Origin: an uncultured virus (IMG/VR IMGVR_UViG_3300032268_000759) | Taxonomy: Duplodnaviria > Heunggongvirae > Uroviricota > Caudoviricetes | Length of the DNA stretch: 64,000 bases | IMG/VR virus record: IMGVR_UViG_3300032268_000759 | Coordinates: 90,841-154,840 of that record | Direction: 5' to 3' (one strand) | The notes under the pieces: model-generated | Database searches by the model: none | Told to the model about the DNA's origin: nothing | What the model saw: only the letters and a program-made list of their open reading frames with translations | Translations under genes and position numbers: made by a program | Shown: positions 1-64,000 of the stretch, one piece after another | How positions within the stretch are numbered: position 1 is the stretch's first letter | Layout of the letters: the number at the start of each line of letters is the position of its first letter

Positions 1-1
1 G

Positions 2-109
2 GTTTTACTTTCTTTAATAAAAGCTTCAACATTCCTTGGAGAAGACGTAGAAGCTATTTATAATATGGTTATTAAATTACAAAACCAATATTTAGAACAA
101 ACCAAATAA
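2..109 (+). CDS. 3' end of a small hypothetical protein (5'-truncated by window)
   Basis: Open frame 2, VLLSLIKASTFLGEDVEAIYNMVIKLQNQYLEQTK*; loosely resembles the next ORF (G-x-D followed by an amphipathic helix). Confidence 0.6.
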   Translation, partial: VLLSLIKASTFLGEDVEAIYNMVIKLQNQYLEQTK

Positions 110-116
110 TTAAGTT

Positions 117-338
117 ATGGACATATTTTCAATAGATTTTAATCTGAATGAATTAAATTTCATTCGTCAATCCCTTGAGACAGTAACAATCCAAGGTAAA
201 GATGCTAAATTTTTAGCTAGTCTTCAAATAAAACTAGAGCATGAATTATCAGAAATTCAGCGTTTAAAACAAGAAGAAGAACAGAAAAAAATGTTAGCAT
301 TATCTGAAACAATATCAAAGGCTACATCTAAGAAATAA
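117..338 (+). CDS. hypothetical coiled-coil phage protein
   Basis: 73-aa ORF preceded by TAAGTT, helical E/Q/K-rich C-terminus. Confidence 0.7.
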   Translation: MDIFSIDFNLNELNFIRQSLETVTIQGKDAKFLASLQIKLEHELSEIQRLKQEEEQKKMLALSETISKATSKK

Positions 339-345
339 TATCTAT

Positions 346-355
346 ATATTTATTG
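346..355 (+). promoter_or_regulatory. putative late promoter (TATTTAT core)
   Basis: ATATTTATTG upstream of fibre gene; variant of the AATATTTATA motif seen before most structural genes. Confidence 0.5.
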
Positions 356-357
356 TA

Positions 358-423
358 GACCATTGGCCCTTATAAGGGAAGTAGGCTCACGCACGGCATA
401 AGTGTATGTATCTAACCATGGTT
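358..423 (+). ncRNA. candidate structured 5' leader RNA (3-way junction)
   Basis: Relatively GC-rich island; ACCA-T-TGG pairs with CCATGGT, CCCT-TATA-AGGG hairpin, TAGG/TCTA and GCAC/GTGT helices. Confidence 0.4.
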
Positions 424-439
424 TAATCATAAAAATAGT

Positions 440-3334
440 ATGCCAAATTGGAAAAAAATTGTCACTAGTGGCTCAGATGCTGCTCTAAACTCATTAAATG
501 TTACTTCAGGTGTAACAGGTTCATTATTTGGAACAGCCTCATTTGCTACAACAGCATCATTTGCCTTAAATGTAGGCGCAACTATAAATACAGGTTCATT
601 TGCAACTACTGGCTCAAACATATTTATAGGTAATCAAACAATATCTGGTTCTCTATCACAGGGATTAAGTACTTTAGCCTCAGGGAGCTTTTCACATGCA
701 GAAGGATTTCTTACTATAGCTTCAGGGAGTTATTCACATGCTGAAGGATCAGGATCAATATCATTTGGAATAGGATCACATGCTGAAGGAGAATTTACTA
801 TGGCATCTGGAAGCTACTCACATGCTGAAGGATATTATACATCAGCTTCAGAAGCTTACTCACATGCTGAAGGATATGGATCAATAGCCTTAGGAGTAGC
901 TTCACATGCTGAAGGAATAGGTACTGCAGCATTAGGAAATGTTTCACACACTGAAGGCAATGAGACAACAGCTTCTGGAGATTATTCACACACTGAAGGT
1001 AGTAATACAACAACATTAGGATATAGTTCACACGCTGAAGGTTATTTTACATTAGCATTAGGATCATACTCCCATGCTGAAGGTTATAATACAGTAACAT
1101 CAGGATCAACTTCCCACGCGGAAGGAAATAGTACACAAGCAATAGGAATTGCTTCACATGCTGAAGGATGGGTGACACAAGCCGTAGGATCAGGATCACA
1201 TGCTGAAGGATACTTTACATCAGCATCAGGACCTCATTCACATGCTGAAGGATCAGGATCAATAGCCTCAGGATTAGCTTCACATGCTGAAGGACTTAAT
1301 ACAGTAGCACAAGGTAATTACCAACATGTTCAAGGCCAATATAATATATCATCATCAGTACAATCAGCTTTTATTGTAGGTAATGGAACTGATGATAGCA
1401 ATAGACGTAATCTTATATATGCTGCAGGTACACAAGTTGAAATAACAGGTTCATTAAATGTAACTCAAGGCATAACAGGTTCACTATTCGGAACAGCATC
1501 ATTTGCAACAACAGCATCCTTTGCCTTAAATGCCGGTACAACTATAAATACAAGTTCATTAGCAACTACAGGCTCAAATTCATTTGTAGGTAACCAAACT
1601 ATAACAGGTTCATTTACTGTCACTACTGGCTCAAATATTGAACTGCAAGTACTAGACACAGGTGTTAGATTAGGTAATATTTCAACAGATGCTCATACTA
1701 TAACAGGTAGTTTAGGAGTAAGTGGTAGTTTAAATATTACTGGATCAGATGCAAATACTTTACAAGTAAGAGGATCAGGCTCAGCTATAGCATCAAGCGC
1801 TATCCAGGCTCGAAATGGAGCAGGTACTACTTTGTTTACTGTTAGAAATGATGGTAAAACTGTAGTTGGTTCTAATTCAGGATCAACAGCATCAGGTGTA
1901 TTAACTATATTTCAAGGAGGATCAAGTTTTGGAAATGGTATTAATTTTCAAACTACAGCAAATGATGCCAATACATTTGGTATAGGAGCATCAAGTACTA
2001 GTACTATTCAAATGGGATTTAATGCTGGTTATTGGAATGTTACTGGGAATCGTTTAGGTAGTTCATTAGTTAGTCTTGACACTAATGGTTATGGTACATT
2101 AGGAACAGGACTATATGGTAGTGGTATTGATATACAAGGTACATACACTAACCCAGGAGGTGCTGGTTTTGGAAATGGTGGAGGACGAGGTGGTAATTCA
2201 TTTGTTGATAGTGCAATAGTAACTGTAAATGCTTCATCAACTAACACATTAGCACAATATGCTACATTATTTGCTAATCGTACTGTAAATATTACTGGTT
2301 CACAATTACCAATTTCTAGTATAGTATTAAATAATACCTATAATCAAACACAAGCTGTATCATCAGGCAGTATAATTGGTATTAACCATATGCCTGTTTT
2401 AACATCAGCCTATAACTATAGAGCATTTGATTTTGGTAATACAACAGTATACACTCCAAATGCAGCTGTAACTAATTATGTTTGGAGTACTATATATTCT
2501 AATGTGAGTGCTTCTGTAAATAATCAACAGATTACAGGTTTAGATATTGTACTTAGTGGTTCAAACTCATCATTTACTGGAGTAAGAAGATCAGCTTTAA
2601 GATTAGCTACCCAAAATACAAATGACACAGCATTAACTGCTGTAGGTACTGTTATAATCACAGGTTCATTAATTGTTACTGGTGGTATAACAGGAAGTTT
2701 ATCTGGTTCATCTGGGGGAGGAGCAGCGTTCCCATTCACAGGCTCAGCTGGTATATCAGGAAGCTTAAGTGTAAATGGACCTATATCAGGTTCATATGTT
2801 AGACTATCTGGTTCATTTAATACAGCAGCATCTGGCTCAATATTAACAGTAATAGGTTCAGGCTCAGCACAACCAATATTTACAGTACAGGGATCTCAAG
2901 GTGAACTATTCTCAGTAACAGATAGTTTAACAGGATCTTTATTTAGTGTAAATGATATATCAGGTTTGCCAATATTAGAAGTATTCTCTGATAATACCAT
3001 ATTAATGGGTGACTATCAGGATCCGATGTTATTAACTACCAAAAAAGTAACACAAACAAACTCAGGATCATTTATAATTTACAGTATACCAACAGCATCA
3101 TATGATGGAGCATTTATAGAATATACAATAAAATCAGGTTCAAATGCAAGAGCAGGAACTATAATGAGTACCTGGGCTGGTTCATCAATTGAATTTACAG
3201 AGGTAGATACAATGGATATAGGTAATACAGCAGTAGTAGGATTAACAATGATACTATCAGGATCAAATGCAGTAATGACAGGTTCATCATCAACTGGATC
3301 TTGGACAATTAGAACAATAATAAGAGCAGTATAG
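440..3334 (+). CDS. long tail fibre / adhesin with YadA-head-like SHAEG repeats
   Basis: 964 aa, S/T/G-rich, 15 tandem 14-aa SH(A/T)EG repeats, upstream of the tail operon. Confidence 0.75.
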   Translation: MPNWKKIVTSGSDAALNSLNVTSGVTGSLFGTASFATTASFALNVGATINTGSFATTGSNIFIGNQTISGSLSQGLSTLASGSFSHAEGFLTIASGSYSHAEGSGSISFGIGSHAEGEFTMASGSYSHAEGYYTSASEAYSHAEGYGSIALGVASHAEGIGTAALGNVSHTEGNETTASGDYSHTEGSNTTTLGYSSHAEGYFTLALGSYSHAEGYNTVTSGSTSHAEGNSTQAIGIASHAEGWVTQAVGSGSHAEGYFTSASGPHSHAEGSGSIASGLASHAEGLNTVAQGNYQHVQGQYNISSSVQSAFIVGNGTDDSNRRNLIYAAGTQVEITGSLNVTQGITGSLFGTASFATTASFALNAGTTINTSSLATTGSNSFVGNQTITGSFTVTTGSNIELQVLDTGVRLGNISTDAHTITGSLGVSGSLNITGSDANTLQVRGSGSAIASSAIQARNGAGTTLFTVRNDGKTVVGSNSGSTASGVLTIFQGGSSFGNGINFQTTANDANTFGIGASSTSTIQMGFNAGYWNVTGNRLGSSLVSLDTNGYGTLGTGLYGSGIDIQGTYTNPGGAGFGNGGGRGGNSFVDSAIVTVNASSTNTLAQYATLFANRTVNITGSQLPISSIVLNNTYNQTQAVSSGSIIGINHMPVLTSAYNYRAFDFGNTTVYTPNAAVTNYVWSTIYSNVSASVNNQQITGLDIVLSGSNSSFTGVRRSALRLATQNTNDTALTAVGTVIITGSLIVTGGITGSLSGSSGGGAAFPFTGSAGISGSLSVNGPISGSYVRLSGSFNTAASGSILTVIGSGSAQPIFTVQGSQGELFSVTDSLTGSLFSVNDISGLPILEVFSDNTILMGDYQDPMLLTTKKVTQTNSGSFIIYSIPTASYDGAFIEYTIKSGSNARAGTIMSTWAGSSIEFTEVDTMDIGNTAVVGLTMILSGSNAVMTGSSSTGSWTIRTIIRAV
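491..1612 (+). repeat. ~162-bp imperfect direct repeat pair (491-652 and 1451-1612) flanking the SHAEG module
   Basis: SLNVTSGVTGSLFGTASFATTASFALNVGATINTGS... versus SLNVTQGITGSLFGTASFATTASFALNAGTTINTSS...; offset 960 bp, in frame. Confidence 0.85.
692..1294 (+). repeat. 42-bp coding tandem repeat (15 copies of a TCACATGCTGAAGG-like core)
   Basis: Cores from 692 to 1280 at an exact 42-bp period; encodes 14-aa beta-roll repeat. Confidence 0.9.
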
Positions 3335-3336
3335 TT

Positions 3337-3996
3337 ATGGCATTTAATTACTCACCAAAAATAGTAACAAATGGATTAGTATTCTATTTAGATGCTGCTA
3401 ACACTAAAAGTTATGTTAGTGGAAGTACTACTTGGATTAATATCTCACAAATAAATAATAATAACGGAACACTAACTAATGGACCTACATTTAACACAGG
3501 AAGTGGAGGCAGCATAGTATTTGATGGAGTTGATGACTCAGTTGTAAGTACTAATAACATTAATATAACAGGCTCAGCAGCTAGAACTATAAATATTTGG
3601 TTTAGAAGTACAGGTACAATATCAACACGTCAGGCATTAGCCTATTTTGGTTCAGAAGCAGCAAGTGGTAGATCATACATAGAAATAGAATCTAGTCAGT
3701 TTAAATTTAATACAGGAGCTGTTGCTCTTGGTGGAGCTGTTGTTGCAAATGTATGGTATAATGGAGCTGTTACTTTTGGTGGAAGTATACTAACAGTATA
3801 TATTAATGGTATACAAGTTAATACATCTACTCCTACTGTAAATACAGGTACTGGTAGTTTAATTTTAGGTAGATTTGTCACAAATGTATTTCCATTAACA
3901 GGAAATATAGCTCAATATTCACTATATGACAGAGCATTATCTGCTCAAGAAATTCTACGAAATTACGAAGCAACTAAAACAAGATTCGGACTATAA
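3337..3996 (+). CDS. LamG / concanavalin-A-like lectin domain virion protein (paralogue 1)
   Basis: GLVFYLDAAN...FDGVDD...YDRALSAQEILRNY..RFGL signature. Confidence 0.8.
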   Translation: MAFNYSPKIVTNGLVFYLDAANTKSYVSGSTTWINISQINNNNGTLTNGPTFNTGSGGSIVFDGVDDSVVSTNNINITGSAARTINIWFRSTGTISTRQALAYFGSEAASGRSYIEIESSQFKFNTGAVALGGAVVANVWYNGAVTFGGSILTVYINGIQVNTSTPTVNTGTGSLILGRFVTNVFPLTGNIAQYSLYDRALSAQEILRNYEATKTRFGL

Positions 3997-4000
3997 AATT

Positions 4001-4660
4001 ATGGCAGGAAATGTAGCACCAAATACAGTAACAGATGGCTTAGTATTCTACTTAGATGCTGCTAATAATAAATCATACATTAGTGGAAGTAGTACTTGGA
4101 CTGACATTAGTGAATTTCAAAGAAATGGAACTTTAACCAATGGACCTACCTTCAATACACAAAGTGGAGGAAATATTGTGTTTGATGGTGTAGATGATTA
4201 TGTTACTTTTTCAACAATAACAAATACTGTTTATACTATTGAATTTTGGTATAAGATGTTTGGTAATGATGGAACTTATGGTTATTTTGCTTCAAGTGGT
4301 AATAATGGATTAGCAATAGGAGAAGGTGGAGCTGGCGTTGGATTTGGACAATTTTATTATTGGAATGGTACAGCTTCTGTTCTTTTAGCAACAATTCCGT
4401 CTACTACAAATTGGAATCATATATGTGCTTTAATTAATACAACCACAAATAATATACAAATATTTGGTAACGGAAATCAACTAAGTACTTCAACTCAAAC
4501 TAGCATGTCAACATCTGTTTCAAATATAGGAAGATTTATTTTTTCAAACTTAAATTTTCTTAGAGGTAATTTAGCTGTATATAGAATATATAATCGTGTG
4601 CTTACAACAACAGAAATAACACAAAACTATAACGCAACAAAAGGAAGATATGGACTATAA
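4001..4660 (+). CDS. LamG / concanavalin-A-like lectin domain virion protein (paralogue 2)
   Basis: Same N- and C-terminal signature; start re-called at ATG 4001 (MAGNVAPN) by alignment with paralogues. Confidence 0.8.
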   Translation: MAGNVAPNTVTDGLVFYLDAANNKSYISGSSTWTDISEFQRNGTLTNGPTFNTQSGGNIVFDGVDDYVTFSTITNTVYTIEFWYKMFGNDGTYGYFASSGNNGLAIGEGGAGVGFGQFYYWNGTASVLLATIPSTTNWNHICALINTTTNNIQIFGNGNQLSTSTQTSMSTSVSNIGRFIFSNLNFLRGNLAVYRIYNRVLTTTEITQNYNATKGRYGL

Positions 4661-4913
4661 TAATAGAAATTTTATGATATTTAGTGTAACAGAGTTACCT
4701 AATATCGATTTTACTCAAGTATGCGAAACATCAATCGATACAGTAAGAAAATCAGTTGATGGAACAAAAACATTTGTTAAATGGGATGGAGAAATTATTC
4801 CATCAAGTGTAGAAAGTCTTACAACAAAAGAAGGATCTTATAACTATGAGGAAATAGTAGTAATATTAGCTACAGAGGAATGGACTGATCCTAATATATT
4901 AGTGGGAATATAG
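4650..4913 (+). CDS. small acidic hypothetical protein, fibre/lectin associated
   Basis: 87-aa ORF overlapping the LamG genes; RKSVDGTKTFVKWDG motif. Confidence 0.7.
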   Translation: MDYNNRNFMIFSVTELPNIDFTQVCETSIDTVRKSVDGTKTFVKWDGEIIPSSVESLTTKEGSYNYEEIVVILATEEWTDPNILVGI

Positions 4914-4914
4914 T

Positions 4915-5622
4915 ATGAGTACTGTAGGAAATTGGAGAGGGCCAGATATAGTTAAAGATGGATTAGTATTCTATTTAGATGCTGGTTCACCAAATTCTTA
5001 TTTTGATAAGAGTAGTGCTATTATTAATGATATTAGTGGAAATGGAACTAATGGAACTTTAACTAACGGACCTACATTTAATACTGGAAATGGAGGTAGT
5101 ATAGTATTTGATGGTACAAATGATACCATAATAATGCCAACAACAGTAGTAAATTCTACATTTCCTGGGCTAACAGTAGAATGTTGGGTATATCCAACAA
5201 ATGCTGGTATTGGAATGATAATGGAAAATGGTACAAGTTATAATACTAACAGTTTTTACATAGCTCAAGAAAATACAACTCAATTTTCGTTTGAAATAGC
5301 AAGTAGCACAGTAGCATATGACAGCGTACTTAGCAGTATTTCATATTCAATAAATACTTGGTACCATTTAGTAGGTACATGGACTCCGGGTTCTAATGTT
5401 AACATGTACATGAATAGTACATTACGGAATGGTACCCGAATAACCACAGGAGTTCAAACTGTATTATTAAATGGAAATACTAATTTATATATCGGAATTA
5501 GACCACCTTCCTCACTACCTTATAAGGGAAATGTAGGTATAACAAGAATATATAATAAAGCACTTTCGGCTACCGAAGTACTACAAAACTATAATGCATC
5601 AAGAGCAAGATTCGGTCTTTAA
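4915..5622 (+). CDS. LamG / concanavalin-A-like lectin domain virion protein (paralogue 3)
   Basis: GLVFYLDAG...TVECWVYP...WYHLVGTW...RIYNKALSATEVLQNYNASRARFGL. Confidence 0.8.
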   Translation: MSTVGNWRGPDIVKDGLVFYLDAGSPNSYFDKSSAIINDISGNGTNGTLTNGPTFNTGNGGSIVFDGTNDTIIMPTTVVNSTFPGLTVECWVYPTNAGIGMIMENGTSYNTNSFYIAQENTTQFSFEIASSTVAYDSVLSSISYSINTWYHLVGTWTPGSNVNMYMNSTLRNGTRITTGVQTVLLNGNTNLYIGIRPPSSLPYKGNVGITRIYNKALSATEVLQNYNASRARFGL

Positions 5623-5624
5623 CT

Positions 5625-5639
5625 AATATTTATAATAAA
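5625..5639 (+). promoter_or_regulatory. putative late promoter AATATTTATAATAAA
   Basis: Same 15-mer at 11067, 12122 and 63913. Confidence 0.65.
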
Positions 5640-5661
5640 CCTGGATAGTGAAAGGAAAATA

Positions 5662-6378
5662 ATGACAAAAATAGGATACATATACAAAATAACCAGTCCT
5701 ACTGGTAAAATTTATATTGGGCAAACAACTCGTCTTAATGATAGAATTTCTAAATATAGAACATGTAGTTATATTGAAGAACAGAGAATACTTTATAATT
5801 CTATAAAAAAACATAGTTGGGATAATCATAATTTCGAAATACTAACAGAAGCACCTCAAGACACATTATCTGAATTAGAAATCAAATATATTAAAGAATA
5901 TAACAGTTTTCATTATGAAAATCCTAATGGAATGAACTTGACTCGAGGTGGAGAAGGAAGTTTAGGCAGAAAAGACACCCCAGAAACTATACAAAAAAGA
6001 ATTAATAGTATAAAAGGATCTAAACGCACAGAAGAGACTAAAAGATTAATGAGTTCTTTAAAAAAAGGAAAACCATCTAACAGTAAAGGAGTTCCATGTT
6101 CTGAACAAAGAAAACAAAAAATAGGACAAGCAAACAAAGGAAGAATTCGTGATAAATCAATTATAGAAAAGACAAACCAAACTAAACTATTGAATCTTGT
6201 CAAAAAGCATGAATGTATACTACAAATAGATAAAACAACTAATGAAGTAATAAAAGAGTGGGTGATGTTACCTAGATTTATAGGCCAATATTTAGGAGTG
6301 TGTGATTCCAACATTATTAAATGTTTAAACAACAAAAAACAACATACTGCTGGATGTATATGGAGGTATAAAAAATGA
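5662..6378 (+). mobile_element. free-standing GIY-YIG homing endonuclease (NUMOD3/NUMOD1-like C-terminus)
   Basis: GYIYKITSPTGKIYIGQT, NLTRGGEG, basic repeats, terminal IWRYK. Confidence 0.85.
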
Positions 6379-7655
6379 ACGAATTCAAAGTAAGAAATGG
6401 TCTCATAGTAGACTCAGGAGTATCTGTTATAAGCGGATCTCTAATTGTATTAGGAGGAATAACTGGAAGTTTATCTGGTTCAGGTGGTGCAGGTAGCCCA
6501 GCATTTCCATTTACAGGCTCAGCAGGTATAACTGGAAGTTTAAATGTAGTTGGTAATACTACAATTACAGGCTCAGCTACAAATGCATTTAGTTTAAAAG
6601 GATCAGGAGCAACATCAGCTACAAATACTATGCGAGTGGTAAATAGTGCTGGAACTCCTGTAATGATTATACGTGATGATTTAACAGTAGGAGCCCAAAG
6701 TATAGTAATGCCAGGCTCTGTTTTAACACAATATCCTATTGTATCTGCTAGTAATTCAGTATTTGCTATGGGAGATACAACCACAGAGGCCTTAGGTTTA
6801 AATTCTGTAGCATTAGGTGGAGGAAGTAAAGCTCGAGCTCCATATAGTATAGCTGTAGGTCTTAATAGTAAAGCATATGGAACTTCTTCAGTTTCAATGG
6901 GTAATAATAATGAAGCATCAGCATCATACTCTACAGCATTTGGAGATAGTAACACAGCAAAAGGTTTATATTCATTTTCAGTAGGTTCAGGCAATAGATC
7001 ATCTGGATCTTACTCAGTTACTATGGGAGGTGCAAATTTTGCTGATGGAGTACGTAGTGTAGGTATTGGTGAAAGTAATGTAACACCAGGTTCACGAGCA
7101 ATGGCTTTTGGATTATCTAATACTGTACTTGGGAGTCAAGATGTTGTTATTGGAGGAAATAATTGGTCAAATGGAGGTTTAACAACACTTTTAGGACAAA
7201 ATCTATCAGGATCAGCATCTGAACAAGTTGTAGTAGGTAGATGGAATAGATCATCAGCTACAGCAATATTTGCAATTGGTAATGGTACCAACTCATCAAT
7301 AAGACGAAGTATTGTTGAAGTTATAGGAAACACATTTAACATAACAGGTTCATTTACTGTTAGCACAGGCTCAGCTGTTGAATTTCAAGTACTACCTACA
7401 GGTACCATATTAGGTAACATTATTACTGATACACATAATGTGACAGGTAGTTTTAGTATAAGTGGTTCTTTAACAACACAAGCTGCTGTAACAATCAATA
7501 ATCAAGGTGCGGGAAACCCAGCTAGTGGTACAACTGGTGGTGGTAGTCCTACAAATTATTATGGTAATGGTGGAACAAACTATTTATCTGATCCAACTGT
7601 ATGGTTAAAAATTAATTTAGATGGTACAGATTATTTTTTCCCAGGATACGCATAA
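6375..7655 (+). CDS. tail fibre / adhesin with YadA-head-like 14-aa repeats
   Basis: A-x-G-x-x-S-V-A-x-G repeats, TGS/SGS-rich, shares modules with ORF 440. Confidence 0.7.
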   Translation: MNEFKVRNGLIVDSGVSVISGSLIVLGGITGSLSGSGGAGSPAFPFTGSAGITGSLNVVGNTTITGSATNAFSLKGSGATSATNTMRVVNSAGTPVMIIRDDLTVGAQSIVMPGSVLTQYPIVSASNSVFAMGDTTTEALGLNSVALGGGSKARAPYSIAVGLNSKAYGTSSVSMGNNNEASASYSTAFGDSNTAKGLYSFSVGSGNRSSGSYSVTMGGANFADGVRSVGIGESNVTPGSRAMAFGLSNTVLGSQDVVIGGNNWSNGGLTTLLGQNLSGSASEQVVVGRWNRSSATAIFAIGNGTNSSIRRSIVEVIGNTFNITGSFTVSTGSAVEFQVLPTGTILGNIITDTHNVTGSFSISGSLTTQAAVTINNQGAGNPASGTTGGGSPTNYYGNGGTNYLSDPTVWLKINLDGTDYFFPGYA

Positions 7656-7780
7656 TGATTAAATCAACACCCGAATTAGAAGCAAAAATAAAAGCTAGTA
7701 GTATTCCTGTTATAGAAATAACTCTAGAACAGCTACAAACAGCTCAAATAACAAAAGAAAAACCAAATATTTATACATAA
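7655..7780 (+). CDS. 41-aa small protein not in the ORF track
   Basis: TAATG stop/start overlap; MIKSTPELEAKIKASSIPVIEITLEQLQTAQITKEKPNIYT* fills the gap almost exactly. Confidence 0.55.
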   Translation: MIKSTPELEAKIKASSIPVIEITLEQLQTAQITKEKPNIYT

Positions 7781-7784
7781 AACA

Positions 7785-8102
7785 ATGGCAATACAAGTAA
7801 CAGGTAGTCTACAAGTAGGTTTAGCATACTACAAAGACCCAATTATTGAATTAATACCTCATTTAACATATAGAGGTAGTATAACAATGGATGCGAACAT
7901 ATGTGCTCCATCTATTAATCCTGAAACATCAAGTAGTTATTACACTCAAGCAAGTACTATACCTTACTATCCTCAAACGTCAGAACTACAGTATCCTGTT
8001 ATACCTGTAGATCCATATAGTGATTTAATTTATGCTTTAGAAATGTATGTTATTGAAGATTTACAAGTGAATAACTCAGGATCTATATTTAATATATTTT
8101 AA
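7785..8102 (+). CDS. hypothetical virion-associated protein
   Basis: 105 aa, AATATTTATA at 7766 upstream, contains TGS and SGS. Confidence 0.65.
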   Translation: MAIQVTGSLQVGLAYYKDPIIELIPHLTYRGSITMDANICAPSINPETSSSYYTQASTIPYYPQTSELQYPVIPVDPYSDLIYALEMYVIEDLQVNNSGSIFNIF

Positions 8103-8138
8103 TTTGGATATTTAAAAAAATAATATTATAATATTAAT

Positions 8139-8399
8139 ATGAAAAAAATACAACCAATACAAATATGGGTAAATGGTTCATTACAAACAGCTACAATGCT
8201 TAATTTAAGTATTTCATTTGATGATCTTCTTACATCATGTACTTTCTTTTATCAATTAGTAGAAGAAAATACTAATGTTAGTATAGGATATGGAAATTTA
8301 ATAATGGAAGGAGAAGATTATTTAAATTGGGATGATTCAAATGATGCAGCTTACACATATGCAATGACCAAACTAAATTTAACTCCTGCTGATATTTAA
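8139..8399 (+). CDS. hypothetical protein (possible fibre assembly factor)
   Basis: 86-aa acidic ORF in the fibre region; function inferred from context only. Confidence 0.6.
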   Translation: MKKIQPIQIWVNGSLQTATMLNLSISFDDLLTSCTFFYQLVEENTNVSIGYGNLIMEGEDYLNWDDSNDAAYTYAMTKLNLTPADI

Positions 8400-8431
8400 T
8401 TTGGAGATTCAAAAAAACAATATTATATTAA
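8400..8431 (+). promoter_or_regulatory. Bacteroidetes-like promoter TTTG-N20-TATATTAA
   Basis: TTTGG at 8400, TATATTAA at 8424. Confidence 0.6.
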
Positions 8432-8435
8432 AGAT

Positions 8436-8687
8436 ATGGAAAAAATACTTTTAACACAAGAAGAAATTGATTTATTAAAATCAATTCAAGAACAAAATAG
8501 TCAATTGATAGCTAATTTTGGTCAATTAGAAATAACTATTCAAAGTTTGGAACTACAAAAAGAACAGTTAATTGAAACATTATCAGCTCTTAAAACTAAA
8601 GAAGCTAGTATAGGTGAAACACTCCAAACTAAATATGGTAATGGCAACATTAATGTTGAAACTGGAGAATTTACTAAAGTAAATTAA
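8436..8687 (+). CDS. small coiled-coil protein
   Basis: 83 aa heptad-rich, ends YGNGNINVETGEF. Confidence 0.7.
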   Translation: MEKILLTQEEIDLLKSIQEQNSQLIANFGQLEITIQSLELQKEQLIETLSALKTKEASIGETLQTKYGNGNINVETGEFTKVN

Positions 8688-8746
8688 TTTTTGAGAAAAG
8701 CTTAGATATTTATTGACAACAATCAATAAAATTAATCTAAGCAAAT

Positions 8747-10453
8747 ATGGCAGAAGTATTATTATCGCCTGGTGTTTTACAAAGAGAAAACGATAGTTCT
8801 CAGGTAACCCAAGGCCCAGTAACAGTAGGAGCAGCAATTATTGGACCAACAGTAAAAGGACCTGTTGAAATTCCAACATATGTTACTTCATACAGTGACT
8901 ATGTAAATAAATTTGGATCAACATTTGTAAGCGGCGGGAATGTATATTCTTATTTTACATCTATAGCTGCTTACAATTATTTCCAAAATGGTGGTGCATC
9001 ATTATTAGTAGCAAGAGTAGTAAGTGCTTCATCTACTTGGGCATCAGCAACAAGTACAGCTATTTCAGCAAGTACAAGTGCAACAGCATTTACTTTAGAA
9101 ACTCTTTCTAAAGGTACAATTATGAACAGTTCAAGTTCAATAGATGCAAGTGGATCTTTATTAAGTGGTTCAACTGATAATGTTAGATGGCAAATTGTAT
9201 CTCCAAATACAAGTTCAGGAACATTTGGTTTATTAGTTAGACAAGGTAATGATAATACAAACAATCCAATCATATTGGAAACTTGGACTAACTTATCATT
9301 AGATCCTAAAGCTCCTAATTATATATCTAATGTAATTGGTGATTACACATTTAATTACAATGCTACAAATAATCAAATTGAATTATCAGGTTCATATCCT
9401 AATGCTTCAAGATATCTTAGAGTAAAATCAGTAGCATTAACTACTCCAGATTATTTTGATAATACAGGTACTCCAAAATCACAATTTACAGGTTCAATTC
9501 CAGTAGCTGCAAGTGGTTCATTTACAGGTGCTACTGATACACAAAAAGGTGGAGCTGCATTTTATGATGCAATCACAACTTCAGGTAACACACAAGGTTT
9601 AGATGGTGGTAGTTATACAAACATGATCAATCTATTATCTAATCAAGATGATTATAGATTTAATATTTTATTAACACCAGGTTTATTCAATTCATTACAT
9701 GCAGATGCTGTATCAAATGTTATTACAAGTACTCAAGGTAGAGGTGATAATATTTTTGTATTAGATTTAGTACCTTATGGTTCATCAATTACATCAATTA
9801 CATCACAAGCTGCTTCACGTAATACTTCATATGCTGCTTCATACTGGCCATGGGGTCAAATATTAGATCCAGGTACAGGTAAAAATGTTTGGGTTCCAGC
9901 TTCAACTGTAATTGCAGGTGTTTACGCTTACAATGATAGAGTAGCTGAGCCTTGGTTTGCACCAGCAGGTATTAATCGTGGTGGATTAGGTAATGTAATT
10001 CGTGTAGAACAAAAATTATCTCAAGCTAATCGTGATACATTGTATCAAGCAAAAGTTAATCCATTAGCAACATTCCCAGGTACTGGAGTTGTAGTATATG
10101 GTAACAAAACATTACAAACTCAAGCATCAGCTTTAGATCGTGTAAATGTTCGTAGATTATTAATTTCACTAAAAGGATATATTGGTCAAGTAGCAAACAC
10201 ATTAGTATTTGAACAAAATACAACTGCTACAAGAAATCAGTTCTTAGCTCAAGTAAATCCATACTTAGAATCAGTTCAACAAAGACAAGGTTTATTTGCA
10301 TTTAGAGTAGTGATGGATGATTCAAATAATACTCCTGATGTAATAGATAGAAATCAATTAGTAGGTGCTATTTATTTACAACCAACTAAAACTGCTGAAT
10401 ACATTTACTTAGACTTTAACATTACTCCAACTGGTGCTACTTTCCCTGGATAA
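8747..10453 (+). CDS. contractile tail sheath protein (T4 gp18-like)
   Basis: LSPGV..RE.D N-terminus; PWFAPAGINRG, VNPLATFPG, GNKTLQ, DRVNVRRL, FEQN, DDSNNTPDVIDRN, IYLQPTKTAEYI. Confidence 0.95.
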   Translation: MAEVLLSPGVLQRENDSSQVTQGPVTVGAAIIGPTVKGPVEIPTYVTSYSDYVNKFGSTFVSGGNVYSYFTSIAAYNYFQNGGASLLVARVVSASSTWASATSTAISASTSATAFTLETLSKGTIMNSSSSIDASGSLLSGSTDNVRWQIVSPNTSSGTFGLLVRQGNDNTNNPIILETWTNLSLDPKAPNYISNVIGDYTFNYNATNNQIELSGSYPNASRYLRVKSVALTTPDYFDNTGTPKSQFTGSIPVAASGSFTGATDTQKGGAAFYDAITTSGNTQGLDGGSYTNMINLLSNQDDYRFNILLTPGLFNSLHADAVSNVITSTQGRGDNIFVLDLVPYGSSITSITSQAASRNTSYAASYWPWGQILDPGTGKNVWVPASTVIAGVYAYNDRVAEPWFAPAGINRGGLGNVIRVEQKLSQANRDTLYQAKVNPLATFPGTGVVVYGNKTLQTQASALDRVNVRRLLISLKGYIGQVANTLVFEQNTTATRNQFLAQVNPYLESVQQRQGLFAFRVVMDDSNNTPDVIDRNQLVGAIYLQPTKTAEYIYLDFNITPTGATFPG

Positions 10454-10471
10454 GGGAAGTAGTTACCTTTT
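10437..10471 (+). terminator. hairpin overlapping the sheath stop codon
   Basis: CTACTTTCCCT-GGATA-AGGGAAGTAG then TTACCTTTT. Confidence 0.55.
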
Positions 10472-10480
10472 AGAACCAAT

Positions 10481-10495
10481 AATATTTATAACAAA
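10481..10495 (+). promoter_or_regulatory. putative late promoter AATATTTATAACAAA
   Basis: 16 nt upstream of the tube ATG; matches the recurring motif. Confidence 0.65.
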
Positions 10496-10511
10496 TAAAT
10501 AACATAAGAAA

Positions 10512-11000
10512 ATGGCAGTATTAAACGCAAACGAAATATTTTTCACAGCATTTGAACCTAAACAACAGAATAGGTTTATAATGTATATCGATGGTGTTCC
10601 TTCTTACATGGTTAAAGGTGTAGGTGCAGTTACATTAACCCAAGAATCAATTAAATTAAACCATATTAACGTTGCAAGATATGTTAAAGGTAAATCAAAT
10701 TGGGGTCCAATTACATTTACATTATTTGATCCAATCACTCCATCAGGAGCTCAATCAGTAATGGAATGGGTACGTTTACATCATGAATCTGTAACTGGTC
10801 GTGACGGTTACTCAGATTTTTATAAAAAAGATTTAACATTTAATGTTTTAGGTCCAGTAGGTGATATTGTAAGTGAGTGGATTATTAAAGGAGCTTTAAT
10901 CACAGATACAAACTTTGGTGAGTACAGCTGGGATAATGAATCAGCAGCTCAATCAATTACAATGACAGTTCAACCTGATTACTGTGTGTTAAACTTCTAA
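10512..11000 (+). CDS. tail tube protein (T4 gp19-like)
   Basis: FEPKQQNRF, YVKGKSNWGPITFTLFD, VMEW, YKKD, EWIIKGA; follows the sheath. Confidence 0.9.
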   Translation: MAVLNANEIFFTAFEPKQQNRFIMYIDGVPSYMVKGVGAVTLTQESIKLNHINVARYVKGKSNWGPITFTLFDPITPSGAQSVMEWVRLHHESVTGRDGYSDFYKKDLTFNVLGPVGDIVSEWIIKGALITDTNFGEYSWDNESAAQSITMTVQPDYCVLNF

Positions 11001-11034
11001 GAAATTACTTTTTCCGAAGTATACGAAGAAAGTT

Positions 11035-11081
11035 AGCTTGGCCTTTGGCCAGGCTTTCTTTATCTTAATATTTATAATAAA
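11035..11081 (+). terminator. intrinsic terminator overlapping an early-type and a late-type promoter
   Basis: AGCTTGGCC-TTT-GGCCAGGCT+TTCTTT; CTTG(11037)-N20-TATCTTAA(11061); AATATTTATAATAAA at 11067. Confidence 0.65.
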
Positions 11082-11102
11082 CAAAGTTATTAAATAAAAT
11101 TT

Positions 11103-11840
11103 ATGAGTGAATTTAAATTTCCTACCGAAATGGTAGAGTTACCATCAAAGGGATTACCATACCCAGAATCAAATCCATTATCAGCAGGTAAGTTAGAAAT
11201 GAAATACATGACTGCTAGAGAAGAGGATATTTTAACTAATCAATCATATATTCAACAAGGAGTTGTTTTAGATAAACTATTACAATCACTTATTGTAACT
11301 AAAATTGATTACAATGATCTATTAGTAGGTGATAAAAATGCAATTTTAATTGCAGCACGTATTTTAGGTTATGGAAAAGATTATGCTTTTACTTATAAAG
11401 GTGAAGATGTAGTAGCTGATTTATCTACATTAGATAATAAAGTAATTGATGAAACATTATTTACTAAAGGTAAAAATGAATTTACATTTAAAGTACCTTC
11501 AACAAGTGATATTATTACTTTTAAATTATTAACTCATGGTGATGAATTATCTATGGATCGTGAATTAGCTGGTCTAAAGAAAATTAACCAATCACCAGAA
11601 GTATCAATGCGTTTAAAATATACTATATTATCAATTAATGGTAATAATGATCCTAAAAATGTTAGAGAATATGTAGATACTTACTTATTAGCGCGAGACG
11701 CTCGAGCATTACGTGAGTATATTAAGACAATACAACCTGACGTTAACTTAACGACTTCCATTGAAACATTAAACGGCTTAGTGGAGGAAGTCAATATACC
11801 TATTGGTCTTAACTTTTTTTGGCCTGACCTTGGAGTATAG
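11103..11840 (+). CDS. T4 gp26-like baseplate hub / tail assembly chaperone
   Basis: VELPSKG..YP, MTAREEDIL, IAARILGYG, ends FFWP; lies between tube and tape measure. Confidence 0.75.
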   Translation: MSEFKFPTEMVELPSKGLPYPESNPLSAGKLEMKYMTAREEDILTNQSYIQQGVVLDKLLQSLIVTKIDYNDLLVGDKNAILIAARILGYGKDYAFTYKGEDVVADLSTLDNKVIDETLFTKGKNEFTFKVPSTSDIITFKLLTHGDELSMDRELAGLKKINQSPEVSMRLKYTILSINGNNDPKNVREYVDTYLLARDARALREYIKTIQPDVNLTTSIETLNGLVEEVNIPIGLNFFWPDLGV

Positions 11841-12114
11841 AGTATTTCTATTTTCTCAAATTCATGAAATAATATTTCACGGAGGTGGTGGTTATGATTA
11901 TAGTACAGTATATAACATGCCTATATGGTTACGTAAATTTACATTTAGTAAATTAAGAGACCATTTTGATAAACAAAACCCAGACAATAACACAGATGAT
12001 ATTGTAGCTAAATCAAAAGCTGCAATGAGAATGGGAGCTAATGATGGAGTTGCTCCAAAAGTTAATGTTCCAACATATGTAACTAAAGCATCAAAGGCGT
12101 CACAACAAAAGTGA
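11803..12114 (+). CDS. gp51/gpT-like chaperone extension, probably expressed by frameshift from the upstream ORF
   Basis: No ATG near its 5' end; overlaps the upstream ORF across a run of seven T; NMPIWLR motif. Confidence 0.6.
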   Translation: MVLTFFGLTLEYRVFLFSQIHEIIFHGGGGYDYSTVYNMPIWLRKFTFSKLRDHFDKQNPDNNTDDIVAKSKAAMRMGANDGVAPKVNVPTYVTKASKASQQK

Positions 12115-12122
12115 TGCCTTTA
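12093..12122 (+). terminator. hairpin / terminator
   Basis: AAAGGCGTCAC-AACAAAA-GTGATGCCTTT, immediately followed by the late motif at 12122. Confidence 0.6.
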
Positions 12123-12145
12123 ATATTTATAATAAAATATACTAA

Positions 12146-14287
12146 ATGGCTGATCCAAATCAAAATATAAGAGACGGTAAAAAAGATCTTAATGAAATAA
12201 GTGCTATTGTTGGTGCATTAGACGATGGATTTCAATCGTTAACTTCCCGATTAACTGATTTAGCAGAAGGATTATCTAATATAGTTGATGATGCTAGAGC
12301 ATTCTCCAGAGTACAAAAAGATACAATATCTACATTAAATAAATTAGCTAAAACTAATGAAAAATTAATTAAAAATCAAATTGATTTAAATAATGGTCAG
12401 TTATCATCTAAAAAAATAAATGAACAAATAAATGAAATAACAGCTACAAGAGAAGTTCTTAATCAAAGATTAAATAATTTATTAGCAAAACAAACTCAGA
12501 ACTTAGTATTATCTCTAAATGAATTAGATGAAATAAAAACTTTACAAGAAGGTATAGCTGAAATAACAGGAGAAGTAACAGATAATTATAAGAATCAATT
12601 AAATTTTGCTAAAGAAATTGAAAAAAGAGCTGGAGGATTTCAAAAATTAGCAGGAGTAGTCAAATCAATTCCTGGTCTAAAAGGATTAGCTGGACCATTT
12701 CAAGATGCTGCTGATTCAGCTGCTAAAGCAGCCGCCAGTGGAAAAAGTACTTTCCAGATATTTAAAGCAGGAGCTGGGGGATTAATGTCATTCCTTAAAG
12801 GTCCAATTTGGATAACTGCTTTAGTTACAGCAGCAAAATTCTTTTTAGATGCTATGTTTGATGCTGATAAACGTGTCACAGATATAGCTAAGAATTTTTC
12901 AATATCTAAAGACAGTGCTAGAGCTCAATATGAGGTTTTAAAATCCTCAAAAACAGTTTTAACATCAATTTTAGACTCAACTAAAAATATAACTGAAGCT
13001 TTTAATGAGTTAGCTTCTTTATCTGATTTTGTATATCAAGCTTCATTTAAACAACTTGATACTCAAATACAATTAACTAAGGAAATAGGTATTCAAGCTG
13101 AAGAGGCTATTCAACTTCAACAATTATTTGTCTTAAATAATAATGAATCTGATAAAGGATTAGATATAATATATGATCAAATAGCAGCTTTTGCTAATCA
13201 GAATAAAATAGTAGCTGATGGTAGAAAAATTATAGCAGATGTAAATAGACTAAGTGGTCTAATAAAACTTAATTTTAGAGGTAACACAGGTGAAATAGTT
13301 AAAACAGTTTTAGAAGCTAAAAAATTAGGTTTAACATTAGATCAAGTAGCCAAAACTCAAAGTTCATTATTAGATTTTGAATCATCAATCTCAGCCCAAA
13401 TAGAAGCTGAGTTATTAACTGGAAGACAAATTAATTTAGAAAGAGCTAGATTATTTGCTTTAAATAATGATATAGCAGGTTTAACTGAAGAAATAGCTAA
13501 TCAAAATATTACTGCTGCTTCATTTAGTAGAATGAATGCTATACAACAAGAATCTATAGCTAAAACATTAGGAATGAGTGCTAATGAATTAGGTGATACT
13601 TTATATAAGCAAGAATTAATAAACAAAGCTGGAGGTCAGGAATTAAAAAATAAACGTGAAACTATTAAATTATTAGAATCACAAGGTAAATTAAGTGAAG
13701 CAGCACGTTTACAACAAGAATTAACAGCATTAGAAGGAGGATTATTACGTGGTGAAGCTTTAGAGGATGCTCAAAAATCATTAGATGCTCAAACTAAATT
13801 TGAAGCTTCATTAGAAAGAGCAAAAGAAATATTCTCTGATCTTGTTGATGGTGGAGCAATAGATAAACTATCAGACTTTATTATAAAATTTGCTAACGCT
13901 TTATCATCAGGACAATCATTAGCTAGTATATTGCTTCGTGGACCAAAAAGTGAAAATAAAGAAGAGAGACAAAATCGTCAAATGTCATCTTTAGGTGTAT
14001 CTCAATCTGAGATTAAACAAATACAAAAAGAAGAAGTCATAACAGCGGGTCCTGGTCCTAAATTTGCAGAGGGAGGAATTGTTAGAAAACCAATTTATAA
14101 CGCTACTGTAGGTGAAGCTGGTCCTGAGGCTATTATACCACTAGATAAATTTGATGGATTTATGAAAAGTCAACAAGAAACTAATATGTTATTAAGACAA
14201 TTAGTAAATAAATCAACAGATATAACACTTAACGGTGAAAGATTAACCAACGGCTTAGCTAAACAAACATATGCCTTAGGTTCATAA
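12146..14287 (+). CDS. tape-measure-like tail protein
   Basis: 713 aa, helical, A/L/E/K-rich; C-terminal FAEGGIV..P...VGEAGPEAIIPL; follows the chaperones. Confidence 0.75.
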   Translation: MADPNQNIRDGKKDLNEISAIVGALDDGFQSLTSRLTDLAEGLSNIVDDARAFSRVQKDTISTLNKLAKTNEKLIKNQIDLNNGQLSSKKINEQINEITATREVLNQRLNNLLAKQTQNLVLSLNELDEIKTLQEGIAEITGEVTDNYKNQLNFAKEIEKRAGGFQKLAGVVKSIPGLKGLAGPFQDAADSAAKAAASGKSTFQIFKAGAGGLMSFLKGPIWITALVTAAKFFLDAMFDADKRVTDIAKNFSISKDSARAQYEVLKSSKTVLTSILDSTKNITEAFNELASLSDFVYQASFKQLDTQIQLTKEIGIQAEEAIQLQQLFVLNNNESDKGLDIIYDQIAAFANQNKIVADGRKIIADVNRLSGLIKLNFRGNTGEIVKTVLEAKKLGLTLDQVAKTQSSLLDFESSISAQIEAELLTGRQINLERARLFALNNDIAGLTEEIANQNITAASFSRMNAIQQESIAKTLGMSANELGDTLYKQELINKAGGQELKNKRETIKLLESQGKLSEAARLQQELTALEGGLLRGEALEDAQKSLDAQTKFEASLERAKEIFSDLVDGGAIDKLSDFIIKFANALSSGQSLASILLRGPKSENKEERQNRQMSSLGVSQSEIKQIQKEEVITAGPGPKFAEGGIVRKPIYNATVGEAGPEAIIPLDKFDGFMKSQQETNMLLRQLVNKSTDITLNGERLTNGLAKQTYALGS

Positions 14288-14319
14288 TATTTATAACAAA
14301 CAAATTAAACAATACAACT

Positions 14320-14628
14320 ATGGGACTTCAAAACAAATTATTAACAGGTGGTTCTAATTTCACATTATGGGATGGCTCAGATCCTGCTATTAACCCATTA
14401 GCAACTAAACAATCACCATTACATGCTAAAAATGACCAGCCTAGTTATTCTTTAAATGGTAGTAATGCATCAGCTGTTATTACAGCTTATGGTGAATATG
14501 TAGATGGTGTACTTAATGCGATTCCTCAACCTTCACAATTAGATTTAAATGGTATAACACCATCAAAATACTCAGATAATTTACCTGAAGGTGGAATTAG
14601 TGATAGAGCACTTGATATTACAGGGTAA
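14320..14628 (+). CDS. hypothetical virion protein
   Basis: Late motif AATATTTATAACAAA at 14286; within the tail operon. Confidence 0.65.
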   Translation: MGLQNKLLTGGSNFTLWDGSDPAINPLATKQSPLHAKNDQPSYSLNGSNASAVITAYGEYVDGVLNAIPQPSQLDLNGITPSKYSDNLPEGGISDRALDITG

Positions 14629-14641
14629 TCAAATTAACTAA

Positions 14642-16450
14642 ATGGGTTTATTAAATTTACAAACAAATCTTAAATCCTTAAAGTACGGCAAAGATAGACC
14701 TGGTGGTGGTTCAAGCAACCAACCTTATATTATTACAGATATACCATCAGGAACTTCAACTTTATCTAACTACGATAATGATTTCATTTTACGAGGAGGC
14801 ATTTTAGCCGGTTCTCGTACGGCTCAAGATGTGTCTCGATTAACTCAAATGTTTGTTGATACAAAATCACCTAATGGGTTATTATTCACTATTAAACAAA
14901 ATGCTTTAACTAGATTAGGAGTTAGGACACAAGCTGGAGGACAAGAAATATATTTACCCACTAGTACATTAGCACAAGCTGGTGTAAATGCTTTTGGTTT
15001 ACATCTTTATAAACAAGGTGTAAATCCATTTCCTGATTTTAGCCTTGGTGGAATAGATATAGACCTACCAGGTAATATAAGAACATATTCTCAAGTAGTT
15101 AAAAGTAGTCAAGAGGCAAATAATAATAGACTATATAACTTAACTAATACTAAAATATATGGTAACATTGTTAATTTATCTGCATTAAATAATAATGTTT
15201 CTTTAAATCCTAATTTTTTAATTTCATATGGTGGAGGCCCAGGTTCTGTTTTAGGTATAGGTCCTACTAATATAAAATTAGCTGATAATACTATAACTAA
15301 AGGAAGTGGAGATGAATTTTATAACTATGCTAATAGTACTTTTAGTACATTACCTTATTATTTATTAAGTAAAGCTAGTGAAGTAAATGGAATTAAAGGA
15401 TTAACAGTTCCTTTTTCTCCTAAAATACAAGATTTTAGAAAAATTTTACAAGCAAAAATTTCTTCTATTATGTCTATATCACCTGAATATACAGGAAGTG
15501 CTGTTATAGAACAAAGAGTATTTTTAGGAAATCCAGGTCAAAGAGGAGATATTTCTAGTTATGTTACTGGTAAAAAAGATTTTACTGGAAGAGTATTAGG
15601 CGCTTTAGATAAGATAACAGCCAAACCTCTTTATAGTTCACGATTGGTAGATCCAAATGAAACAAATGATTTAGTTAAATTTAGAATTGAAGCAATTGAT
15701 AATGATGACCCAGGAAAATCTGTATTTATTCACTTTAGAGCATTTCTAAATAACTTTTCAGATGCATATAATGCTACTTGGAATTCTACTAAGTATGTTG
15801 GTAGAGGAGAAGAGTTTTATACTTATGGTGGTTTTAATAGAGGAATTTCTGTAGATTGGACTGTAGCAGCCCAATCAAAAGATGAATTAATTCCAATGTA
15901 TCAAAAACTAAATTACTTAGCATCTAACTTAACACCAGACTATAGTGCAAATGGTTATATGAGAGGACCTATGATGAGATTAACTATTGGAGGATATTTA
16001 TATTCTCAACCTGGTTTTATGACTAGTTTAACTTATACTATAGATGAATCAACTCCATGGGAAATAGGTATAAATAATACAAATGCTGGAAGTGATAACT
16101 CAGTAAAAGAATTATCTCATATTATAAAAGTATCTATGAATTATACACCAATTCATTCATTTGTTCCTCGTAAACAAACTAATAAGTATGAAGGTGTTAA
16201 AACATTAGTTGGTCCAATAATAGATGGAAAAAAAGCTAATGAAGCATCTAGTATATCAGAATTTGGTCCTGAACATTATATAGCATTAAACACAGGTAAT
16301 CATAATAATTATGATAATGAACCTAATTATACTCCTACAGTAAAACCTGTAGAAGTACAACCAATTCCAACTCCAACTCAACCACCACTAAAACAAGATC
16401 AAGAAGCTACATTCACTAATAATAACCCTAATAGATTTAAAGGATTCTAA
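14642..16450 (+). CDS. baseplate / tail-tube initiator-like protein
   Basis: FRAFL..FSD.Y.A.W...YVGRGE.FYTY.GF.R and PMMRLTIG..GF..SL motifs; precedes the LysM protein. Confidence 0.6.
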   Translation: MGLLNLQTNLKSLKYGKDRPGGGSSNQPYIITDIPSGTSTLSNYDNDFILRGGILAGSRTAQDVSRLTQMFVDTKSPNGLLFTIKQNALTRLGVRTQAGGQEIYLPTSTLAQAGVNAFGLHLYKQGVNPFPDFSLGGIDIDLPGNIRTYSQVVKSSQEANNNRLYNLTNTKIYGNIVNLSALNNNVSLNPNFLISYGGGPGSVLGIGPTNIKLADNTITKGSGDEFYNYANSTFSTLPYYLLSKASEVNGIKGLTVPFSPKIQDFRKILQAKISSIMSISPEYTGSAVIEQRVFLGNPGQRGDISSYVTGKKDFTGRVLGALDKITAKPLYSSRLVDPNETNDLVKFRIEAIDNDDPGKSVFIHFRAFLNNFSDAYNATWNSTKYVGRGEEFYTYGGFNRGISVDWTVAAQSKDELIPMYQKLNYLASNLTPDYSANGYMRGPMMRLTIGGYLYSQPGFMTSLTYTIDESTPWEIGINNTNAGSDNSVKELSHIIKVSMNYTPIHSFVPRKQTNKYEGVKTLVGPIIDGKKANEASSISEFGPEHYIALNTGNHNNYDNEPNYTPTVKPVEVQPIPTPTQPPLKQDQEATFTNNNPNRFKGF

Positions 16451-16452
16451 TA

Positions 16453-16752
16453 ATGAACAGATATCAAAATATACCTATTGAAAAAACAAATGGAGGAAAA
16501 CGAACTTATAAAACAGTTCGTTATCCTGATGTTCCTTTAACTGAAAATGATATATATGTTTATACTGTACAAGGTGATCGTTATGATATTTTAGCTCAAC
16601 AATACTACTCAGATAGTTCACTATGGTGGGTAATATCTATTGCTAATGAACAATTAGCCCAAAACTCATTAATTATACCTGAAGGTATACAAATAAGAAT
16701 CCCAGCAAATCCTGCTGCAGTGATAAGAACATTTAATAATATAAACTCTTAA
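16453..16752 (+). CDS. LysM-like baseplate wedge protein (gp53/gpX-like)
   Basis: GDRYDILAQQYYSDSSLWWVISIAN...GIQIRIP. Confidence 0.8.
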   Translation: MNRYQNIPIEKTNGGKRTYKTVRYPDVPLTENDIYVYTVQGDRYDILAQQYYSDSSLWWVISIANEQLAQNSLIIPEGIQIRIPANPAAVIRTFNNINS

Positions 16753-16753
16753 T

Positions 16754-19606
16754 ATGAATATAATAGGAGAAGGTTTTCATGAAAATATAATAACAGAGAT
16801 TGATAGGAGACATAGAATCCATGGTTATAGAGCTAATCAAGGTATTAACTTTAATGAGTTTAGTGGTACTGTACCTAAAGTACTAGATTACTTAAATTCT
16901 AGAACAGGTTGGGTGAAAATGATATCATCAGTTGATATCAAAGATATCAATAACATTAACTCTCCAGGCATTAAAGATCTAAGATTAGGTGGACCTGAAT
17001 TAGCTAAAAAATTTATACTATTTAATGGTACAGGTGAATTAGGAAATTATAACTCTAGAGGAGGAGTAATGAATAAAGATTATGATACTGTTAATAATAA
17101 ATCTGTTAATAATATATTAGCTCCAGGAAAAGCATATGGTATAGGAGATACAAAGTACTTTGGTCAATCACCTATGATGGGTATAACCTCAGTAAATGTT
17201 AAAACTGAAACTAGAGGTAGTTTAAAAACATCCACAATAGGAATTAAAGCTTGGAATAAGGTTCAATTTGATATTATTGACAATTTATATTTAAGATTAG
17301 GATATAATGTTTTATTAGAATGGGGTTATTCTCATTATTTTAAAGACAACAATTTAACTCAATTAGAATCTAATGATATTACACTTGAAACAGAATATTT
17401 TAGTGGAAAAAATTACTATAATTTATTAAATTTAGTTCAAGAAAAACGAATTAAATCATATGGTAATTATGATGCATTATTAGGTAGAGTAGTTAATTTT
17501 AACTGGTCATTTAATACTGATGGTAGTTATGATATTGTTGTAATATTAAGAAGTCAAGGAGATGTTATTGAATCTTTAAAAGCAAATGCATTATTAACTC
17601 CTAAACCAACATTTAATGAGTTTTTAGCAAATAATGGTGTGAACCCAAACACCATTATAGGAAATACACCCACAGATAAAATATTAAACAATAAACCAAC
17701 TCAAGATATAGAAACCATAGATCAATCTACTGAATTAGGTAAATTATATGTTAAATGTAAAACAATTTTAGAAGCATCTAATAATCCATCTAAAGCAGGA
17801 TGTAAAGTTGATGTTTATAATTTAGGTGATAAGGATATAATGCGACAAGAGTTTAAAGATCTTGGTAAACCTTTATATTACATTCGTTTAGGTTCATTAT
17901 TTAAATGGATAGAAGAAGACTTAGTTCCCAAACTAAAATTAGATGTTGACTACTCTCCTATTATTAAATTTGATTATAATACAGAAAATAATTTAATATA
18001 CACACTATCATCAGATTATTCTTGGAGTTCAGACCCAACAACATGTTTAGTTAAAGGTAATGTAGTTTTAAATGAAAAATATTACACTATAGCTAATGAA
18101 GCAGCTGATTTCAGAAAAGAAATAGCTGGCTCACAAGCTGGTCAAATAATGAATATTTATTTAAATTTTGATTCTTTATTAAGTATATTTAATAGTAAAA
18201 ATAGTGAAGGTAAAGTTACCTTAATTAAATTTTTACAAATGATATGTACTTCTATAAATTCATCTTTAGGTAATATTAATTCATTAGAACCTGCTGTAGA
18301 TGAAACTAGTAATAAAATTATTATAATAGATCAAAATACTATTCCAAATAGAGATGGTATTATCAAATTAGTATCACCCCAATCTAATACATCATTAGCA
18401 ACATTTGAATTATTTGGGTATAATTTTAGTAATACAGGCTCAGTAAAAGGTAATTTTGTTCAAGATTTTTCATTAAAAACTAGTGTTACTCCACAGTTAG
18501 CAAGTATGATTACTATTGGAGCTACATCTCAAGGATTTGTTGTAGGAGAAGATGCTACAGCTTTATCAAGAATAAATAAAGGTTTAGAAGATAGGATTTC
18601 ACCATATAAAGTAGAAGCAAATTACTCTTTTTTTAATACAACTCAATCATTAGAAACAACATATGCTAGATTTACTTCTCAAGCTAATGAATTAGCTAAT
18701 TATATATCAATGTCATTTTCAATTGATAACAAAATACCTACTTTATCTAAAGTCTTAATAGAAGATATTAAAAATACATTACGTAATACTATTGAATTAG
18801 GAGAAGCATATTTTTCTATATCTCAATCTATAAGTAATAACATTTACAACTCTTCTAATACTAATGGTTTTTTACCATTTAATTTATCTTTAACTATTGA
18901 TGGATTATCTGGAATAAAAGTATATCAAAAGTTTACAGTAAATAATGATTACTTACCAACTAATTATCCACAATCATTAGAATTTATTGTTACATCTATT
19001 AATAATACTATTCAAGATAATAAATGGACAACTCAAATTGAATCTTTAGCTTTACCTAAAGTTACTTCACAGGCTCAATTAAATAGAGGAACATTACCTA
19101 AATTAAATATAATTAGCTCTCTACAAACATCAAGTTCTACAGATACTACTAATAATTTATTTACTTTAAATACTGATACTTTTAATAGATCTTCTTCAAT
19201 TCAAGAGACTATAAGCTTTTTTAAAGGTAAAGGTCTTACTGCTCCACAAACAGCTGGAATTATTGGTAACTTATTACAAGAATCAGGATTAACTCTTAAT
19301 AAAAAACAAGATAATGGAGGCCCAGCATATGGTATAGCTCAGTGGGAACCACCAAGAAGAACTGAATTAGAAAAAACTCCTGGATATAATTTAGTTTTGA
19401 TATCTCAATTAGAATTTATTTGGAAAGAATTCAATTCAACAGAAAGAAAAGCTTTAACTAAATTAAAAGAAACCACTACAGCAGCAGATGCAGCTGATAA
19501 ATTTGAAAAATACTTTGAACGTAGTGGCAAACCTCAATCTAAAAACAGAATAGGTTATGCTAATGATATATTAAATAAAATAAACTTAGGCAAATATACT
19601 TGGTAA
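16754..19606 (+). CDS. baseplate hub protein with C-terminal phage tail lysozyme domain
   Basis: 950 aa; C-terminal AGIIGNLLQESGL...AYGIAQW...QLEFIWKE...FEKYFER. Confidence 0.75.
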   Translation: MNIIGEGFHENIITEIDRRHRIHGYRANQGINFNEFSGTVPKVLDYLNSRTGWVKMISSVDIKDINNINSPGIKDLRLGGPELAKKFILFNGTGELGNYNSRGGVMNKDYDTVNNKSVNNILAPGKAYGIGDTKYFGQSPMMGITSVNVKTETRGSLKTSTIGIKAWNKVQFDIIDNLYLRLGYNVLLEWGYSHYFKDNNLTQLESNDITLETEYFSGKNYYNLLNLVQEKRIKSYGNYDALLGRVVNFNWSFNTDGSYDIVVILRSQGDVIESLKANALLTPKPTFNEFLANNGVNPNTIIGNTPTDKILNNKPTQDIETIDQSTELGKLYVKCKTILEASNNPSKAGCKVDVYNLGDKDIMRQEFKDLGKPLYYIRLGSLFKWIEEDLVPKLKLDVDYSPIIKFDYNTENNLIYTLSSDYSWSSDPTTCLVKGNVVLNEKYYTIANEAADFRKEIAGSQAGQIMNIYLNFDSLLSIFNSKNSEGKVTLIKFLQMICTSINSSLGNINSLEPAVDETSNKIIIIDQNTIPNRDGIIKLVSPQSNTSLATFELFGYNFSNTGSVKGNFVQDFSLKTSVTPQLASMITIGATSQGFVVGEDATALSRINKGLEDRISPYKVEANYSFFNTTQSLETTYARFTSQANELANYISMSFSIDNKIPTLSKVLIEDIKNTLRNTIELGEAYFSISQSISNNIYNSSNTNGFLPFNLSLTIDGLSGIKVYQKFTVNNDYLPTNYPQSLEFIVTSINNTIQDNKWTTQIESLALPKVTSQAQLNRGTLPKLNIISSLQTSSSTDTTNNLFTLNTDTFNRSSSIQETISFFKGKGLTAPQTAGIIGNLLQESGLTLNKKQDNGGPAYGIAQWEPPRRTELEKTPGYNLVLISQLEFIWKEFNSTERKALTKLKETTTAADAADKFEKYFERSGKPQSKNRIGYANDILNKINLGKYTW

Positions 19607-19608
19607 AT

Positions 19609-20208
19609 ATGTATTATCCAAAATCTCAAATAGTAACAAATAAATATACTAATGGACAAGAATTTGTATTAATTAGTAATAATCAAGAATATATTGGTTA
19701 TTATTGGGAGACATCTGATAGTAAATTTTACACAGGCAAAACTCCTAATGATATTAATGTTGTTGAACTAAAAAAATTCACCACAACTGATCCATTATTA
19801 TTATCTAATCAAAATGTTGTTTCTTATAATAATATATTATCTAATGACACATATAATATTCTTAAACAAGTAGATAACAAAAAAGTATTACTCACACCAA
19901 TCTACTATCAATCACAACCCACCCAACAAGACTATCAAATAGGTGAATTTAGGAGATATTTTGTCAAAAAAATAAATGAAATACTTTATATTGAAGTTAG
20001 TAAAGATACATTTGAAAATATAATAAATAGAAACCCACAATGGTTATATCAATATTACACAGCATTTAATATACCTTGGACAATCTCAGGAGATGAATCT
20101 ACTATTGCTCAAACAAATAAACGTATTGTTGGTATAACTATGCAACGTCTTGATTTACCTAAATTTAATTTATATTTACGAGATGATTATACAAAATTTT
20201 ATAAGTAG
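19609..20208 (+). CDS. hypothetical baseplate-region protein
   Basis: Start re-called at ATG 19609 (MYYPKSQI); PTQQDYQIGEFRRYF motif. Confidence 0.65.
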   Translation: MYYPKSQIVTNKYTNGQEFVLISNNQEYIGYYWETSDSKFYTGKTPNDINVVELKKFTTTDPLLLSNQNVVSYNNILSNDTYNILKQVDNKKVLLTPIYYQSQPTQQDYQIGEFRRYFVKKINEILYIEVSKDTFENIINRNPQWLYQYYTAFNIPWTISGDESTIAQTNKRIVGITMQRLDLPKFNLYLRDDYTKFYK

Positions 20209-20218
20209 ATTTCTTTAA

Positions 20219-20250
20219 CTTGGTTTTACATCTTACTATTGTTATTTTTA
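20219..20250 (+). promoter_or_regulatory. Bacteroidetes-like promoter CTTG-N20-TATTTTTA
   Basis: Fixed-spacing motif at the start of the replication module. Confidence 0.6.
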
Positions 20251-20274
20251 TAGCATAATAAAGGTTATAAGAAA

Positions 20275-21537
20275 ATGTTTTGGCTAATAGAAAATAATAC
20301 ACAACTTAAAGAGTTTTACAATAAAGGATACAAAGAAGTATTTATTGAACCAATTCAACTTCATGATTATATTCATCCTAAATTAACTGATATATCACTA
20401 TTATATATTAGACCAACAAAAGGAAGAAAAGGATTCATTATAAGTATTAATCATAGTGAAGCAACATCTGTTAAGAAATCAACAGTATACAATATGTTAA
20501 AAACATTTGATACAGTATACATTCGCAATCAAAAAACATGTTTATACCACTTTCAATTAACTAATCTTGTTGATATTTCATTTAATACACCATTATTACC
20601 TGAAGTAACAACATCAGCCCATACATTTTTATATACAAATAACTCTAATAAGTTAGATATAAATAAAATTATACCAATAGTTAAACATTATGAAAAATAT
20701 GAAAGCATTTATAAACAAGTTAAAGATTACTGTGAAGAGAAAAATAAGTTCTATAGCAAAATATCTAAAGTATTTTACCTCCTTGAAAACTCAGGAATTA
20801 ATATTAATGAGCAAGTTTTTAACAAATACTTTGATCTTAACCATCCAGAATACAATATTTATAATTCCCGAATATATACCAATTATAATCTCCATACTAC
20901 AACGGGACGCCCCTCTAACACTTTTAACACTATTAATTTTGCTGCCTTAGTCAAAGATAATGGGTGCCGCAAGACATTTATACCAAAAAATCATACATTA
21001 ATAGAAATTGATATTAGTGCTTACCATCCTACATTAGCAGCACAGTTAATTAATCACCAATCAGATGACATATATTCTGAATTTGCTGAAGTAGCACAAG
21101 TAGAGTTAGCTCAAGCAAAAGAATTAATGTTCCGACAATTATATGGAGGAATAATGGATGAGTACAAAGAATGGGTGTATTTTAAAAAGATACAATCATA
21201 TATAGATAAGTTGTGGAATCAGTGGAAAACCAATGGTTATATTGAATGTCCCATATCAAACCACATGTTCCATAAAGACCGATTAGATAACATTAACCCA
21301 AATAAATTATTCAATTATGTGCTCCAAAATATGGAAACATCTAATAATGTTAACATATTGCGAGATATATTAAAAATATTACGAGATAAAAATACAAAAT
21401 TGATATTATATACTTATGACGCGTTTTTATTTGATGTAGATAATAATGAAATAGGTGTGATAGATGAAATAAAAACAATATTTACCAAATATAAATTAAA
21501 AACTAAAAATAAAACCGGAATAAGTTATGACTTTTAA
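20275..21537 (+). CDS. short, divergent family-A DNA polymerase homologue
   Basis: TTTGRPSN, motif A IEIDISAYHP, motif B AKELMFRQLYG, NYVLQNMETS, motif C LYTYDAFLFD; degenerate exonuclease region. Confidence 0.75.
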   Translation: MFWLIENNTQLKEFYNKGYKEVFIEPIQLHDYIHPKLTDISLLYIRPTKGRKGFIISINHSEATSVKKSTVYNMLKTFDTVYIRNQKTCLYHFQLTNLVDISFNTPLLPEVTTSAHTFLYTNNSNKLDINKIIPIVKHYEKYESIYKQVKDYCEEKNKFYSKISKVFYLLENSGININEQVFNKYFDLNHPEYNIYNSRIYTNYNLHTTTGRPSNTFNTINFAALVKDNGCRKTFIPKNHTLIEIDISAYHPTLAAQLINHQSDDIYSEFAEVAQVELAQAKELMFRQLYGGIMDEYKEWVYFKKIQSYIDKLWNQWKTNGYIECPISNHMFHKDRLDNINPNKLFNYVLQNMETSNNVNILRDILKILRDKNTKLILYTYDAFLFDVDNNEIGVIDEIKTIFTKYKLKTKNKTGISYDF

Positions 21538-21979
21538 TGATACTTTTAATACGTATATGATGGACTATGATACAAGTCCTTTTGATGGTATGCTAAACAA
21601 TAAGTTATTTTGCACATTTACTCAACTAGAAAATCTAGACAGTTTGATAGACAATCTAAATAATACATATTCAATTATGTATAATAAGATATTTGTCTTA
21701 TATGTTAAGAATAATGATGAGTATGTTTGTACATATAATGTAGACCAAGGAAATGTAAATGCCATCCCAGATAATACTATATTAGTCCATCGCAAAAAAG
21801 AATTTAATGTTTTATACACTATTAACTCATTAAATGAATTAATAAAATCACTTAATGGAGGAGTAGTTGATCCAGACTATCGCATTAACTGGCAACATTA
21901 TCAAAATACAATATTACTAACTCAACAAGGAGAACTAAAGCAACTAAAAACAAAAATCCACAAAATAGTAAATCTATAG
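21527..21979 (+). CDS. hypothetical protein coupled to the PolA-like gene
   Basis: Overlaps the PolA-like stop; NKLFCTF...NTILVHRKKE..LYTINSLN. Confidence 0.7.
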   Translation: MTFNDTFNTYMMDYDTSPFDGMLNNKLFCTFTQLENLDSLIDNLNNTYSIMYNKIFVLYVKNNDEYVCTYNVDQGNVNAIPDNTILVHRKKEFNVLYTINSLNELIKSLNGGVVDPDYRINWQHYQNTILLTQQGELKQLKTKIHKIVNL

Positions 21980-22011
21980 TTTGGCATTTGCGCCCTCTTT
22001 ATATAAATTTA
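21980..22011 (+). promoter_or_regulatory. Bacteroidetes-like promoter TTTG-N20-TAAATTTA
   Basis: Fixed-spacing motif upstream of SSB. Confidence 0.6.
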
Positions 22012-22052
22012 TAAAGACATAAACTAATTAATTATAAAACTAAGTTAAATAT

Positions 22053-22892
22053 ATGGATATAAATGCAATCAAAGCCCGTCTAGGTGCTTTACAACAATCA
22101 GGTAACTCTGGTAAAAGAGAAAAGATAGACTACACTAAAGTCTACTGGAAACCAAAACAAGAAGGTAAGTATCAAATTAGATTTGTTCCTTCTAAACTCG
22201 ATCCTCGCAACCCATTTAGAGAGATCTTTGTACATTATGGTTTTTCAAAATTCCCCATCTTCTCATTAACTAATTGGGGTGAAAAAGATCCAATCGTTGA
22301 ATTTGCAAAACAACTTCGTAAAACTGATGACAAAGAAAATTGGTCATTAGCTAAAAAACTTGATCCGAAATTGAGAGTTTACGCTCCAGTTATTGTTCGT
22401 GGTGAAGAAGACAAAGGAGTTCGTTTATGGGAGTTTGGCAAGGAAATCTATTTACAATTATTAGGTATTGCTGAAGATGAAGATTATGGTGATTACACAG
22501 ACATTAATGATGGTCGTGATTTCACTGTAGAAGCAGTTATGGGAGACATTGGTGGTCGTAGAGGTTTAAAATCATCAATTCGTGTTAAACCAAAAACTAC
22601 ACCATTAAGTACTAATAAAGCTGAAATTGAACGTTTATTAAGCGAACAACCAGATGTATTAGAAATCCAACGTAAAATGGAATTTGAAGCTATGAAAGAA
22701 GTATTACAAAACTGGTTAACACCTCCAACAGAGGAAGAATCACCAGAAGTAATCACAGCTGAAGATGAAGATGACTCAGACATGCCTTGGGAAAAGGAAG
22801 AAAAACCAAAAACACACACAACTAAGCCAATAACTAAACCTGCAAGTAAAGCAGATGCGTTTGATGCTGTGTTTAATGATGATGAGGAATAA
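22053..22892 (+). CDS. single-stranded DNA-binding protein (T4 gp32-like)
   Basis: YWKP...IRFVP, GVRLWEFGK, D.TD..DGRDF, very acidic C-terminal tail. Confidence 0.8.
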   Translation: MDINAIKARLGALQQSGNSGKREKIDYTKVYWKPKQEGKYQIRFVPSKLDPRNPFREIFVHYGFSKFPIFSLTNWGEKDPIVEFAKQLRKTDDKENWSLAKKLDPKLRVYAPVIVRGEEDKGVRLWEFGKEIYLQLLGIAEDEDYGDYTDINDGRDFTVEAVMGDIGGRRGLKSSIRVKPKTTPLSTNKAEIERLLSEQPDVLEIQRKMEFEAMKEVLQNWLTPPTEEESPEVITAEDEDDSDMPWEKEEKPKTHTTKPITKPASKADAFDAVFNDDEE

Positions 22893-22898
22893 TATCTT

Positions 22899-23981
22899 AT
22901 GGCCAAGAAAAAAACATCGTTAACAGAAGCTGTTTCTGGTGAACTTAAAGCTAATTTCAATTTAGATAAGTTTAAAGAGAAGAAGTTGTTAAACAACACT
23001 GTAAAGTTTAAAGAACAAAGATGGATTCCATTTTCAGAAGCATTACAGGATTCAGTCTCTATCCAAGGCGCTCCTATGGGCCATATCACCTTATTAAGAG
23101 GTCATAGTAATACCGGTAAAACAACAGCTATGTTAGAATTAGCTATTAGCGCTCAGAAAATGGGCATTTTACCGGTATTTATTATTACCGAAATGAAATG
23201 GTCATGGGAACATGCTAAACAAATGGGATTTGTACTTGAAGATGTAGTAGATGAATCAACAGGTGAAGTTGTCAATCATAAAGGATTTTTCTTATATGCT
23301 GATAGATCACAGTTAGGCACTATTGAAGATGTAGCAGGTTTTATAGCTGATTTATTAGATGAACAACGTAAAGGTAATTTACCATATGATTTATGTTTCT
23401 TCTGGGATTCAATCGGTTCTATACCTTGTAAAATGAGTGTTGAAGCAAATAAAAATAATCCAATGTGGAATGCAGGTGCAATGTCACAACAGTTTGGTAA
23501 TTTTATTAATCAACGTTTTCCATTATCAAGAAAAGAAAATTCACCATATACTAATTCAATGGTAGCGATTAATAAAATCTGGGTAGCACCAGCTGAAAAT
23601 GTTATGAGCCAACCTAAGATGAAGATGAAAAATGGTGAAACTATGTTCTTAGATGCTTCAATTGTAATAACATTTGGTAATATCACTAATAGTGGTACAA
23701 GTAAAATGAAAGCCCAAAAAGATGGTAAAGAAGTAGAATTTGCAGTTAGAACAAAAGTAGCAGTTGATAAAAATCATGTTACTGGTTTACAAACAAAGAG
23801 TGTAGTAATAGCTACAATTCATGGTTTTATTCAAGAAGAGGATATTAACAACTATAAAAAACATCATTCACATGAGTGGATTGGTATTTTAGGTGCTGGA
23901 GCAAGTGAAGCGAATTTAGTTGAAGATACGTCAGAATGGAATGAAAGTAAAGATCACCCAATTTTAATAGAAGAAGAATAA
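22899..23981 (+). CDS. RecA/UvsX-like recombinase
   Basis: Walker A GHSNTGKT, Walker B FFWDSIG, late KNH motif. Confidence 0.8.
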   Translation: MAKKKTSLTEAVSGELKANFNLDKFKEKKLLNNTVKFKEQRWIPFSEALQDSVSIQGAPMGHITLLRGHSNTGKTTAMLELAISAQKMGILPVFIITEMKWSWEHAKQMGFVLEDVVDESTGEVVNHKGFFLYADRSQLGTIEDVAGFIADLLDEQRKGNLPYDLCFFWDSIGSIPCKMSVEANKNNPMWNAGAMSQQFGNFINQRFPLSRKENSPYTNSMVAINKIWVAPAENVMSQPKMKMKNGETMFLDASIVITFGNITNSGTSKMKAQKDGKEVEFAVRTKVAVDKNHVTGLQTKSVVIATIHGFIQEEDINNYKKHHSHEWIGILGAGASEANLVEDTSEWNESKDHPILIEEE

Positions 23982-23986
23982 AAGTT

Positions 23987-25045
23987 ATGAATAGAGATTT
24001 ATTAAAGATCCTAGATGGTATATCTAAGGATGATGACACCCGCGTCCCAGAAAAAGTAGATCCTATTTTAAAAAAATATGATAGAATATTAATTATAGAT
24101 GGTTTAAATCTATTTTTAAGAAACTTTGCAGTAATGAATGTTGTTAATGAACAAGGAGTTCATATCGGAGGCTTGGGAGGAACTCTTAGATCACTAGGAT
24201 ATTTAATAAATACTATTAAACCAACATCAGCCTATATCGTCTTTGACGGTATGGGCTCTTCTACTAACCGTAAAAATCTTTTACCTGAATATAAATCAAA
24301 TCGCAATACAGGTAAAATTATGAATTGGGAAGCATTTGATGATATTGATGATGAGGATGATGCTAAAGTAAATCAAATTAGCCGCTTAATCCACTATCTA
24401 AAATGTTTACCTGTCAAAACCATATCTATGGACAAAGTTGAAGCAGATGATATTATAGCGCATTTAAGTGATCAGTTATCAACTAAGCAAAATTCAAAAG
24501 TATATATTGTTTCATCAGATAAAGATTTCTTACAAAAAGTAAATCATAATATAACTGTATTTAGACCAATAGAGAAAGAGTTTTTAACACCAGAGAAGGT
24601 TAAGGCTAAATTTGAAATCCCACCTGAGAATTTTATATTATATAAGACACTATTAGGAGATAGTTCAGATAAGATACCTGGTATTAAGGGATTAGGCCCA
24701 GGTAAGTTATTTAAATTATTTCCTGAATTAAAAACACGAATATTAACATTAGATGATATATTTGATATTTGTGAAGAAAAGCATAAAGAACATATTATAT
24801 ATTCAAGAATATTATTTGAAACAGAATCTGTTCTAACAAACTATAAATTGATGGACTTATCTAAACCTATGATTGATGATAAAGAAAAACAATTAATAGA
24901 AGATTTAATTACTGCATCAACTTCAAAACTACAAGTAGACGCATTCATGAGATTATACAATGAAGATGGTTTAAAACATTTAATTAAAGACACATTGTTT
25001 TGGTTAAGAGACACATTCAAAGTATTAAATAGTTTTAATAAATAA
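23987..25045 (+). CDS. 5'-3' exonuclease / RNase H (PolI N-terminal-like)
   Basis: IIDGLNLF, VFDG, EYKSNR, EADDII, SSDKDFLQ, GDSSDKIPGIKGLG. Confidence 0.9.
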   Translation: MNRDLLKILDGISKDDDTRVPEKVDPILKKYDRILIIDGLNLFLRNFAVMNVVNEQGVHIGGLGGTLRSLGYLINTIKPTSAYIVFDGMGSSTNRKNLLPEYKSNRNTGKIMNWEAFDDIDDEDDAKVNQISRLIHYLKCLPVKTISMDKVEADDIIAHLSDQLSTKQNSKVYIVSSDKDFLQKVNHNITVFRPIEKEFLTPEKVKAKFEIPPENFILYKTLLGDSSDKIPGIKGLGPGKLFKLFPELKTRILTLDDIFDICEEKHKEHIIYSRILFETESVLTNYKLMDLSKPMIDDKEKQLIEDLITASTSKLQVDAFMRLYNEDGLKHLIKDTLFWLRDTFKVLNSFNK

Positions 25046-25087
25046 TATGACCCTTAATACCTTGACTAATATTTATATTAAAAAGAC

Positions 25088-25744
25088 ATGGTAGTTTATA
25101 TAACAACAAACTTAATTAATAATAAAAAATATATAGGTAAAGACATTAATAATAATCCTAATTATCTAGGTAGTGGAGCCTATATAAAAAAAGCTATTAA
25201 AAAATATGGTAAAGAAAATTTTAAAAAAGAAATTCTAGAATATTGCTCTTCAAAAGATGAGTTATGGCAAAAAGAAGAGTGGTGGTTAAATTTCTATGAT
25301 GTAGAGAGTAATTCTTTATTTTATAATAAAACAAATAAAGCTTTTGGAAACTCAGGTCAAACTATAGAAGGTAAAGAAAAAATAAGTAAAGCTAGAAAAG
25401 GATGGAAACCAACTGATGAAATGAAGAAAAAAATGTCAGAAGGAAAAAAAGGACATAAAATGTACACTGATGAGTGGAGAACTAAAATAAGTAATTCACT
25501 TAAAGGAAAACATAAATCTGAAGAATTTAAAAAACATCAAAGTGAAATTACAAAAGGTAATACAAATAGAAGAAAAATGGTTTTACAATATGATAAACAA
25601 GGTGATTTTATTAAAGAGTGGGAAAGTGCATTTAAAGCAGCGTTATCCTTAAATAAAAAAACAGGAGCAGCTATTACAGAAGTATGTAATGGTAAAGGTA
25701 AAAGAAAAAGTATTTATGGATATATCTGGAAATACAAGAATTAA
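25088..25744 (+). mobile_element. free-standing GIY-YIG (Seg-like) homing endonuclease
   Basis: VYITTNLINNKKYIGK, YLGSG, KYGKENFKKEILE, NUMOD3-like repeats; AATATTTATA at 25068. Confidence 0.85.
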
Positions 25745-25772
25745 TTATTAACAATTTAAATAAATAAAAGTT

Positions 25773-27113
25773 TTGACATTAAATAACATTTCCCAATATG
25801 GTATTGGATTCCAGATAAAAGTATTATCTGCTTTATTAACAGATAAAAAGTTTCTATTAGATATCAATGATGTTTTAAGTGATGATTATTTTGATAACTC
25901 AGCACATAAATGGATTGTAAATGAAACTTTAAAATATTTTACAAAATATCATACAACACCTACATTAGAAGTATTAAAAACAGAATTAAAGAAAATAGAT
26001 AATGAGGTATTACAAGTATCTGTTAAAGAACAATTACGTGAAGCATACCAATCAGCAGATGATGATTTAGAATATATTGAAACTGAATTTAGTAGTTTTT
26101 GTAAAAATCAACAGTTAAAAAAAGCATTATTAAGTAGTGTTGATTTATTAAAAGCAGGAGATTATGATTCAATCAGAGGAATGATTGATAACGCATTAAA
26201 AGCAGGTCAAGATAAAGCTTTAGGTCATGAATATAATAAGGATGTTGAGTCTAGATATAGAGAAAATCACCGTTTAGTTGTACCCACACCATGGCCTATT
26301 TTAAATGAATCATTACAAGGTGGATTAGGTGGAGGTGATTTTGGATTAATATTTGGTAACCCAGGAGGAGGTAAATCATGGGCATTAGTAGCATTAGGTG
26401 GTACAGCTGTTAAATTAGGATATAATGTAGTTCATTACACTTTAGAGTTAGGAGAAGATTATGTGGGTAGAAGATATGATGCGTTCTTTACCAATATATC
26501 AGTTAGTGATATAGGTAATCATAAAACACAGATTGAACAAATGACATCTGAATTACCAGGTAATTTAATCATAAGAGAATATTCACCAGGTCAAGCCACA
26601 ATATCTACTATAGAATCACATATCCAAAAATGTGTTAGCTCAGGATTTAAACCAGATTTAATTATTATTGATTATGTTGACTTACTTTCATCAAAAAGAA
26701 GGACTATAGATAAAAAACAAGAAATAGATGATATTTATATTAGCACCAAGGGACTTGCTAAACAACTTAATTTACCAGTATGGTCAGTTTCACAAGTAAA
26801 TCGTTCTGGTGCAAAGGATAATGTTATTGAAGGTGATAAAGCGGCCGGAAGCTATGATAAAATGATGGTGACCGATTTCGCTTTATCTTTATCTAGAAAA
26901 AAAGAAGATAAAGTAAATAACACAGGAAGATTCCATGTTATGAAAAATAGATATGGAGCAGATGGTATGACATATTTGGCCTCAGTAGATACATCTACAG
27001 GTCATATAGAAATCCAATCAGAATATGATGATGATGCTCCAACAAATAAAATAAGTGATGAAGAATTGGATAAAAAAGCATTAGCTAAAAAGTTTTATGA
27101 ATTTAATTTATAA
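25773..27113 (+). CDS. replicative DNA helicase (DnaB / T4 gp41-like)
   Basis: Walker A GNPGGGKS, YTLEL, IIIDYVDLL, SQVNR, KNRYG; TTG start. Confidence 0.9.
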   Translation: MTLNNISQYGIGFQIKVLSALLTDKKFLLDINDVLSDDYFDNSAHKWIVNETLKYFTKYHTTPTLEVLKTELKKIDNEVLQVSVKEQLREAYQSADDDLEYIETEFSSFCKNQQLKKALLSSVDLLKAGDYDSIRGMIDNALKAGQDKALGHEYNKDVESRYRENHRLVVPTPWPILNESLQGGLGGGDFGLIFGNPGGGKSWALVALGGTAVKLGYNVVHYTLELGEDYVGRRYDAFFTNISVSDIGNHKTQIEQMTSELPGNLIIREYSPGQATISTIESHIQKCVSSGFKPDLIIIDYVDLLSSKRRTIDKKQEIDDIYISTKGLAKQLNLPVWSVSQVNRSGAKDNVIEGDKAAGSYDKMMVTDFALSLSRKKEDKVNNTGRFHVMKNRYGADGMTYLASVDTSTGHIEIQSEYDDDAPTNKISDEELDKKALAKKFYEFNL

Positions 27114-27118
27114 TAAAC

Positions 27119-28072
27119 ATGAACATAACAGAACCAAGACTTTGGTACAAACCATTTGAGTATCAACAAGCATTTGATTTCTATAAAGATCAACATCGCG
27201 TACATTGGTTAGCAGATGAAGTTCCATTAGCATCAGATTTAAATGACTGGAAATTAAAATTAACTGAACCAGAGAAAAATTTGATTGGTAATATTTTAAA
27301 ATCATTCGCACAAACAGAAGTACATGTTAATGATTATTGGTCAACAAAAGTATCAATGTGGTTCCCAAAACCAGAAGTACAGGCGATGGCTCGTGTGTTT
27401 GCTGATTTTGAAAGTATACATGCTGAGGCTTATGCTCGACTAAATGAAGAACTTGGATTAGATGATTTTAAAGCATTTTTAGAAGATGAAGCATCAAAAG
27501 CAAAAATAGATCGTTTAGTAGAAACACCAGGTGAATCATTAGAAGAAAGAGCATTATCATTAGCTATATTTTCAGCATTTACTGAAGGAGTTAATTTATT
27601 TAGTTCATTTGCTATATTGATGAGTTTCCAATTAAGAAACTTAATGAAAGGAACAGGACAGATTGTAGAATGGAGTGTTAGAGATGAATCATTGCATTCA
27701 AAAGCTGGATGTTGGTTATATAAAACATTACTGTCAGAAAATCCTACACTAGATACTCCTGAATTAAGAAATAAAATTATTGAAGCATGTGAGTTATCAG
27801 TACAATTAGAATCTGATTTTATTGATAAAGCATTTGAAATGGGAAATGTTGAAGGTTTAACTAAAGACCAGTTAAAAAACTTTATTAAAGCAAGAGCAAA
27901 CGAAAAAATAATTGAGTTAGGATATAATGCAATATATAATGATATTGATCCTAACTTATTAAAACAAATAGAATGGTTTGGACATTTAACAAGTGGTAAG
28001 ACACATCAAGACTTCTTTGCAGGTCGTGTTACTAACTATTCTAAGTCAAATGGTGATTGGAGTGATTTATAG
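27119..28072 (+). CDS. nrdB: ribonucleotide reductase beta subunit
   Basis: W..DE, ESIH..AY, TEGVNLFSSF, RDESLH, DFF..RVTNY. Confidence 0.92.
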   Translation: MNITEPRLWYKPFEYQQAFDFYKDQHRVHWLADEVPLASDLNDWKLKLTEPEKNLIGNILKSFAQTEVHVNDYWSTKVSMWFPKPEVQAMARVFADFESIHAEAYARLNEELGLDDFKAFLEDEASKAKIDRLVETPGESLEERALSLAIFSAFTEGVNLFSSFAILMSFQLRNLMKGTGQIVEWSVRDESLHSKAGCWLYKTLLSENPTLDTPELRNKIIEACELSVQLESDFIDKAFEMGNVEGLTKDQLKNFIKARANEKIIELGYNAIYNDIDPNLLKQIEWFGHLTSGKTHQDFFAGRVTNYSKSNGDWSDL

Positions 28073-28080
28073 AAAAAAAT

Positions 28081-29805
28081 ATGAGCATACAAGTAGATAC
28101 AAGTAAATGGATTAAGGGTAAAGATTACCCAGAGTGGATGGATGATATAGCTATCAGCATGATTTCAAAAGGTTATTTATTACCTGATGAAAATGTTTTT
28201 GACGCTTATAAAAGAGTAAGTAAAGCTGCTTCACGTAGATTAAAACGTAAAGATTTACAACCATTCTTTATGGAAGCAATAGTTAAAAATTGGTTATGCT
28301 TAGCATCACCTGTATTGTCAAATATGGGTACTGAACGTGGAATGCCTATTTCATGTTTTGGTATTGATGTTGGTGATTCAATTGAAGGAATTGCTGAAGC
28401 AAACGCAGAATTAATGCGTTTATCATCACAAGGTGGAGGTGTTGGTATTGGGTTATCTCGTATAAGAGGACGTGGTAAAAACATTAAAGACAACGGTATA
28501 AGTGAAGGTGTAGTGCCATGGGCTAAAATATATGATTCAACAATATTAGCTACAAACCAAGGTAGTGTTCGTAGAGGAGCAGCTTCAGTTAATTTAAATA
28601 TTAACCATCCAGATATTGAAGAATTTTTAATGATTCGTAGACCAAAAGGTGATGTTAATCGTCAATGTCTAAACTTACATCAGTGTGTAGTTGTAGATGA
28701 TGTGTTTATGGATAAACTTGAAAATAAAGATCCTAAATCATTAAAAATATGGGGTGAGATTTTAAAAACACGTCTTGAAACAGGTGAACCTTATATTATG
28801 TTTGGAGATAATATTAATAAGGCAAATCCTCAAGCGTATAAAAATAACAATCTTCAAGTATCAATGACAAACATTTGTACTGAGATTGCTTTATACACAG
28901 ATGAGTTACATTCATTTATATGCTGTTTATCTTCATTAAATTTATCTCGTTGGGATGAATGGAAAGATTATAAGTTTGAAAATGGAATGACATTACCTGA
29001 GTTATCAACTTGGTTTTTAGAAGGAGCATTACAAGAGTTTATTGATAGAGCAAAAAATATTAAGTTTTTTGAAAATACAGTTCGCTCAGCAACAAAAGGA
29101 AGAGCAATTGGATTAGGTATTTTGGGTTGGCATACATTCTTACAATCAAAAGGATTACCATTTGTAGGTATTCAAGCGAACGCTTATACAAGAATGATAT
29201 TTGACTTTATTGAAAAAGAAGCACTAAAAGCATCTCGTGACCAGGCAATTGAATATGGTGAACCAGAATGGTGTAAAGGAACAGGTTTAAGACATACTCA
29301 TCATTTAGCACCTGCACCAACAGTATCAAATGCTCATATATCAGGTGGAGTTTCACCTTCAATTGAACCAATACCTGCTAATGTTTATAATTTAAAAACA
29401 GCAAAAGGAGTATTTATTAAACGTAATAAAATACTTGAAGCATTACTTGAACAAAAAGGATATAATATTGATAGTGTTTGGGATCAAATTTTAAGAGACC
29501 AAGGTTCAGTAGTGGGTTTACCAGATTATATTTTAACTGATGAAGAAAAAGAAATATTCTTAACATTTAAAGAAATTAATCAATTAGAAATTGTTAAACA
29601 AAATGGTATTAGGCAACAATATGTTGATCAAGCAATATCTTTAAATTTAACATTTGATCCAAATGATTCTCCAAAATGGATTAGTCAAGTACATAAAGAA
29701 GCTTGGAAACAAGGAATTAAAACACTTTATTATCTAAGAACAGAATCAGTATTAAGAGGAGATAATTTACAAAGATTATCAGATTGTGTTAGTTGTGAAG
29801 GTTAA
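28081..29805 (+). CDS. nrdA: ribonucleotide reductase alpha subunit (short, no ATP cone evident)
   Basis: ISCF, GGGVG, TNICTE, APAPT, KTLYY, C-terminal CVSCEG. Confidence 0.92.
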   Translation: MSIQVDTSKWIKGKDYPEWMDDIAISMISKGYLLPDENVFDAYKRVSKAASRRLKRKDLQPFFMEAIVKNWLCLASPVLSNMGTERGMPISCFGIDVGDSIEGIAEANAELMRLSSQGGGVGIGLSRIRGRGKNIKDNGISEGVVPWAKIYDSTILATNQGSVRRGAASVNLNINHPDIEEFLMIRRPKGDVNRQCLNLHQCVVVDDVFMDKLENKDPKSLKIWGEILKTRLETGEPYIMFGDNINKANPQAYKNNNLQVSMTNICTEIALYTDELHSFICCLSSLNLSRWDEWKDYKFENGMTLPELSTWFLEGALQEFIDRAKNIKFFENTVRSATKGRAIGLGILGWHTFLQSKGLPFVGIQANAYTRMIFDFIEKEALKASRDQAIEYGEPEWCKGTGLRHTHHLAPAPTVSNAHISGGVSPSIEPIPANVYNLKTAKGVFIKRNKILEALLEQKGYNIDSVWDQILRDQGSVVGLPDYILTDEEKEIFLTFKEINQLEIVKQNGIRQQYVDQAISLNLTFDPNDSPKWISQVHKEAWKQGIKTLYYLRTESVLRGDNLQRLSDCVSCEG

Positions 29806-29817
29806 ACAATAAAAGTT

Positions 29818-30870
29818 ATGAATAACAAATATTTACCATATCTAATATTATTTTGTGCGCTGGGACTTGGAGTCTCAGCCGCATATTACAGCATTGTAGG
29901 TTTATCAATGTTGTTTGCAGGTGTTGCTTTACCTGTAACAATAATGGCCTCATTTTTAGAAATATCTAAACTTTCAATAGCAACTTTATTACATAGATCT
30001 TGGAAAACATTAAATGGATTACTTAAAACATACCTTACAATAGCTGTAGTAGTATTATCTTTAATAACATCTGCTGGTATTTATGGACTATTAAGTTCAG
30101 GTTATCAAACAACAGCAAATAAATCTGGTATTATTGATCAAAAAATAAGTTCACTAGAAAGTAAAAAACAATCTTATGAACTTATAAAAACAGGTTATTT
30201 AACAGATAAAGAGTCATTAACAAAATCAACATCAGAGTTAAGAACAGCCTTATCTAAAAATACAGTTTTGCAGTCTGTAGATAAAAAAGGAAATCTTATT
30301 ACTCGAGAAAGTAAAGGTAATAGAAAAGTATTTGAAAATCAACTTACATCTTCTATTAAAGCAGAAGAAGTATTATCAGCTAAACTTGATGTTATTAATG
30401 ACAGTATATTTAGTTTAGAGACCCAAATATTAAATATAAAAGCAAAAAATGATCTAGCTAATGAGTTAGGTCCATTAAAATACTTATCTGGTCTAACAGG
30501 ACAACCAATGGATAAAGTAATAAACTGGTTCATGATTATCATTATTTTAGTATTTGATCCATTAGCAATAGCATTAGTTATAGCAGCAAATGCTTCATTT
30601 GAAAAGAATAGAATACCAAAAGAATATCCAATATCTGAATCTGAACCTGATATAGAACCTAAACCCATATTAATACCTCAAACACAAGAGGAAATAATGG
30701 AGAAATATGATACAAATAAAGATGGAGTATTAAGTGAAGAAGAAATAAGTAAAATACCTCCTGAATTACAACAAATGAAAGAATTACTTAGCCGCCCAGA
30801 TATATCAGGATGGAGAAAAAATCGTATTAGAGAACAACTCCCTCCAGATGATAATGTAAAAGAATATTAA
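29818..30870 (+). CDS. membrane protein with coiled coil and C-terminal EF-hand-like loop
   Basis: Three N-terminal hydrophobic helices, LGPLKYL, FDPLAIAL TM segment, DTNKDGVLSEEE. Confidence 0.7.
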   Translation: MNNKYLPYLILFCALGLGVSAAYYSIVGLSMLFAGVALPVTIMASFLEISKLSIATLLHRSWKTLNGLLKTYLTIAVVVLSLITSAGIYGLLSSGYQTTANKSGIIDQKISSLESKKQSYELIKTGYLTDKESLTKSTSELRTALSKNTVLQSVDKKGNLITRESKGNRKVFENQLTSSIKAEEVLSAKLDVINDSIFSLETQILNIKAKNDLANELGPLKYLSGLTGQPMDKVINWFMIIIILVFDPLAIALVIAANASFEKNRIPKEYPISESEPDIEPKPILIPQTQEEIMEKYDTNKDGVLSEEEISKIPPELQQMKELLSRPDISGWRKNRIREQLPPDDNVKEY

Positions 30871-30873
30871 AGG

Positions 30874-30905
30874 TTTGGCCTCCCAATAAATCTTCATTAT
30901 ATTTA
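30874..30905 (+). promoter_or_regulatory. Bacteroidetes-like promoter TTTG-N20-TATATTTA
   Basis: Fixed-spacing motif. Confidence 0.65.
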
Positions 30906-30909
30906 CATT

Positions 30910-31398
30910 ATGAATAAAGATATAAAAGAAGTACTTGATTATCTAGGTTATAAAATAAATGTGGATGTTCCGGCTAAACCACCACATAGAGGTAATAATA
31001 AGTTTTATTGGTGGAGAAGATATCCAATTCATAAAGAATTACATAAATACCAACCAATTGAAGACAAATTAGCTAATGGTGATTTTAGTTATTCACCTTA
31101 TTGGACTCAAGTTCAATATGAACAATATTGGTTAGCAGAAGCCATATCTAAATCAAAATTAGAAAAGGAATGGTGTGTTGAAAAAGAAAGAGAAGTCAGA
31201 ACTATATACGCCAAACGTATAAATAAACTATCTGAAGATGCTATGAAAGATGAGTTTGAACGTTTACAATCATTTAAACTTGACTTAAAACGTCAATATG
31301 GAGGTAAACAAGATGATGTTAGTGAGTTTGTAGATAAGTTTGAAGGCAGTTTGGAAGAATGCGTTTTATTTTATAAATTATCAAAAAAGTTACAATAA
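30910..31398 (+). CDS. hypothetical protein
   Basis: 162 aa, FYWWRRY motif; TAATG overlap with the next gene. Confidence 0.7.
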   Translation: MNKDIKEVLDYLGYKINVDVPAKPPHRGNNKFYWWRRYPIHKELHKYQPIEDKLANGDFSYSPYWTQVQYEQYWLAEAISKSKLEKEWCVEKEREVRTIYAKRINKLSEDAMKDEFERLQSFKLDLKRQYGGKQDDVSEFVDKFEGSLEECVLFYKLSKKLQ

Positions 31399-32186
31399 TG
31401 AAAATATCACATGAAGTACCACTCTCATTACTTGAGAAAAGTTTAATGTTTAATGATTATCAGTACGTATTACCTCATTTAATAGACAAATATAATGAGT
31501 ATAAACTATTTATGTTGAGGTATAGAGCTCAAGAAAACTCATTTATAATAATGGATAATGGTCTTTTTGAGGGAGTAACTCATACAGCTGAGGATTTAGT
31601 TGAGAAAATGCATTTAGTTAAACCTGATATTTTTATAACACCTGATGATTGGAATAATTCTCATGCTACATATAAAAATGCAAAATACTGGATAAATACT
31701 CTAAAGTCACAACTACCATCAACTACAAAATTAATGGTTGTATTACAAGGTAAAACAATAGAAGAGATAACTAATTTATATAATAAATGTATTGATTTAG
31801 GTTTTAAACACTTTGCATTTAATCATTCTTCAGAAGCATACCAACGAATATTTAATCATCCTAATAAGTTAGTTAACCAAATGATGGGTAGAATTGAGGT
31901 AATAAATTCATTAAGAAGACAAGGTCATATTTTAGATAATCATTATATTCATTTACTTGGAGCATCACTACCTCAAGAGTTTATTTATTACAAAGGTATG
32001 GAATGGATTAATTCAGTTGATACTTCATCTCCAATTATAAATGGTGCTTTAAATATACCTTATGAAGAGTATGGTTTGTTAACTAAGCCAACAAATAAAA
32101 TTGAAGAGTTCTTTGAAGATAGTTTAGAAGAACAAATAGGAAATATTACATTTAATATAAATAAGTTTAAAGAATATACTTCATAG
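31398..32186 (+). CDS. TGT/DpdA-like transglycosylase-fold protein
   Basis: IMDNGLFE, PDDW, VVLQG, IHLLG, SVDTSSP in the order of TGT/DpdA barrel motifs; next to que genes. Confidence 0.55.
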   Translation: MKISHEVPLSLLEKSLMFNDYQYVLPHLIDKYNEYKLFMLRYRAQENSFIIMDNGLFEGVTHTAEDLVEKMHLVKPDIFITPDDWNNSHATYKNAKYWINTLKSQLPSTTKLMVVLQGKTIEEITNLYNKCIDLGFKHFAFNHSSEAYQRIFNHPNKLVNQMMGRIEVINSLRRQGHILDNHYIHLLGASLPQEFIYYKGMEWINSVDTSSPIINGALNIPYEEYGLLTKPTNKIEEFFEDSLEEQIGNITFNINKFKEYTS

Positions 32187-32202
32187 ATATATTAAAATAT
32201 AT

Positions 32203-32275
32203 GCTCCGTTAGTGAAGCGGTCTAACACGCTACCCTTTCACGGTAGAGGCACGGGTTCGATTCCCGTACGGAGTA
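32203..32275 (+). tRNA. tRNA-Glu (anticodon TTC)
   Basis: Acceptor GCTCCGT/ACGGAGT, anticodon arm CTACC-CTTTCAC-GGTAG, T arm ACGGG-TTCGATT-CCCGT; no encoded CCA. Confidence 0.92.
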
Positions 32276-32294
32276 CAAATATTTTTAAAAATTA

Positions 32295-32329
32295 AAGCTT
32301 GGCCAACCAGGCTTTTTTTGTTATATTAA
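32295..32329 (+). terminator. intrinsic terminator overlapping promoter CTTG-N20-TATATTAA
   Basis: AAGCTTGG-CCAA-CCAGGCTT plus T tract; CTTG 32298, TATATTAA 32322. Confidence 0.7.
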
Positions 32330-32348
32330 TATTATAATAAAATAAGTT

Positions 32349-32567
32349 ATGACACAAACACAATACATTTCACTTTACGATTATTTAGGTAAAGCAGCTG
32401 GACCTGAATTAGGTAAACAAGTAGCAGATTATGCTAAATTAAAAAAATTTCCTGTTCAATTAAGGGAGGTTAATACAAAAACTTATAAAGGTAAAGTAAT
32501 GCTTTATACTAAAGAGTTTTTAACAGAGTTTTTTCATGCTAAAAATATTTTTACATATGCAAAATAA
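32349..32567 (+). CDS. hypothetical protein
   Basis: SLYDYLGKAAG..LGKQV...YKGKVMLY; promoter directly upstream. Confidence 0.7.
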   Translation: MTQTQYISLYDYLGKAAGPELGKQVADYAKLKKFPVQLREVNTKTYKGKVMLYTKEFLTEFFHAKNIFTYAK

Positions 32568-33393
32568 AAAACATGCGGTTATAAGTTTAAGTGGAGGTAT
32601 GGATTCCTCTACTTTATTATTACATTTATTAAATGAAGGTTATGATTGTACTTGTTTAAGTTTTGATTATGGTCAAAAACATAAAGTTGAATTAGAAAGA
32701 GCAGTTGAATTAGTGAAGTACATTAATGAATATTTTGTTGTAGATGAAGAAAGTAAAACATTTGATTATCCATTTAACATTACTCATCAAATCATCAAAT
32801 TAGATGGTTTAAGTCAATTACTAAACTCATCATTAGTTGAAGGTGGACATGAAGTGCCTGAAGGTCATTATGAAAATGAAAACATGAAGGCAACTGTGGT
32901 ACCTAATAGGAATATGATATTTAGTTCAATAGTACAATCAGTAGCACTATCAATAGCTACTAAACATAATACTGAATGTGTTATTGCTTTAGGTTTACAT
33001 AGTGGTGACCATGCTGTTTATCCTGATACAACTGAACAATTTAGACAATCATGTTTAGAAACATTCAAAATAGGAAATTGGGAATCACATTTAGTAGATT
33101 ATTATGCTCCATATATGGAGACAAATAAATTTGGTATATTAGAAGATGGAGCCAAATGTTGTGAGTTCTTATGTTTAGATTTTGATGAAGTATATAAACG
33201 TACTAATACATCTTACAAACCATTTCCAAGTGGAAACAGTGATTACAAATCAGCATCATCAGTAGAACGTATTGAAGCATTTATTAAATTAGGCCGCCCA
33301 GATTCAGTTCAATATGAAGACGAATCAGGTCCTGTAAGTTGGGAAGTAGCTAAAGCACACGTAGAAACAGTTTTAAACAATCATAATAAATAA
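32557..33393 (+). CDS. queC: 7-cyano-7-deazaguanine synthase
   Basis: SGGMDS, FDYGQKH, VPNRN, H.GD..YPD; start re-called at 32557; C-terminal Zn-binding Cys absent. Confidence 0.88.
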   Translation: MQNKKHAVISLSGGMDSSTLLLHLLNEGYDCTCLSFDYGQKHKVELERAVELVKYINEYFVVDEESKTFDYPFNITHQIIKLDGLSQLLNSSLVEGGHEVPEGHYENENMKATVVPNRNMIFSSIVQSVALSIATKHNTECVIALGLHSGDHAVYPDTTEQFRQSCLETFKIGNWESHLVDYYAPYMETNKFGILEDGAKCCEFLCLDFDEVYKRTNTSYKPFPSGNSDYKSASSVERIEAFIKLGRPDSVQYEDESGPVSWEVAKAHVETVLNNHNK

Positions 33394-33394
33394 T

Positions 33395-33598
33395 ATGAAA
33401 AATCAATTAGAATTAACAAGAAGTTTTGGAGGAATAATATCAAATGATATTAAGAATTTCCAAAGTAAAGAACATATGCGTTCAGAACAAAAACATCTTA
33501 GAGCATACAAACAAGGTGTAAAATGGTTTACTAATGGAACCAAAGATGAAAAAACAAATGAAACTGTATATTTTAAAGTAGAGGAGAAGTGGAATTAA
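33395..33598 (+). CDS. hypothetical protein
   Basis: 67-aa ORF tightly packed in the operon. Confidence 0.6.
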   Translation: MKNQLELTRSFGGIISNDIKNFQSKEHMRSEQKHLRAYKQGVKWFTNGTKDEKTNETVYFKVEEKWN

Positions 33599-33599
33599 T

Positions 33600-33848
33600 A
33601 TGAAAACATTATTTTATTTTAGTGCACCATGGTGTGTACCATGCCAATCATTAGGTCCTATTATGGATCAAGTAGCATTACGAGGTATTCCTGTAGAAAA
33701 AGTTAACATAGATTATGAAACAGATAGAACAGTAGCAGCAAATGTCACAAGTGTACCTACAGTAGTATTAGCTCAAAATGGAGTTGAAATTAAACGATTT
33801 ACAGGTGCTAAATCATTACAACAAGTATTAGACTTTTACAATAATTAA
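33600..33848 (+). CDS. thioredoxin
   Basis: FSAPWCVPC, SVPT, RFTG. Confidence 0.85.
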   Translation: MKTLFYFSAPWCVPCQSLGPIMDQVALRGIPVEKVNIDYETDRTVAANVTSVPTVVLAQNGVEIKRFTGAKSLQQVLDFYNN

Positions 33849-33849
33849 T

Positions 33850-34311
33850 ATGAGTAAATTTCAATCAACAAAAGTATTTGATGGATACAGTTGTGTATTC
33901 CGTCAATGGAAAGCAGAAGGTACTCATTGTAGATTTCTACATGGTTATGGAGTATCATTTAGAGTATGGTTTGAAGGTGAATTAGATGAACGTAATTGGG
34001 TATGGGATTTTGGAGGCATGAAGCGTGCTAAAGGTACTATTGATGATATGAATCCTAAGCAGTGGATGGACTATATGTTTGACCATACTGTTATTATAGC
34101 AGATGATGATCCTTGTATTGGACTATTTAAGAAAATGCATGTTGAAGATCTTATACAGTTAAGAATAATACCAGCAGTAGGAGCAGAACAATTTGCAAAA
34201 TATATCTATGAAAAATTAAATGTATTTGTTCAAGAAGAAACAGATGGTAGAGTTAAAGTAGCAAGAGTAGAATTTATGGAACATAGTAAAAATACAGCTA
34301 TATATGAGTAA
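33850..34311 (+). CDS. queD: 6-carboxytetrahydropterin synthase
   Basis: HCRFLHGY, VWDFG, FDH, AEQFA, terminal E...N.A.Y. Confidence 0.85.
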   Translation: MSKFQSTKVFDGYSCVFRQWKAEGTHCRFLHGYGVSFRVWFEGELDERNWVWDFGGMKRAKGTIDDMNPKQWMDYMFDHTVIIADDDPCIGLFKKMHVEDLIQLRIIPAVGAEQFAKYIYEKLNVFVQEETDGRVKVARVEFMEHSKNTAIYE

Positions 34312-35122
34312 AATAAGCACAGACAAGTTACTAATTAGTAGTGACTTTTATTCAGTTCAAGGAGAAGGAATTTCATCTGGTGTACCTTCATACTTCGTTC
34401 GTTTAGGTGTTTGTAATCTAACTTGTGGTATGAGTAGAAAATTCACTAACAACTTAGCTAAAGAACAAACATTACAAGATGGTGAAATATTTAAAGGTGA
34501 TTTAGAATTAGAAGGTAAAGCAACTTGGACTTGTGACTCAACATCTCAATGGTTATGGAGAGGTGAAGATAAAGATTTTCAATATCTAATTGATCAATGG
34601 AAAGAACAAGGTATCTATGAAGATATTTTAGATGGTACTATCCATATTATTTGGACTGGTGGGGAGCCTACAATTAAACAACATCAAGAAGCTATTGCTA
34701 ATTTTCATGAGTATTGGGGTGGATTTAACTCTTATGATGAAATAGAAACTAATGGGACAATAGTAATTGATAGACCATTATTTAGATTACTTGATCAAAT
34801 TAACTGTTCACCTAAATTATCTAACTCAGGTTTAGACGCTAAACAACGTATTAACCCAGATGCTATCAAACGTATAATGGAACATAAGAATTATACATTT
34901 AAGTTTGTTATATCAAATGAAGATGATGTTAGTGAAGTATTCCGTGACTTTGTAATACCATTTAATATACCACTTAAAAATGTAGTTTGTATGCCTGGTT
35001 TAGATAGTCAAACTAATTTTCATGAGCGCACTCAGTTTGTATTAGAGATGGCTAAGAAATATAAATTTAGAGGCTTAACAAGATTACATATCTCAGCTTG
35101 GGATAAAACATTAAACGTATAA
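34304..35122 (+). CDS. queE: 7-carboxy-7-deazaguanine synthase (radical SAM)
   Basis: FYSVQGEG, FVRL..CNL.C...CDS, TGGEP, ETNGT, SPKL, KFVI, RLH. Confidence 0.88.
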   Translation: MSKISTDKLLISSDFYSVQGEGISSGVPSYFVRLGVCNLTCGMSRKFTNNLAKEQTLQDGEIFKGDLELEGKATWTCDSTSQWLWRGEDKDFQYLIDQWKEQGIYEDILDGTIHIIWTGGEPTIKQHQEAIANFHEYWGGFNSYDEIETNGTIVIDRPLFRLLDQINCSPKLSNSGLDAKQRINPDAIKRIMEHKNYTFKFVISNEDDVSEVFRDFVIPFNIPLKNVVCMPGLDSQTNFHERTQFVLEMAKKYKFRGLTRLHISAWDKTLNV

Positions 35123-35125
35123 ATT

Positions 35126-35374
35126 ATGAAAACTCGTATCCATGTCAACCAACATCACATAAGATCTAATAAAACTAAAGGTACTAATCTTCCTGTTATA
35201 ACAGTTAAACAAGGTAAGAAAAATACCTATTGTAATGAGGTTGAAATATTAGGTCCAAGTAAGATAATTTATGGTGGAAATGGATGTGATGCAAAACCTC
35301 TATTAGGATGTGGAGCAAGAGTAGTAATAGAAACAGAAGCAGAAGTAATAATAAAACCTATCAATATTTATTAA
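35126..35374 (+). CDS. hypothetical protein
   Basis: IHVNQH.IRSN...PVITVK...CGARVVIET. Confidence 0.7.
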   Translation: MKTRIHVNQHHIRSNKTKGTNLPVITVKQGKKNTYCNEVEILGPSKIIYGGNGCDAKPLLGCGARVVIETEAEVIIKPINIY

Positions 35375-35375
35375 C

Positions 35376-35624
35376 ATGAAACATATATTATATTTTTACA
35401 AAAATGGTTGTGGACCATGTGATGAGATAAAATCAGTTATAGATAAATTATCTGAAACTAATAAAATAGATCGTATTAATATTAATGAGAGAGATACATT
35501 AGCTGATAAACTAAATATAATGTATACTCCAACTTTAGCAATTATTGATTCTGAAGCTAAAAGTATGGTTAAATATGAAGGTTCTAAAAAAATAAAACAG
35601 GTTATAAATGAAAATCTTATATAA
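35376..35624 (+). CDS. thioredoxin/glutaredoxin-like protein
   Basis: CGPC and YTPT. Confidence 0.75.
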   Translation: MKHILYFYKNGCGPCDEIKSVIDKLSETNKIDRININERDTLADKLNIMYTPTLAIIDSEAKSMVKYEGSKKIKQVINENLI

Positions 35625-36132
35625 TAAAGAACAAATACAAACAGCTGTAAATAAAATAGCTTTAGAAATCCATAAAAGGCATTATAACGATCCAAACCCA
35701 CCAGTAATGATCTGTGTGTTAAATGGAGCATTTATGTTTTTTACAGACTTAGTTAAAGCAATAAATATTGATTGTGAAATTGATTTTATGAGAGCTAAAT
35801 CATATGATGATCAACTTCAAACTGAAGTAGTTATAACTAAAGACATTGAAACTGATATAACAGGCAGACATGTTTATCTAATAGATGATATTTTAGATTC
35901 AGGTAATACTTTAAGACATATTATAAAACATTATACTACAAATCCAAGAATATCTCCTGCTTCAATCACTCCAGTAGTGTTATTTAAAAAATGGTCAAGT
36001 GAACTTGATAATTGTTTATATGGCATAGAATTAATTAATGAATCCTGGTTATGTGGTTATGGATTAGATGGACCTAATGGTTTAATGAGAAATAGAGATC
36101 TTATATTTGGCTTTGAGCCAGAAATTGATTAA
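35608..36132 (+). CDS. hypoxanthine/guanine phosphoribosyltransferase-like protein
   Basis: VLNGAFMFFTDL, KSY, PRPP motif LIDDILDSGNTL, GYGLD, MRN. Confidence 0.85.
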   Translation: MKILYNKEQIQTAVNKIALEIHKRHYNDPNPPVMICVLNGAFMFFTDLVKAINIDCEIDFMRAKSYDDQLQTEVVITKDIETDITGRHVYLIDDILDSGNTLRHIIKHYTTNPRISPASITPVVLFKKWSSELDNCLYGIELINESWLCGYGLDGPNGLMRNRDLIFGFEPEID

Positions 36133-36137
36133 ATTAA
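36106..36137 (+). promoter_or_regulatory. Bacteroidetes-like promoter TTTG-N20-TAAATTAA
   Basis: Fixed-spacing motif upstream of folE. Confidence 0.5.
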
Positions 36138-36159
36138 TATTATAAATAAAGTTATAAAA

Positions 36160-36795
36160 ATGAAGTTATTACCAAAATCAAATGGAAACGTTCCTCGTAC
36201 GGAAGAAGAAATCGAGAATATGATTAAAGAAGCTACTGTACATTATGGTAAGTTCTTAGAAGCAGTAGGTTTTGATTATAAAGCAGATCCTCAAACTATA
36301 GATACACCTAAACGTGTTTCAAAAGCATGGTTAAAAGATTTGATTATAGGATCAGTATCAAATGAACCAAATATTACTACATTTCCTAATGAAGAAAACT
36401 ATGATGGCTTAGTGGTACAAGGTGGAATACCAGTTACATCAATGTGTGCTCATCATAATTTAGCATTTACAGGTTACGCTACAGTAGCATATCTACCTGG
36501 TGAACAAGTAGTTGGTTTAAGTAAGTTAAATCGTATTGTAGAATGGTTTTCTCGTAGACCGCAAATGCAAGAGTCATTAACACAACAAATCCATAACTAT
36601 ATAGCTGAGAAAATGGATTGTAGTTCAGTAGCAGTAAGTATAGCTTGTAAACATACATGTTGTTCACATAGAGGTATTAAACATAATTCAGTAATGACTA
36701 CTAATAAGTTTTCAGGTGCATTTATGGAAAAAGATAATTTAATCCGTGAGGAATTTTTACACGCTATTGAAAAAAATGGTACTAATCTTAAATAA
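36160..36795 (+). CDS. folE: GTP cyclohydrolase I
   Basis: TPKRV, SMCAHH, GLSKLNR, RRPQMQE, HTCC..RG. Confidence 0.92.
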   Translation: MKLLPKSNGNVPRTEEEIENMIKEATVHYGKFLEAVGFDYKADPQTIDTPKRVSKAWLKDLIIGSVSNEPNITTFPNEENYDGLVVQGGIPVTSMCAHHNLAFTGYATVAYLPGEQVVGLSKLNRIVEWFSRRPQMQESLTQQIHNYIAEKMDCSSVAVSIACKHTCCSHRGIKHNSVMTTNKFSGAFMEKDNLIREEFLHAIEKNGTNLK

Positions 36796-36798
36796 GAT

Positions 36799-37278
36799 AT
36801 GACAGATAAATATATACCGTACATCTCAGAAGTAGAAACATTTAATGCTACTATGGGTAAACCAAATACTTATACACCTAACATCCCAGATGAAAAAGAA
36901 TGGATGTTTGTATATAACTTTATTTTAGAAGAACTTGAAGAATATAAACATGCTTGTGAAACTGGTAATATTGTTGAAGTATTAGATGCTTTATGTGATA
37001 TTACTTATGTAGCGACAGGTAATGGTGTTATGCTGCATGGTTTAAAAGATCAGTTCCAATCTGCATATGCTGAGGTACAAGCCTCAAATATGTCTAAAGC
37101 TTGTAAGACTGAAGAAGAAGCAATTGAAACTGTAAAAATAAGAAGTATAGAACAAGATACAGATTGCCATTATGAAAAAGTAGGTGACTACTGGATTGTG
37201 TATCGTACTCATGATAGAAAAGTAATGAAAAATATAAATTACTTTAGACCTGATTTAAAACAGTTTCTTAATAAATAA
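36799..37278 (+). other. MazG-like (all-alpha) nucleoside triphosphate pyrophosphohydrolase
   Basis: EELEEY, VEVLDALCDITYV, EVQASNMSK, KVMK...Y.RPDL. Confidence 0.8.
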
Positions 37279-37299
37279 TTAAATATATTAAATATTTAG

Positions 37300-37325
37300 A
37301 AGCTTGCCGTTTGGCAAGCTTTTCT
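37300..37325 (+). terminator. intrinsic terminator closing the que cluster
   Basis: AAGCTTGCC-GTTT-GGCAAGCTT then TTCT. Confidence 0.75.
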
Positions 37326-37336
37326 CATTCCATTGT

Positions 37337-37351
37337 AATATTTATGACAAA
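37337..37351 (+). promoter_or_regulatory. putative late promoter AATATTTATGACAAA
   Basis: Late motif variant upstream of the isolated fibre gene. Confidence 0.6.
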
Positions 37352-37365
37352 ATAAATCAATTATA

Positions 37366-40041
37366 ATGGCATTAATATTAAGACAAACTAAAGGCGCTCC
37401 ATTGACATATGGTGAATTAGATGGTAATTTAACATATCTTTCTGAATCATATGCAGGATTAAGTGGCTCTAATACATTTAATGGTAATCAAACCATAGTA
37501 GGTAATCTAAATGTATTTGGGTCAGCATCTTTTACATATGTAACATCATCTACTAATGAAATAAGTTCATCAACATTTGGTATTACTATATCAACTCCTA
37601 CAATACGTTATGGTTTATATAATGTTTATGATGTAGGTTCAACTAAAACAACAGCATCATTTGCTTGGGACTCAACTAATAGTTACTGGTTATATCAAAA
37701 AGTTACAGGTTCTGTTACTAGTAGTGCTATATTTTTAACAGGTCCTAAAGGTACAGGAGGTTTAGGAACAGAAGCAAACATTCCACAATATCGTGTCCCT
37801 ATGTCTAATGGTGATCAATCATTAGTAAATTCTAATATATTCACTAGTGGTTCTTTTAATACTATAACAGGTTCAACACTTATATATTCTTTCGCTTCTT
37901 ACTCTACCCCAACATTAGGTACAGGTTCAGGTGGTTTCTTTTTAGGTGGAGACTCAGGATTTTATGGTTTATATATGGGTGTCTCATCATCAGGAACTAC
38001 ATGGATTCAATCTAATAGAAATGATGGTTTAGGATTAGCTTATAATATAGCACTTCAACCAGTTGGAGGTAATGTAAATATAGGTAAATTTAATCCCGCC
38101 ACTACAGGTCCTAAATTAGATATATCAGGTAGTACATTATTAACAGGATCTTTAGATATATTAGGTAATACAGTTATTACAGGTTCATTAATTGTAACAG
38201 GAGGAATAACAGCTACAGCTTCATATGCTTCAAATGCTAACTCATCATCATTTGCTTTAACATCTACAAGTGCGAGTAATGCTAGAACAGCTTCATTTTA
38301 TGATGGTTCAGTTACAAGTTCATCATTTGCTTCTACAGCATCATATGTTTTAAATGCTGTTTCAAGTTCATTTGCAGCTACATCTATATCATCATCATTT
38401 GCAACAACATCATCACTTACATCACAAGCTATAAGTGCTAGTTTTGCTACAACTGCTTCATATATATTAAATGCTGTGAGTTCATCATTTGCTACAACTG
38501 CCTCATTTTTAAGACCATTAAGTCAAAGTGTAGTAAATACAGGTAGTTTAGTAACAAGAAATACAGCAACTACAACAACATTTGCCGCTATTGGTAGATC
38601 AGGTAGTTTATATATTGATTTAAGTGGTGTTGGTCTTAATTACATAGATGGAAATGCTTTATTTATAAGAAACTCAGCTGGTACAACTAATTTAGTAACA
38701 GTATCTGGTAGTAAATTTATGGTTTCAGCTCCAACAGAATTAAGTGGATCTTTATCAATGCGAAGAGCAGATGGTGATGTAGCATTATTTGTTAGTTCAT
38801 CTGTAAGTTCATCTACTAGCACATCAGTTGTAGGAACAACTGCTAGTTTTGATAGTACTATAGCCTTTACTCCAGGTGGTTCTAATACAACAACTTGGGA
38901 TACAAATTTAGATATTTATTATTCAGGTAATTCAGGTAGTGGTCATACTAATCTAAGTCCAGTATCAAGTCAAGCAGCAGATAATGTTGCATATAGTACA
39001 TTTACTATTGTTCTTAATGATGGAGCAGGTACTGGTATTTCATTAACTCCAAGTGGAAGTATACCAAGTAATAAATATACTATATGGATATATGCTTCAG
39101 GTAGTATAAATAAATGGTTTGAAAAAATAGATAATGATATAAGTATTTTAAAATCTTCAGGTTTAACTATAAACATAAATGGAGGTAATACTAATACTCA
39201 ATTAGAAAGTGATTTAATATCAACTGGTTTTGCTGAAACATCTGATCCTAATCCATATACTAATAATATAACTACTATACTTACTATATCATCATCATTT
39301 ACTTCATCATTAATGAATGTTAAAGGTGCAACTATAATAACAGGCTCATTAAATGTAAGTGGTTCAACAAGTTTTGTAGGGACTCATACTTTATCTGGTT
39401 CAAATACTATTATTGGAGATACAGTAATGAGTGGTAGTATTATAATTAGTGGATCAACTACATTTAGAAATAGTATATTTACTGTTACTGGTTCTCAGTT
39501 TTATACTGGTTCATCTGATTTTAAAGGTAGCCAAACAATAACAGGTTCATTAAGATTAACTAGTAATGGTATAGGAACAGGATTATTTATTAATGGTCAA
39601 AAACAATTTAACTATATATCTCTTTTCCATACAGCAAGTATATTACCTACACAAAATGTATCTGGTTCATTTATATATAGTTCTCAAATAACATCAAGTG
39701 GTATATCTGTTGTAAGTGGTAGTAGAATAACATTTGCTAATACAGGTACATACAATATTCAATTCTCAACTCAAATGTATACTCCTACTAATAACACTAA
39801 TGTTTATATTTGGTTTAAAAAGAATGGAACAAATATAGCGAATTCAGCTACACAAATAGATATAGGTACTTCTGATTATGGAGTAGCAGCATGGAACTTT
39901 GTAGATACATTCACCTCAGGTTCATATGCTGAAATAGTATACCAAACTGATCAAAACAATGTTCAATTTCAATATTCTGCATCCTCAGGAAACATACCTG
40001 CAATTCCTTCAATAATAGCAACAGTTACTCAAGTAGCTTAA
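37366..40041 (+). CDS. tail/head fibre-like virion protein (S/T/G-rich)
   Basis: N-terminal LRQTKGAPLTYGELDGNL, TASYA/SSSFA spacer repeats, C-terminal GTYNIQFS..IWFKKNG C1q/BclA-like head. Confidence 0.7.
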   Translation: MALILRQTKGAPLTYGELDGNLTYLSESYAGLSGSNTFNGNQTIVGNLNVFGSASFTYVTSSTNEISSSTFGITISTPTIRYGLYNVYDVGSTKTTASFAWDSTNSYWLYQKVTGSVTSSAIFLTGPKGTGGLGTEANIPQYRVPMSNGDQSLVNSNIFTSGSFNTITGSTLIYSFASYSTPTLGTGSGGFFLGGDSGFYGLYMGVSSSGTTWIQSNRNDGLGLAYNIALQPVGGNVNIGKFNPATTGPKLDISGSTLLTGSLDILGNTVITGSLIVTGGITATASYASNANSSSFALTSTSASNARTASFYDGSVTSSSFASTASYVLNAVSSSFAATSISSSFATTSSLTSQAISASFATTASYILNAVSSSFATTASFLRPLSQSVVNTGSLVTRNTATTTTFAAIGRSGSLYIDLSGVGLNYIDGNALFIRNSAGTTNLVTVSGSKFMVSAPTELSGSLSMRRADGDVALFVSSSVSSSTSTSVVGTTASFDSTIAFTPGGSNTTTWDTNLDIYYSGNSGSGHTNLSPVSSQAADNVAYSTFTIVLNDGAGTGISLTPSGSIPSNKYTIWIYASGSINKWFEKIDNDISILKSSGLTININGGNTNTQLESDLISTGFAETSDPNPYTNNITTILTISSSFTSSLMNVKGATIITGSLNVSGSTSFVGTHTLSGSNTIIGDTVMSGSIIISGSTTFRNSIFTVTGSQFYTGSSDFKGSQTITGSLRLTSNGIGTGLFINGQKQFNYISLFHTASILPTQNVSGSFIYSSQITSSGISVVSGSRITFANTGTYNIQFSTQMYTPTNNTNVYIWFKKNGTNIANSATQIDIGTSDYGVAAWNFVDTFTSGSYAEIVYQTDQNNVQFQYSASSGNIPAIPSIIATVTQVA

Positions 40042-40059
40042 AAATAAAAATAAAGTAAG

Positions 40060-40091
40060 ATTGGCTCCTTCGGGAGCTTTTCTTATCTTTA
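40060..40091 (+). terminator. UUCG-tetraloop terminator nested in promoter ATTG-N20-TATCTTTA
   Basis: GCTCC-TTCG-GGAGC-TTTTCTT at 40064-40084. Confidence 0.7.
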
Positions 40092-40096
40092 TTTAT

Positions 40097-42691
40097 ATGT
40101 ATCAATCTATTTATTATAATTATCGTGACTACACTTACCATCTTCGTGATGATAAACAAGGTTGGATTGATTTTCAATACCAACCTACTTATTGGAAACG
40201 AGTACCTGAATGGAGAGATGGAGCTCAACCTATATTAACTGGTGGATGGGCTGTACCAACCAAAAAATTAGATAAAAATGATCCTGATTTATTAGAAAAA
40301 GATTTAGATAAAAAATTACTTGTACTTCGAGAATTATATTACCAATATGATGATATAGTACCTTCATATCAAAATATAGTTTATATAGATATTGAAATTG
40401 AAATAGGAGGAGCACTTACTCCTAGTTATATTAAGTCTGCTCCTATGCCTATTACTTCAATTGCTTTAATTGATATAACAACTAAACAAAAAATATGTTT
40501 TGTAGTAGATAAAACAAATCAAATAAAAGAAATAAATACAGGAGATAAACTTATTATACCTTGTAGTTCAGAAAGAGAATTAATTAAACGATTTATAGAT
40601 AAATTTGAGGAACTAGACCCAACAATATTAGTTGGATGGAACTCAGAATACTTTGATATACCATACTTATATTATAGGATGCATAGTATTGTAGGTAATG
40701 AAGTTAATCGTTTATCTCCACTGGGTATCATTGATGAACGTGAATTTAATGGTGAGAACCAAGTTACAATTGCAGGTGTTAATCACTTAGATTATATGTT
40801 GCTTCATAAAAAGTATATTATGAAGGAAGAATCATCATACAAATTAGGTGACATAGGTCTAAAATATGTTAATTTAGGTAAGATTGAATATGAAGGTAAT
40901 TTAAATACATTATTTAGAGATGACCCAGAAAAATTTATTGATTATAACTTACGAGATGTTGAGATTGTTGAAGCATTAGAAGGTAAATTAAAGTTTATAG
41001 ATTTAACAATTATGATTTCTCATATTTGTAATATTCCATATGAATCAATTTATTGGAATACTGTTATGAATGAGGGTGCTATATTAAAATATCTTAAACG
41101 TGAGGGTATTGTTTCACCTAATAAACCAACAACACATAATCAACAGTTAAGACCAATTTCTGGAGTTAAAGGAGAAACATATGCTGGAGGTTATTTATTA
41201 GAACCAATACCAGGTTTATACTTTGATGTTATTGATCTAGATTTTACATCACTGTATCCTTCAATTATTAAATCATTAAATTTAGGTGTTGAAACATTAG
41301 TTGGTAGAATAAAAGTAGATTATAAACCAACATATGAACAAAATCATAGTTTAGAAAAACTAAAAGAACGAGACCCAGATGAAATAATCAACATAGAAAA
41401 ATTAGATAAGAAAAATTACAGATTAAAATCAGGTCAAATACGATTAGGAGATTTCATTAATTTAGTTGAAAAACAAGAATATACTATATCAGCATCTGGA
41501 GCTATTTTTAGAACTGATGAACAAAGTATAGTAGCTAAAATATTAGAAGGTTGGTTTGATAAACGAGAACATTATAGAGGTTTAAAGAAAACAGCTGGTA
41601 AAGAAGAGGATTGGGTGAATTATAAATCATATGATTTGTTTCAACATGCTTTTAAAATTCTACAAAATGCTATGTATGGTACATTTGCTAAATCAGGATG
41701 GAGATATACAGATGGACATTTAATTTGTAGTGCTGCTATTACAAATACAGGTCAAAGATTAACTCAAGAATCAATTAACTATTTAAATGATAGAATAAAT
41801 ACTGAGTTGCAAATAAATAAACAACATATTTGTATTTCAGACACTGATTCCATGTATATTGTACTAGGTGATTTATTAAAACATAGATATAAAGACTTAA
41901 CTTTAGAAAATAAAAATCAATATATTTTAGAAATAGCATCTGAATTACAGGAAGCAGCAAATTATAACCTGAATTCAATATGTAGGGAAATATTTAATAT
42001 TAATCCAAATATTCATTATTTTCAATTAAAACAAGAGGTAATTGCTACAAGTATTATTGTGACAGGTAAACGTCGTTATGCAATGTATGTTACAAATAAG
42101 GAGGGTGTAGCTGTTGAAGAATTAGATATGAAGGGACTTGAACTAATGAAATCCAATATGAATAAATTATTTAAATCATTTGGAGAACAATTTATTAAAG
42201 ATATATTATTTAGTAAAGATAAAGCTGAATTAGATTTAGATATTATTAATTTTTATAAAAAACTAAAAACAACAGATCCAAGACAATTAGGTAAACCAAC
42301 AGGTGTTAAACAAATAAATTCATATTATTTACCACCACGAGCAGGAGAAATATTTAGTTCATTTAGAACTGGAGCACCTTCAAATACTAAAGCAGCAGTT
42401 CGTTACAATGATTTATTACGTTTTAAAAAACTAGATACAACATATGAATCTGTTATTGAAGGTGATAAAATTTTTATTATTAACTTAAAACAAAATGGAT
42501 TTAAACTGGAAACAATAGGTTTACCAAATGCTAAGGTTCCTGAGGTAATAGAGAAATTTGTTAGAGATTTTATTAATATAGAGGAGATATTTGAATCATT
42601 ACTATTAAATAAACTTAAGGAACTATATAAAGATTTAAAATGGGATTTCCCAGCATTAAATGAAAACGTTACAAAATTTTTTAAATTTTAA
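40097..42691 (+). CDS. family B replicative DNA polymerase (T4 gp43-like)
   Basis: ExoI DIEIE, GWNSEYFDIPY, YNLRDV, DFTSLYPS, KILQNAMYG, DTDS, KRRYA; start re-called at ATG 40097. Confidence 0.93.
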   Translation: MYQSIYYNYRDYTYHLRDDKQGWIDFQYQPTYWKRVPEWRDGAQPILTGGWAVPTKKLDKNDPDLLEKDLDKKLLVLRELYYQYDDIVPSYQNIVYIDIEIEIGGALTPSYIKSAPMPITSIALIDITTKQKICFVVDKTNQIKEINTGDKLIIPCSSERELIKRFIDKFEELDPTILVGWNSEYFDIPYLYYRMHSIVGNEVNRLSPLGIIDEREFNGENQVTIAGVNHLDYMLLHKKYIMKEESSYKLGDIGLKYVNLGKIEYEGNLNTLFRDDPEKFIDYNLRDVEIVEALEGKLKFIDLTIMISHICNIPYESIYWNTVMNEGAILKYLKREGIVSPNKPTTHNQQLRPISGVKGETYAGGYLLEPIPGLYFDVIDLDFTSLYPSIIKSLNLGVETLVGRIKVDYKPTYEQNHSLEKLKERDPDEIINIEKLDKKNYRLKSGQIRLGDFINLVEKQEYTISASGAIFRTDEQSIVAKILEGWFDKREHYRGLKKTAGKEEDWVNYKSYDLFQHAFKILQNAMYGTFAKSGWRYTDGHLICSAAITNTGQRLTQESINYLNDRINTELQINKQHICISDTDSMYIVLGDLLKHRYKDLTLENKNQYILEIASELQEAANYNLNSICREIFNINPNIHYFQLKQEVIATSIIVTGKRRYAMYVTNKEGVAVEELDMKGLELMKSNMNKLFKSFGEQFIKDILFSKDKAELDLDIINFYKKLKTTDPRQLGKPTGVKQINSYYLPPRAGEIFSSFRTGAPSNTKAAVRYNDLLRFKKLDTTYESVIEGDKIFIINLKQNGFKLETIGLPNAKVPEVIEKFVRDFINIEEIFESLLLNKLKELYKDLKWDFPALNENVTKFFKF

Positions 42692-42693
42692 AT

Positions 42694-43428
42694 ATGATAC
42701 ATAAATTAACATTACAAAGCATTATTTCAAAATATTACTTAAATGGTACAGTTGAAGCGGTTAAATGGGCTATTAAAGATGAAATACTAAATATTCGTTT
42801 TATGTCACCGTCTAAAGATATGTTAGGTGAGATTGAGTACAAAACCATTGGTTTAACCAACATTGAATTGGCAATATTTAATACGTCCCAACTAAATAAA
42901 CTAATTGGTATAACCGCAGGTACTTTACTATTAGACATTAATAAACATGGTAATGTTGCTACTCGTTTGAACATCCAGGATTCTCAATACAATTTAACAT
43001 ATGCATTAGCTGACACATTATTAATTGGTAAAGTAGCAAAAGTTGAAGAGCCAGAATCATACATTGTTGAAACAAATATAAACAATGAACAAATAACTGC
43101 CCTAATTAAAGCCAAATCAGCGTTGCCTGATACAACTCATATTATAATTAAGAATAGTACAGACTTTAATGAAGATACTGTTTTAGAATTCATATTAGGT
43201 GATCAGGGTGATTTTTCAAATAAAATTACATATTACATTCCAACCCCAATTGAATCATCATTTAAATTACCTTTTGACGCGAATATGTTTAAAGAAATAT
43301 TGAATGCAAATAAAGACGCAGATAATGGTAAATTAAGTTTGAGTCGTGATGGTTTGATGAAAATTGAATTTAAATACAAAGATGAACTATCTGCTACATA
43401 TTTTATGGTAAGAAAGCAAGAAGATTAA
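42694..43428 (+). CDS. sliding clamp (T4 gp45-like)
   Basis: 244 aa directly after PolB; ends KLSLSRDGLMKIEF...ATYFMV, typical of clamps; clamp loader nearby. Confidence 0.65.
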   Translation: MIHKLTLQSIISKYYLNGTVEAVKWAIKDEILNIRFMSPSKDMLGEIEYKTIGLTNIELAIFNTSQLNKLIGITAGTLLLDINKHGNVATRLNIQDSQYNLTYALADTLLIGKVAKVEEPESYIVETNINNEQITALIKAKSALPDTTHIIIKNSTDFNEDTVLEFILGDQGDFSNKITYYIPTPIESSFKLPFDANMFKEILNANKDADNGKLSLSRDGLMKIEFKYKDELSATYFMVRKQED

Positions 43429-43436
43429 CTAACAAG

Positions 43437-43468
43437 CTTGGCTCCCCCAGAACAAGATGTTATATTTA
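43437..43468 (+). promoter_or_regulatory. Bacteroidetes-like promoter CTTG-N20-TATATTTA
   Basis: Fixed-spacing motif upstream of the groES/groEL unit. Confidence 0.65.
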
Positions 43469-43490
43469 TATCATAATAAAAATTAAAGTT

Positions 43491-43838
43491 ATGGAAGAAA
43501 ATGAATTATTAGTTTCGTCTACTATCATTAAAGACGCACTTATTGAACCTTATTTTATAGGTAAGGATGCAAATTGTTACACGGTTTATGAGTTATCAAA
43601 AGCAAAAAATGATACTGATAATAAACCTAAAAGAGGTAGAAAACGTGTTCTTACTGAAGAAAACAAAGATAAAACATATCTTAAATCTCATGGTTACTTT
43701 AATAAGTTTGAACATTGTTTACATCAAATTGCTAAATTAAAAGTTAATACTACTAACTATGATAGTATTAAAGCATATATCACTGAGTGGGATCGTGTTA
43801 AAGGAGAATTAAACCAAATTATTAACATAGGAGTATAA
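43491..43838 (+). CDS. hypothetical protein
   Basis: IKDALIEPYFI.KD..CYTV; basic KPKRGRKR insert. Confidence 0.7.
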   Translation: MEENELLVSSTIIKDALIEPYFIGKDANCYTVYELSKAKNDTDNKPKRGRKRVLTEENKDKTYLKSHGYFNKFEHCLHQIAKLKVNTTNYDSIKAYITEWDRVKGELNQIINIGV

Positions 43839-43840
43839 AT

Positions 43841-45775
<1,935 letters not shown>

Positions 45776-45776
<1 letters not shown>

Positions 45777-46021
45777 TGACTGAGAATATAGAAAAAAATA
45801 TTCTAATAGCTGAGCGTGTTCCACCTGGTGATCAATGGAAAATGATGGGTACTACGTACCCATCATTAATTGAAATGCTAAATGCTTACCACAAAATAGC
45901 TGTTGGTAAATATAAAGCTTATAGGTTAGAACCAGCGGTAGGTAAAGTGTATGCTATTACTGAGGCAATACAAGAAGTTCCACAACCTAAAAAATATGAT
46001 TTATACGGAGATCATGAGTAA
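45776..46021 (+). CDS. hypothetical protein
   Basis: TAATG overlap with groEL; IAERVPPGDQW. Confidence 0.65.
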
Positions 46022-46928
46022 AAAACATACTATTTTAAATGAAAAATATAGACCTGATACTTTAGAGGGTTATGTTTGTAGAGATGAAGACAGGATTAAA
46101 TTCCAAGAATTCATTGATAATCAAGATGTTCCTCATTTATTGTTTGCTGGTAAACCAGGAGCAGGTAAAACTACACTAGCTAAAATATTAGTTAAAAATA
46201 TTAACTGTGATTATCTATATATTAATGCTACTGATGAAAGGTCAATAGATATTATGAGAGATAAAGTAGGAGCATTTGCTGCTGCAGGTTCATTTAAACC
46301 ACTTAAAATAGTAATTTTAGATGAGGCAACTCATATACTTCAAGCATCACAAGTAATATTACTTAATATGATGGAAACGTTTAGTTTAACTACTCGTTTT
46401 ATCCTAACAGGTAACTATCCAGAGCGATTAATTGAACCACTTAGAAGTAGATGTCAGGAATTTGATTTACAACCACCATCTAAAAAAGTAATTGCTAAAC
46501 ATATTGATAGTATCTTAAATCAAGAAAATATAGAACATACAGTTGAAGATGTAGTCACTATAGTTAAGAAATTTTATCCTGATTATAGAAAAATAATTAA
46601 TAGTTGTCAAAAATATACTGTTAATGGAGTTCTTAAATTAGATAACTTATCTGGAGCTGATAATGAATATAAGGAAAAAGTATTAGAACAACTAAAATCT
46701 AAAAAACCAGAACTAAATACTATTAGACAGATTATAGCTAATAGTGAAGTAGATGAATTTACTGATTTATTTAGATTTTTATTTGATAATATAGAAGTAT
46801 ATTCTAAAGGAAATGAGGGTGAAATAATAATGGCTATAAGTGAATATCAATATCATTCTAATTTCCGTATGGATCAAGAGATCAATATAATGAGTTTAAT
46901 AAGTAAAATCTTACAAATTATAAAATAA
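46014..46928 (+). CDS. clamp loader large subunit (RFC / T4 gp44-like)
   Basis: EKYRP, GKPGAGKTT, ILDEA, PLRSRC; start re-called at ATG 46014. Confidence 0.92.
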   Translation: MSKKHTILNEKYRPDTLEGYVCRDEDRIKFQEFIDNQDVPHLLFAGKPGAGKTTLAKILVKNINCDYLYINATDERSIDIMRDKVGAFAAAGSFKPLKIVILDEATHILQASQVILLNMMETFSLTTRFILTGNYPERLIEPLRSRCQEFDLQPPSKKVIAKHIDSILNQENIEHTVEDVVTIVKKFYPDYRKIINSCQKYTVNGVLKLDNLSGADNEYKEKVLEQLKSKKPELNTIRQIIANSEVDEFTDLFRFLFDNIEVYSKGNEGEIIMAISEYQYHSNFRMDQEINIMSLISKILQIIK

Positions 46929-47182
46929 TGAATAACAACGAACAACCAAGATTAAATGTTGATTTAAATTCAACTCGTCCTGCTCCATCAGCAGCAGGTA
47001 ACCATGTATTTACTGAAGGTTTTGTACTAAGAAGAATATCTAAGTTTTTAACAGGTACAAATGAAGATGGAATGATTCCAATACCTTGTTTTTATGATGT
47101 TAAGACAGGTGAAATACTGATTGAAACATTACCTAAAGAATTAAGAGAAGAGTATGAAGAATACCAAAAAGCCAGCGAATAG
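46928..47182 (+). CDS. hypothetical protein
   Basis: 84-aa ORF between the clamp loader subunits. Confidence 0.65.
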   Translation: MNNNEQPRLNVDLNSTRPAPSAAGNHVFTEGFVLRRISKFLTGTNEDGMIPIPCFYDVKTGEILIETLPKELREEYEEYQKASE

Positions 47183-47594
47183 TTTTACAATATTTGATTG
47201 GTTAAAGGAGGTTAGTTATAATAAATCTCCATGGGATAGTTTTTCAAATGAACAGAAAAAATCATTTGAACCGTATATGATTAATCGATTTCTAAGTATG
47301 AATAAAGAATACATTGAATTGATTAATTATATACAAATTACTCCATATAATGAAAAAGAAAAATATTATAAAATATATTGTAATTTTTTACCTAAAAAAC
47401 AATTCTGGTCTAAGTATATTAAAGCAGAAAAATCAAATATAAATGATGATTTAGTAAAGCATATAACTTTTTATTTTGAATGCTCAAGTAAAGACGCTAT
47501 TGAATATATTGAGTTACTTAGTAAAGATAATTTAAAAGAGATTTTATCTGGCTTAGGTATTGAAGATAAAGAAATTAAAAAACTACTAAAATGA
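47154..47594 (+). CDS. clamp loader small subunit (T4 gp62-like)
   Basis: IFDWL, PYMINRFLSM, LPKK..SKYIK, YFECS..DA.EY. Confidence 0.75.
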   Translation: MKNTKKPANSFTIFDWLKEVSYNKSPWDSFSNEQKKSFEPYMINRFLSMNKEYIELINYIQITPYNEKEKYYKIYCNFLPKKQFWSKYIKAEKSNINDDLVKHITFYFECSSKDAIEYIELLSKDNLKEILSGLGIEDKEIKKLLK

Positions 47595-47845
47595 AAGATA
47601 AAATTACAGAAGCAGTTATTGAAGACTTAAAATCAAGAAGTGAACGTGGTATTAAAAAATATAATACTACATTATCAGAGAACAATAAAGATGATTTTAT
47701 GAATCACTTATATGAGGAATTACTTGATGCAGCTCAATATACTAAAAAAGAAATGTCTATTATTCCTTCATTACAAGATTTAATAGCTAGATTTCCAAAT
47801 GATCAAGAGTTAGGAGCTGTAGTTAGAGAAATTTTTAGTAAATAA
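47591..47845 (+). CDS. small all-alpha NTP-pyrophosphatase-like protein
   Basis: RSERGIKKYNTTL...HLYEELLDAAQY. Confidence 0.45.
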   Translation: MKDKITEAVIEDLKSRSERGIKKYNTTLSENNKDDFMNHLYEELLDAAQYTKKEMSIIPSLQDLIARFPNDQELGAVVREIFSK

Positions 47846-47849
47846 TATT

Positions 47850-48794
47850 TTGACAAAAATACCTCAAATTGTAAAAACCATTCAACAGCATCCTATATTA
47901 GAAGTTGACTATAGATATCAAAAAAGTATATCTTATAGTCAATTCTCAATATATGAGACATGCCCACACCGATGGAAGTTACAATATAAAGATGGACATG
48001 ATGTTTCATCTTTTAGCATTCATACTTGTTTTGGAACAGCTGTACATGAAGCAATGCAGCATTATTTAACAATAATGTATAACACAAGTGGAGCTGAAGC
48101 TGATAGATTTGATATTGAAGAATATTTTAAAGAAAAATTTATTGAACAGTACCAAGAAGCCTATAAGAAAAATAATAAAACTCACTTTTCAACATCTGAG
48201 GAATTAAGAGAGTTCCATGATGATGGATTAAACATTCTTAACTGGTTTAAAAAATATAAATCAGATTACTTTAGTAAACGTGATTGGCATTTAATAGGAT
48301 GTGAGATCCCACTTATAATAACACCAGATCAACGTTATAAAAACGTTATATACAAGGGCTACTTGGATCTCGTATTATATCACGAACCAACTAATACTGT
48401 TAAAATAATCGACATTAAAACATCAACTCGTGGTTGGAGTGATAAGGAGAAAAAAGATGAACAAAAACAATATCAACTTATATTATATAAGGAACTATTA
48501 AGTAGAAAGTTTAATCTTGATCCAGATGATGTTGAAGTTGAATTTTTTATTGTAAAACGTAAGATATATGAAAACTCAGATTTTCCCCAAAAACGAGTAC
48601 AGTTATTTTCACCTCCATCAGGAAAAATAAAAACAAAACGAGCAATAACTAATTTAACATCATTTGTTGAGTCAGTGTTTGAAAATGATGGTACCATTAA
48701 AGAAAGAGAATATGTTACTAATCCTTCAAAATGGAATTGTTCATATTGTCCTTTTAAAAATAAAAAAGATCTTTGTGATAAAGGTATATCTTAG
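47850..48794 (+). CDS. PD-(D/E)XK nuclease (RecB/Cas4-like) with 4-Cys cluster
   Basis: ISYSQ...CP, GTAVH, GYLDLV, IIDIKT, QLILY, CSYCPF...C. Confidence 0.8.
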   Translation: MTKIPQIVKTIQQHPILEVDYRYQKSISYSQFSIYETCPHRWKLQYKDGHDVSSFSIHTCFGTAVHEAMQHYLTIMYNTSGAEADRFDIEEYFKEKFIEQYQEAYKKNNKTHFSTSEELREFHDDGLNILNWFKKYKSDYFSKRDWHLIGCEIPLIITPDQRYKNVIYKGYLDLVLYHEPTNTVKIIDIKTSTRGWSDKEKKDEQKQYQLILYKELLSRKFNLDPDDVEVEFFIVKRKIYENSDFPQKRVQLFSPPSGKIKTKRAITNLTSFVESVFENDGTIKEREYVTNPSKWNCSYCPFKNKKDLCDKGIS

Positions 48795-48833
48795 GCATTC
48801 TTATATATATGTATATACGATAATAAGTTATAT

Positions 48834-49022
48834 ATGAAATCAAAAGAACAAATACTAACATCAGTAAAAGTACAAACTGAACTATTTGAAGAGTTCAAAT
48901 TGGAATGTGTTAAGCGAAAATTCTCACTTCAAAAATTAACAGATCGAGCCATCGATTTATATTTACATGATGAAACATTTAGGAAAATGATTCATAACCA
49001 TCAAATAGAAGAAAAAAAATAA
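48834..49022 (+). CDS. small ribbon-helix-helix-like DNA-binding protein
   Basis: LTSVKV strand then two helices (LFEEFK..C, SLQKL.DRAI.LY). Confidence 0.5.
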   Translation: MKSKEQILTSVKVQTELFEEFKLECVKRKFSLQKLTDRAIDLYLHDETFRKMIHNHQIEEKK

Positions 49023-49027
49023 GTTTT

Positions 49028-50473
49028 ATGAAAGAAAAATTAGGTTACATTCCTCAAAAAGACAGAAAAAAAATACTCTTAATATGTGATGATATTAGAG
49101 TCCATTCTGGAGTTGCAACAGTAGCAAGAGAATTAGTTGTACACACCGCACATCATTTTAATTGGGTTAATGTTGGTGGAGCAATCCAACATCCAGAAGC
49201 AGGTAAACGATTAGATTTATCTCAAGATACCAATATACATGCTGGTATAGATGATTCATCAATAACAATATATCCAACAAATGGATATGGTGATACAACA
49301 TTTATTCGCCAGTTATTAGATTTAGAAAAACCAGATGCTATTTTCTTAATTACAGATCCAAGATATTTTGCTTGGTTATTTAATATTGAAAATGAAATAA
49401 GAAAACACACTCCAATTGCTTATTTAAACATTTGGGATGATTTACCTGCTCCACATTATAATAAACCATATTATGAAGCATGTGATGCTTTATTAGGTAT
49501 TTCAAAACAAACAGTTAATATCAATAAATTAGTTTTAGGTGATAAAGCTAAAAATAAGATTATTAAATATGTACCTCATGGTTTGAATGAAAATATATTT
49601 AAACCATTAACTGAAGGAGATATAGATTGGAAAGAATTTACAACATTTAGAAAAAATTTCTTTAAAGGTAAAGAATTTAATTTTGTTGTATTCTTTAATT
49701 CTAGAAACATTAGACGTAAACAAATTCCTGATACTATGATGGCATTTAAACTATTTTTAGATGGTTTAACACCAGAACAAGCTAAAAAATGTGCTTTAGT
49801 ATTGCATACAGAAACTATTAGTGAACATGGAACTGATTTGTTAGCAGTTAAAGAATTACTTTTTGATGGATTTGAAGATAATATTATTTTCTCAACTGAT
49901 AAGAAAGATCCTAAACATATGAATTTTTTATATAATTTGGCAGATGCTCAAATTTTACTAACTTCAAATGAAGGATGGGGATTAGCATTAACTGAAGCAT
50001 TATTAGCAGGTAGACCAATTATAGCTAATGTAACAGGTGGTATGCAAGATCAAATGCGTTTTGAAAATAATAAAGGTGAATGGGTTGACTTTGATGCAAA
50101 TGTTCCTTCAAATCATAGAGGTACATATAAAAAGCATGGTAAATGGGCATTCCCAGTATTTCCAAGTAATATTTCAATAATGGGTTCACCTCCAACACCA
50201 TATATTTTTGATGATAGATGCAGACCAGAAGATGCTACTGAATGTATAAAAGAAATATATGATATGTCTATTAGTGAAAGAACAGAAAGAGGATTAGCAG
50301 GTAGAGAATGGGCTATTAGTGATGAAGCAGGCTTAACAAGTGAAAAAATGGCTAATAGAGCTATTGAAGCAATGGATGAATTATTTGCTACTTGGAAGCC
50401 AAGAGAAACATTTGAGTTTATCAATACCAATGAAGTTAAAAAAAGAGTTTTAAACCATAAATTAATTTACTAA
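49028..50473 (+). CDS. GT-B glycosyltransferase (GT4-like)
   Basis: SGVA, VPHG, RNIRRK, LYNLAD, EGWGLALTEA, TGGMQD. Confidence 0.85.
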   Translation: MKEKLGYIPQKDRKKILLICDDIRVHSGVATVARELVVHTAHHFNWVNVGGAIQHPEAGKRLDLSQDTNIHAGIDDSSITIYPTNGYGDTTFIRQLLDLEKPDAIFLITDPRYFAWLFNIENEIRKHTPIAYLNIWDDLPAPHYNKPYYEACDALLGISKQTVNINKLVLGDKAKNKIIKYVPHGLNENIFKPLTEGDIDWKEFTTFRKNFFKGKEFNFVVFFNSRNIRRKQIPDTMMAFKLFLDGLTPEQAKKCALVLHTETISEHGTDLLAVKELLFDGFEDNIIFSTDKKDPKHMNFLYNLADAQILLTSNEGWGLALTEALLAGRPIIANVTGGMQDQMRFENNKGEWVDFDANVPSNHRGTYKKHGKWAFPVFPSNISIMGSPPTPYIFDDRCRPEDATECIKEIYDMSISERTERGLAGREWAISDEAGLTSEKMANRAIEAMDELFATWKPRETFEFINTNEVKKRVLNHKLIY

Positions 50474-50474
50474 A

Positions 50475-51785
50475 ATGAGTAAACCGTTATTTGTAATAAG
50501 TTCGCCTTTTGATACCTACTCAGGGTATGGAGCACGCAGTCGTGATTTAATAAAAGCTATTATTGAGACTGATAAATATGATGTTAAATTATTATCTCAA
50601 CGTTGGGGTGATTGTGCCTGGAAGTTTTGTAGTGATAATCAAGAGTGGAGTTTTCTATACAATTATGTATTAAATACTCCTCAACTACCTAGACAACCTG
50701 AAATTTGGGCTCAAATTACTGTACCAAATGAATTCCAAACTATAGGTAAGTATAATATTGGTATAACAGCTGGAATAGAAACAACTATATGTTCCCCAGA
50801 GTGGATAGAAGGTGTAAATAGAATGAATTTAACTCTAGTATCATCAAATCACTCTAAACAAGTATTTGAAAACAGTAAATTTCAAAAACAAAATAAGCAA
50901 ACCAATGCAATTGAAGGTACTGTTGAGTTAAACAAACCAATTGAAGTATTATTTGAAGGAGCTAATTTAGAAACATACTTACCTCAAGAACCAGCTATTA
51001 AAGGAGCTAGTGTGTTAAGTGATACTATAACAGATATTAAAGAAGATTTTGCATATCTGTTTTTAGGACATTGGATGCAAGGTGATTTGGGTGAAGATAG
51101 AAAAAATGTTGGACTATTAGTTAAAGCATTTTATGAAACATTTAAAAATAAAGCTAAAAAACCAGCGTTAATTTTAAAAACATCAAGTGCTGTTTCATCA
51201 TATACTGATAGAGAATTAATATTAAATAAAATTCAACAAATTAAAGAAACAGTAGATTCTAAAAACTTACCAAATATTTATTTATTACATGGTGAATTTA
51301 GTGATGTTGAAATAAATGAAATTTATAACCATCCAAAAGTAAAAGCAATGGTTAGTTTAACTAAAGGTGAAGGTTTTGGTCGTCCATTACTTGAATTTAG
51401 TTTAATTAAAAAACCAATTATAGTAACTAATTGGAGTGGACATATGGATTTCTTAAATCCTGAATTTGTAGCTAGTGTTAATGGTAATCTTAAAAATGTT
51501 CATCCAAGTGCTGCTAATCAATTTTTATTAGCTGAGTCACAATGGTTTGAACCAAACTCAGGAGAAATAGGTCATAATTTAAAAGATGTATTTGAAAATT
51601 ATAAAAACTATTTAGAAGGAGCAAAACGTCAAGCATTTAGAAGTAAAAATGAATTTAGTTATGATAAAATGAAAGAATCAGTAGATTCAATTTTAACTAA
51701 ATACATTCCTGAGTTTCCAAAATCAGTTGAACTAAAACTTCCACAATTAAAAAAATTAGAATTACCTAAACTTAAAAAAATATAA
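50475..51785 (+). CDS. GT-B glycosyltransferase (GT4-like)
   Basis: SGYG, EDRKN, GEGFGRPLLE, TNWSGHMDF. Confidence 0.8.
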   Translation: MSKPLFVISSPFDTYSGYGARSRDLIKAIIETDKYDVKLLSQRWGDCAWKFCSDNQEWSFLYNYVLNTPQLPRQPEIWAQITVPNEFQTIGKYNIGITAGIETTICSPEWIEGVNRMNLTLVSSNHSKQVFENSKFQKQNKQTNAIEGTVELNKPIEVLFEGANLETYLPQEPAIKGASVLSDTITDIKEDFAYLFLGHWMQGDLGEDRKNVGLLVKAFYETFKNKAKKPALILKTSSAVSSYTDRELILNKIQQIKETVDSKNLPNIYLLHGEFSDVEINEIYNHPKVKAMVSLTKGEGFGRPLLEFSLIKKPIIVTNWSGHMDFLNPEFVASVNGNLKNVHPSAANQFLLAESQWFEPNSGEIGHNLKDVFENYKNYLEGAKRQAFRSKNEFSYDKMKESVDSILTKYIPEFPKSVELKLPQLKKLELPKLKKI

Positions 51786-51789
51786 CTAA

Positions 51790-52236
51790 ATGGACGCTTT
51801 AGTAGAATGTACACGTTGTGAAGGAGATGCTTGCTACATGCAAGAAATATCTCCTGAAGTAAAAATATATCATTGTTATGGATGTGGTTTCACATCTAAC
51901 ACAGCAATGAAAGCTGAAAGTGAGTATTTAAAAGAACAATTAGAAATACTACCTGAACTATATAAGGCATTAATGGTTGAGGATGAAACAGGAAAAATCT
52001 GGATTCCATCAAGTATAAATGTACCTAGTGTAGGAATGGTATTTGCTAATGGTACAAGTACTCTTGATTGGAAATGGTCAGCTGTAAAAGCTACACCAGT
52101 ACTTGAAACTGAAAAAGAAAAGTATAAACTTAAAAATGGTAAACATGCTGAATTTAAAATGGATATGACTACCATAACTCATTTTGATGAGAAAGATTAT
52201 ATGGATGGTTTAGAGTACCTTGGCTTATTATTATAA
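51790..52236 (+). CDS. zinc-ribbon hypothetical protein
   Basis: CTRC and CYGCG pairs. Confidence 0.65.
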   Translation: MDALVECTRCEGDACYMQEISPEVKIYHCYGCGFTSNTAMKAESEYLKEQLEILPELYKALMVEDETGKIWIPSSINVPSVGMVFANGTSTLDWKWSAVKATPVLETEKEKYKLKNGKHAEFKMDMTTITHFDEKDYMDGLEYLGLLL

Positions 52237-52250
52237 GAATATTATATTAA
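52219..52250 (+). promoter_or_regulatory. Bacteroidetes-like promoter CTTG-N20-TATATTAA
   Basis: Fixed-spacing motif at the head of the sugar operon. Confidence 0.6.
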
Positions 52251-52254
52251 CAAT

Positions 52255-52398
52255 ATGACAACAAATGAGTTTTTAAAATGGTTACAAGGTTATTTAGATG
52301 GTATTGATGCAGCAGCTGGTTCAACAGCTAAAACAGAAACCATTAAAGAAAAACTAAAACAAATCTCTGAGTCTACTCAGAATGTAATAAAGGGTTAA
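52255..52398 (+). CDS. 47-aa small protein not in the ORF track
   Basis: MTTNEFLKWLQGYLDGIDAAAGSTAKTETIKEKLKQISESTQNVIKG*; directly after the promoter, stop 1 nt before the next ATG. Confidence 0.65.
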   Translation: MTTNEFLKWLQGYLDGIDAAAGSTAKTETIKEKLKQISESTQNVIKG

Positions 52399-52399
52399 T

Positions 52400-53032
52400 A
52401 TGAAAATAAGTTATGGTATCACAGTTTGTGATGAAAGTAAAGAATTATTTAATCTATTAAGTTATTTATATGATAAGATAGATGAAGGTGATGAAGTTAT
52501 TGTATTAAGAGATATGGGTAAAACTAATCATGATGTGACTAAAACTATAGTTCACTTTCATGAAAAGTTTAAATATCATCTTAAGTCTGCAGATGCTAAT
52601 TTGAATGGTGATTTTGCTACATTTAAAAATTACCTACCAACAATTGCTACAGGCGATTACTTATTCCAAATTGATGCAGATGAGATACCAAATGAATTTT
52701 TAATTGAAAACATTAAACCAATACTTAAAATTAACTCAGATATAGATTGCTTCTATATACCTCGAGTTAATAAAGTAGATGGTTTGACTCCACAACATAT
52801 AGAAAAATGGGGATGGAGAGTTGATGACCAAGAGCGCATCAACTTTCCTGATCCTCAGATGAGATTATTTAAATTAAATCAAGATATTAAGTGGAAAAAT
52901 AAAGTTCATGAAGTATTAGATGGTTATAAAACCATATCAACATTACCTTATGATACAGAGGATTTTTGTTTATATCATATCAAATCAATAACAAAACAAG
53001 AACAACAAAATAATTTTTATGAAACAATATGA
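52400..53032 (+). CDS. GT-A glycosyltransferase (GT2-like)
   Basis: ISYGITVCDE, FATFKN, FQIDADE, PD.Q.R, VHE. Confidence 0.85.
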   Translation: MKISYGITVCDESKELFNLLSYLYDKIDEGDEVIVLRDMGKTNHDVTKTIVHFHEKFKYHLKSADANLNGDFATFKNYLPTIATGDYLFQIDADEIPNEFLIENIKPILKINSDIDCFYIPRVNKVDGLTPQHIEKWGWRVDDQERINFPDPQMRLFKLNQDIKWKNKVHEVLDGYKTISTLPYDTEDFCLYHIKSITKQEQQNNFYETI

Positions 53033-53553
53033 TTAAGTTACATTTAGGTTGCGGAACAAAACATTTAGAAGGATATACTAATATTGATATAAGATATCTT
53101 CCTGGTGTTGATGAAGTAAATAATATTCGATTTTTAAGAAACTATAAAGAAAATTCAGTTGATGAAATTTATGCTTGTCATGTCTTAGAACATTTTGGAA
53201 GATGGGAGTATAAAGAAGTACTTAAGAGATGGTTTGAGATTTTAAAACCAGGAGGAAAATTACGTTTAGCTATACCTAATTTTTCATCTATATGTGCATA
53301 TTATAATAAAACAGGTAATCTAAATTCATTAATGGGGTTACTTTATGGAGGTCAAGATTATGATGAGAATTATCATTATGTTACTTTTGACTATCATACT
53401 TTATCTAATGATCTAAGACATATAGGATACACTTCAATTTCAGAATGGAACTCAGAAGATTACCCAGGAGATGATTTTAGTAAATCATATTTACCTCATA
53501 TGGATAAAGAAAATGGAATACTAATGAGTTTAAATATTTTAGCTATAAAATGA
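53029..53553 (+). CDS. SAM-dependent methyltransferase
   Basis: LHLGCG, NID, HVLEH, LKPGG. Confidence 0.85.
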   Translation: MIKLHLGCGTKHLEGYTNIDIRYLPGVDEVNNIRFLRNYKENSVDEIYACHVLEHFGRWEYKEVLKRWFEILKPGGKLRLAIPNFSSICAYYNKTGNLNSLMGLLYGGQDYDENYHYVTFDYHTLSNDLRHIGYTSISEWNSEDYPGDDFSKSYLPHMDKENGILMSLNILAIK

Positions 53554-54353
53554 AAGTAAAAGCAATTCATTTTGATATAGAACAATATTTACATTCTTGT
53601 AAAGATATTGATTTTTCATTATTCTTAGAAACTATTCCTGAAACTCAAGACGAATTATCTTCTATTAATATAATTTCTATTCATGAACCAAATGAATATT
53701 TTGGTAAACATGATTGGATTATTAAAAATAAACATTTATTTAATATTATATTAACTTGGAATGATAAGATATTAAATACATGTGAAAATGCTATTTATTT
53801 ACCATTTGGTCATACTTGGTTTAAACCTGATCAATATGAAAAAAATCATAAGAAAGAATTTAAGGTAGCTCATTTAAGAGGAAATTTACTTAAATCATAT
53901 GGGCATCAAATTCGTTGGGAAATTTTAGATAGAAAAGATGAAATTAAAATACCAACTAAGTTTTTTGATACCTATGGTGATAGACATAATATTGAAAAAG
54001 CTAGAATAGATAAAGAAGAAGTTTTTGGAGATTCAATGTTTGGAGTAGCTATAGAAAACTTTTCACATAGAGGATTTTTTACAGAAAAAATAATTGATTG
54101 TTTTTTACTTAAAACTATTCCTATATATTGGGGATGCTCTAATATAGGTGATTTTTTTAATGAGGAAGGTATAATAAAATTTGGAGACCCAGATGAATTT
54201 ATTTATATTAATAACAACTTAAATGAAAGTTATTATCATTCTAGAAAAGATATAATTGAAGAAAATTATCAAAAAGCACTTCAATATGTCAATTATGAAC
54301 AAAATATAGTAAATAAAATAACAGAAATATTTAAATTAAATAACATAATATGA
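53550..54353 (+). CDS. GT10 (alpha-1,3-fucosyltransferase-like) glycosyltransferase
   Basis: FGVAIEN..FFTEKIIDCF..TIPIYWG. Confidence 0.75.
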   Translation: MKVKAIHFDIEQYLHSCKDIDFSLFLETIPETQDELSSINIISIHEPNEYFGKHDWIIKNKHLFNIILTWNDKILNTCENAIYLPFGHTWFKPDQYEKNHKKEFKVAHLRGNLLKSYGHQIRWEILDRKDEIKIPTKFFDTYGDRHNIEKARIDKEEVFGDSMFGVAIENFSHRGFFTEKIIDCFLLKTIPIYWGCSNIGDFFNEEGIIKFGDPDEFIYINNNLNESYYHSRKDIIEENYQKALQYVNYEQNIVNKITEIFKLNNII

Positions 54354-55492
54354 AAAAAATATGGTATGCACCGTACAAATTTGAATCCTATGGAGAAGAA
54401 GAAATTAAAGCGGTGGAAAATTGTTTAAGACAAGGATGGTTAGGAGGAAATGGTCCTCGCACTACAGAATTTGAAGAGAAAATAGCAAAACATTTTGGAA
54501 AAAAATATGGAGTATTTGTAAATTCAGGTTCTTCAGCCTGTCTATTAGCACTAGCATGTCTACAACTACCAAAAGGAACTAAAATTCTTACTCCAGCATG
54601 TACATTTTCAACAACTCTAGCTCCTATTATTCAACTAGGATTGACTCCAGTATTTGTAGATGTTGATTTAAATACTTATGTTGTTAATGTAAAAGAAGTA
54701 TTAGCGGCTATTACAGATGATGTGAAGGTTCTTATGATTCCTAATTTAATAGGAAATAAACCAGATTGGAAAGCAATTAAAGATGGTTTAGCAGCTATAG
54801 GTAGAGAAGATATTATATTAATTGAAGATTCAGCAGATACAGTAACATATACTTCAGAAACAGATATTGCTACAACTAGTTTTTATGCTAGTCATGTTAT
54901 TACTGCTGGTGGTACTGGTGGTATGATAATGTTTAATGATAAATCTTTACTAGATAAAACATTACAGTTTAGAGATTGGGGAAGAATTGGTGGTGATTCT
55001 GAGGCTATGGAAGATCGTTTTAATTATAAAGTAGATGGTATTCCTTATGATTATAAATTTTTATATGGTGTTTTAGGTTATAATTTTAAATCATCTGAAA
55101 TGAATGCTGCGTTTGGATTAGTTCAATTAGAACGTTTTAAGATATTTGAAGGTATAAGAAGGGCTAATATTGAAAGATATATTGATAATCTTAAAGAAAT
55201 AGAAGATATTATAATACCTGATGATAGTATTAAACCAAATTGGTTAGCAATTCCTCTTCAAACAGAAAAACGTTTAGAATTATTAAATTTCTTAGAAGAT
55301 AATAATATCCAAACCAGAGTAACTTTTGCAGGTAATGTGACACGTCATCCTATTTATAGAGAATATTTACAAGAATTTAAAAATTCAGATACAATTATGA
55401 AAAATGGATTTTTATTAGGTGCTCATCATGGAATGACAATTGAAGATGTAGATTATGTGTGTGATAAAATTAAAGAATTTTTTAATAAATAA
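54350..55492 (+). CDS. DegT-fold PLP/PMP enzyme, His-type (RfbH/DdhC/ColD-like NDP-sugar 3-dehydratase)
   Basis: VNSGSSA, IEDSAD, SFYASHVIT with His where aminotransferases have Lys, RDWGR, GYNFK. Confidence 0.8.
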   Translation: MKKIWYAPYKFESYGEEEIKAVENCLRQGWLGGNGPRTTEFEEKIAKHFGKKYGVFVNSGSSACLLALACLQLPKGTKILTPACTFSTTLAPIIQLGLTPVFVDVDLNTYVVNVKEVLAAITDDVKVLMIPNLIGNKPDWKAIKDGLAAIGREDIILIEDSADTVTYTSETDIATTSFYASHVITAGGTGGMIMFNDKSLLDKTLQFRDWGRIGGDSEAMEDRFNYKVDGIPYDYKFLYGVLGYNFKSSEMNAAFGLVQLERFKIFEGIRRANIERYIDNLKEIEDIIIPDDSIKPNWLAIPLQTEKRLELLNFLEDNNIQTRVTFAGNVTRHPIYREYLQEFKNSDTIMKNGFLLGAHHGMTIEDVDYVCDKIKEFFNK

Positions 55493-55495
55493 AAT

Positions 55496-56293
55496 ATGAA
55501 TACAAGAGAATTTAAATGTGTTTCCATCCTTAATGATTTAGTTGAAAATCATGGATTAATAGGAATAAAAACTAGTTTTGAAGATGAAGGAGCTACTTTT
55601 AATGAAGTTCTTAGATTAAAAGAAATTTGTAATCAAGCAAAAACTAAATTAACTCTAAAAATTGGAGGCCCAGAAGCATCTAGAGATATTCAAGACTCAT
55701 CAATTATAGGAGTTAAAGGTTTAGTAGCGCCTATGGTTGAATCAGGATTTGGCTTAACTAAATTTATTAATTGTGCCCATACTAATTTATCCTTAGATAT
55801 AATTAAATCATTAGAATTAATTATTAATATTGAAACTATTCAATCTTATAAAAATATTGATGAAATATTGAATGTAAAAGAAAGTAAAGATTTATACGCT
55901 GTTACTGTGGGAAGAGTTGATTTTGTTTCTTCAATGGGTAAAGATCGAAAATATGTTAACTCTCCTGAAATGTTAAAAATAACAAAAGATATTTTTACAA
56001 AAGCAAAACATAAAGGATTAACTGTTAATTTAGGAGGAGCTATTACTACTGATTCTTATGAATTTTTAACAGAACTTTATAAAGATGGTCTTTTAGATAA
56101 ATTTGAAACACGATATGCTATTTATGATCCTTCTAAAGCATTAAAAAATCTAAATAAAGCTTTAGCAAAAGGACAAATGTTTGAATATGAATGGTTAATT
56201 AATAAAAAAGAAACATATCAACACCAAGCAGATAAAGAAAATAAACGTATTCAGATGATTCAAGATAGAATCAATCAACCTACAGATATATAA
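55496..56293 (+). CDS. HpcH/HpaI aldolase / citrate-lyase-family protein
   Basis: KIGGPEA, APMVES, INIET, VGRVDF. Confidence 0.75.
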   Translation: MNTREFKCVSILNDLVENHGLIGIKTSFEDEGATFNEVLRLKEICNQAKTKLTLKIGGPEASRDIQDSSIIGVKGLVAPMVESGFGLTKFINCAHTNLSLDIIKSLELIINIETIQSYKNIDEILNVKESKDLYAVTVGRVDFVSSMGKDRKYVNSPEMLKITKDIFTKAKHKGLTVNLGGAITTDSYEFLTELYKDGLLDKFETRYAIYDPSKALKNLNKALAKGQMFEYEWLINKKETYQHQADKENKRIQMIQDRINQPTDI

Positions 56294-56955
56294 TGATTAT
56301 ATTATTAACTGGGGGTTCAAGAGGGATTGGTAAAGGTATAAAAGAATTTTTTGAAAAACAAAGTCACACTGTACTTTCACCTTCAAAAAAAGAAATGGAC
56401 TTATCAAATTTAGAACATGTTAAGTCTTATTTAACAACAATAAAAAATGTAGACATCATTATAAACAACGCTGGAGTAAATTATTTAAATAATATAAAGG
56501 ATGAAACCACTGAAAGTTTAAATAAGACTTTAAATATTAATTATTTATCTCCTTTTATAATTTGTCAACATTTTTTACCTTTACTAAAAAACAAAAAATA
56601 CGGACGAATTATTAATATAGGAAGCATATGGATTGATTACGCTAAACCTCTTAGAGGAGGATATAGTGCTAGTAAAAATGCTCTCCATAGTTTAACTAAA
56701 ACTATAGTAAGTGAATACTCAGAACATAATATATTATGTAATACTATATCTCCAGGTTATATTTTAACAGACTTAACTCTTCAAAATAATACTAAAGAAG
56801 ATTTAGAAATTATAAAAAATCAAATCCCATTAAAAAGACTAGGTGACGTTAATGAAATAGCGAAATTAGTTTATTTTTTAACAATTGAAAACACTTATAT
56901 AAATGGACAAAATATTATCATTGATGGAGGATACTCTTGCACCTCTAAAAGTTAA
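56293..56955 (+). CDS. short-chain dehydrogenase/reductase
   Basis: TGGSRGIG, NNAG, YSASK, SPG, DGG. Confidence 0.9.
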   Translation: MIILLTGGSRGIGKGIKEFFEKQSHTVLSPSKKEMDLSNLEHVKSYLTTIKNVDIIINNAGVNYLNNIKDETTESLNKTLNINYLSPFIICQHFLPLLKNKKYGRIINIGSIWIDYAKPLRGGYSASKNALHSLTKTIVSEYSEHNILCNTISPGYILTDLTLQNNTKEDLEIIKNQIPLKRLGDVNEIAKLVYFLTIENTYINGQNIIIDGGYSCTSKS

Positions 56956-57952
56956 ATCTAATTTAAATGATTATAAAATAACTTTTCATGATACTGTAGA
57001 AGGATTATTAAATATTTTAGATAAACAAAGTTGGTTTATTATAGATAAAAATCTAAAACAATATTATGATTTTGATTTTTTACCTAATAAGATATTTTAT
57101 GAATGTAATGAAAATACAAAATCTTTTGATCATATTGAAATACTATTAAAAACTTTTACTCAAAATCAATTTAAATCTAACACAGAAGTTATTATTATTG
57201 GAGGAGGTACTTTACAAGATGTAGCTGGTTTTTGTTGTAGTATATATAGTAGAGGTATTAAATATAAATTTATACCTACTACACTGTTATCTCAGTGTGA
57301 TAGTTGTGTTGGAGGAAAAACATCTATAAATTTTAATTCTATAAAAAATATTTTAGGTACATTTTATCCTCCAACAGAAATTTTAATCTGTGATAAATTT
57401 TTACAAACTCTAAGTGAAAAAGATTTTAAAAGTGGTTTAGGAGAAGTATTTAAATTTAAGATATTGCAAAATAAATTAAATGAGGATATTTTTTCTAAAG
57501 ACAACTTAAATCAATTAATTAGAGAATGTTTAGAATATAAAATATCAATAATTGAAATTGATGAGTTTGATCAAGGTTTAAGAAAATTATTAAATTATGG
57601 ACATACATTTGGTCATGCTTTAGAAATTACATCTAACTATAAACTTCCTCATGGATCAGCTGTAATATTAGGTATTTTAATTGTAAATGATATACTTAAA
57701 GAATTAAATGTAGAAACAAATTTAGATTATAATGTTATTAATAAAATAGGTTTATCCTTAATTAAACATATTGATTTAGATAAAGAATGGTTTAATATCA
57801 AAGACATCATAAAAACAATTAAATTAGATAAGAAAAATACAGGTAAAATAAATTTGGTCTATCCAGATAAAAATTTTATATTTAAAATAATAACTTTAGA
57901 AGAAAATGAGACTATCAGATTATGTAATACAGTTTTTAAGAGATTCATATAA
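56903..57952 (+). CDS. 3-dehydroquinate synthase-like sugar-phosphate cyclase
   Basis: GGGTLQD, PTTLLSQCDSCVGGKT, KN..G, GE..K, LNYGHTFGHALE, HG.AV; start may be 56924. Confidence 0.85.
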   Translation: MDKILSLMEDTLAPLKVKSNLNDYKITFHDTVEGLLNILDKQSWFIIDKNLKQYYDFDFLPNKIFYECNENTKSFDHIEILLKTFTQNQFKSNTEVIIIGGGTLQDVAGFCCSIYSRGIKYKFIPTTLLSQCDSCVGGKTSINFNSIKNILGTFYPPTEILICDKFLQTLSEKDFKSGLGEVFKFKILQNKLNEDIFSKDNLNQLIRECLEYKISIIEIDEFDQGLRKLLNYGHTFGHALEITSNYKLPHGSAVILGILIVNDILKELNVETNLDYNVINKIGLSLIKHIDLDKEWFNIKDIIKTIKLDKKNTGKINLVYPDKNFIFKIITLEENETIRLCNTVFKRFI

Positions 57953-59636
57953 AGTAGATACTTTCTTCACTTTATCAGGTGGAGGTTGTATTTTTTTAAT
58001 GGATACATTAGGAAACACTGAAAATATAAAATATGTGGCTAACCACCATGAACAGGCTTCAGCTATAGCAGCTGAAGGTTATGCTAGAATGCATGGTAAA
58101 ATAGGTTGCTGTATTGTAACTAGTGGACCTGGAGGAACTAATACCTTAACAGGAGTATTATGTAGTTGGTTAGATTCTATTCCTATGATTGTTATTAGTG
58201 GTCAAGTAAATAAAGAAATGACTACTAATTATACAAATCTTCCATTAAGACAATTAGGAGATCAAGAATTCAACATAATAGACTCAGTGAAAAATATGAC
58301 TAAATATGCTGTTCAAGTAAATGATCCTAAAACTATTAGATACCATTTAGAAAAAGCATGTTTTGAAGCTACAAATGGAAGACCAGGTCCTGTATGGTTA
58401 GATTTACCTTTAAATGTTCAGTCTTTTGATATTAATCCTGAAGAATTAGAGTCATTTACTCCTGAAGATAACTTACCTAAACCAACTAATGAAGAAATTA
58501 ATCATATAATAGATAAACTTAACAATTCAAAAAAACCACTACTTATTGTTGGAAATGGAGTTAGATTAAGTAATGGAATAAATGAATTAAAAGAATTTTT
58601 AAATAAAACTAATATTCCTGTTATCACTGCGGTAAATGGAAATGATATAGTAAATGAAAATTATATAAATTACGCTGGAAGATTTGGAACTCATGCTCAG
58701 ATATGTGCTAATAATTTATTAGATGAATGTGATTTTCTTTTGACTATAGGTTCAAGATTATATGTTAGACAAACAGGTTATAATTTTAAATCTTTTGCTC
58801 AAAATGCTTATAGAATATATACAGATATAGATTTAAATGAATTAAATAAACCATCATTATTTCCTGATTATAAAGTAAATACAGATGCTAAAATTTTATT
58901 GAGTGAGTTAAATAAACAATCTATAAATCAAGTATCTCAAAGTTGGCAAAACCATGTTCAAGATAAATTTAAAAATAATATTACTGTATTAGATAAACAT
59001 AGAGATAAAATTAATACTGTTAGTAATTATCATTTTATTGAAAAATTAAATAATCACTTAACAGAAAAAGATCATGTTATCACTAGTGATGGATCAGCTA
59101 ATGTAGTTACTATGCAAGTCTTAAAATTAAAAGGAAACCAAAGACTAATTACAAATACTGGATGCGCACCTATGGGATATGGACTCCCAGCAGCTATTGG
59201 AGCGAGTAGTAATAATACTAGAGTAATTTGTTTAGAAGGTGATGGTAGTTTACATTTAAATATTCATGAGCTTCAAACTATGAAGCATAATAATTTACCT
59301 ATTAAATTAATTATTTTAAATAATAATGGTTATTTATCTATTAAATTAACTCAAAAGTTTTTATTTAAAGGTAAATATGTAGCTTCTGAAGAAAGTAGTG
59401 GAGTAACATTCCCAGATTTTAAAAAAATATCTAAAGCATATGATTTACCTTATTTTAGTATTAAAAATCATGATGATATAGATTTAGTATTAGAAAAATT
59501 TCTTAAAAATGATAAACCATCTATATTAGAAGTTTTTACAGATGAAAATGAATCTCATGAACCTAGAGTAATACCTGTTTTAGATGAAAATAGAAATTTT
59601 ATACCTGGAAAATTAAGTAATATACAATGGATTTAA
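57906..59636 (+). CDS. ThDP-dependent enzyme, acetolactate-synthase family (YerE-like)
   Basis: HHEQAS..AAEGYAR, TSGPG.TN, GRPGPVWLDLP, MGYGLPAAIGA, GDGS...NNNGY. Confidence 0.88.
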   Translation: MRLSDYVIQFLRDSYKVDTFFTLSGGGCIFLMDTLGNTENIKYVANHHEQASAIAAEGYARMHGKIGCCIVTSGPGGTNTLTGVLCSWLDSIPMIVISGQVNKEMTTNYTNLPLRQLGDQEFNIIDSVKNMTKYAVQVNDPKTIRYHLEKACFEATNGRPGPVWLDLPLNVQSFDINPEELESFTPEDNLPKPTNEEINHIIDKLNNSKKPLLIVGNGVRLSNGINELKEFLNKTNIPVITAVNGNDIVNENYINYAGRFGTHAQICANNLLDECDFLLTIGSRLYVRQTGYNFKSFAQNAYRIYTDIDLNELNKPSLFPDYKVNTDAKILLSELNKQSINQVSQSWQNHVQDKFKNNITVLDKHRDKINTVSNYHFIEKLNNHLTEKDHVITSDGSANVVTMQVLKLKGNQRLITNTGCAPMGYGLPAAIGASSNNTRVICLEGDGSLHLNIHELQTMKHNNLPIKLIILNNNGYLSIKLTQKFLFKGKYVASEESSGVTFPDFKKISKAYDLPYFSIKNHDDIDLVLEKFLKNDKPSILEVFTDENESHEPRVIPVLDENRNFIPGKLSNIQWI

Positions 59637-60412
59637 AAATTTTAATCACAGGTGGAAATGGTTATATAGCTAAAGGTCTTTATAATGGATTAAAGGATAA
59701 ATATGATATAACTTTAATTACAAGAAAGGATCTTGATTTAACAGACGGAGAAGCTACCACTCAGTGGTTTAAAAATAAGTTTTATGATGTAGTCATTCAT
59801 TGTGCTGTTACAGGAGGTAGTAGATTAAAAGCTGATACTTTTAAGGACATGGATGGAAATTTATGTATGTATTATAACTTACTACAATGTCAACTCCATT
59901 ATGATAAATTTATTCATTTTGGATCAGGTGCTGAATTATCACAAAAAGATACTCCATATGGTTTAAGTAAACATGTTATACGGCAATCTATATTAGAGAA
60001 GAATAAATTTTATAATATAAGAATATTTGCTATATTTGATGAAAATGAGTGGGAAACTAGATTTATTAAAACATGTATTAAAAAATACATTAATAAAGAA
60101 CCAATGTTATTACAAAATAAAAAAATGTCTTTCTTTTATATGAAAGATTTAATTACACTAGTAGATCATCATATTCTAACATATCCATATTCTTTAATAA
60201 AAGAAAGTAGTTGTGCCTATGTTAATTCAACTTCATTATTAGATATAGCTAATTTTATAAATGAATTAGATAATTATAAAGTTCGAATTTATGTAGATAC
60301 ACAAATAAGTGAGGATTATGAATCAAACTATAATGCTCCATATGGATTAAAATATATTGGATTAAAACAAGGAATTGTAGAAACATATAATAAAATAAAA
60401 AATGAATATTAA
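59627..60412 (+). CDS. NAD-dependent epimerase/reductase (extended SDR)
   Basis: ILITGGNGYIA, IHCA, YGLSK. Confidence 0.8.
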   Translation: MDLKILITGGNGYIAKGLYNGLKDKYDITLITRKDLDLTDGEATTQWFKNKFYDVVIHCAVTGGSRLKADTFKDMDGNLCMYYNLLQCQLHYDKFIHFGSGAELSQKDTPYGLSKHVIRQSILEKNKFYNIRIFAIFDENEWETRFIKTCIKKYINKEPMLLQNKKMSFFYMKDLITLVDHHILTYPYSLIKESSCAYVNSTSLLDIANFINELDNYKVRIYVDTQISEDYESNYNAPYGLKYIGLKQGIVETYNKIKNEY

Positions 60413-61349
60413 AATATTAGTTCATATAATGCCATGGGATATAGATTACGCGTTACTTGCTTTTGACAAGTTAAAACAATCTTCTTATTTCATAAATAGT
60501 GATGATAAAATTTATATTGATTCTTTTTTAAATTTATCTCATAGTATTATTGATTGGAATAATTCTTCTTTTCCTAAAGAATATTTTATTAAAAAATATC
60601 AAGTACTTGATGACTTAATAAAAGATGTTTTTACTCATAAATCTTTTATATATGATAAAGAAGGTATTTATGGTCATTTAGATTCTCAAAAAGAAATTAT
60701 TGAATCTCATATTGACTATTATATTGGACTATGCCCTGATGTGAATTTTCAAGAACATTTATTATACTATTTAATTGAATCAGCTAAACAAATAAAAAGT
60801 GAATATTTTGTGTTGACTCCACAAATATTTAAAAGTTGGGACTCAAGTTGGGATACATTAGTAAATCAGAAATTTCAACATGTACCTTATGAAAAATGTA
60901 TAGATACTGACATACATGAAATAAGACATGCCTGTTCAGATTTAGGTGAACCTACTTTAAAATCAATTAGTCATTTTAAATTTGCTGGTTGGTTTGACTT
61001 ATGGAGTAAAAATTTTTATGAAAAATTAGTTCCAGTATTAGATGAATGGAAAGGATATGGACCTTGGGATCTATATGCTATGAATGTATGTGATATAGCC
61101 AAATCTTTAAATGTGGATGTTAAACAATATGTTTTAGAAAATCAAGTTATATGGTTTCAAGATACAGGATGCTGGAAAAATGAAAATGAGTATGGTGGTG
61201 ATGGTAAATTAAGATTAGTTTATAAAGATTTTCTAAAACTAAAACTTGGAAGACAAGAACAAAGATCATATATTGATACAAATTTAAATTCTTATTTACA
61301 TCAGTGGGTAGAATACGCTAACAATAATGGCATCACAAAATCAAAATAG
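60402..61349 (+). CDS. putative GT-A glycosyltransferase
   Basis: LCPDV (DxD-like), KFAGWF, KGYGPWD; sugar operon context. Confidence 0.5.
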   Translation: MNIKILVHIMPWDIDYALLAFDKLKQSSYFINSDDKIYIDSFLNLSHSIIDWNNSSFPKEYFIKKYQVLDDLIKDVFTHKSFIYDKEGIYGHLDSQKEIIESHIDYYIGLCPDVNFQEHLLYYLIESAKQIKSEYFVLTPQIFKSWDSSWDTLVNQKFQHVPYEKCIDTDIHEIRHACSDLGEPTLKSISHFKFAGWFDLWSKNFYEKLVPVLDEWKGYGPWDLYAMNVCDIAKSLNVDVKQYVLENQVIWFQDTGCWKNENEYGGDGKLRLVYKDFLKLKLGRQEQRSYIDTNLNSYLHQWVEYANNNGITKSK

Positions 61350-61896
61350 AATCAGAAGTGTAGGTAAACATACTTACGGACATCATAATATTGAAATATA
61401 TTATTGGGGTGAAGGTACTTGGCTTGATATAGGTAGTTTTTGTTCTATATCAGGTCACATTAATGTATATTTAGGAGGTAATCACAGAACAGATTGGGCT
61501 ACTACATTTCCATTTGGTCATATCCATCAAAATGTATTTAATAATTTTAGTGGAGAAGGACATCCTCAAACTAAAGGTGATGTTAAAATAGGAAATGATG
61601 TTTGGGTAGGAACAAGTGTAGTGATTATGAGTGGTGTTACAATTGGAGATGGAGCTGTATTAGCTAATAATTCTGTTATAACTAAAGATGTTGAACCATA
61701 TACTATTATTGGAGGTAATCCATCTAAAGTAATTAAAAAACGATTTGATGAAGAAACAATAGCTCAATTATTAGAATTAAAATGGTGGGAATTAGATGAT
61801 TCTTATATTAATGAAATGTCTCCATACCTTTGCAATTCTAATTTTAAAGAATACATCTCAGACTTAATTAAAGCAAAACAAGAAATAAACAAATAA
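61327..61896 (+). CDS. hexapeptide-repeat O-acetyltransferase (CatB/Vat-like fold)
   Basis: IGSFCSI, GGNH, IGNDVWVG, IGDGAV, GGNP.K.IKKRF, LKWW. Confidence 0.85.
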   Translation: MASQNQNRIRSVGKHTYGHHNIEIYYWGEGTWLDIGSFCSISGHINVYLGGNHRTDWATTFPFGHIHQNVFNNFSGEGHPQTKGDVKIGNDVWVGTSVVIMSGVTIGDGAVLANNSVITKDVEPYTIIGGNPSKVIKKRFDEETIAQLLELKWWELDDSYINEMSPYLCNSNFKEYISDLIKAKQEINK

Positions 61897-61897
61897 T

Positions 61898-62479
61898 ATG
61901 TACGATTTAGAAAAAATAGTAAATCAAATTTATCAAACTCCATCAGATATTAATGAACATATTCCTACATTAATTGAATATGCTTCTGAATGTGATACAA
62001 TAACTGAAATGGGAGTTAGAGGAATTACCTCAACATGGGCATTCTTAGGAGCTGCTCCTAAAAGATTAATTAGTTATGATATGGAAGATCCATCTCATTA
62101 TGGTTCAAATATTCAAACAGTATATGATGTTGCTAAACAATATGGTTTAAACTTTTCATTCACTAAAGCAGATGTACTTAAAATAGATATTGAAGAAACA
62201 GATTTATTGTTTTTAGATACATGGCACGCTTATGATCAATTAAAAGCTGAATTAGAACGACATTCTTCTAAAGCTAAAAAATATATTATAATGCATGATA
62301 CTACTTCTTATGAACAAAGAGATGAACCATTAACTTCAGAAAATACATTTGAAGGAGAAAAATCATCAGGTAAAGGTTTATGGCCAGCAATTACTGAATT
62401 TTTAGAAGTAAATAATGAATGGCAATTACATAAGCGTTATACTAATAATAACGGATTAACTATTTTAAAACGTATCTAA
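61898..62479 (+). CDS. class I SAM-dependent methyltransferase
   Basis: EMGVR..ST, DLLFLDTWH, MHDT, NNNGL. Confidence 0.75.
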   Translation: MYDLEKIVNQIYQTPSDINEHIPTLIEYASECDTITEMGVRGITSTWAFLGAAPKRLISYDMEDPSHYGSNIQTVYDVAKQYGLNFSFTKADVLKIDIEETDLLFLDTWHAYDQLKAELERHSSKAKKYIIMHDTTSYEQRDEPLTSENTFEGEKSSGKGLWPAITEFLEVNNEWQLHKRYTNNNGLTILKRI

Positions 62480-63174
62480 TGAAAATAAAAGTATTTGTAC
62501 GACACTGTAATTTTTCCTCTAACTCAGTAGGAAAAAATAAACCAGATTGGTTTTCAAGAGAAAAATGCTGGGATAGTCTAAAGTCAACTTCAGATGAAAA
62601 TACAGAAATAAATGTTATGTTTGATGGTGAACCTAATAAAGAACATTTCTTATATGACCCATCAGAAGGATATAACTTAATTTGTAAATATGGAGGAAAT
62701 GATGGTAAGTCATTTTTGAATCTATTAGAGTATGTTTATGAGCAAGATATAGATGATGATACAATTCTATATTTTTTAGAAGATGATTATATCCACAGAT
62801 CAGGGTGGACAAATATTTTAAGAGAAGGATTTGAATATATTGGAGTAGATTATATTACACTTTATGATCATAAAGATAAATATTTTTTACCTATGTATGA
62901 TGATCTTCAAAGTAAAATTATAGCAACACCTTCAATTCATTGGAGGACAGTTCCATCTACTACTAACACATATGCTATGTTAGCCAAAACCTTTAAAAAA
63001 CACTATAGTATTCATAGAGAATATTGTGATTTAGAAAAAGGATATACTCGAGATCATGATAAGTTTCTTAGATTATGGAATGAAGGATCTCATTTAGTAT
63101 CATGTATCCCAGGTTATTCAACACATTGTGAAGTAGAATATTTATCACCTTGTGTAGATTGGAGTAAAATATGA
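62479..63174 (+). CDS. GT-A glycosyltransferase
   Basis: GNDGKSF, YFLEDDYIH, STT.TY, PGYSTH. Confidence 0.65.
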   Translation: MKIKVFVRHCNFSSNSVGKNKPDWFSREKCWDSLKSTSDENTEINVMFDGEPNKEHFLYDPSEGYNLICKYGGNDGKSFLNLLEYVYEQDIDDDTILYFLEDDYIHRSGWTNILREGFEYIGVDYITLYDHKDKYFLPMYDDLQSKIIATPSIHWRTVPSTTNTYAMLAKTFKKHYSIHREYCDLEKGYTRDHDKFLRLWNEGSHLVSCIPGYSTHCEVEYLSPCVDWSKI

Positions 63175-63923
63175 TTAGTGTAATAATACCAACATATAAA
63201 AGTCCTGAAGTATTAGACTTATGTCTTCAGTCAGCAATTGAAGGACAAGAAAAGAAAAATCAAATAATTGTTGTAGTTGATGGTTATTATGATATTAATA
63301 AAGAGGTGTTGGAGAAGCATTCAAAATCAATTGATATACTTAATTTAGAGGAGAATGTAGGACTATGTCGAGGAACAAATTTTGGTGTGTATAACGCCAA
63401 GTATGACCCGATTCTCATTGTTAATGATGACAATGTATTCCCACTTGGTTGGGATACAAAGTTATTAAGTAAGTTTCAAAAAGGTTGGGTATTTGCTCCA
63501 AATCAAATTGAACCAAACCCAAGTATGTTTCCTCAATTTAATATTAAAAACTTGGGACGTACAGTTGAGGAGTTTGATTTAAAAACATTTCAAGAATATG
63601 AACAAACATTATCTGTTGATAAAACAGAATTTAATGGTTCAACACTCCCAATATTCATGTCTAAAGATGATTATTTAATTGTTAATGGTTGGGATGAAAA
63701 CTACAGTCAAGGAATGGTAGCAGATTGGGACTTTTTCTTAAAATGTAATAAAGCAGGATTTCAAATGGTAAGAACATATAATACACATTTTTACCATTTT
63801 GCTTCAATATCAGTTAATGGAGAAAAAAGGCAACAAGCAGAACAAGAAGCACATATGTGGGCTATGTATAAGTGGGGAAAACCAATTCAACATAACCCAA
63901 AAAACAATCTTAAATATTTATAA
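63171..63923 (+). CDS. GT2 glycosyltransferase
   Basis: ISVIIPTY, VVVDG, N.G, VNDD, GWDE, DWDF, YHF. Confidence 0.88.
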   Translation: MISVIIPTYKSPEVLDLCLQSAIEGQEKKNQIIVVVDGYYDINKEVLEKHSKSIDILNLEENVGLCRGTNFGVYNAKYDPILIVNDDNVFPLGWDTKLLSKFQKGWVFAPNQIEPNPSMFPQFNIKNLGRTVEEFDLKTFQEYEQTLSVDKTEFNGSTLPIFMSKDDYLIVNGWDENYSQGMVADWDFFLKCNKAGFQMVRTYNTHFYHFASISVNGEKRQQAEQEAHMWAMYKWGKPIQHNPKNNLKYL

Positions 63924-63960
63924 TAAAGTTTGGCTTTTTAAAATACTTTAATTATATTTA
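63913..63960 (+). promoter_or_regulatory. tandem late-type (63913) and Bacteroidetes-like (TTTG 63929-N20-TATATTTA 63953) promoters
   Basis: Both motifs match their consensus. Confidence 0.6.
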
Positions 63961-63964
63961 CACC

Positions 63965-64000
63965 ATGGCAAGAACTGTGAAACAATATGTACCACCAAAC
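63965..64000 (+). CDS. start of a gene truncated by the window end
   Basis: ATG GCA AGA ACT... directly after the promoter. Confidence 0.5.
   Translation, partial: MARTVKQYVPPN

Follow-up and report, generated by a model that had tools for sequence, protein, structure and literature searches.

Here we describe a glycan-building locus that is real and phage-owned, carried as a tightly packed plus-strand operon (window positions 48834-63923) by a large freshwater phage that is kin to Flavobacterium phage immuto. The window is the whole 64,000-nucleotide stretch that was analysed, and it forms the final 64 kb of a virus record that is complete at 154,840 bp. Our analysis supports a phage-encoded system that builds a glycan in the cytoplasm without a lipid carrier. 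Most likely this glycan is strain-specific and coats a phage protein; we infer an acceptor that is phage-encoded, probably virion proteins, and give this reading a probability of roughly 45%. A conserved core of genes would place an inner glycan on the phage-encoded acceptor, and a hypervariable island would supply strain-specific outer sugars and decorations.

A confounder was the potential for host DNA to have been mis-assembled onto the phage, as the locus sits at the record end and bacterial homologues exist for its sugar cassette. This explanation was ruled out, for practical purposes, by recurring flanks in independent contigs and in immuto and by the 123-bp terminal repeat. In 10 independent IMG/VR loci and in cultured immuto, an island sits between the same left flank (GroEL to PD-(D/E)XK nuclease) and right flank (f147, DksA, HNH). 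The record is rated 100% complete and assigned to the class with direct terminal repeats; the repeat closes it, with the right flank lying at the beginning of the record: DksA and HNH are the next conserved genes (genome 1036-1979), and right-flank genes were recovered in relatives. Strand, packing and G+C (0.23-0.30) are like those of other phage regions, the AroB-related gene shares at most about 44% identity with its bacterial homologues, and runs from three studies contain cassette fragments at 97-99% identity.

Within 49028-63923, 18 ORFs of 47 aa or more follow one another head to tail on the plus strand (Table 1). The tight gene overlaps reported in a first-pass annotation of this DNA were borne out, with 11 of the 17 neighbour junctions overlapping and gaps of 1-18 nt at the remainder. 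Its right end for the unit (63923) stands, whereas its start (49028) does not: the functional start is that of h62, at 48834. This small protein is encoded in 80/80 related loci (median identity 68%) and gave no match in Pfam and PHROG searches; a ribbon-helix-helix regulator is only a reading of its sequence. The phage-type promoters proposed for the locus were mostly not recovered. Sigma-70-like sites are not in excess (113 observed versus 144.5 +/- 11.7 in shuffles) and the phage's abundant promoter/terminator motif, with 34 genome copies, has none within 49028-63923. A single element at the operon head was retained. In 38 of 48 distinct relatives its motif sits about 20-30 nt 5' of h62; the phage's own genome has 5 copies versus 2.4 in mononucleotide shuffles, and the element may function as a promoter or operator.

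Table 1. Features of the glycan locus and its right end, in window coordinates
Feature	Position	Strand	Match or remark
Promoter- or operator-like element TATATGTATAT	48806..48816	+	Motif TATA[TC][TG]TATAT, operon head
h62, small conserved protein	48834..49022	+	First gene of unit; core
GT4a, GT-B-fold GT4-type glycosyltransferase	49028..50473	+	Core; Pfam Glycos_transf_1, 31.5 bits (cut-off 26.4)
GT4b, second GT4-type glycosyltransferase	50475..51785	+	Core; Pfam Glycos_transf_1, 27.6 bits (cut-off 26.4)
h148, conserved Cys4 (CxxC...CxxC) protein	51790..52236	+	Core; orphan fold
h47, small ORF, doubtful gene	52255..52398	+	
Small GT-A-like transferase, 210 aa	52400..53032	+	Last core gene, left edge of variable island; Pfam Glycos_transf_2, 18.6 bits (under 23.3 cut-off)
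SAM-dependent methyltransferase, 174 aa	53029..53553	+	Pfam Methyltransf_11, 26.9 bits
GT10-like (fucosyltransferase-type) transferase, 267 aa	53550..54353	+	Pfam Glyco_transf_10, 24.6 bits (cut-off 23.9)
E1/ColD-type PMP-dependent NDP-4-keto-6-deoxyhexose 3-dehydratase	54350..55492	+	NCBIfam RfbH, 265 bits
HpcH/HpaI-family aldolase	55496..56293	+	Pfam HpcH_HpaI, 41.7 bits
Short-chain dehydrogenase/reductase (SDR), 220 aa	56293..56955	+	Pfam adh_short_C2, 126 bits
AroB-related enzyme (TIGR04425-like)	56903..57952	+	Pfam DHQ_synthase N- and C-terminal domains; NCBIfam TIGR04425, 326.7 bits (cut-off 400)
YerE/JanthE-like ThDP-dependent carboligase (sugar branching)	57906..59636	+	Three TPP domains
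Short RmlD/epimerase-type NAD(P) reductase, 261 aa	59627..60412	+	Pfam Epimerase, 52.8 bits; RmlD_sub_bind, 35.7 bits
h315, probable GT-A-fold transferase (lead only)	60402..61349	+	
Hexapeptide-repeat O-acetyltransferase (Vat/CatB-like)	61327..61896	+	Pfam Hexapep
Possible sugar O-methyltransferase, 193 aa	61898..62479	+	Pfam RMNT_CmcI, 18.2 bits (under 23.2 cut-off)
h231, possible GT-A (lead only)	62479..63174	+	Conserved E-D-D motif
GT2-family glycosyltransferase, 250 aa	63171..63923	+	Right end of island; Pfam Glycos_transf_2, 64 bits
Direct terminal repeat, 123 bp	63878..64000	.	First and last 123 bases of record identical

The core comprises h62, GT4a, GT4b, the orphan Zn-ribbon protein h148 and the small GT-A, and was found in all related contigs reaching that region. 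A check proposed with the first-pass annotation, whether the GT4 pair is core and the downstream genes variable among relatives, gave a positive answer on both counts. GT4a is present in 80/80 related IMG/VR loci (median identity 67%) and GT4b is full-length in 67 of these 80 (median identity 68%). With medians of 70% for GroEL, 50% for the clamp loader and 56% for the PD-(D/E)XK nuclease, conservation of the GT4 pair is close to that of GroEL and exceeds that of the other two. The E-x7-E glutamates are invariant in both enzymes (E315 and E323 across 32 GT4a sequences; E299 and E307 across 31 GT4b sequences). Chlorovirus B736L is the top match of GT4a by sequence and structure (AF2 model, pLDDT 85.4; best Foldseek PDB match 3oy2, E 6e-14, with GT4 enzymes next). 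The GT4a family is very abundant, with at least 8000 candidates at E <= 1e-5, and the longest contigs among the best 120 matches listed are no more than 187 kb. A match to the glycosyltransferase family phrog_2170 spans the full length of GT4b. The small GT-A is full-length in 52 loci, has a weak phrog_13126 match and has an immuto homologue annotated as GT family 2. Conserved cysteines of h148 (C7, C10, C29 and C32 in a 31-sequence alignment) accompany a confident AF2 model (pLDDT 92.8) that found no match in the PDB (best E 0.43); its sole BFVD match is an uncharacterised phage protein and its atlas neighbours are viral hypothetical proteins. The adjacent h47 has no family match and is full-length in just one related locus.

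Downstream, the island is bounded by conserved flanks and ranges from 3.0 to at least 10.9 kb, being about 11 kb here. The 251 ORFs of 33 islands fall into 74 gene clusters, 37 of them singletons; no gene order is repeated and 12/12 complete islands differ in gene content. Some island genes are closer between phages than the core genes are, which indicates exchange of modules: DegT is up to 86-87% identical in phages whose GT4a shares 66-70%. Other islands encode RmlC, PglD-like, TylF-like, C-methyltransferase, ATP-grasp, split-transketolase and E1-type TPP proteins.

The initial count of about seven glycosyltransferases is reduced to five with family support, namely GT4a, GT4b and the 250-, 267- and 210-aa proteins (the last below cut-off), plus two leads. 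Beyond the core, three to four of the transferases belong to the island; among them, the GT10-like gene occurs in 21/32 other islands. The first lead, h315, is probably a GT-A-fold transferase: it had no Pfam or PDB match as a single sequence or profile, and its language-model features place it at 0.96-0.97 to viral GT2 and GT7C clusters in the atlas. Full-length homologues occur in 16/80 related loci. The second, h231, is a possible GT-A found in 9/32 islands and paired with the 250-aa GT2 gene in every case; a weak Glycos_transf_2 match was seen in 2/6 relatives, and hhalign against the GT2_250 profile gave a probability of 10%. One of two claimed methyltransferases is solid (174 aa, in 2/32 other islands) and the second is a weak CmcI-type match that is 95% identical in a related locus (L008). 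The claim of an O-acetyltransferase and a sugar cassette holds, with one hexapeptide enzyme (NCBIfam CatB and Vat at about 153 bits, under their cut-offs) and six cassette genes.

This cassette suggests a route to a branched sugar. The best PDB match of the 3-dehydratase is the E1 dehydrase 3bcx (E 4e-60), followed by ColD, and a His occupies the Lys column of aminotransferases, the column mutated in 3bb8; in contrast to E1, the phage enzyme is missing the Cys-rich insert. The carboligase best matches 8rph (E 1e-105), ahead of acetolactate synthases, and 8rph is described in PMC12188165 as JanthE, a YerE-like enzyme. A scheme outlined in PMC9306805 combines an aldolase, a YerE-like enzyme and a reductase with a 3,6-dideoxy-4-keto sugar, and by analogy the HpcH/HpaI aldolase may make the 2-oxo-acid donor. 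The HpcH-SDR-DHQS-TPP gene order recurs in bacterial loci, one of them within a surface-polysaccharide locus, and in most of 46 such loci the SDR gene directly precedes the DHQS-like gene. No NTP_transferase or 4,6-dehydratase was found in the phage by searches that matched both in 14/14 reference genomes, and the route would therefore start from a host NDP-4-keto-6-deoxyhexose. The dehydratase, without an Fe-S motif, would remove the C-3 oxygen, the ThDP enzyme would add a side chain at the C-4 ketone from the aldolase-derived 2-oxo acid, and the SDR and RmlD-like reductases would reduce the branched product to an acyl-branched 3,6-dideoxyhexose of the yersiniose/erwiniose/caryophyllose class. 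The GT10-like and GT-A transferases, the two methyltransferases and the O-acetyltransferase would then complete the glycan. Sugar identity and step order are both putative, and the AroB-related enzyme, which has no assigned step, counts against this explanation.

The earlier description of soluble enzymes without export machinery was confirmed as far as a crude test reaches. A Kyte-Doolittle scan of all locus proteins detected no transmembrane window except one buried PLP-fold stretch, the genome's 217 plus-strand ORFs each have at most four hydrophobic segments, and on this basis the genome offers no candidate flippase, polymerase or priming transferase. Solubility is no proof of a cytoplasmic protein acceptor, however, since O-antigen and capsule loci too normally have GT4 and GT2 enzymes that lack membrane helices and use lipid-linked acceptors. 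The phage may instead remodel the host envelope, with its enzymes acting at the inner membrane face on host lipid-linked intermediates (undecaprenyl-linked O-antigen or capsule units, LPS core or glycolipids) and the host's own priming transferase and exporters completing the process. Superinfection could thereby be blocked, or progeny kept from sticking to debris. Several findings are consistent with this: source annotations label GT4a relatives as 'involved in cell wall biosynthesis', the top PHROG of the 250-aa GT2 is 'GtrB-like O-antigen conversion' (E 1.5e-4), and a bacterial HpcH-SDR-DHQS-TPP locus also has RmlD, a nucleotidyltransferase, a 4,6-dehydratase, GtrA and a GT2. Comparable gene sets are interpreted in this way by cyanophage authors (PMC12801897). 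We nonetheless consider envelope remodelling rather unlikely, because the complete genome is without GtrA, flippase, polymerase or priming transferase, and an accessory exclusion function would not usually be conserved like this core, at the level of GroEL and above replication proteins. The genes are all on the same strand, and the cultured relative is recorded as a Baltic Flavobacterium myovirus. Moreover, GT4a, GT4b, the small GT-A, h231 and the 250-aa GT2 all have counterparts in Microcystis phage Mel-JY01 at 35-48% identity (46% for GT4b, 40% for the small GT-A, 47% for h231 and 48% for the 250-aa GT2). The host of Mel-JY01 belongs to another phylum with a different envelope, and sharing of these transferases fits a phage-supplied acceptor and not a host-specific surface glycan.

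Alternatively, the acceptor may be another molecule of the cytoplasm. Candidates include non-structural proteins of phage or host, h148 (as a carrier), small metabolites, free oligosaccharides and glycolipids; in some bacteria, mono- and di-glycosyl lipids are made by tandem GT4 enzymes. The GT4a neighbours that follow B736L in Foldseek use inositol phosphate, malate, maltose-1-phosphate, phosphatidylinositol mannosides and sucrose phosphate; as these neighbours act on small molecules, lipids and glucans, the fold is uninformative on the acceptor. The genes surrounding the locus are of early or middle type, not structural, and h148 is conserved, clade-restricted and coupled to GT4b, with overlapping frames in several relatives, although it was not detected in Mel-JY01 at E <= 1e-3. 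This possibility is doubtful, since a glycan that takes five to seven transferases, bears methyl and acetyl groups and rare branched sugars, and varies in every relative resembles an exposed, selected surface structure and not a metabolite, and the genome hydrophobic-segment scan found no transporter.

DNA was the alternative target in the first-pass annotation. The glycan would then shield phage DNA against restriction; this alternative is weakened. In T-even phages, glucosyl- or arabinosyl-hydroxymethylcytosine protects DNA from restriction, and DNA glycosylation systems are not known to use more than a few transferases, in contrast to the five to seven and the branched-sugar pathway of this locus. 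The locus does follow replication and nucleotide-metabolism genes, a thymidylate-synthase-family gene is present, and some phage transferases are reported to hypermodify DNA with varied glycans (Pyle et al. 2024, as cited in PMC12619734). Yet immuto has the same core and a comparable island, and the LC-UV-MS results given for its DNA in PMC10516641 list dA, dC, dT and fdPreQ1 only, with dG fully replaced and no glyco-nucleoside. Our phage has its own 7-deazaguanine genes (DpdA, QueC, QueD and FolE), indicating that DNA protection is already provided, and its ThyA homologue best matches canonical thymidylate synthases (E 2.5e-76), has the PCH motif and shows no sign of a hydroxymethyl handle. 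DNA is thus an unlikely target, with a very slim chance of being the acceptor.

Virion proteins are our preferred acceptor, and the likeliest sites would be exposed, variable Ser/Thr-rich surface regions glycosylated prior to or during assembly. Candidates are an insertion region of the capsid protein, a tail-sheath insertion and YadA-like fibres. In the capsid protein, a stretch with low column conservation (0.31-0.49) is 21-25% Ser/Thr across 81 sequences, and Ser/Thr-rich stretches are present in the sheath and fibres. The TGS/SGS-rich proteins first singled out as acceptors are indeed rich in these triplets (40 and 28, in proteins of 964 and 891 aa), but this composition is no evidence of glycosylation because it is typical of fibres. 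These are regular fibre repeats, with YadA-head repeats in two, in contrast to the disordered tails that are typical O-glycosylation sites. Chloroviruses make capsid glycans with their own enzymes. Gene position counts against this reading: in mycobacteriophages, transferase genes adjoin structural genes, whereas the locus described here follows the replication/nucleotide module, about 29 kb past the tape-measure gene and away from the structural genes.

The record is 154,840 bp long, with the window covering bases 90841-154840; it carries direct terminal repeats, 123 bases being identical at its two ends, and is classed as 100% complete. G+C content ranges from 0.23 to 0.36 across the record, and 157 of its 177 ORFs with a length of 100 aa or more are on the plus strand. 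By its PHROG and Pfam matches the phage is a myovirus (see table). The capsid gene was named via PHROGs, the annotation of structural genes in the closest cultured relative being too sparse for this. By protein, that relative is the Flavobacterium phage vB_FspM_immuto (genus Immutovirus; hereafter immuto), whose homologue of the transferase GT4a is 58% identical; a nucleotide-level search of the phage collection gave no match. We infer a host from the Bacteroidota, a Gram-negative phylum. The glycan locus starts ~29 kb beyond the tape-measure gene, behind the genes for ribonucleotide reductase, DpdA, PolA, GroEL and the clamp loader, and structural genes do not adjoin it; genes of the right flank lie at genome 1036-1979, just over the terminal repeat. 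Fragments 97-99% identical to the rare-sugar cassette of the locus occur in sequencing runs from three studies, all in short contigs with none spanning the locus (in run X2, for example, there are 37 differences over 2826 bases of the cassette), and the lake or freshwater runs X5 and X6 also hold pieces of the locus. One X5 contig, a single record, tracks the locus until the small GT-A gene ends at base 53032 and then continues into unlike sequence, a break that fits the left edge of the variable island. The joints listed for the sequencing runs (sides of 20-41 letters, all but three <30, at 90% likeness) were set aside, and no RNA data set was among the holders listed.

Several other features of the record were noted. 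The phage encodes its own GroES/GroEL pair, separated from the start of the glycan operon by a few genes on the upstream side, its GroEL scoring 248.6 bits against Pfam and being 60% identical to that of immuto. Three paralogues placed after a 964-aa YadA-repeat fibre protein share GLVFYLDA...NGTLTNGPTFNT...G(G/N)(S/N)IVFDG(V/T)(D/N)D and may be alternative receptor-binding tips, while a 238-aa ORF amid the fibre genes has an N-terminal GIY-YIG-like stretch (IGYIYKI...GKIYIGQT) and is probably a homing endonuclease.

Features of the phage record; positions are those of the window unless marked as genome positions
Feature	Position	Support or remark
Three paralogues, 219-244 aa	3337-3996, 3926-4660, 4915-5622 (span 3337-5622)	
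238-aa ORF	5662-6378	
Tail sheath	8747-10453	PHROG/Pfam
Tape measure	16754-19606	PHROG/Pfam
Baseplate wedge protein, large terminase, portal, T4-type major head protein	upstream in genome	PHROG/Pfam
350-aa protein	29818-30870	
7-deazaguanine DNA-modification gene set	31398-36795	
DpdA homologue	31398-32186	35% identical to immuto DpdA
QueC	32536-33393	Pfam 124 bits
QueD	33850-34311	
Radical-SAM QueE-like ORF	34304-35122	weak
FolE	36160-36795	
891-aa protein	37366-40041	
Ribonucleotide reductase, family-A DNA polymerase, GroEL, clamp loader, PD-(D/E)XK nuclease	directly ahead of locus	PHROG/Pfam
GroES/GroEL pair	43841-45776	
Glycan locus, uninterrupted plus-strand gene run	48834-63923	
Two GT4-type transferases	within locus	solid
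GT2 transferase, 250 aa	within locus	solid
GT10-like transferase	within locus	marginal, above cut-off
GT-A-like protein, 210 aa	within locus	under Pfam cut-off; immuto homologue annotated GT2
First methyltransferase	within locus	solid
Second methyltransferase	within locus	weak
Vat/CatB-like hexapeptide acetyltransferase	within locus	solid
Six-gene sugar cassette	within locus	solid
h315, possible further GT-A	within locus	lead only
h231, possible further GT-A	within locus	lead only
Thymidylate synthase homologue, 369 aa	genome 8147-9256 (L217:1486-2595)	

The first-pass annotation had described a glycan-building locus, an observation that is sound in its gene families, packing and solubility and largely fails in its promoters alone. 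Within 49028-63923, 11 of 17 gene junctions overlap and the other gaps are 1-18 nt. Its count of about seven glycosyltransferases is fair if read as five supported and two possible enzymes, the latter being h315 and h231 (named by length). Neither of these had a PDB sequence match, as a single sequence or as a profile, and hhalign comparison with the profile of the 250-aa GT2 gave probabilities of 1% for h315 and 10% for h231; WD40 assignments for h231 were rejected, as they lacked an accepted stretch and resemble composition noise. A crude hydropathy scan found no membrane-helix-type hydrophobic window in the locus proteins and no ORF with more than four hydrophobic segments among 217 in the whole genome, in agreement with the earlier view of soluble enzymes without export machinery. 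With a maximum of four segments per ORF, it is very unlikely that the phage encodes a flippase, polymerase or priming transferase. This maximum is reached by a 350-aa protein that is kept in immuto at 41% identity, where it is annotated as 'hypothetical protein'.

The phage-type promoters formerly placed in the locus were mostly not borne out: sigma-70-like sites are fewer than in shuffled sequences, sigma-70 promoters and intrinsic terminators in the locus are at chance level or lower, and the phage's own motif, TTTGGC-N14-24-TATWT (34 copies, mostly at genome 2.6-33.5 kb), has no copy within it. An AT-rich conserved element ahead of h62, the first core gene, in 38 of 48 distinct relatives is likely to mark the operon head. 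In its composite form, TTTGGC-N14-24-(G)TTATATTTA(C), the phage motif stands ~25-45 nt ahead of start codons (genome 2606-33499, and window 11044, 21980, 30874, 37310 and 63929), the TTTGGC part often forming the 5' side of a hairpin rich in G+C (GGCTCC...GGAGCC), and it looks like a terminator-plus-promoter unit of an early gene region. The copy at 37310 precedes the gene for an 891-aa protein (31% Ser/Thr, with fibre-like repeats and no PHROG or Pfam family), which is located between nucleotide genes and the DNA polymerase; at the equivalent place immuto has just two small ORFs.

Comparison with 80 related IMG/VR loci and immuto shows that a block of GroEL, clamp loader, nuclease, h62, the two GT4-type transferases (GT4a and GT4b), h148 and the small GT-A is present in every contig that reaches there, with GT4a in 80/80 loci. 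Median identities among these loci are 67% for GT4a and 68% for GT4b, close to that of GroEL (70%) and above those of the clamp loader (50%) and the nuclease (56%). Both transferases exceed the gathering cut-off of Pfam Glycos_transf_1 (31.5 and 27.6 bits for GT4a and GT4b, respectively; cut-off 26.4), and the E-x7-E motif of GT4 enzymes is invariant in each (E315/E323 over 32 GT4a sequences, with a mean column identity of 76%, and E299/E307 over 31 GT4b sequences). The AF2 model of GT4a (pLDDT 85.4) has a predicted GT-B fold of two Rossmann domains; all Foldseek matches among those listed (ranks 1-50) are GT-B-fold proteins and the first ten are mostly of GT4 type (E 6e-14 to 1e-9). B736L of chlorovirus NY-2A is the top match of GT4a by sequence (E 9e-6) and by structure (E 6e-14, PDB 3oy2), with a small lead over cellular GT4 enzymes; we know of no acceptor for B736L. 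The pair resembles streptococcal GtfA/GtfB, two GT4 enzymes that together glycosylate proteins with Ser-rich repeats, GtfB being non-catalytic. Membership of that system was rejected, leaving the likeness as no more than an idea, as both phage proteins, unlike GtfB, retain the catalytic E-x7-E and no GtfA/GtfB entry was among the Foldseek or phmmer matches listed. The core protein h148 is a Zn-ribbon protein with a predicted orphan fold (model pLDDT 92.8), for which the PDB gave no match (best E 0.43) and BFVD a sole match to an uncharacterised phage protein. Searches of Pfam and PHROG gave no family for h62, which could conceivably be a ribbon-helix-helix protein.

The GT4a family comprises at least 8000 protein clusters at E <= 1e-5, and relatives are encoded in no fewer than 598 stretches of IMG/VR; the best 120 of these at least 8000 relatives are 67-92% identical and lie on contigs of up to 187 kb. 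Remoter copies occur in Microcystis phage Mel-JY01, Rhodothermus phage RM378, an uncultured 484-kb phage and Synechococcus phage S-EIVl. Mel-JY01 has the order clamp loader, nuclease, GT4a (as two CDS), GT4b, small GT-A, methyltransferase, h231, GT2 at 35-48% identity, with h148 not found there, and in RM378 GT4a alone was recognisable at the threshold used. The two Mel-JY01 CDS (L088 9010-10501; 191 and 303 aa) match GT4a residues 5-171 and 146-465 and would represent a split gene, a frameshifted gene or a sequencing error. That phages of both Bacteroidota and Cyanobacteria have kept this transferase set speaks for an acceptor brought along by the phage itself. Placement of the glycan on the host envelope is an alternative that we consider improbable. 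The core is kept across host phyla and is under strong purifying selection, and there are no export functions, all of which speak against an envelope target; this alternative nevertheless retains a small share of the probability because lipid-linked pathways, too, normally use GT2 and GT4 enzymes that are soluble.

Downstream of the core, gene content varies strongly. We analysed 33 islands (the window's own, 31 from IMG/VR and that of immuto), leaving out beforehand loci with <3 kb downstream and seven whose profile and positions repeat a kept locus (L021, L042, L043, L046, L048, L057 and L060). Their 251 ORFs form 74 clusters, 37 of them singletons, and no two islands are alike in gene order; the 12 complete islands, in which the right flank (f107/f147, DksA, HNH) was located, span 3.0 to 10.9 kb and all differ. 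A conserved GT4 pair followed by variable genes is what had been predicted for relatives of this phage. Among the 32 other islands, the HpcH and AroB-related genes recur in one, the ThDP enzyme in five, the dehydratase in 16 and the GT10-like gene in 21. Between phages whose GT4a proteins are 66-70% identical, the dehydratase is 86-87% identical, and this greater likeness of some island genes than of the core indicates that phages have exchanged modules. Genes limited to other islands encode RmlC, a PglD-like acetyltransferase, a TylF-like O-methyltransferase, an NDP-hexose C-methyltransferase, an ATP-grasp enzyme, a split transketolase and an E1-type TPP enzyme, and are likewise predicted to serve rare-sugar chemistry.

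The cassette of the window phage resembles the pathways for acyl-branched sugars. Its 'DegT' protein (54350-55492) is not an aminotransferase; the top solved relative is the CDP-6-deoxy-4-hexulose 3-dehydrase E1 (3bcx, E 4e-60; NCBIfam RfbH 265 bits), followed by ColD. Where aminotransferases and the mutant entry 3bb8 read Lys, this dehydratase has His, and it lacks the Cys-rich insert of E1, whose cysteines bind the iron-sulfur cluster of that enzyme. The ThDP enzyme is a predicted YerE-like carboligase, with a best PDB match to 8rph (E 1e-105; next match 5e-80), an entry for JanthE, a YerE-like ketone-accepting carboligase (PMC12188165). The same cluster contains HpcH_HpaI (41.7 bits), adh_short_C2 (126 bits) and RmlD-like reductase matches. 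The published acyl-branched scheme combines genes for CDP-4-keto-3,6-dideoxyglucose with an aldolase that makes a functionalised 2-oxo acid (one named aldolase belongs to the aldolase/citrate-lyase family), an enzyme resembling YerE and a reductase that uses NAD(P)H (PMC9306805). The phage block of dehydratase, HpcH-type aldolase, SDR, ThDP enzyme and RmlD-like reductase holds the same enzyme set as the yersiniose, erwiniose, caryophyllose and gastriose clusters (E1-type 3-dehydratase, HpcH/citrate-lyase aldolase, YerE-like ThDP carboligase and NAD(P)H reductase; PMC9306805). An AroB-related enzyme (TIGR04425-like; 326.7 bits, cut-off 400) is an extra in the phage, outside the scheme of PMC9306805. 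In 46 bacterial loci an SDR usually precedes the AroB-related gene, and the full HpcH-SDR-AroB-like-TPP order of the phage recurs in several of them (L107, L112, L114, L119, L121 and L129); one bacterial cassette lies in a surface-polysaccharide locus with RmlD, nucleotidyltransferase, 4,6-dehydratase, GtrA and GT2. Unlike the bacterial clusters, the phage has no E1-type Cys-rich insert, and its complete genome gave no match for a nucleotidyltransferase (PF00483) or a 4,6-dehydratase (PF16363), the controls matching in 14/14 reference genomes. We therefore infer that NDP-4-keto-6-deoxyhexose is drawn from the host.

The first-pass annotation had offered DNA hypermodification as its alternative, with the glycan attached to phage DNA. 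Like the present locus, T-even DNA glucosylation and related glycan hypermodifications use soluble phage transferases expressed together with replication genes. Such systems require a hydroxymethyl-pyrimidine handle, and sequence comparison of the ThyA homologue gave no sign of an enzyme for one in the window phage: the single thymidylate-synthase-family gene has its best matches among canonical thymidylate synthases (E 2.5e-76) and is probably one of them rather than a hydroxymethylase. Its product has a ~47-residue insertion between two conserved halves. The core is shared by immuto, whose island is also comparable, and LC-UV-MS of immuto's digested DNA gave dA, dC, dT and fdPreQ1, with dG replaced and no glyco-nucleoside, unlike T-even-type DNA (PMC10516641). 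The window phage, moreover, already encodes homologues of DpdA, QueC, QueD and FolE for another DNA modification, that of 7-deazaguanine; homologues of QueF and DpdN were not found in the phage, so its modified base is probably other than the fdPreQ1 of immuto. Together these observations make a DNA-borne glycan unlikely.

Virion proteins are the most likely target, although we put the probability of this reading only at roughly 0.45. Of the original interpretation, a phage-owned glycan factory without a lipid carrier, made up of a conserved core and an O-antigen-like variable island, has stood, while the virion target stays a candidate. The hints towards it are indirect. Besides the likeness of GT4a to B736L, a poorly conserved region of the major head protein (residues ~121-140 and 201-280) contains 21-25% Ser/Thr over 81 sequences, and Ser/Thr-rich stretches are also found in the sheath and fibres, those of the fibres being regular repeats. 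The TGS/SGS-rich proteins that had been named as bearers of the glycan were discarded as evidence, since they are fibre-like, two contain YadA-head repeats, and regular repeats are usual in fibres. A fuller form of the virion reading, possible but doubtful, is a 'phage O-antigen' of Immutovirus-like phages, an abundant aquatic clade: a conserved inner core with a fast-exchanging, serotype-like outer part rich in rare branched, methylated and acetylated sugars, built wholly in the cytoplasm on virion proteins. It would be the first such system in phages of Gram-negatives, and selection by agents that recognise virions in nature (host defences, lectins, grazers or proteases, for instance) would drive its variation.

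Virus-encoded glycosylation is already known as a kind, and virion glycosylation is documented for giant viruses and for mycobacteriophages, in the latter reportedly by Freeman et al. (2023, Cell Host Microbe; cited in PMC12619734 and PMC12801897). A literature search that covered few subscription journals found no study of this locus and nothing useful on the genes of the cassette, and it gave no description of the core-plus-island arrangement, of how abundant this is, or of a branched-sugar pathway like the one predicted here in any phage. If the glycan is on virions, it would be a common trait of very abundant freshwater and marine phages of Bacteroidota and relatives, with a diversity arranged as in bacterial O-antigens, a fixed core with an exchangeable outer part; virion glycan type would then be a heritable and exchangeable phage trait with a bearing on phage recognition, adsorption, survival and typing. 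Whatever the acceptor, phages would be a reservoir and shuttle of rare-sugar pathways (YerE-type branching, C- and O-methylation, 3-deoxygenation). Among the new proteins of the locus are two GT4 enzymes of very high conservation and a Zn-ribbon protein with an orphan fold, and immuto, a cultured phage of Flavobacterium sp. LMO8 with the same architecture, makes direct testing possible.

Among known systems, the cyanomyoviruses are likewise large aquatic myoviruses with numerous transferases and sugar epimerases, and the authors propose host-surface or DNA modification for these 'cell wall synthesis and modification' gene sets; the available part of their account, unlike the window phage, has no conserved GT4 pair with a variable island (PMC12801897). 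Wzx/Wzy or ABC O-antigen and capsule loci likewise combine sugar-synthesis genes with GT2 and GT4 transferases and methyl- and acetyltransferases, and differ strongly in content among close relatives between conserved flanks. The complete phage genome, in contrast, is without the priming phosphoglycosyl transferase, flippase, polymerase, chain-length regulator and exporter of such loci, as judged by the crude hydropathy scan. Chloroviruses and Mimivirus/Megavirinae encode their own nucleotide-sugar modifying enzymes and transferases in clusters that vary between clades. They resemble the window phage in these self-made sugar enzymes and clade-variable clusters, and in the likeness of B736L to GT4a, but have eukaryotic hosts and another capsid lineage. 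Mycobacteriophage loci have one to few transferases adjoining structural genes, and their targets are the C-terminal tails of capsid and tail-tube proteins. The two systems share soluble tailed-phage glycosyltransferases, sometimes with methyltransferases, that are cytoplasmic and have no lipid-carrier machinery; mycobacteriophage glycans are placed on virion proteins, where that of the window phage may also be. Finally, unlike mycobacteriophages, the window phage combines five to seven transferases with a rare-sugar pathway, arranges them as a conserved core with a hypervariable island after the replication genes, and probably infects a Gram-negative phylum, the Bacteroidota.
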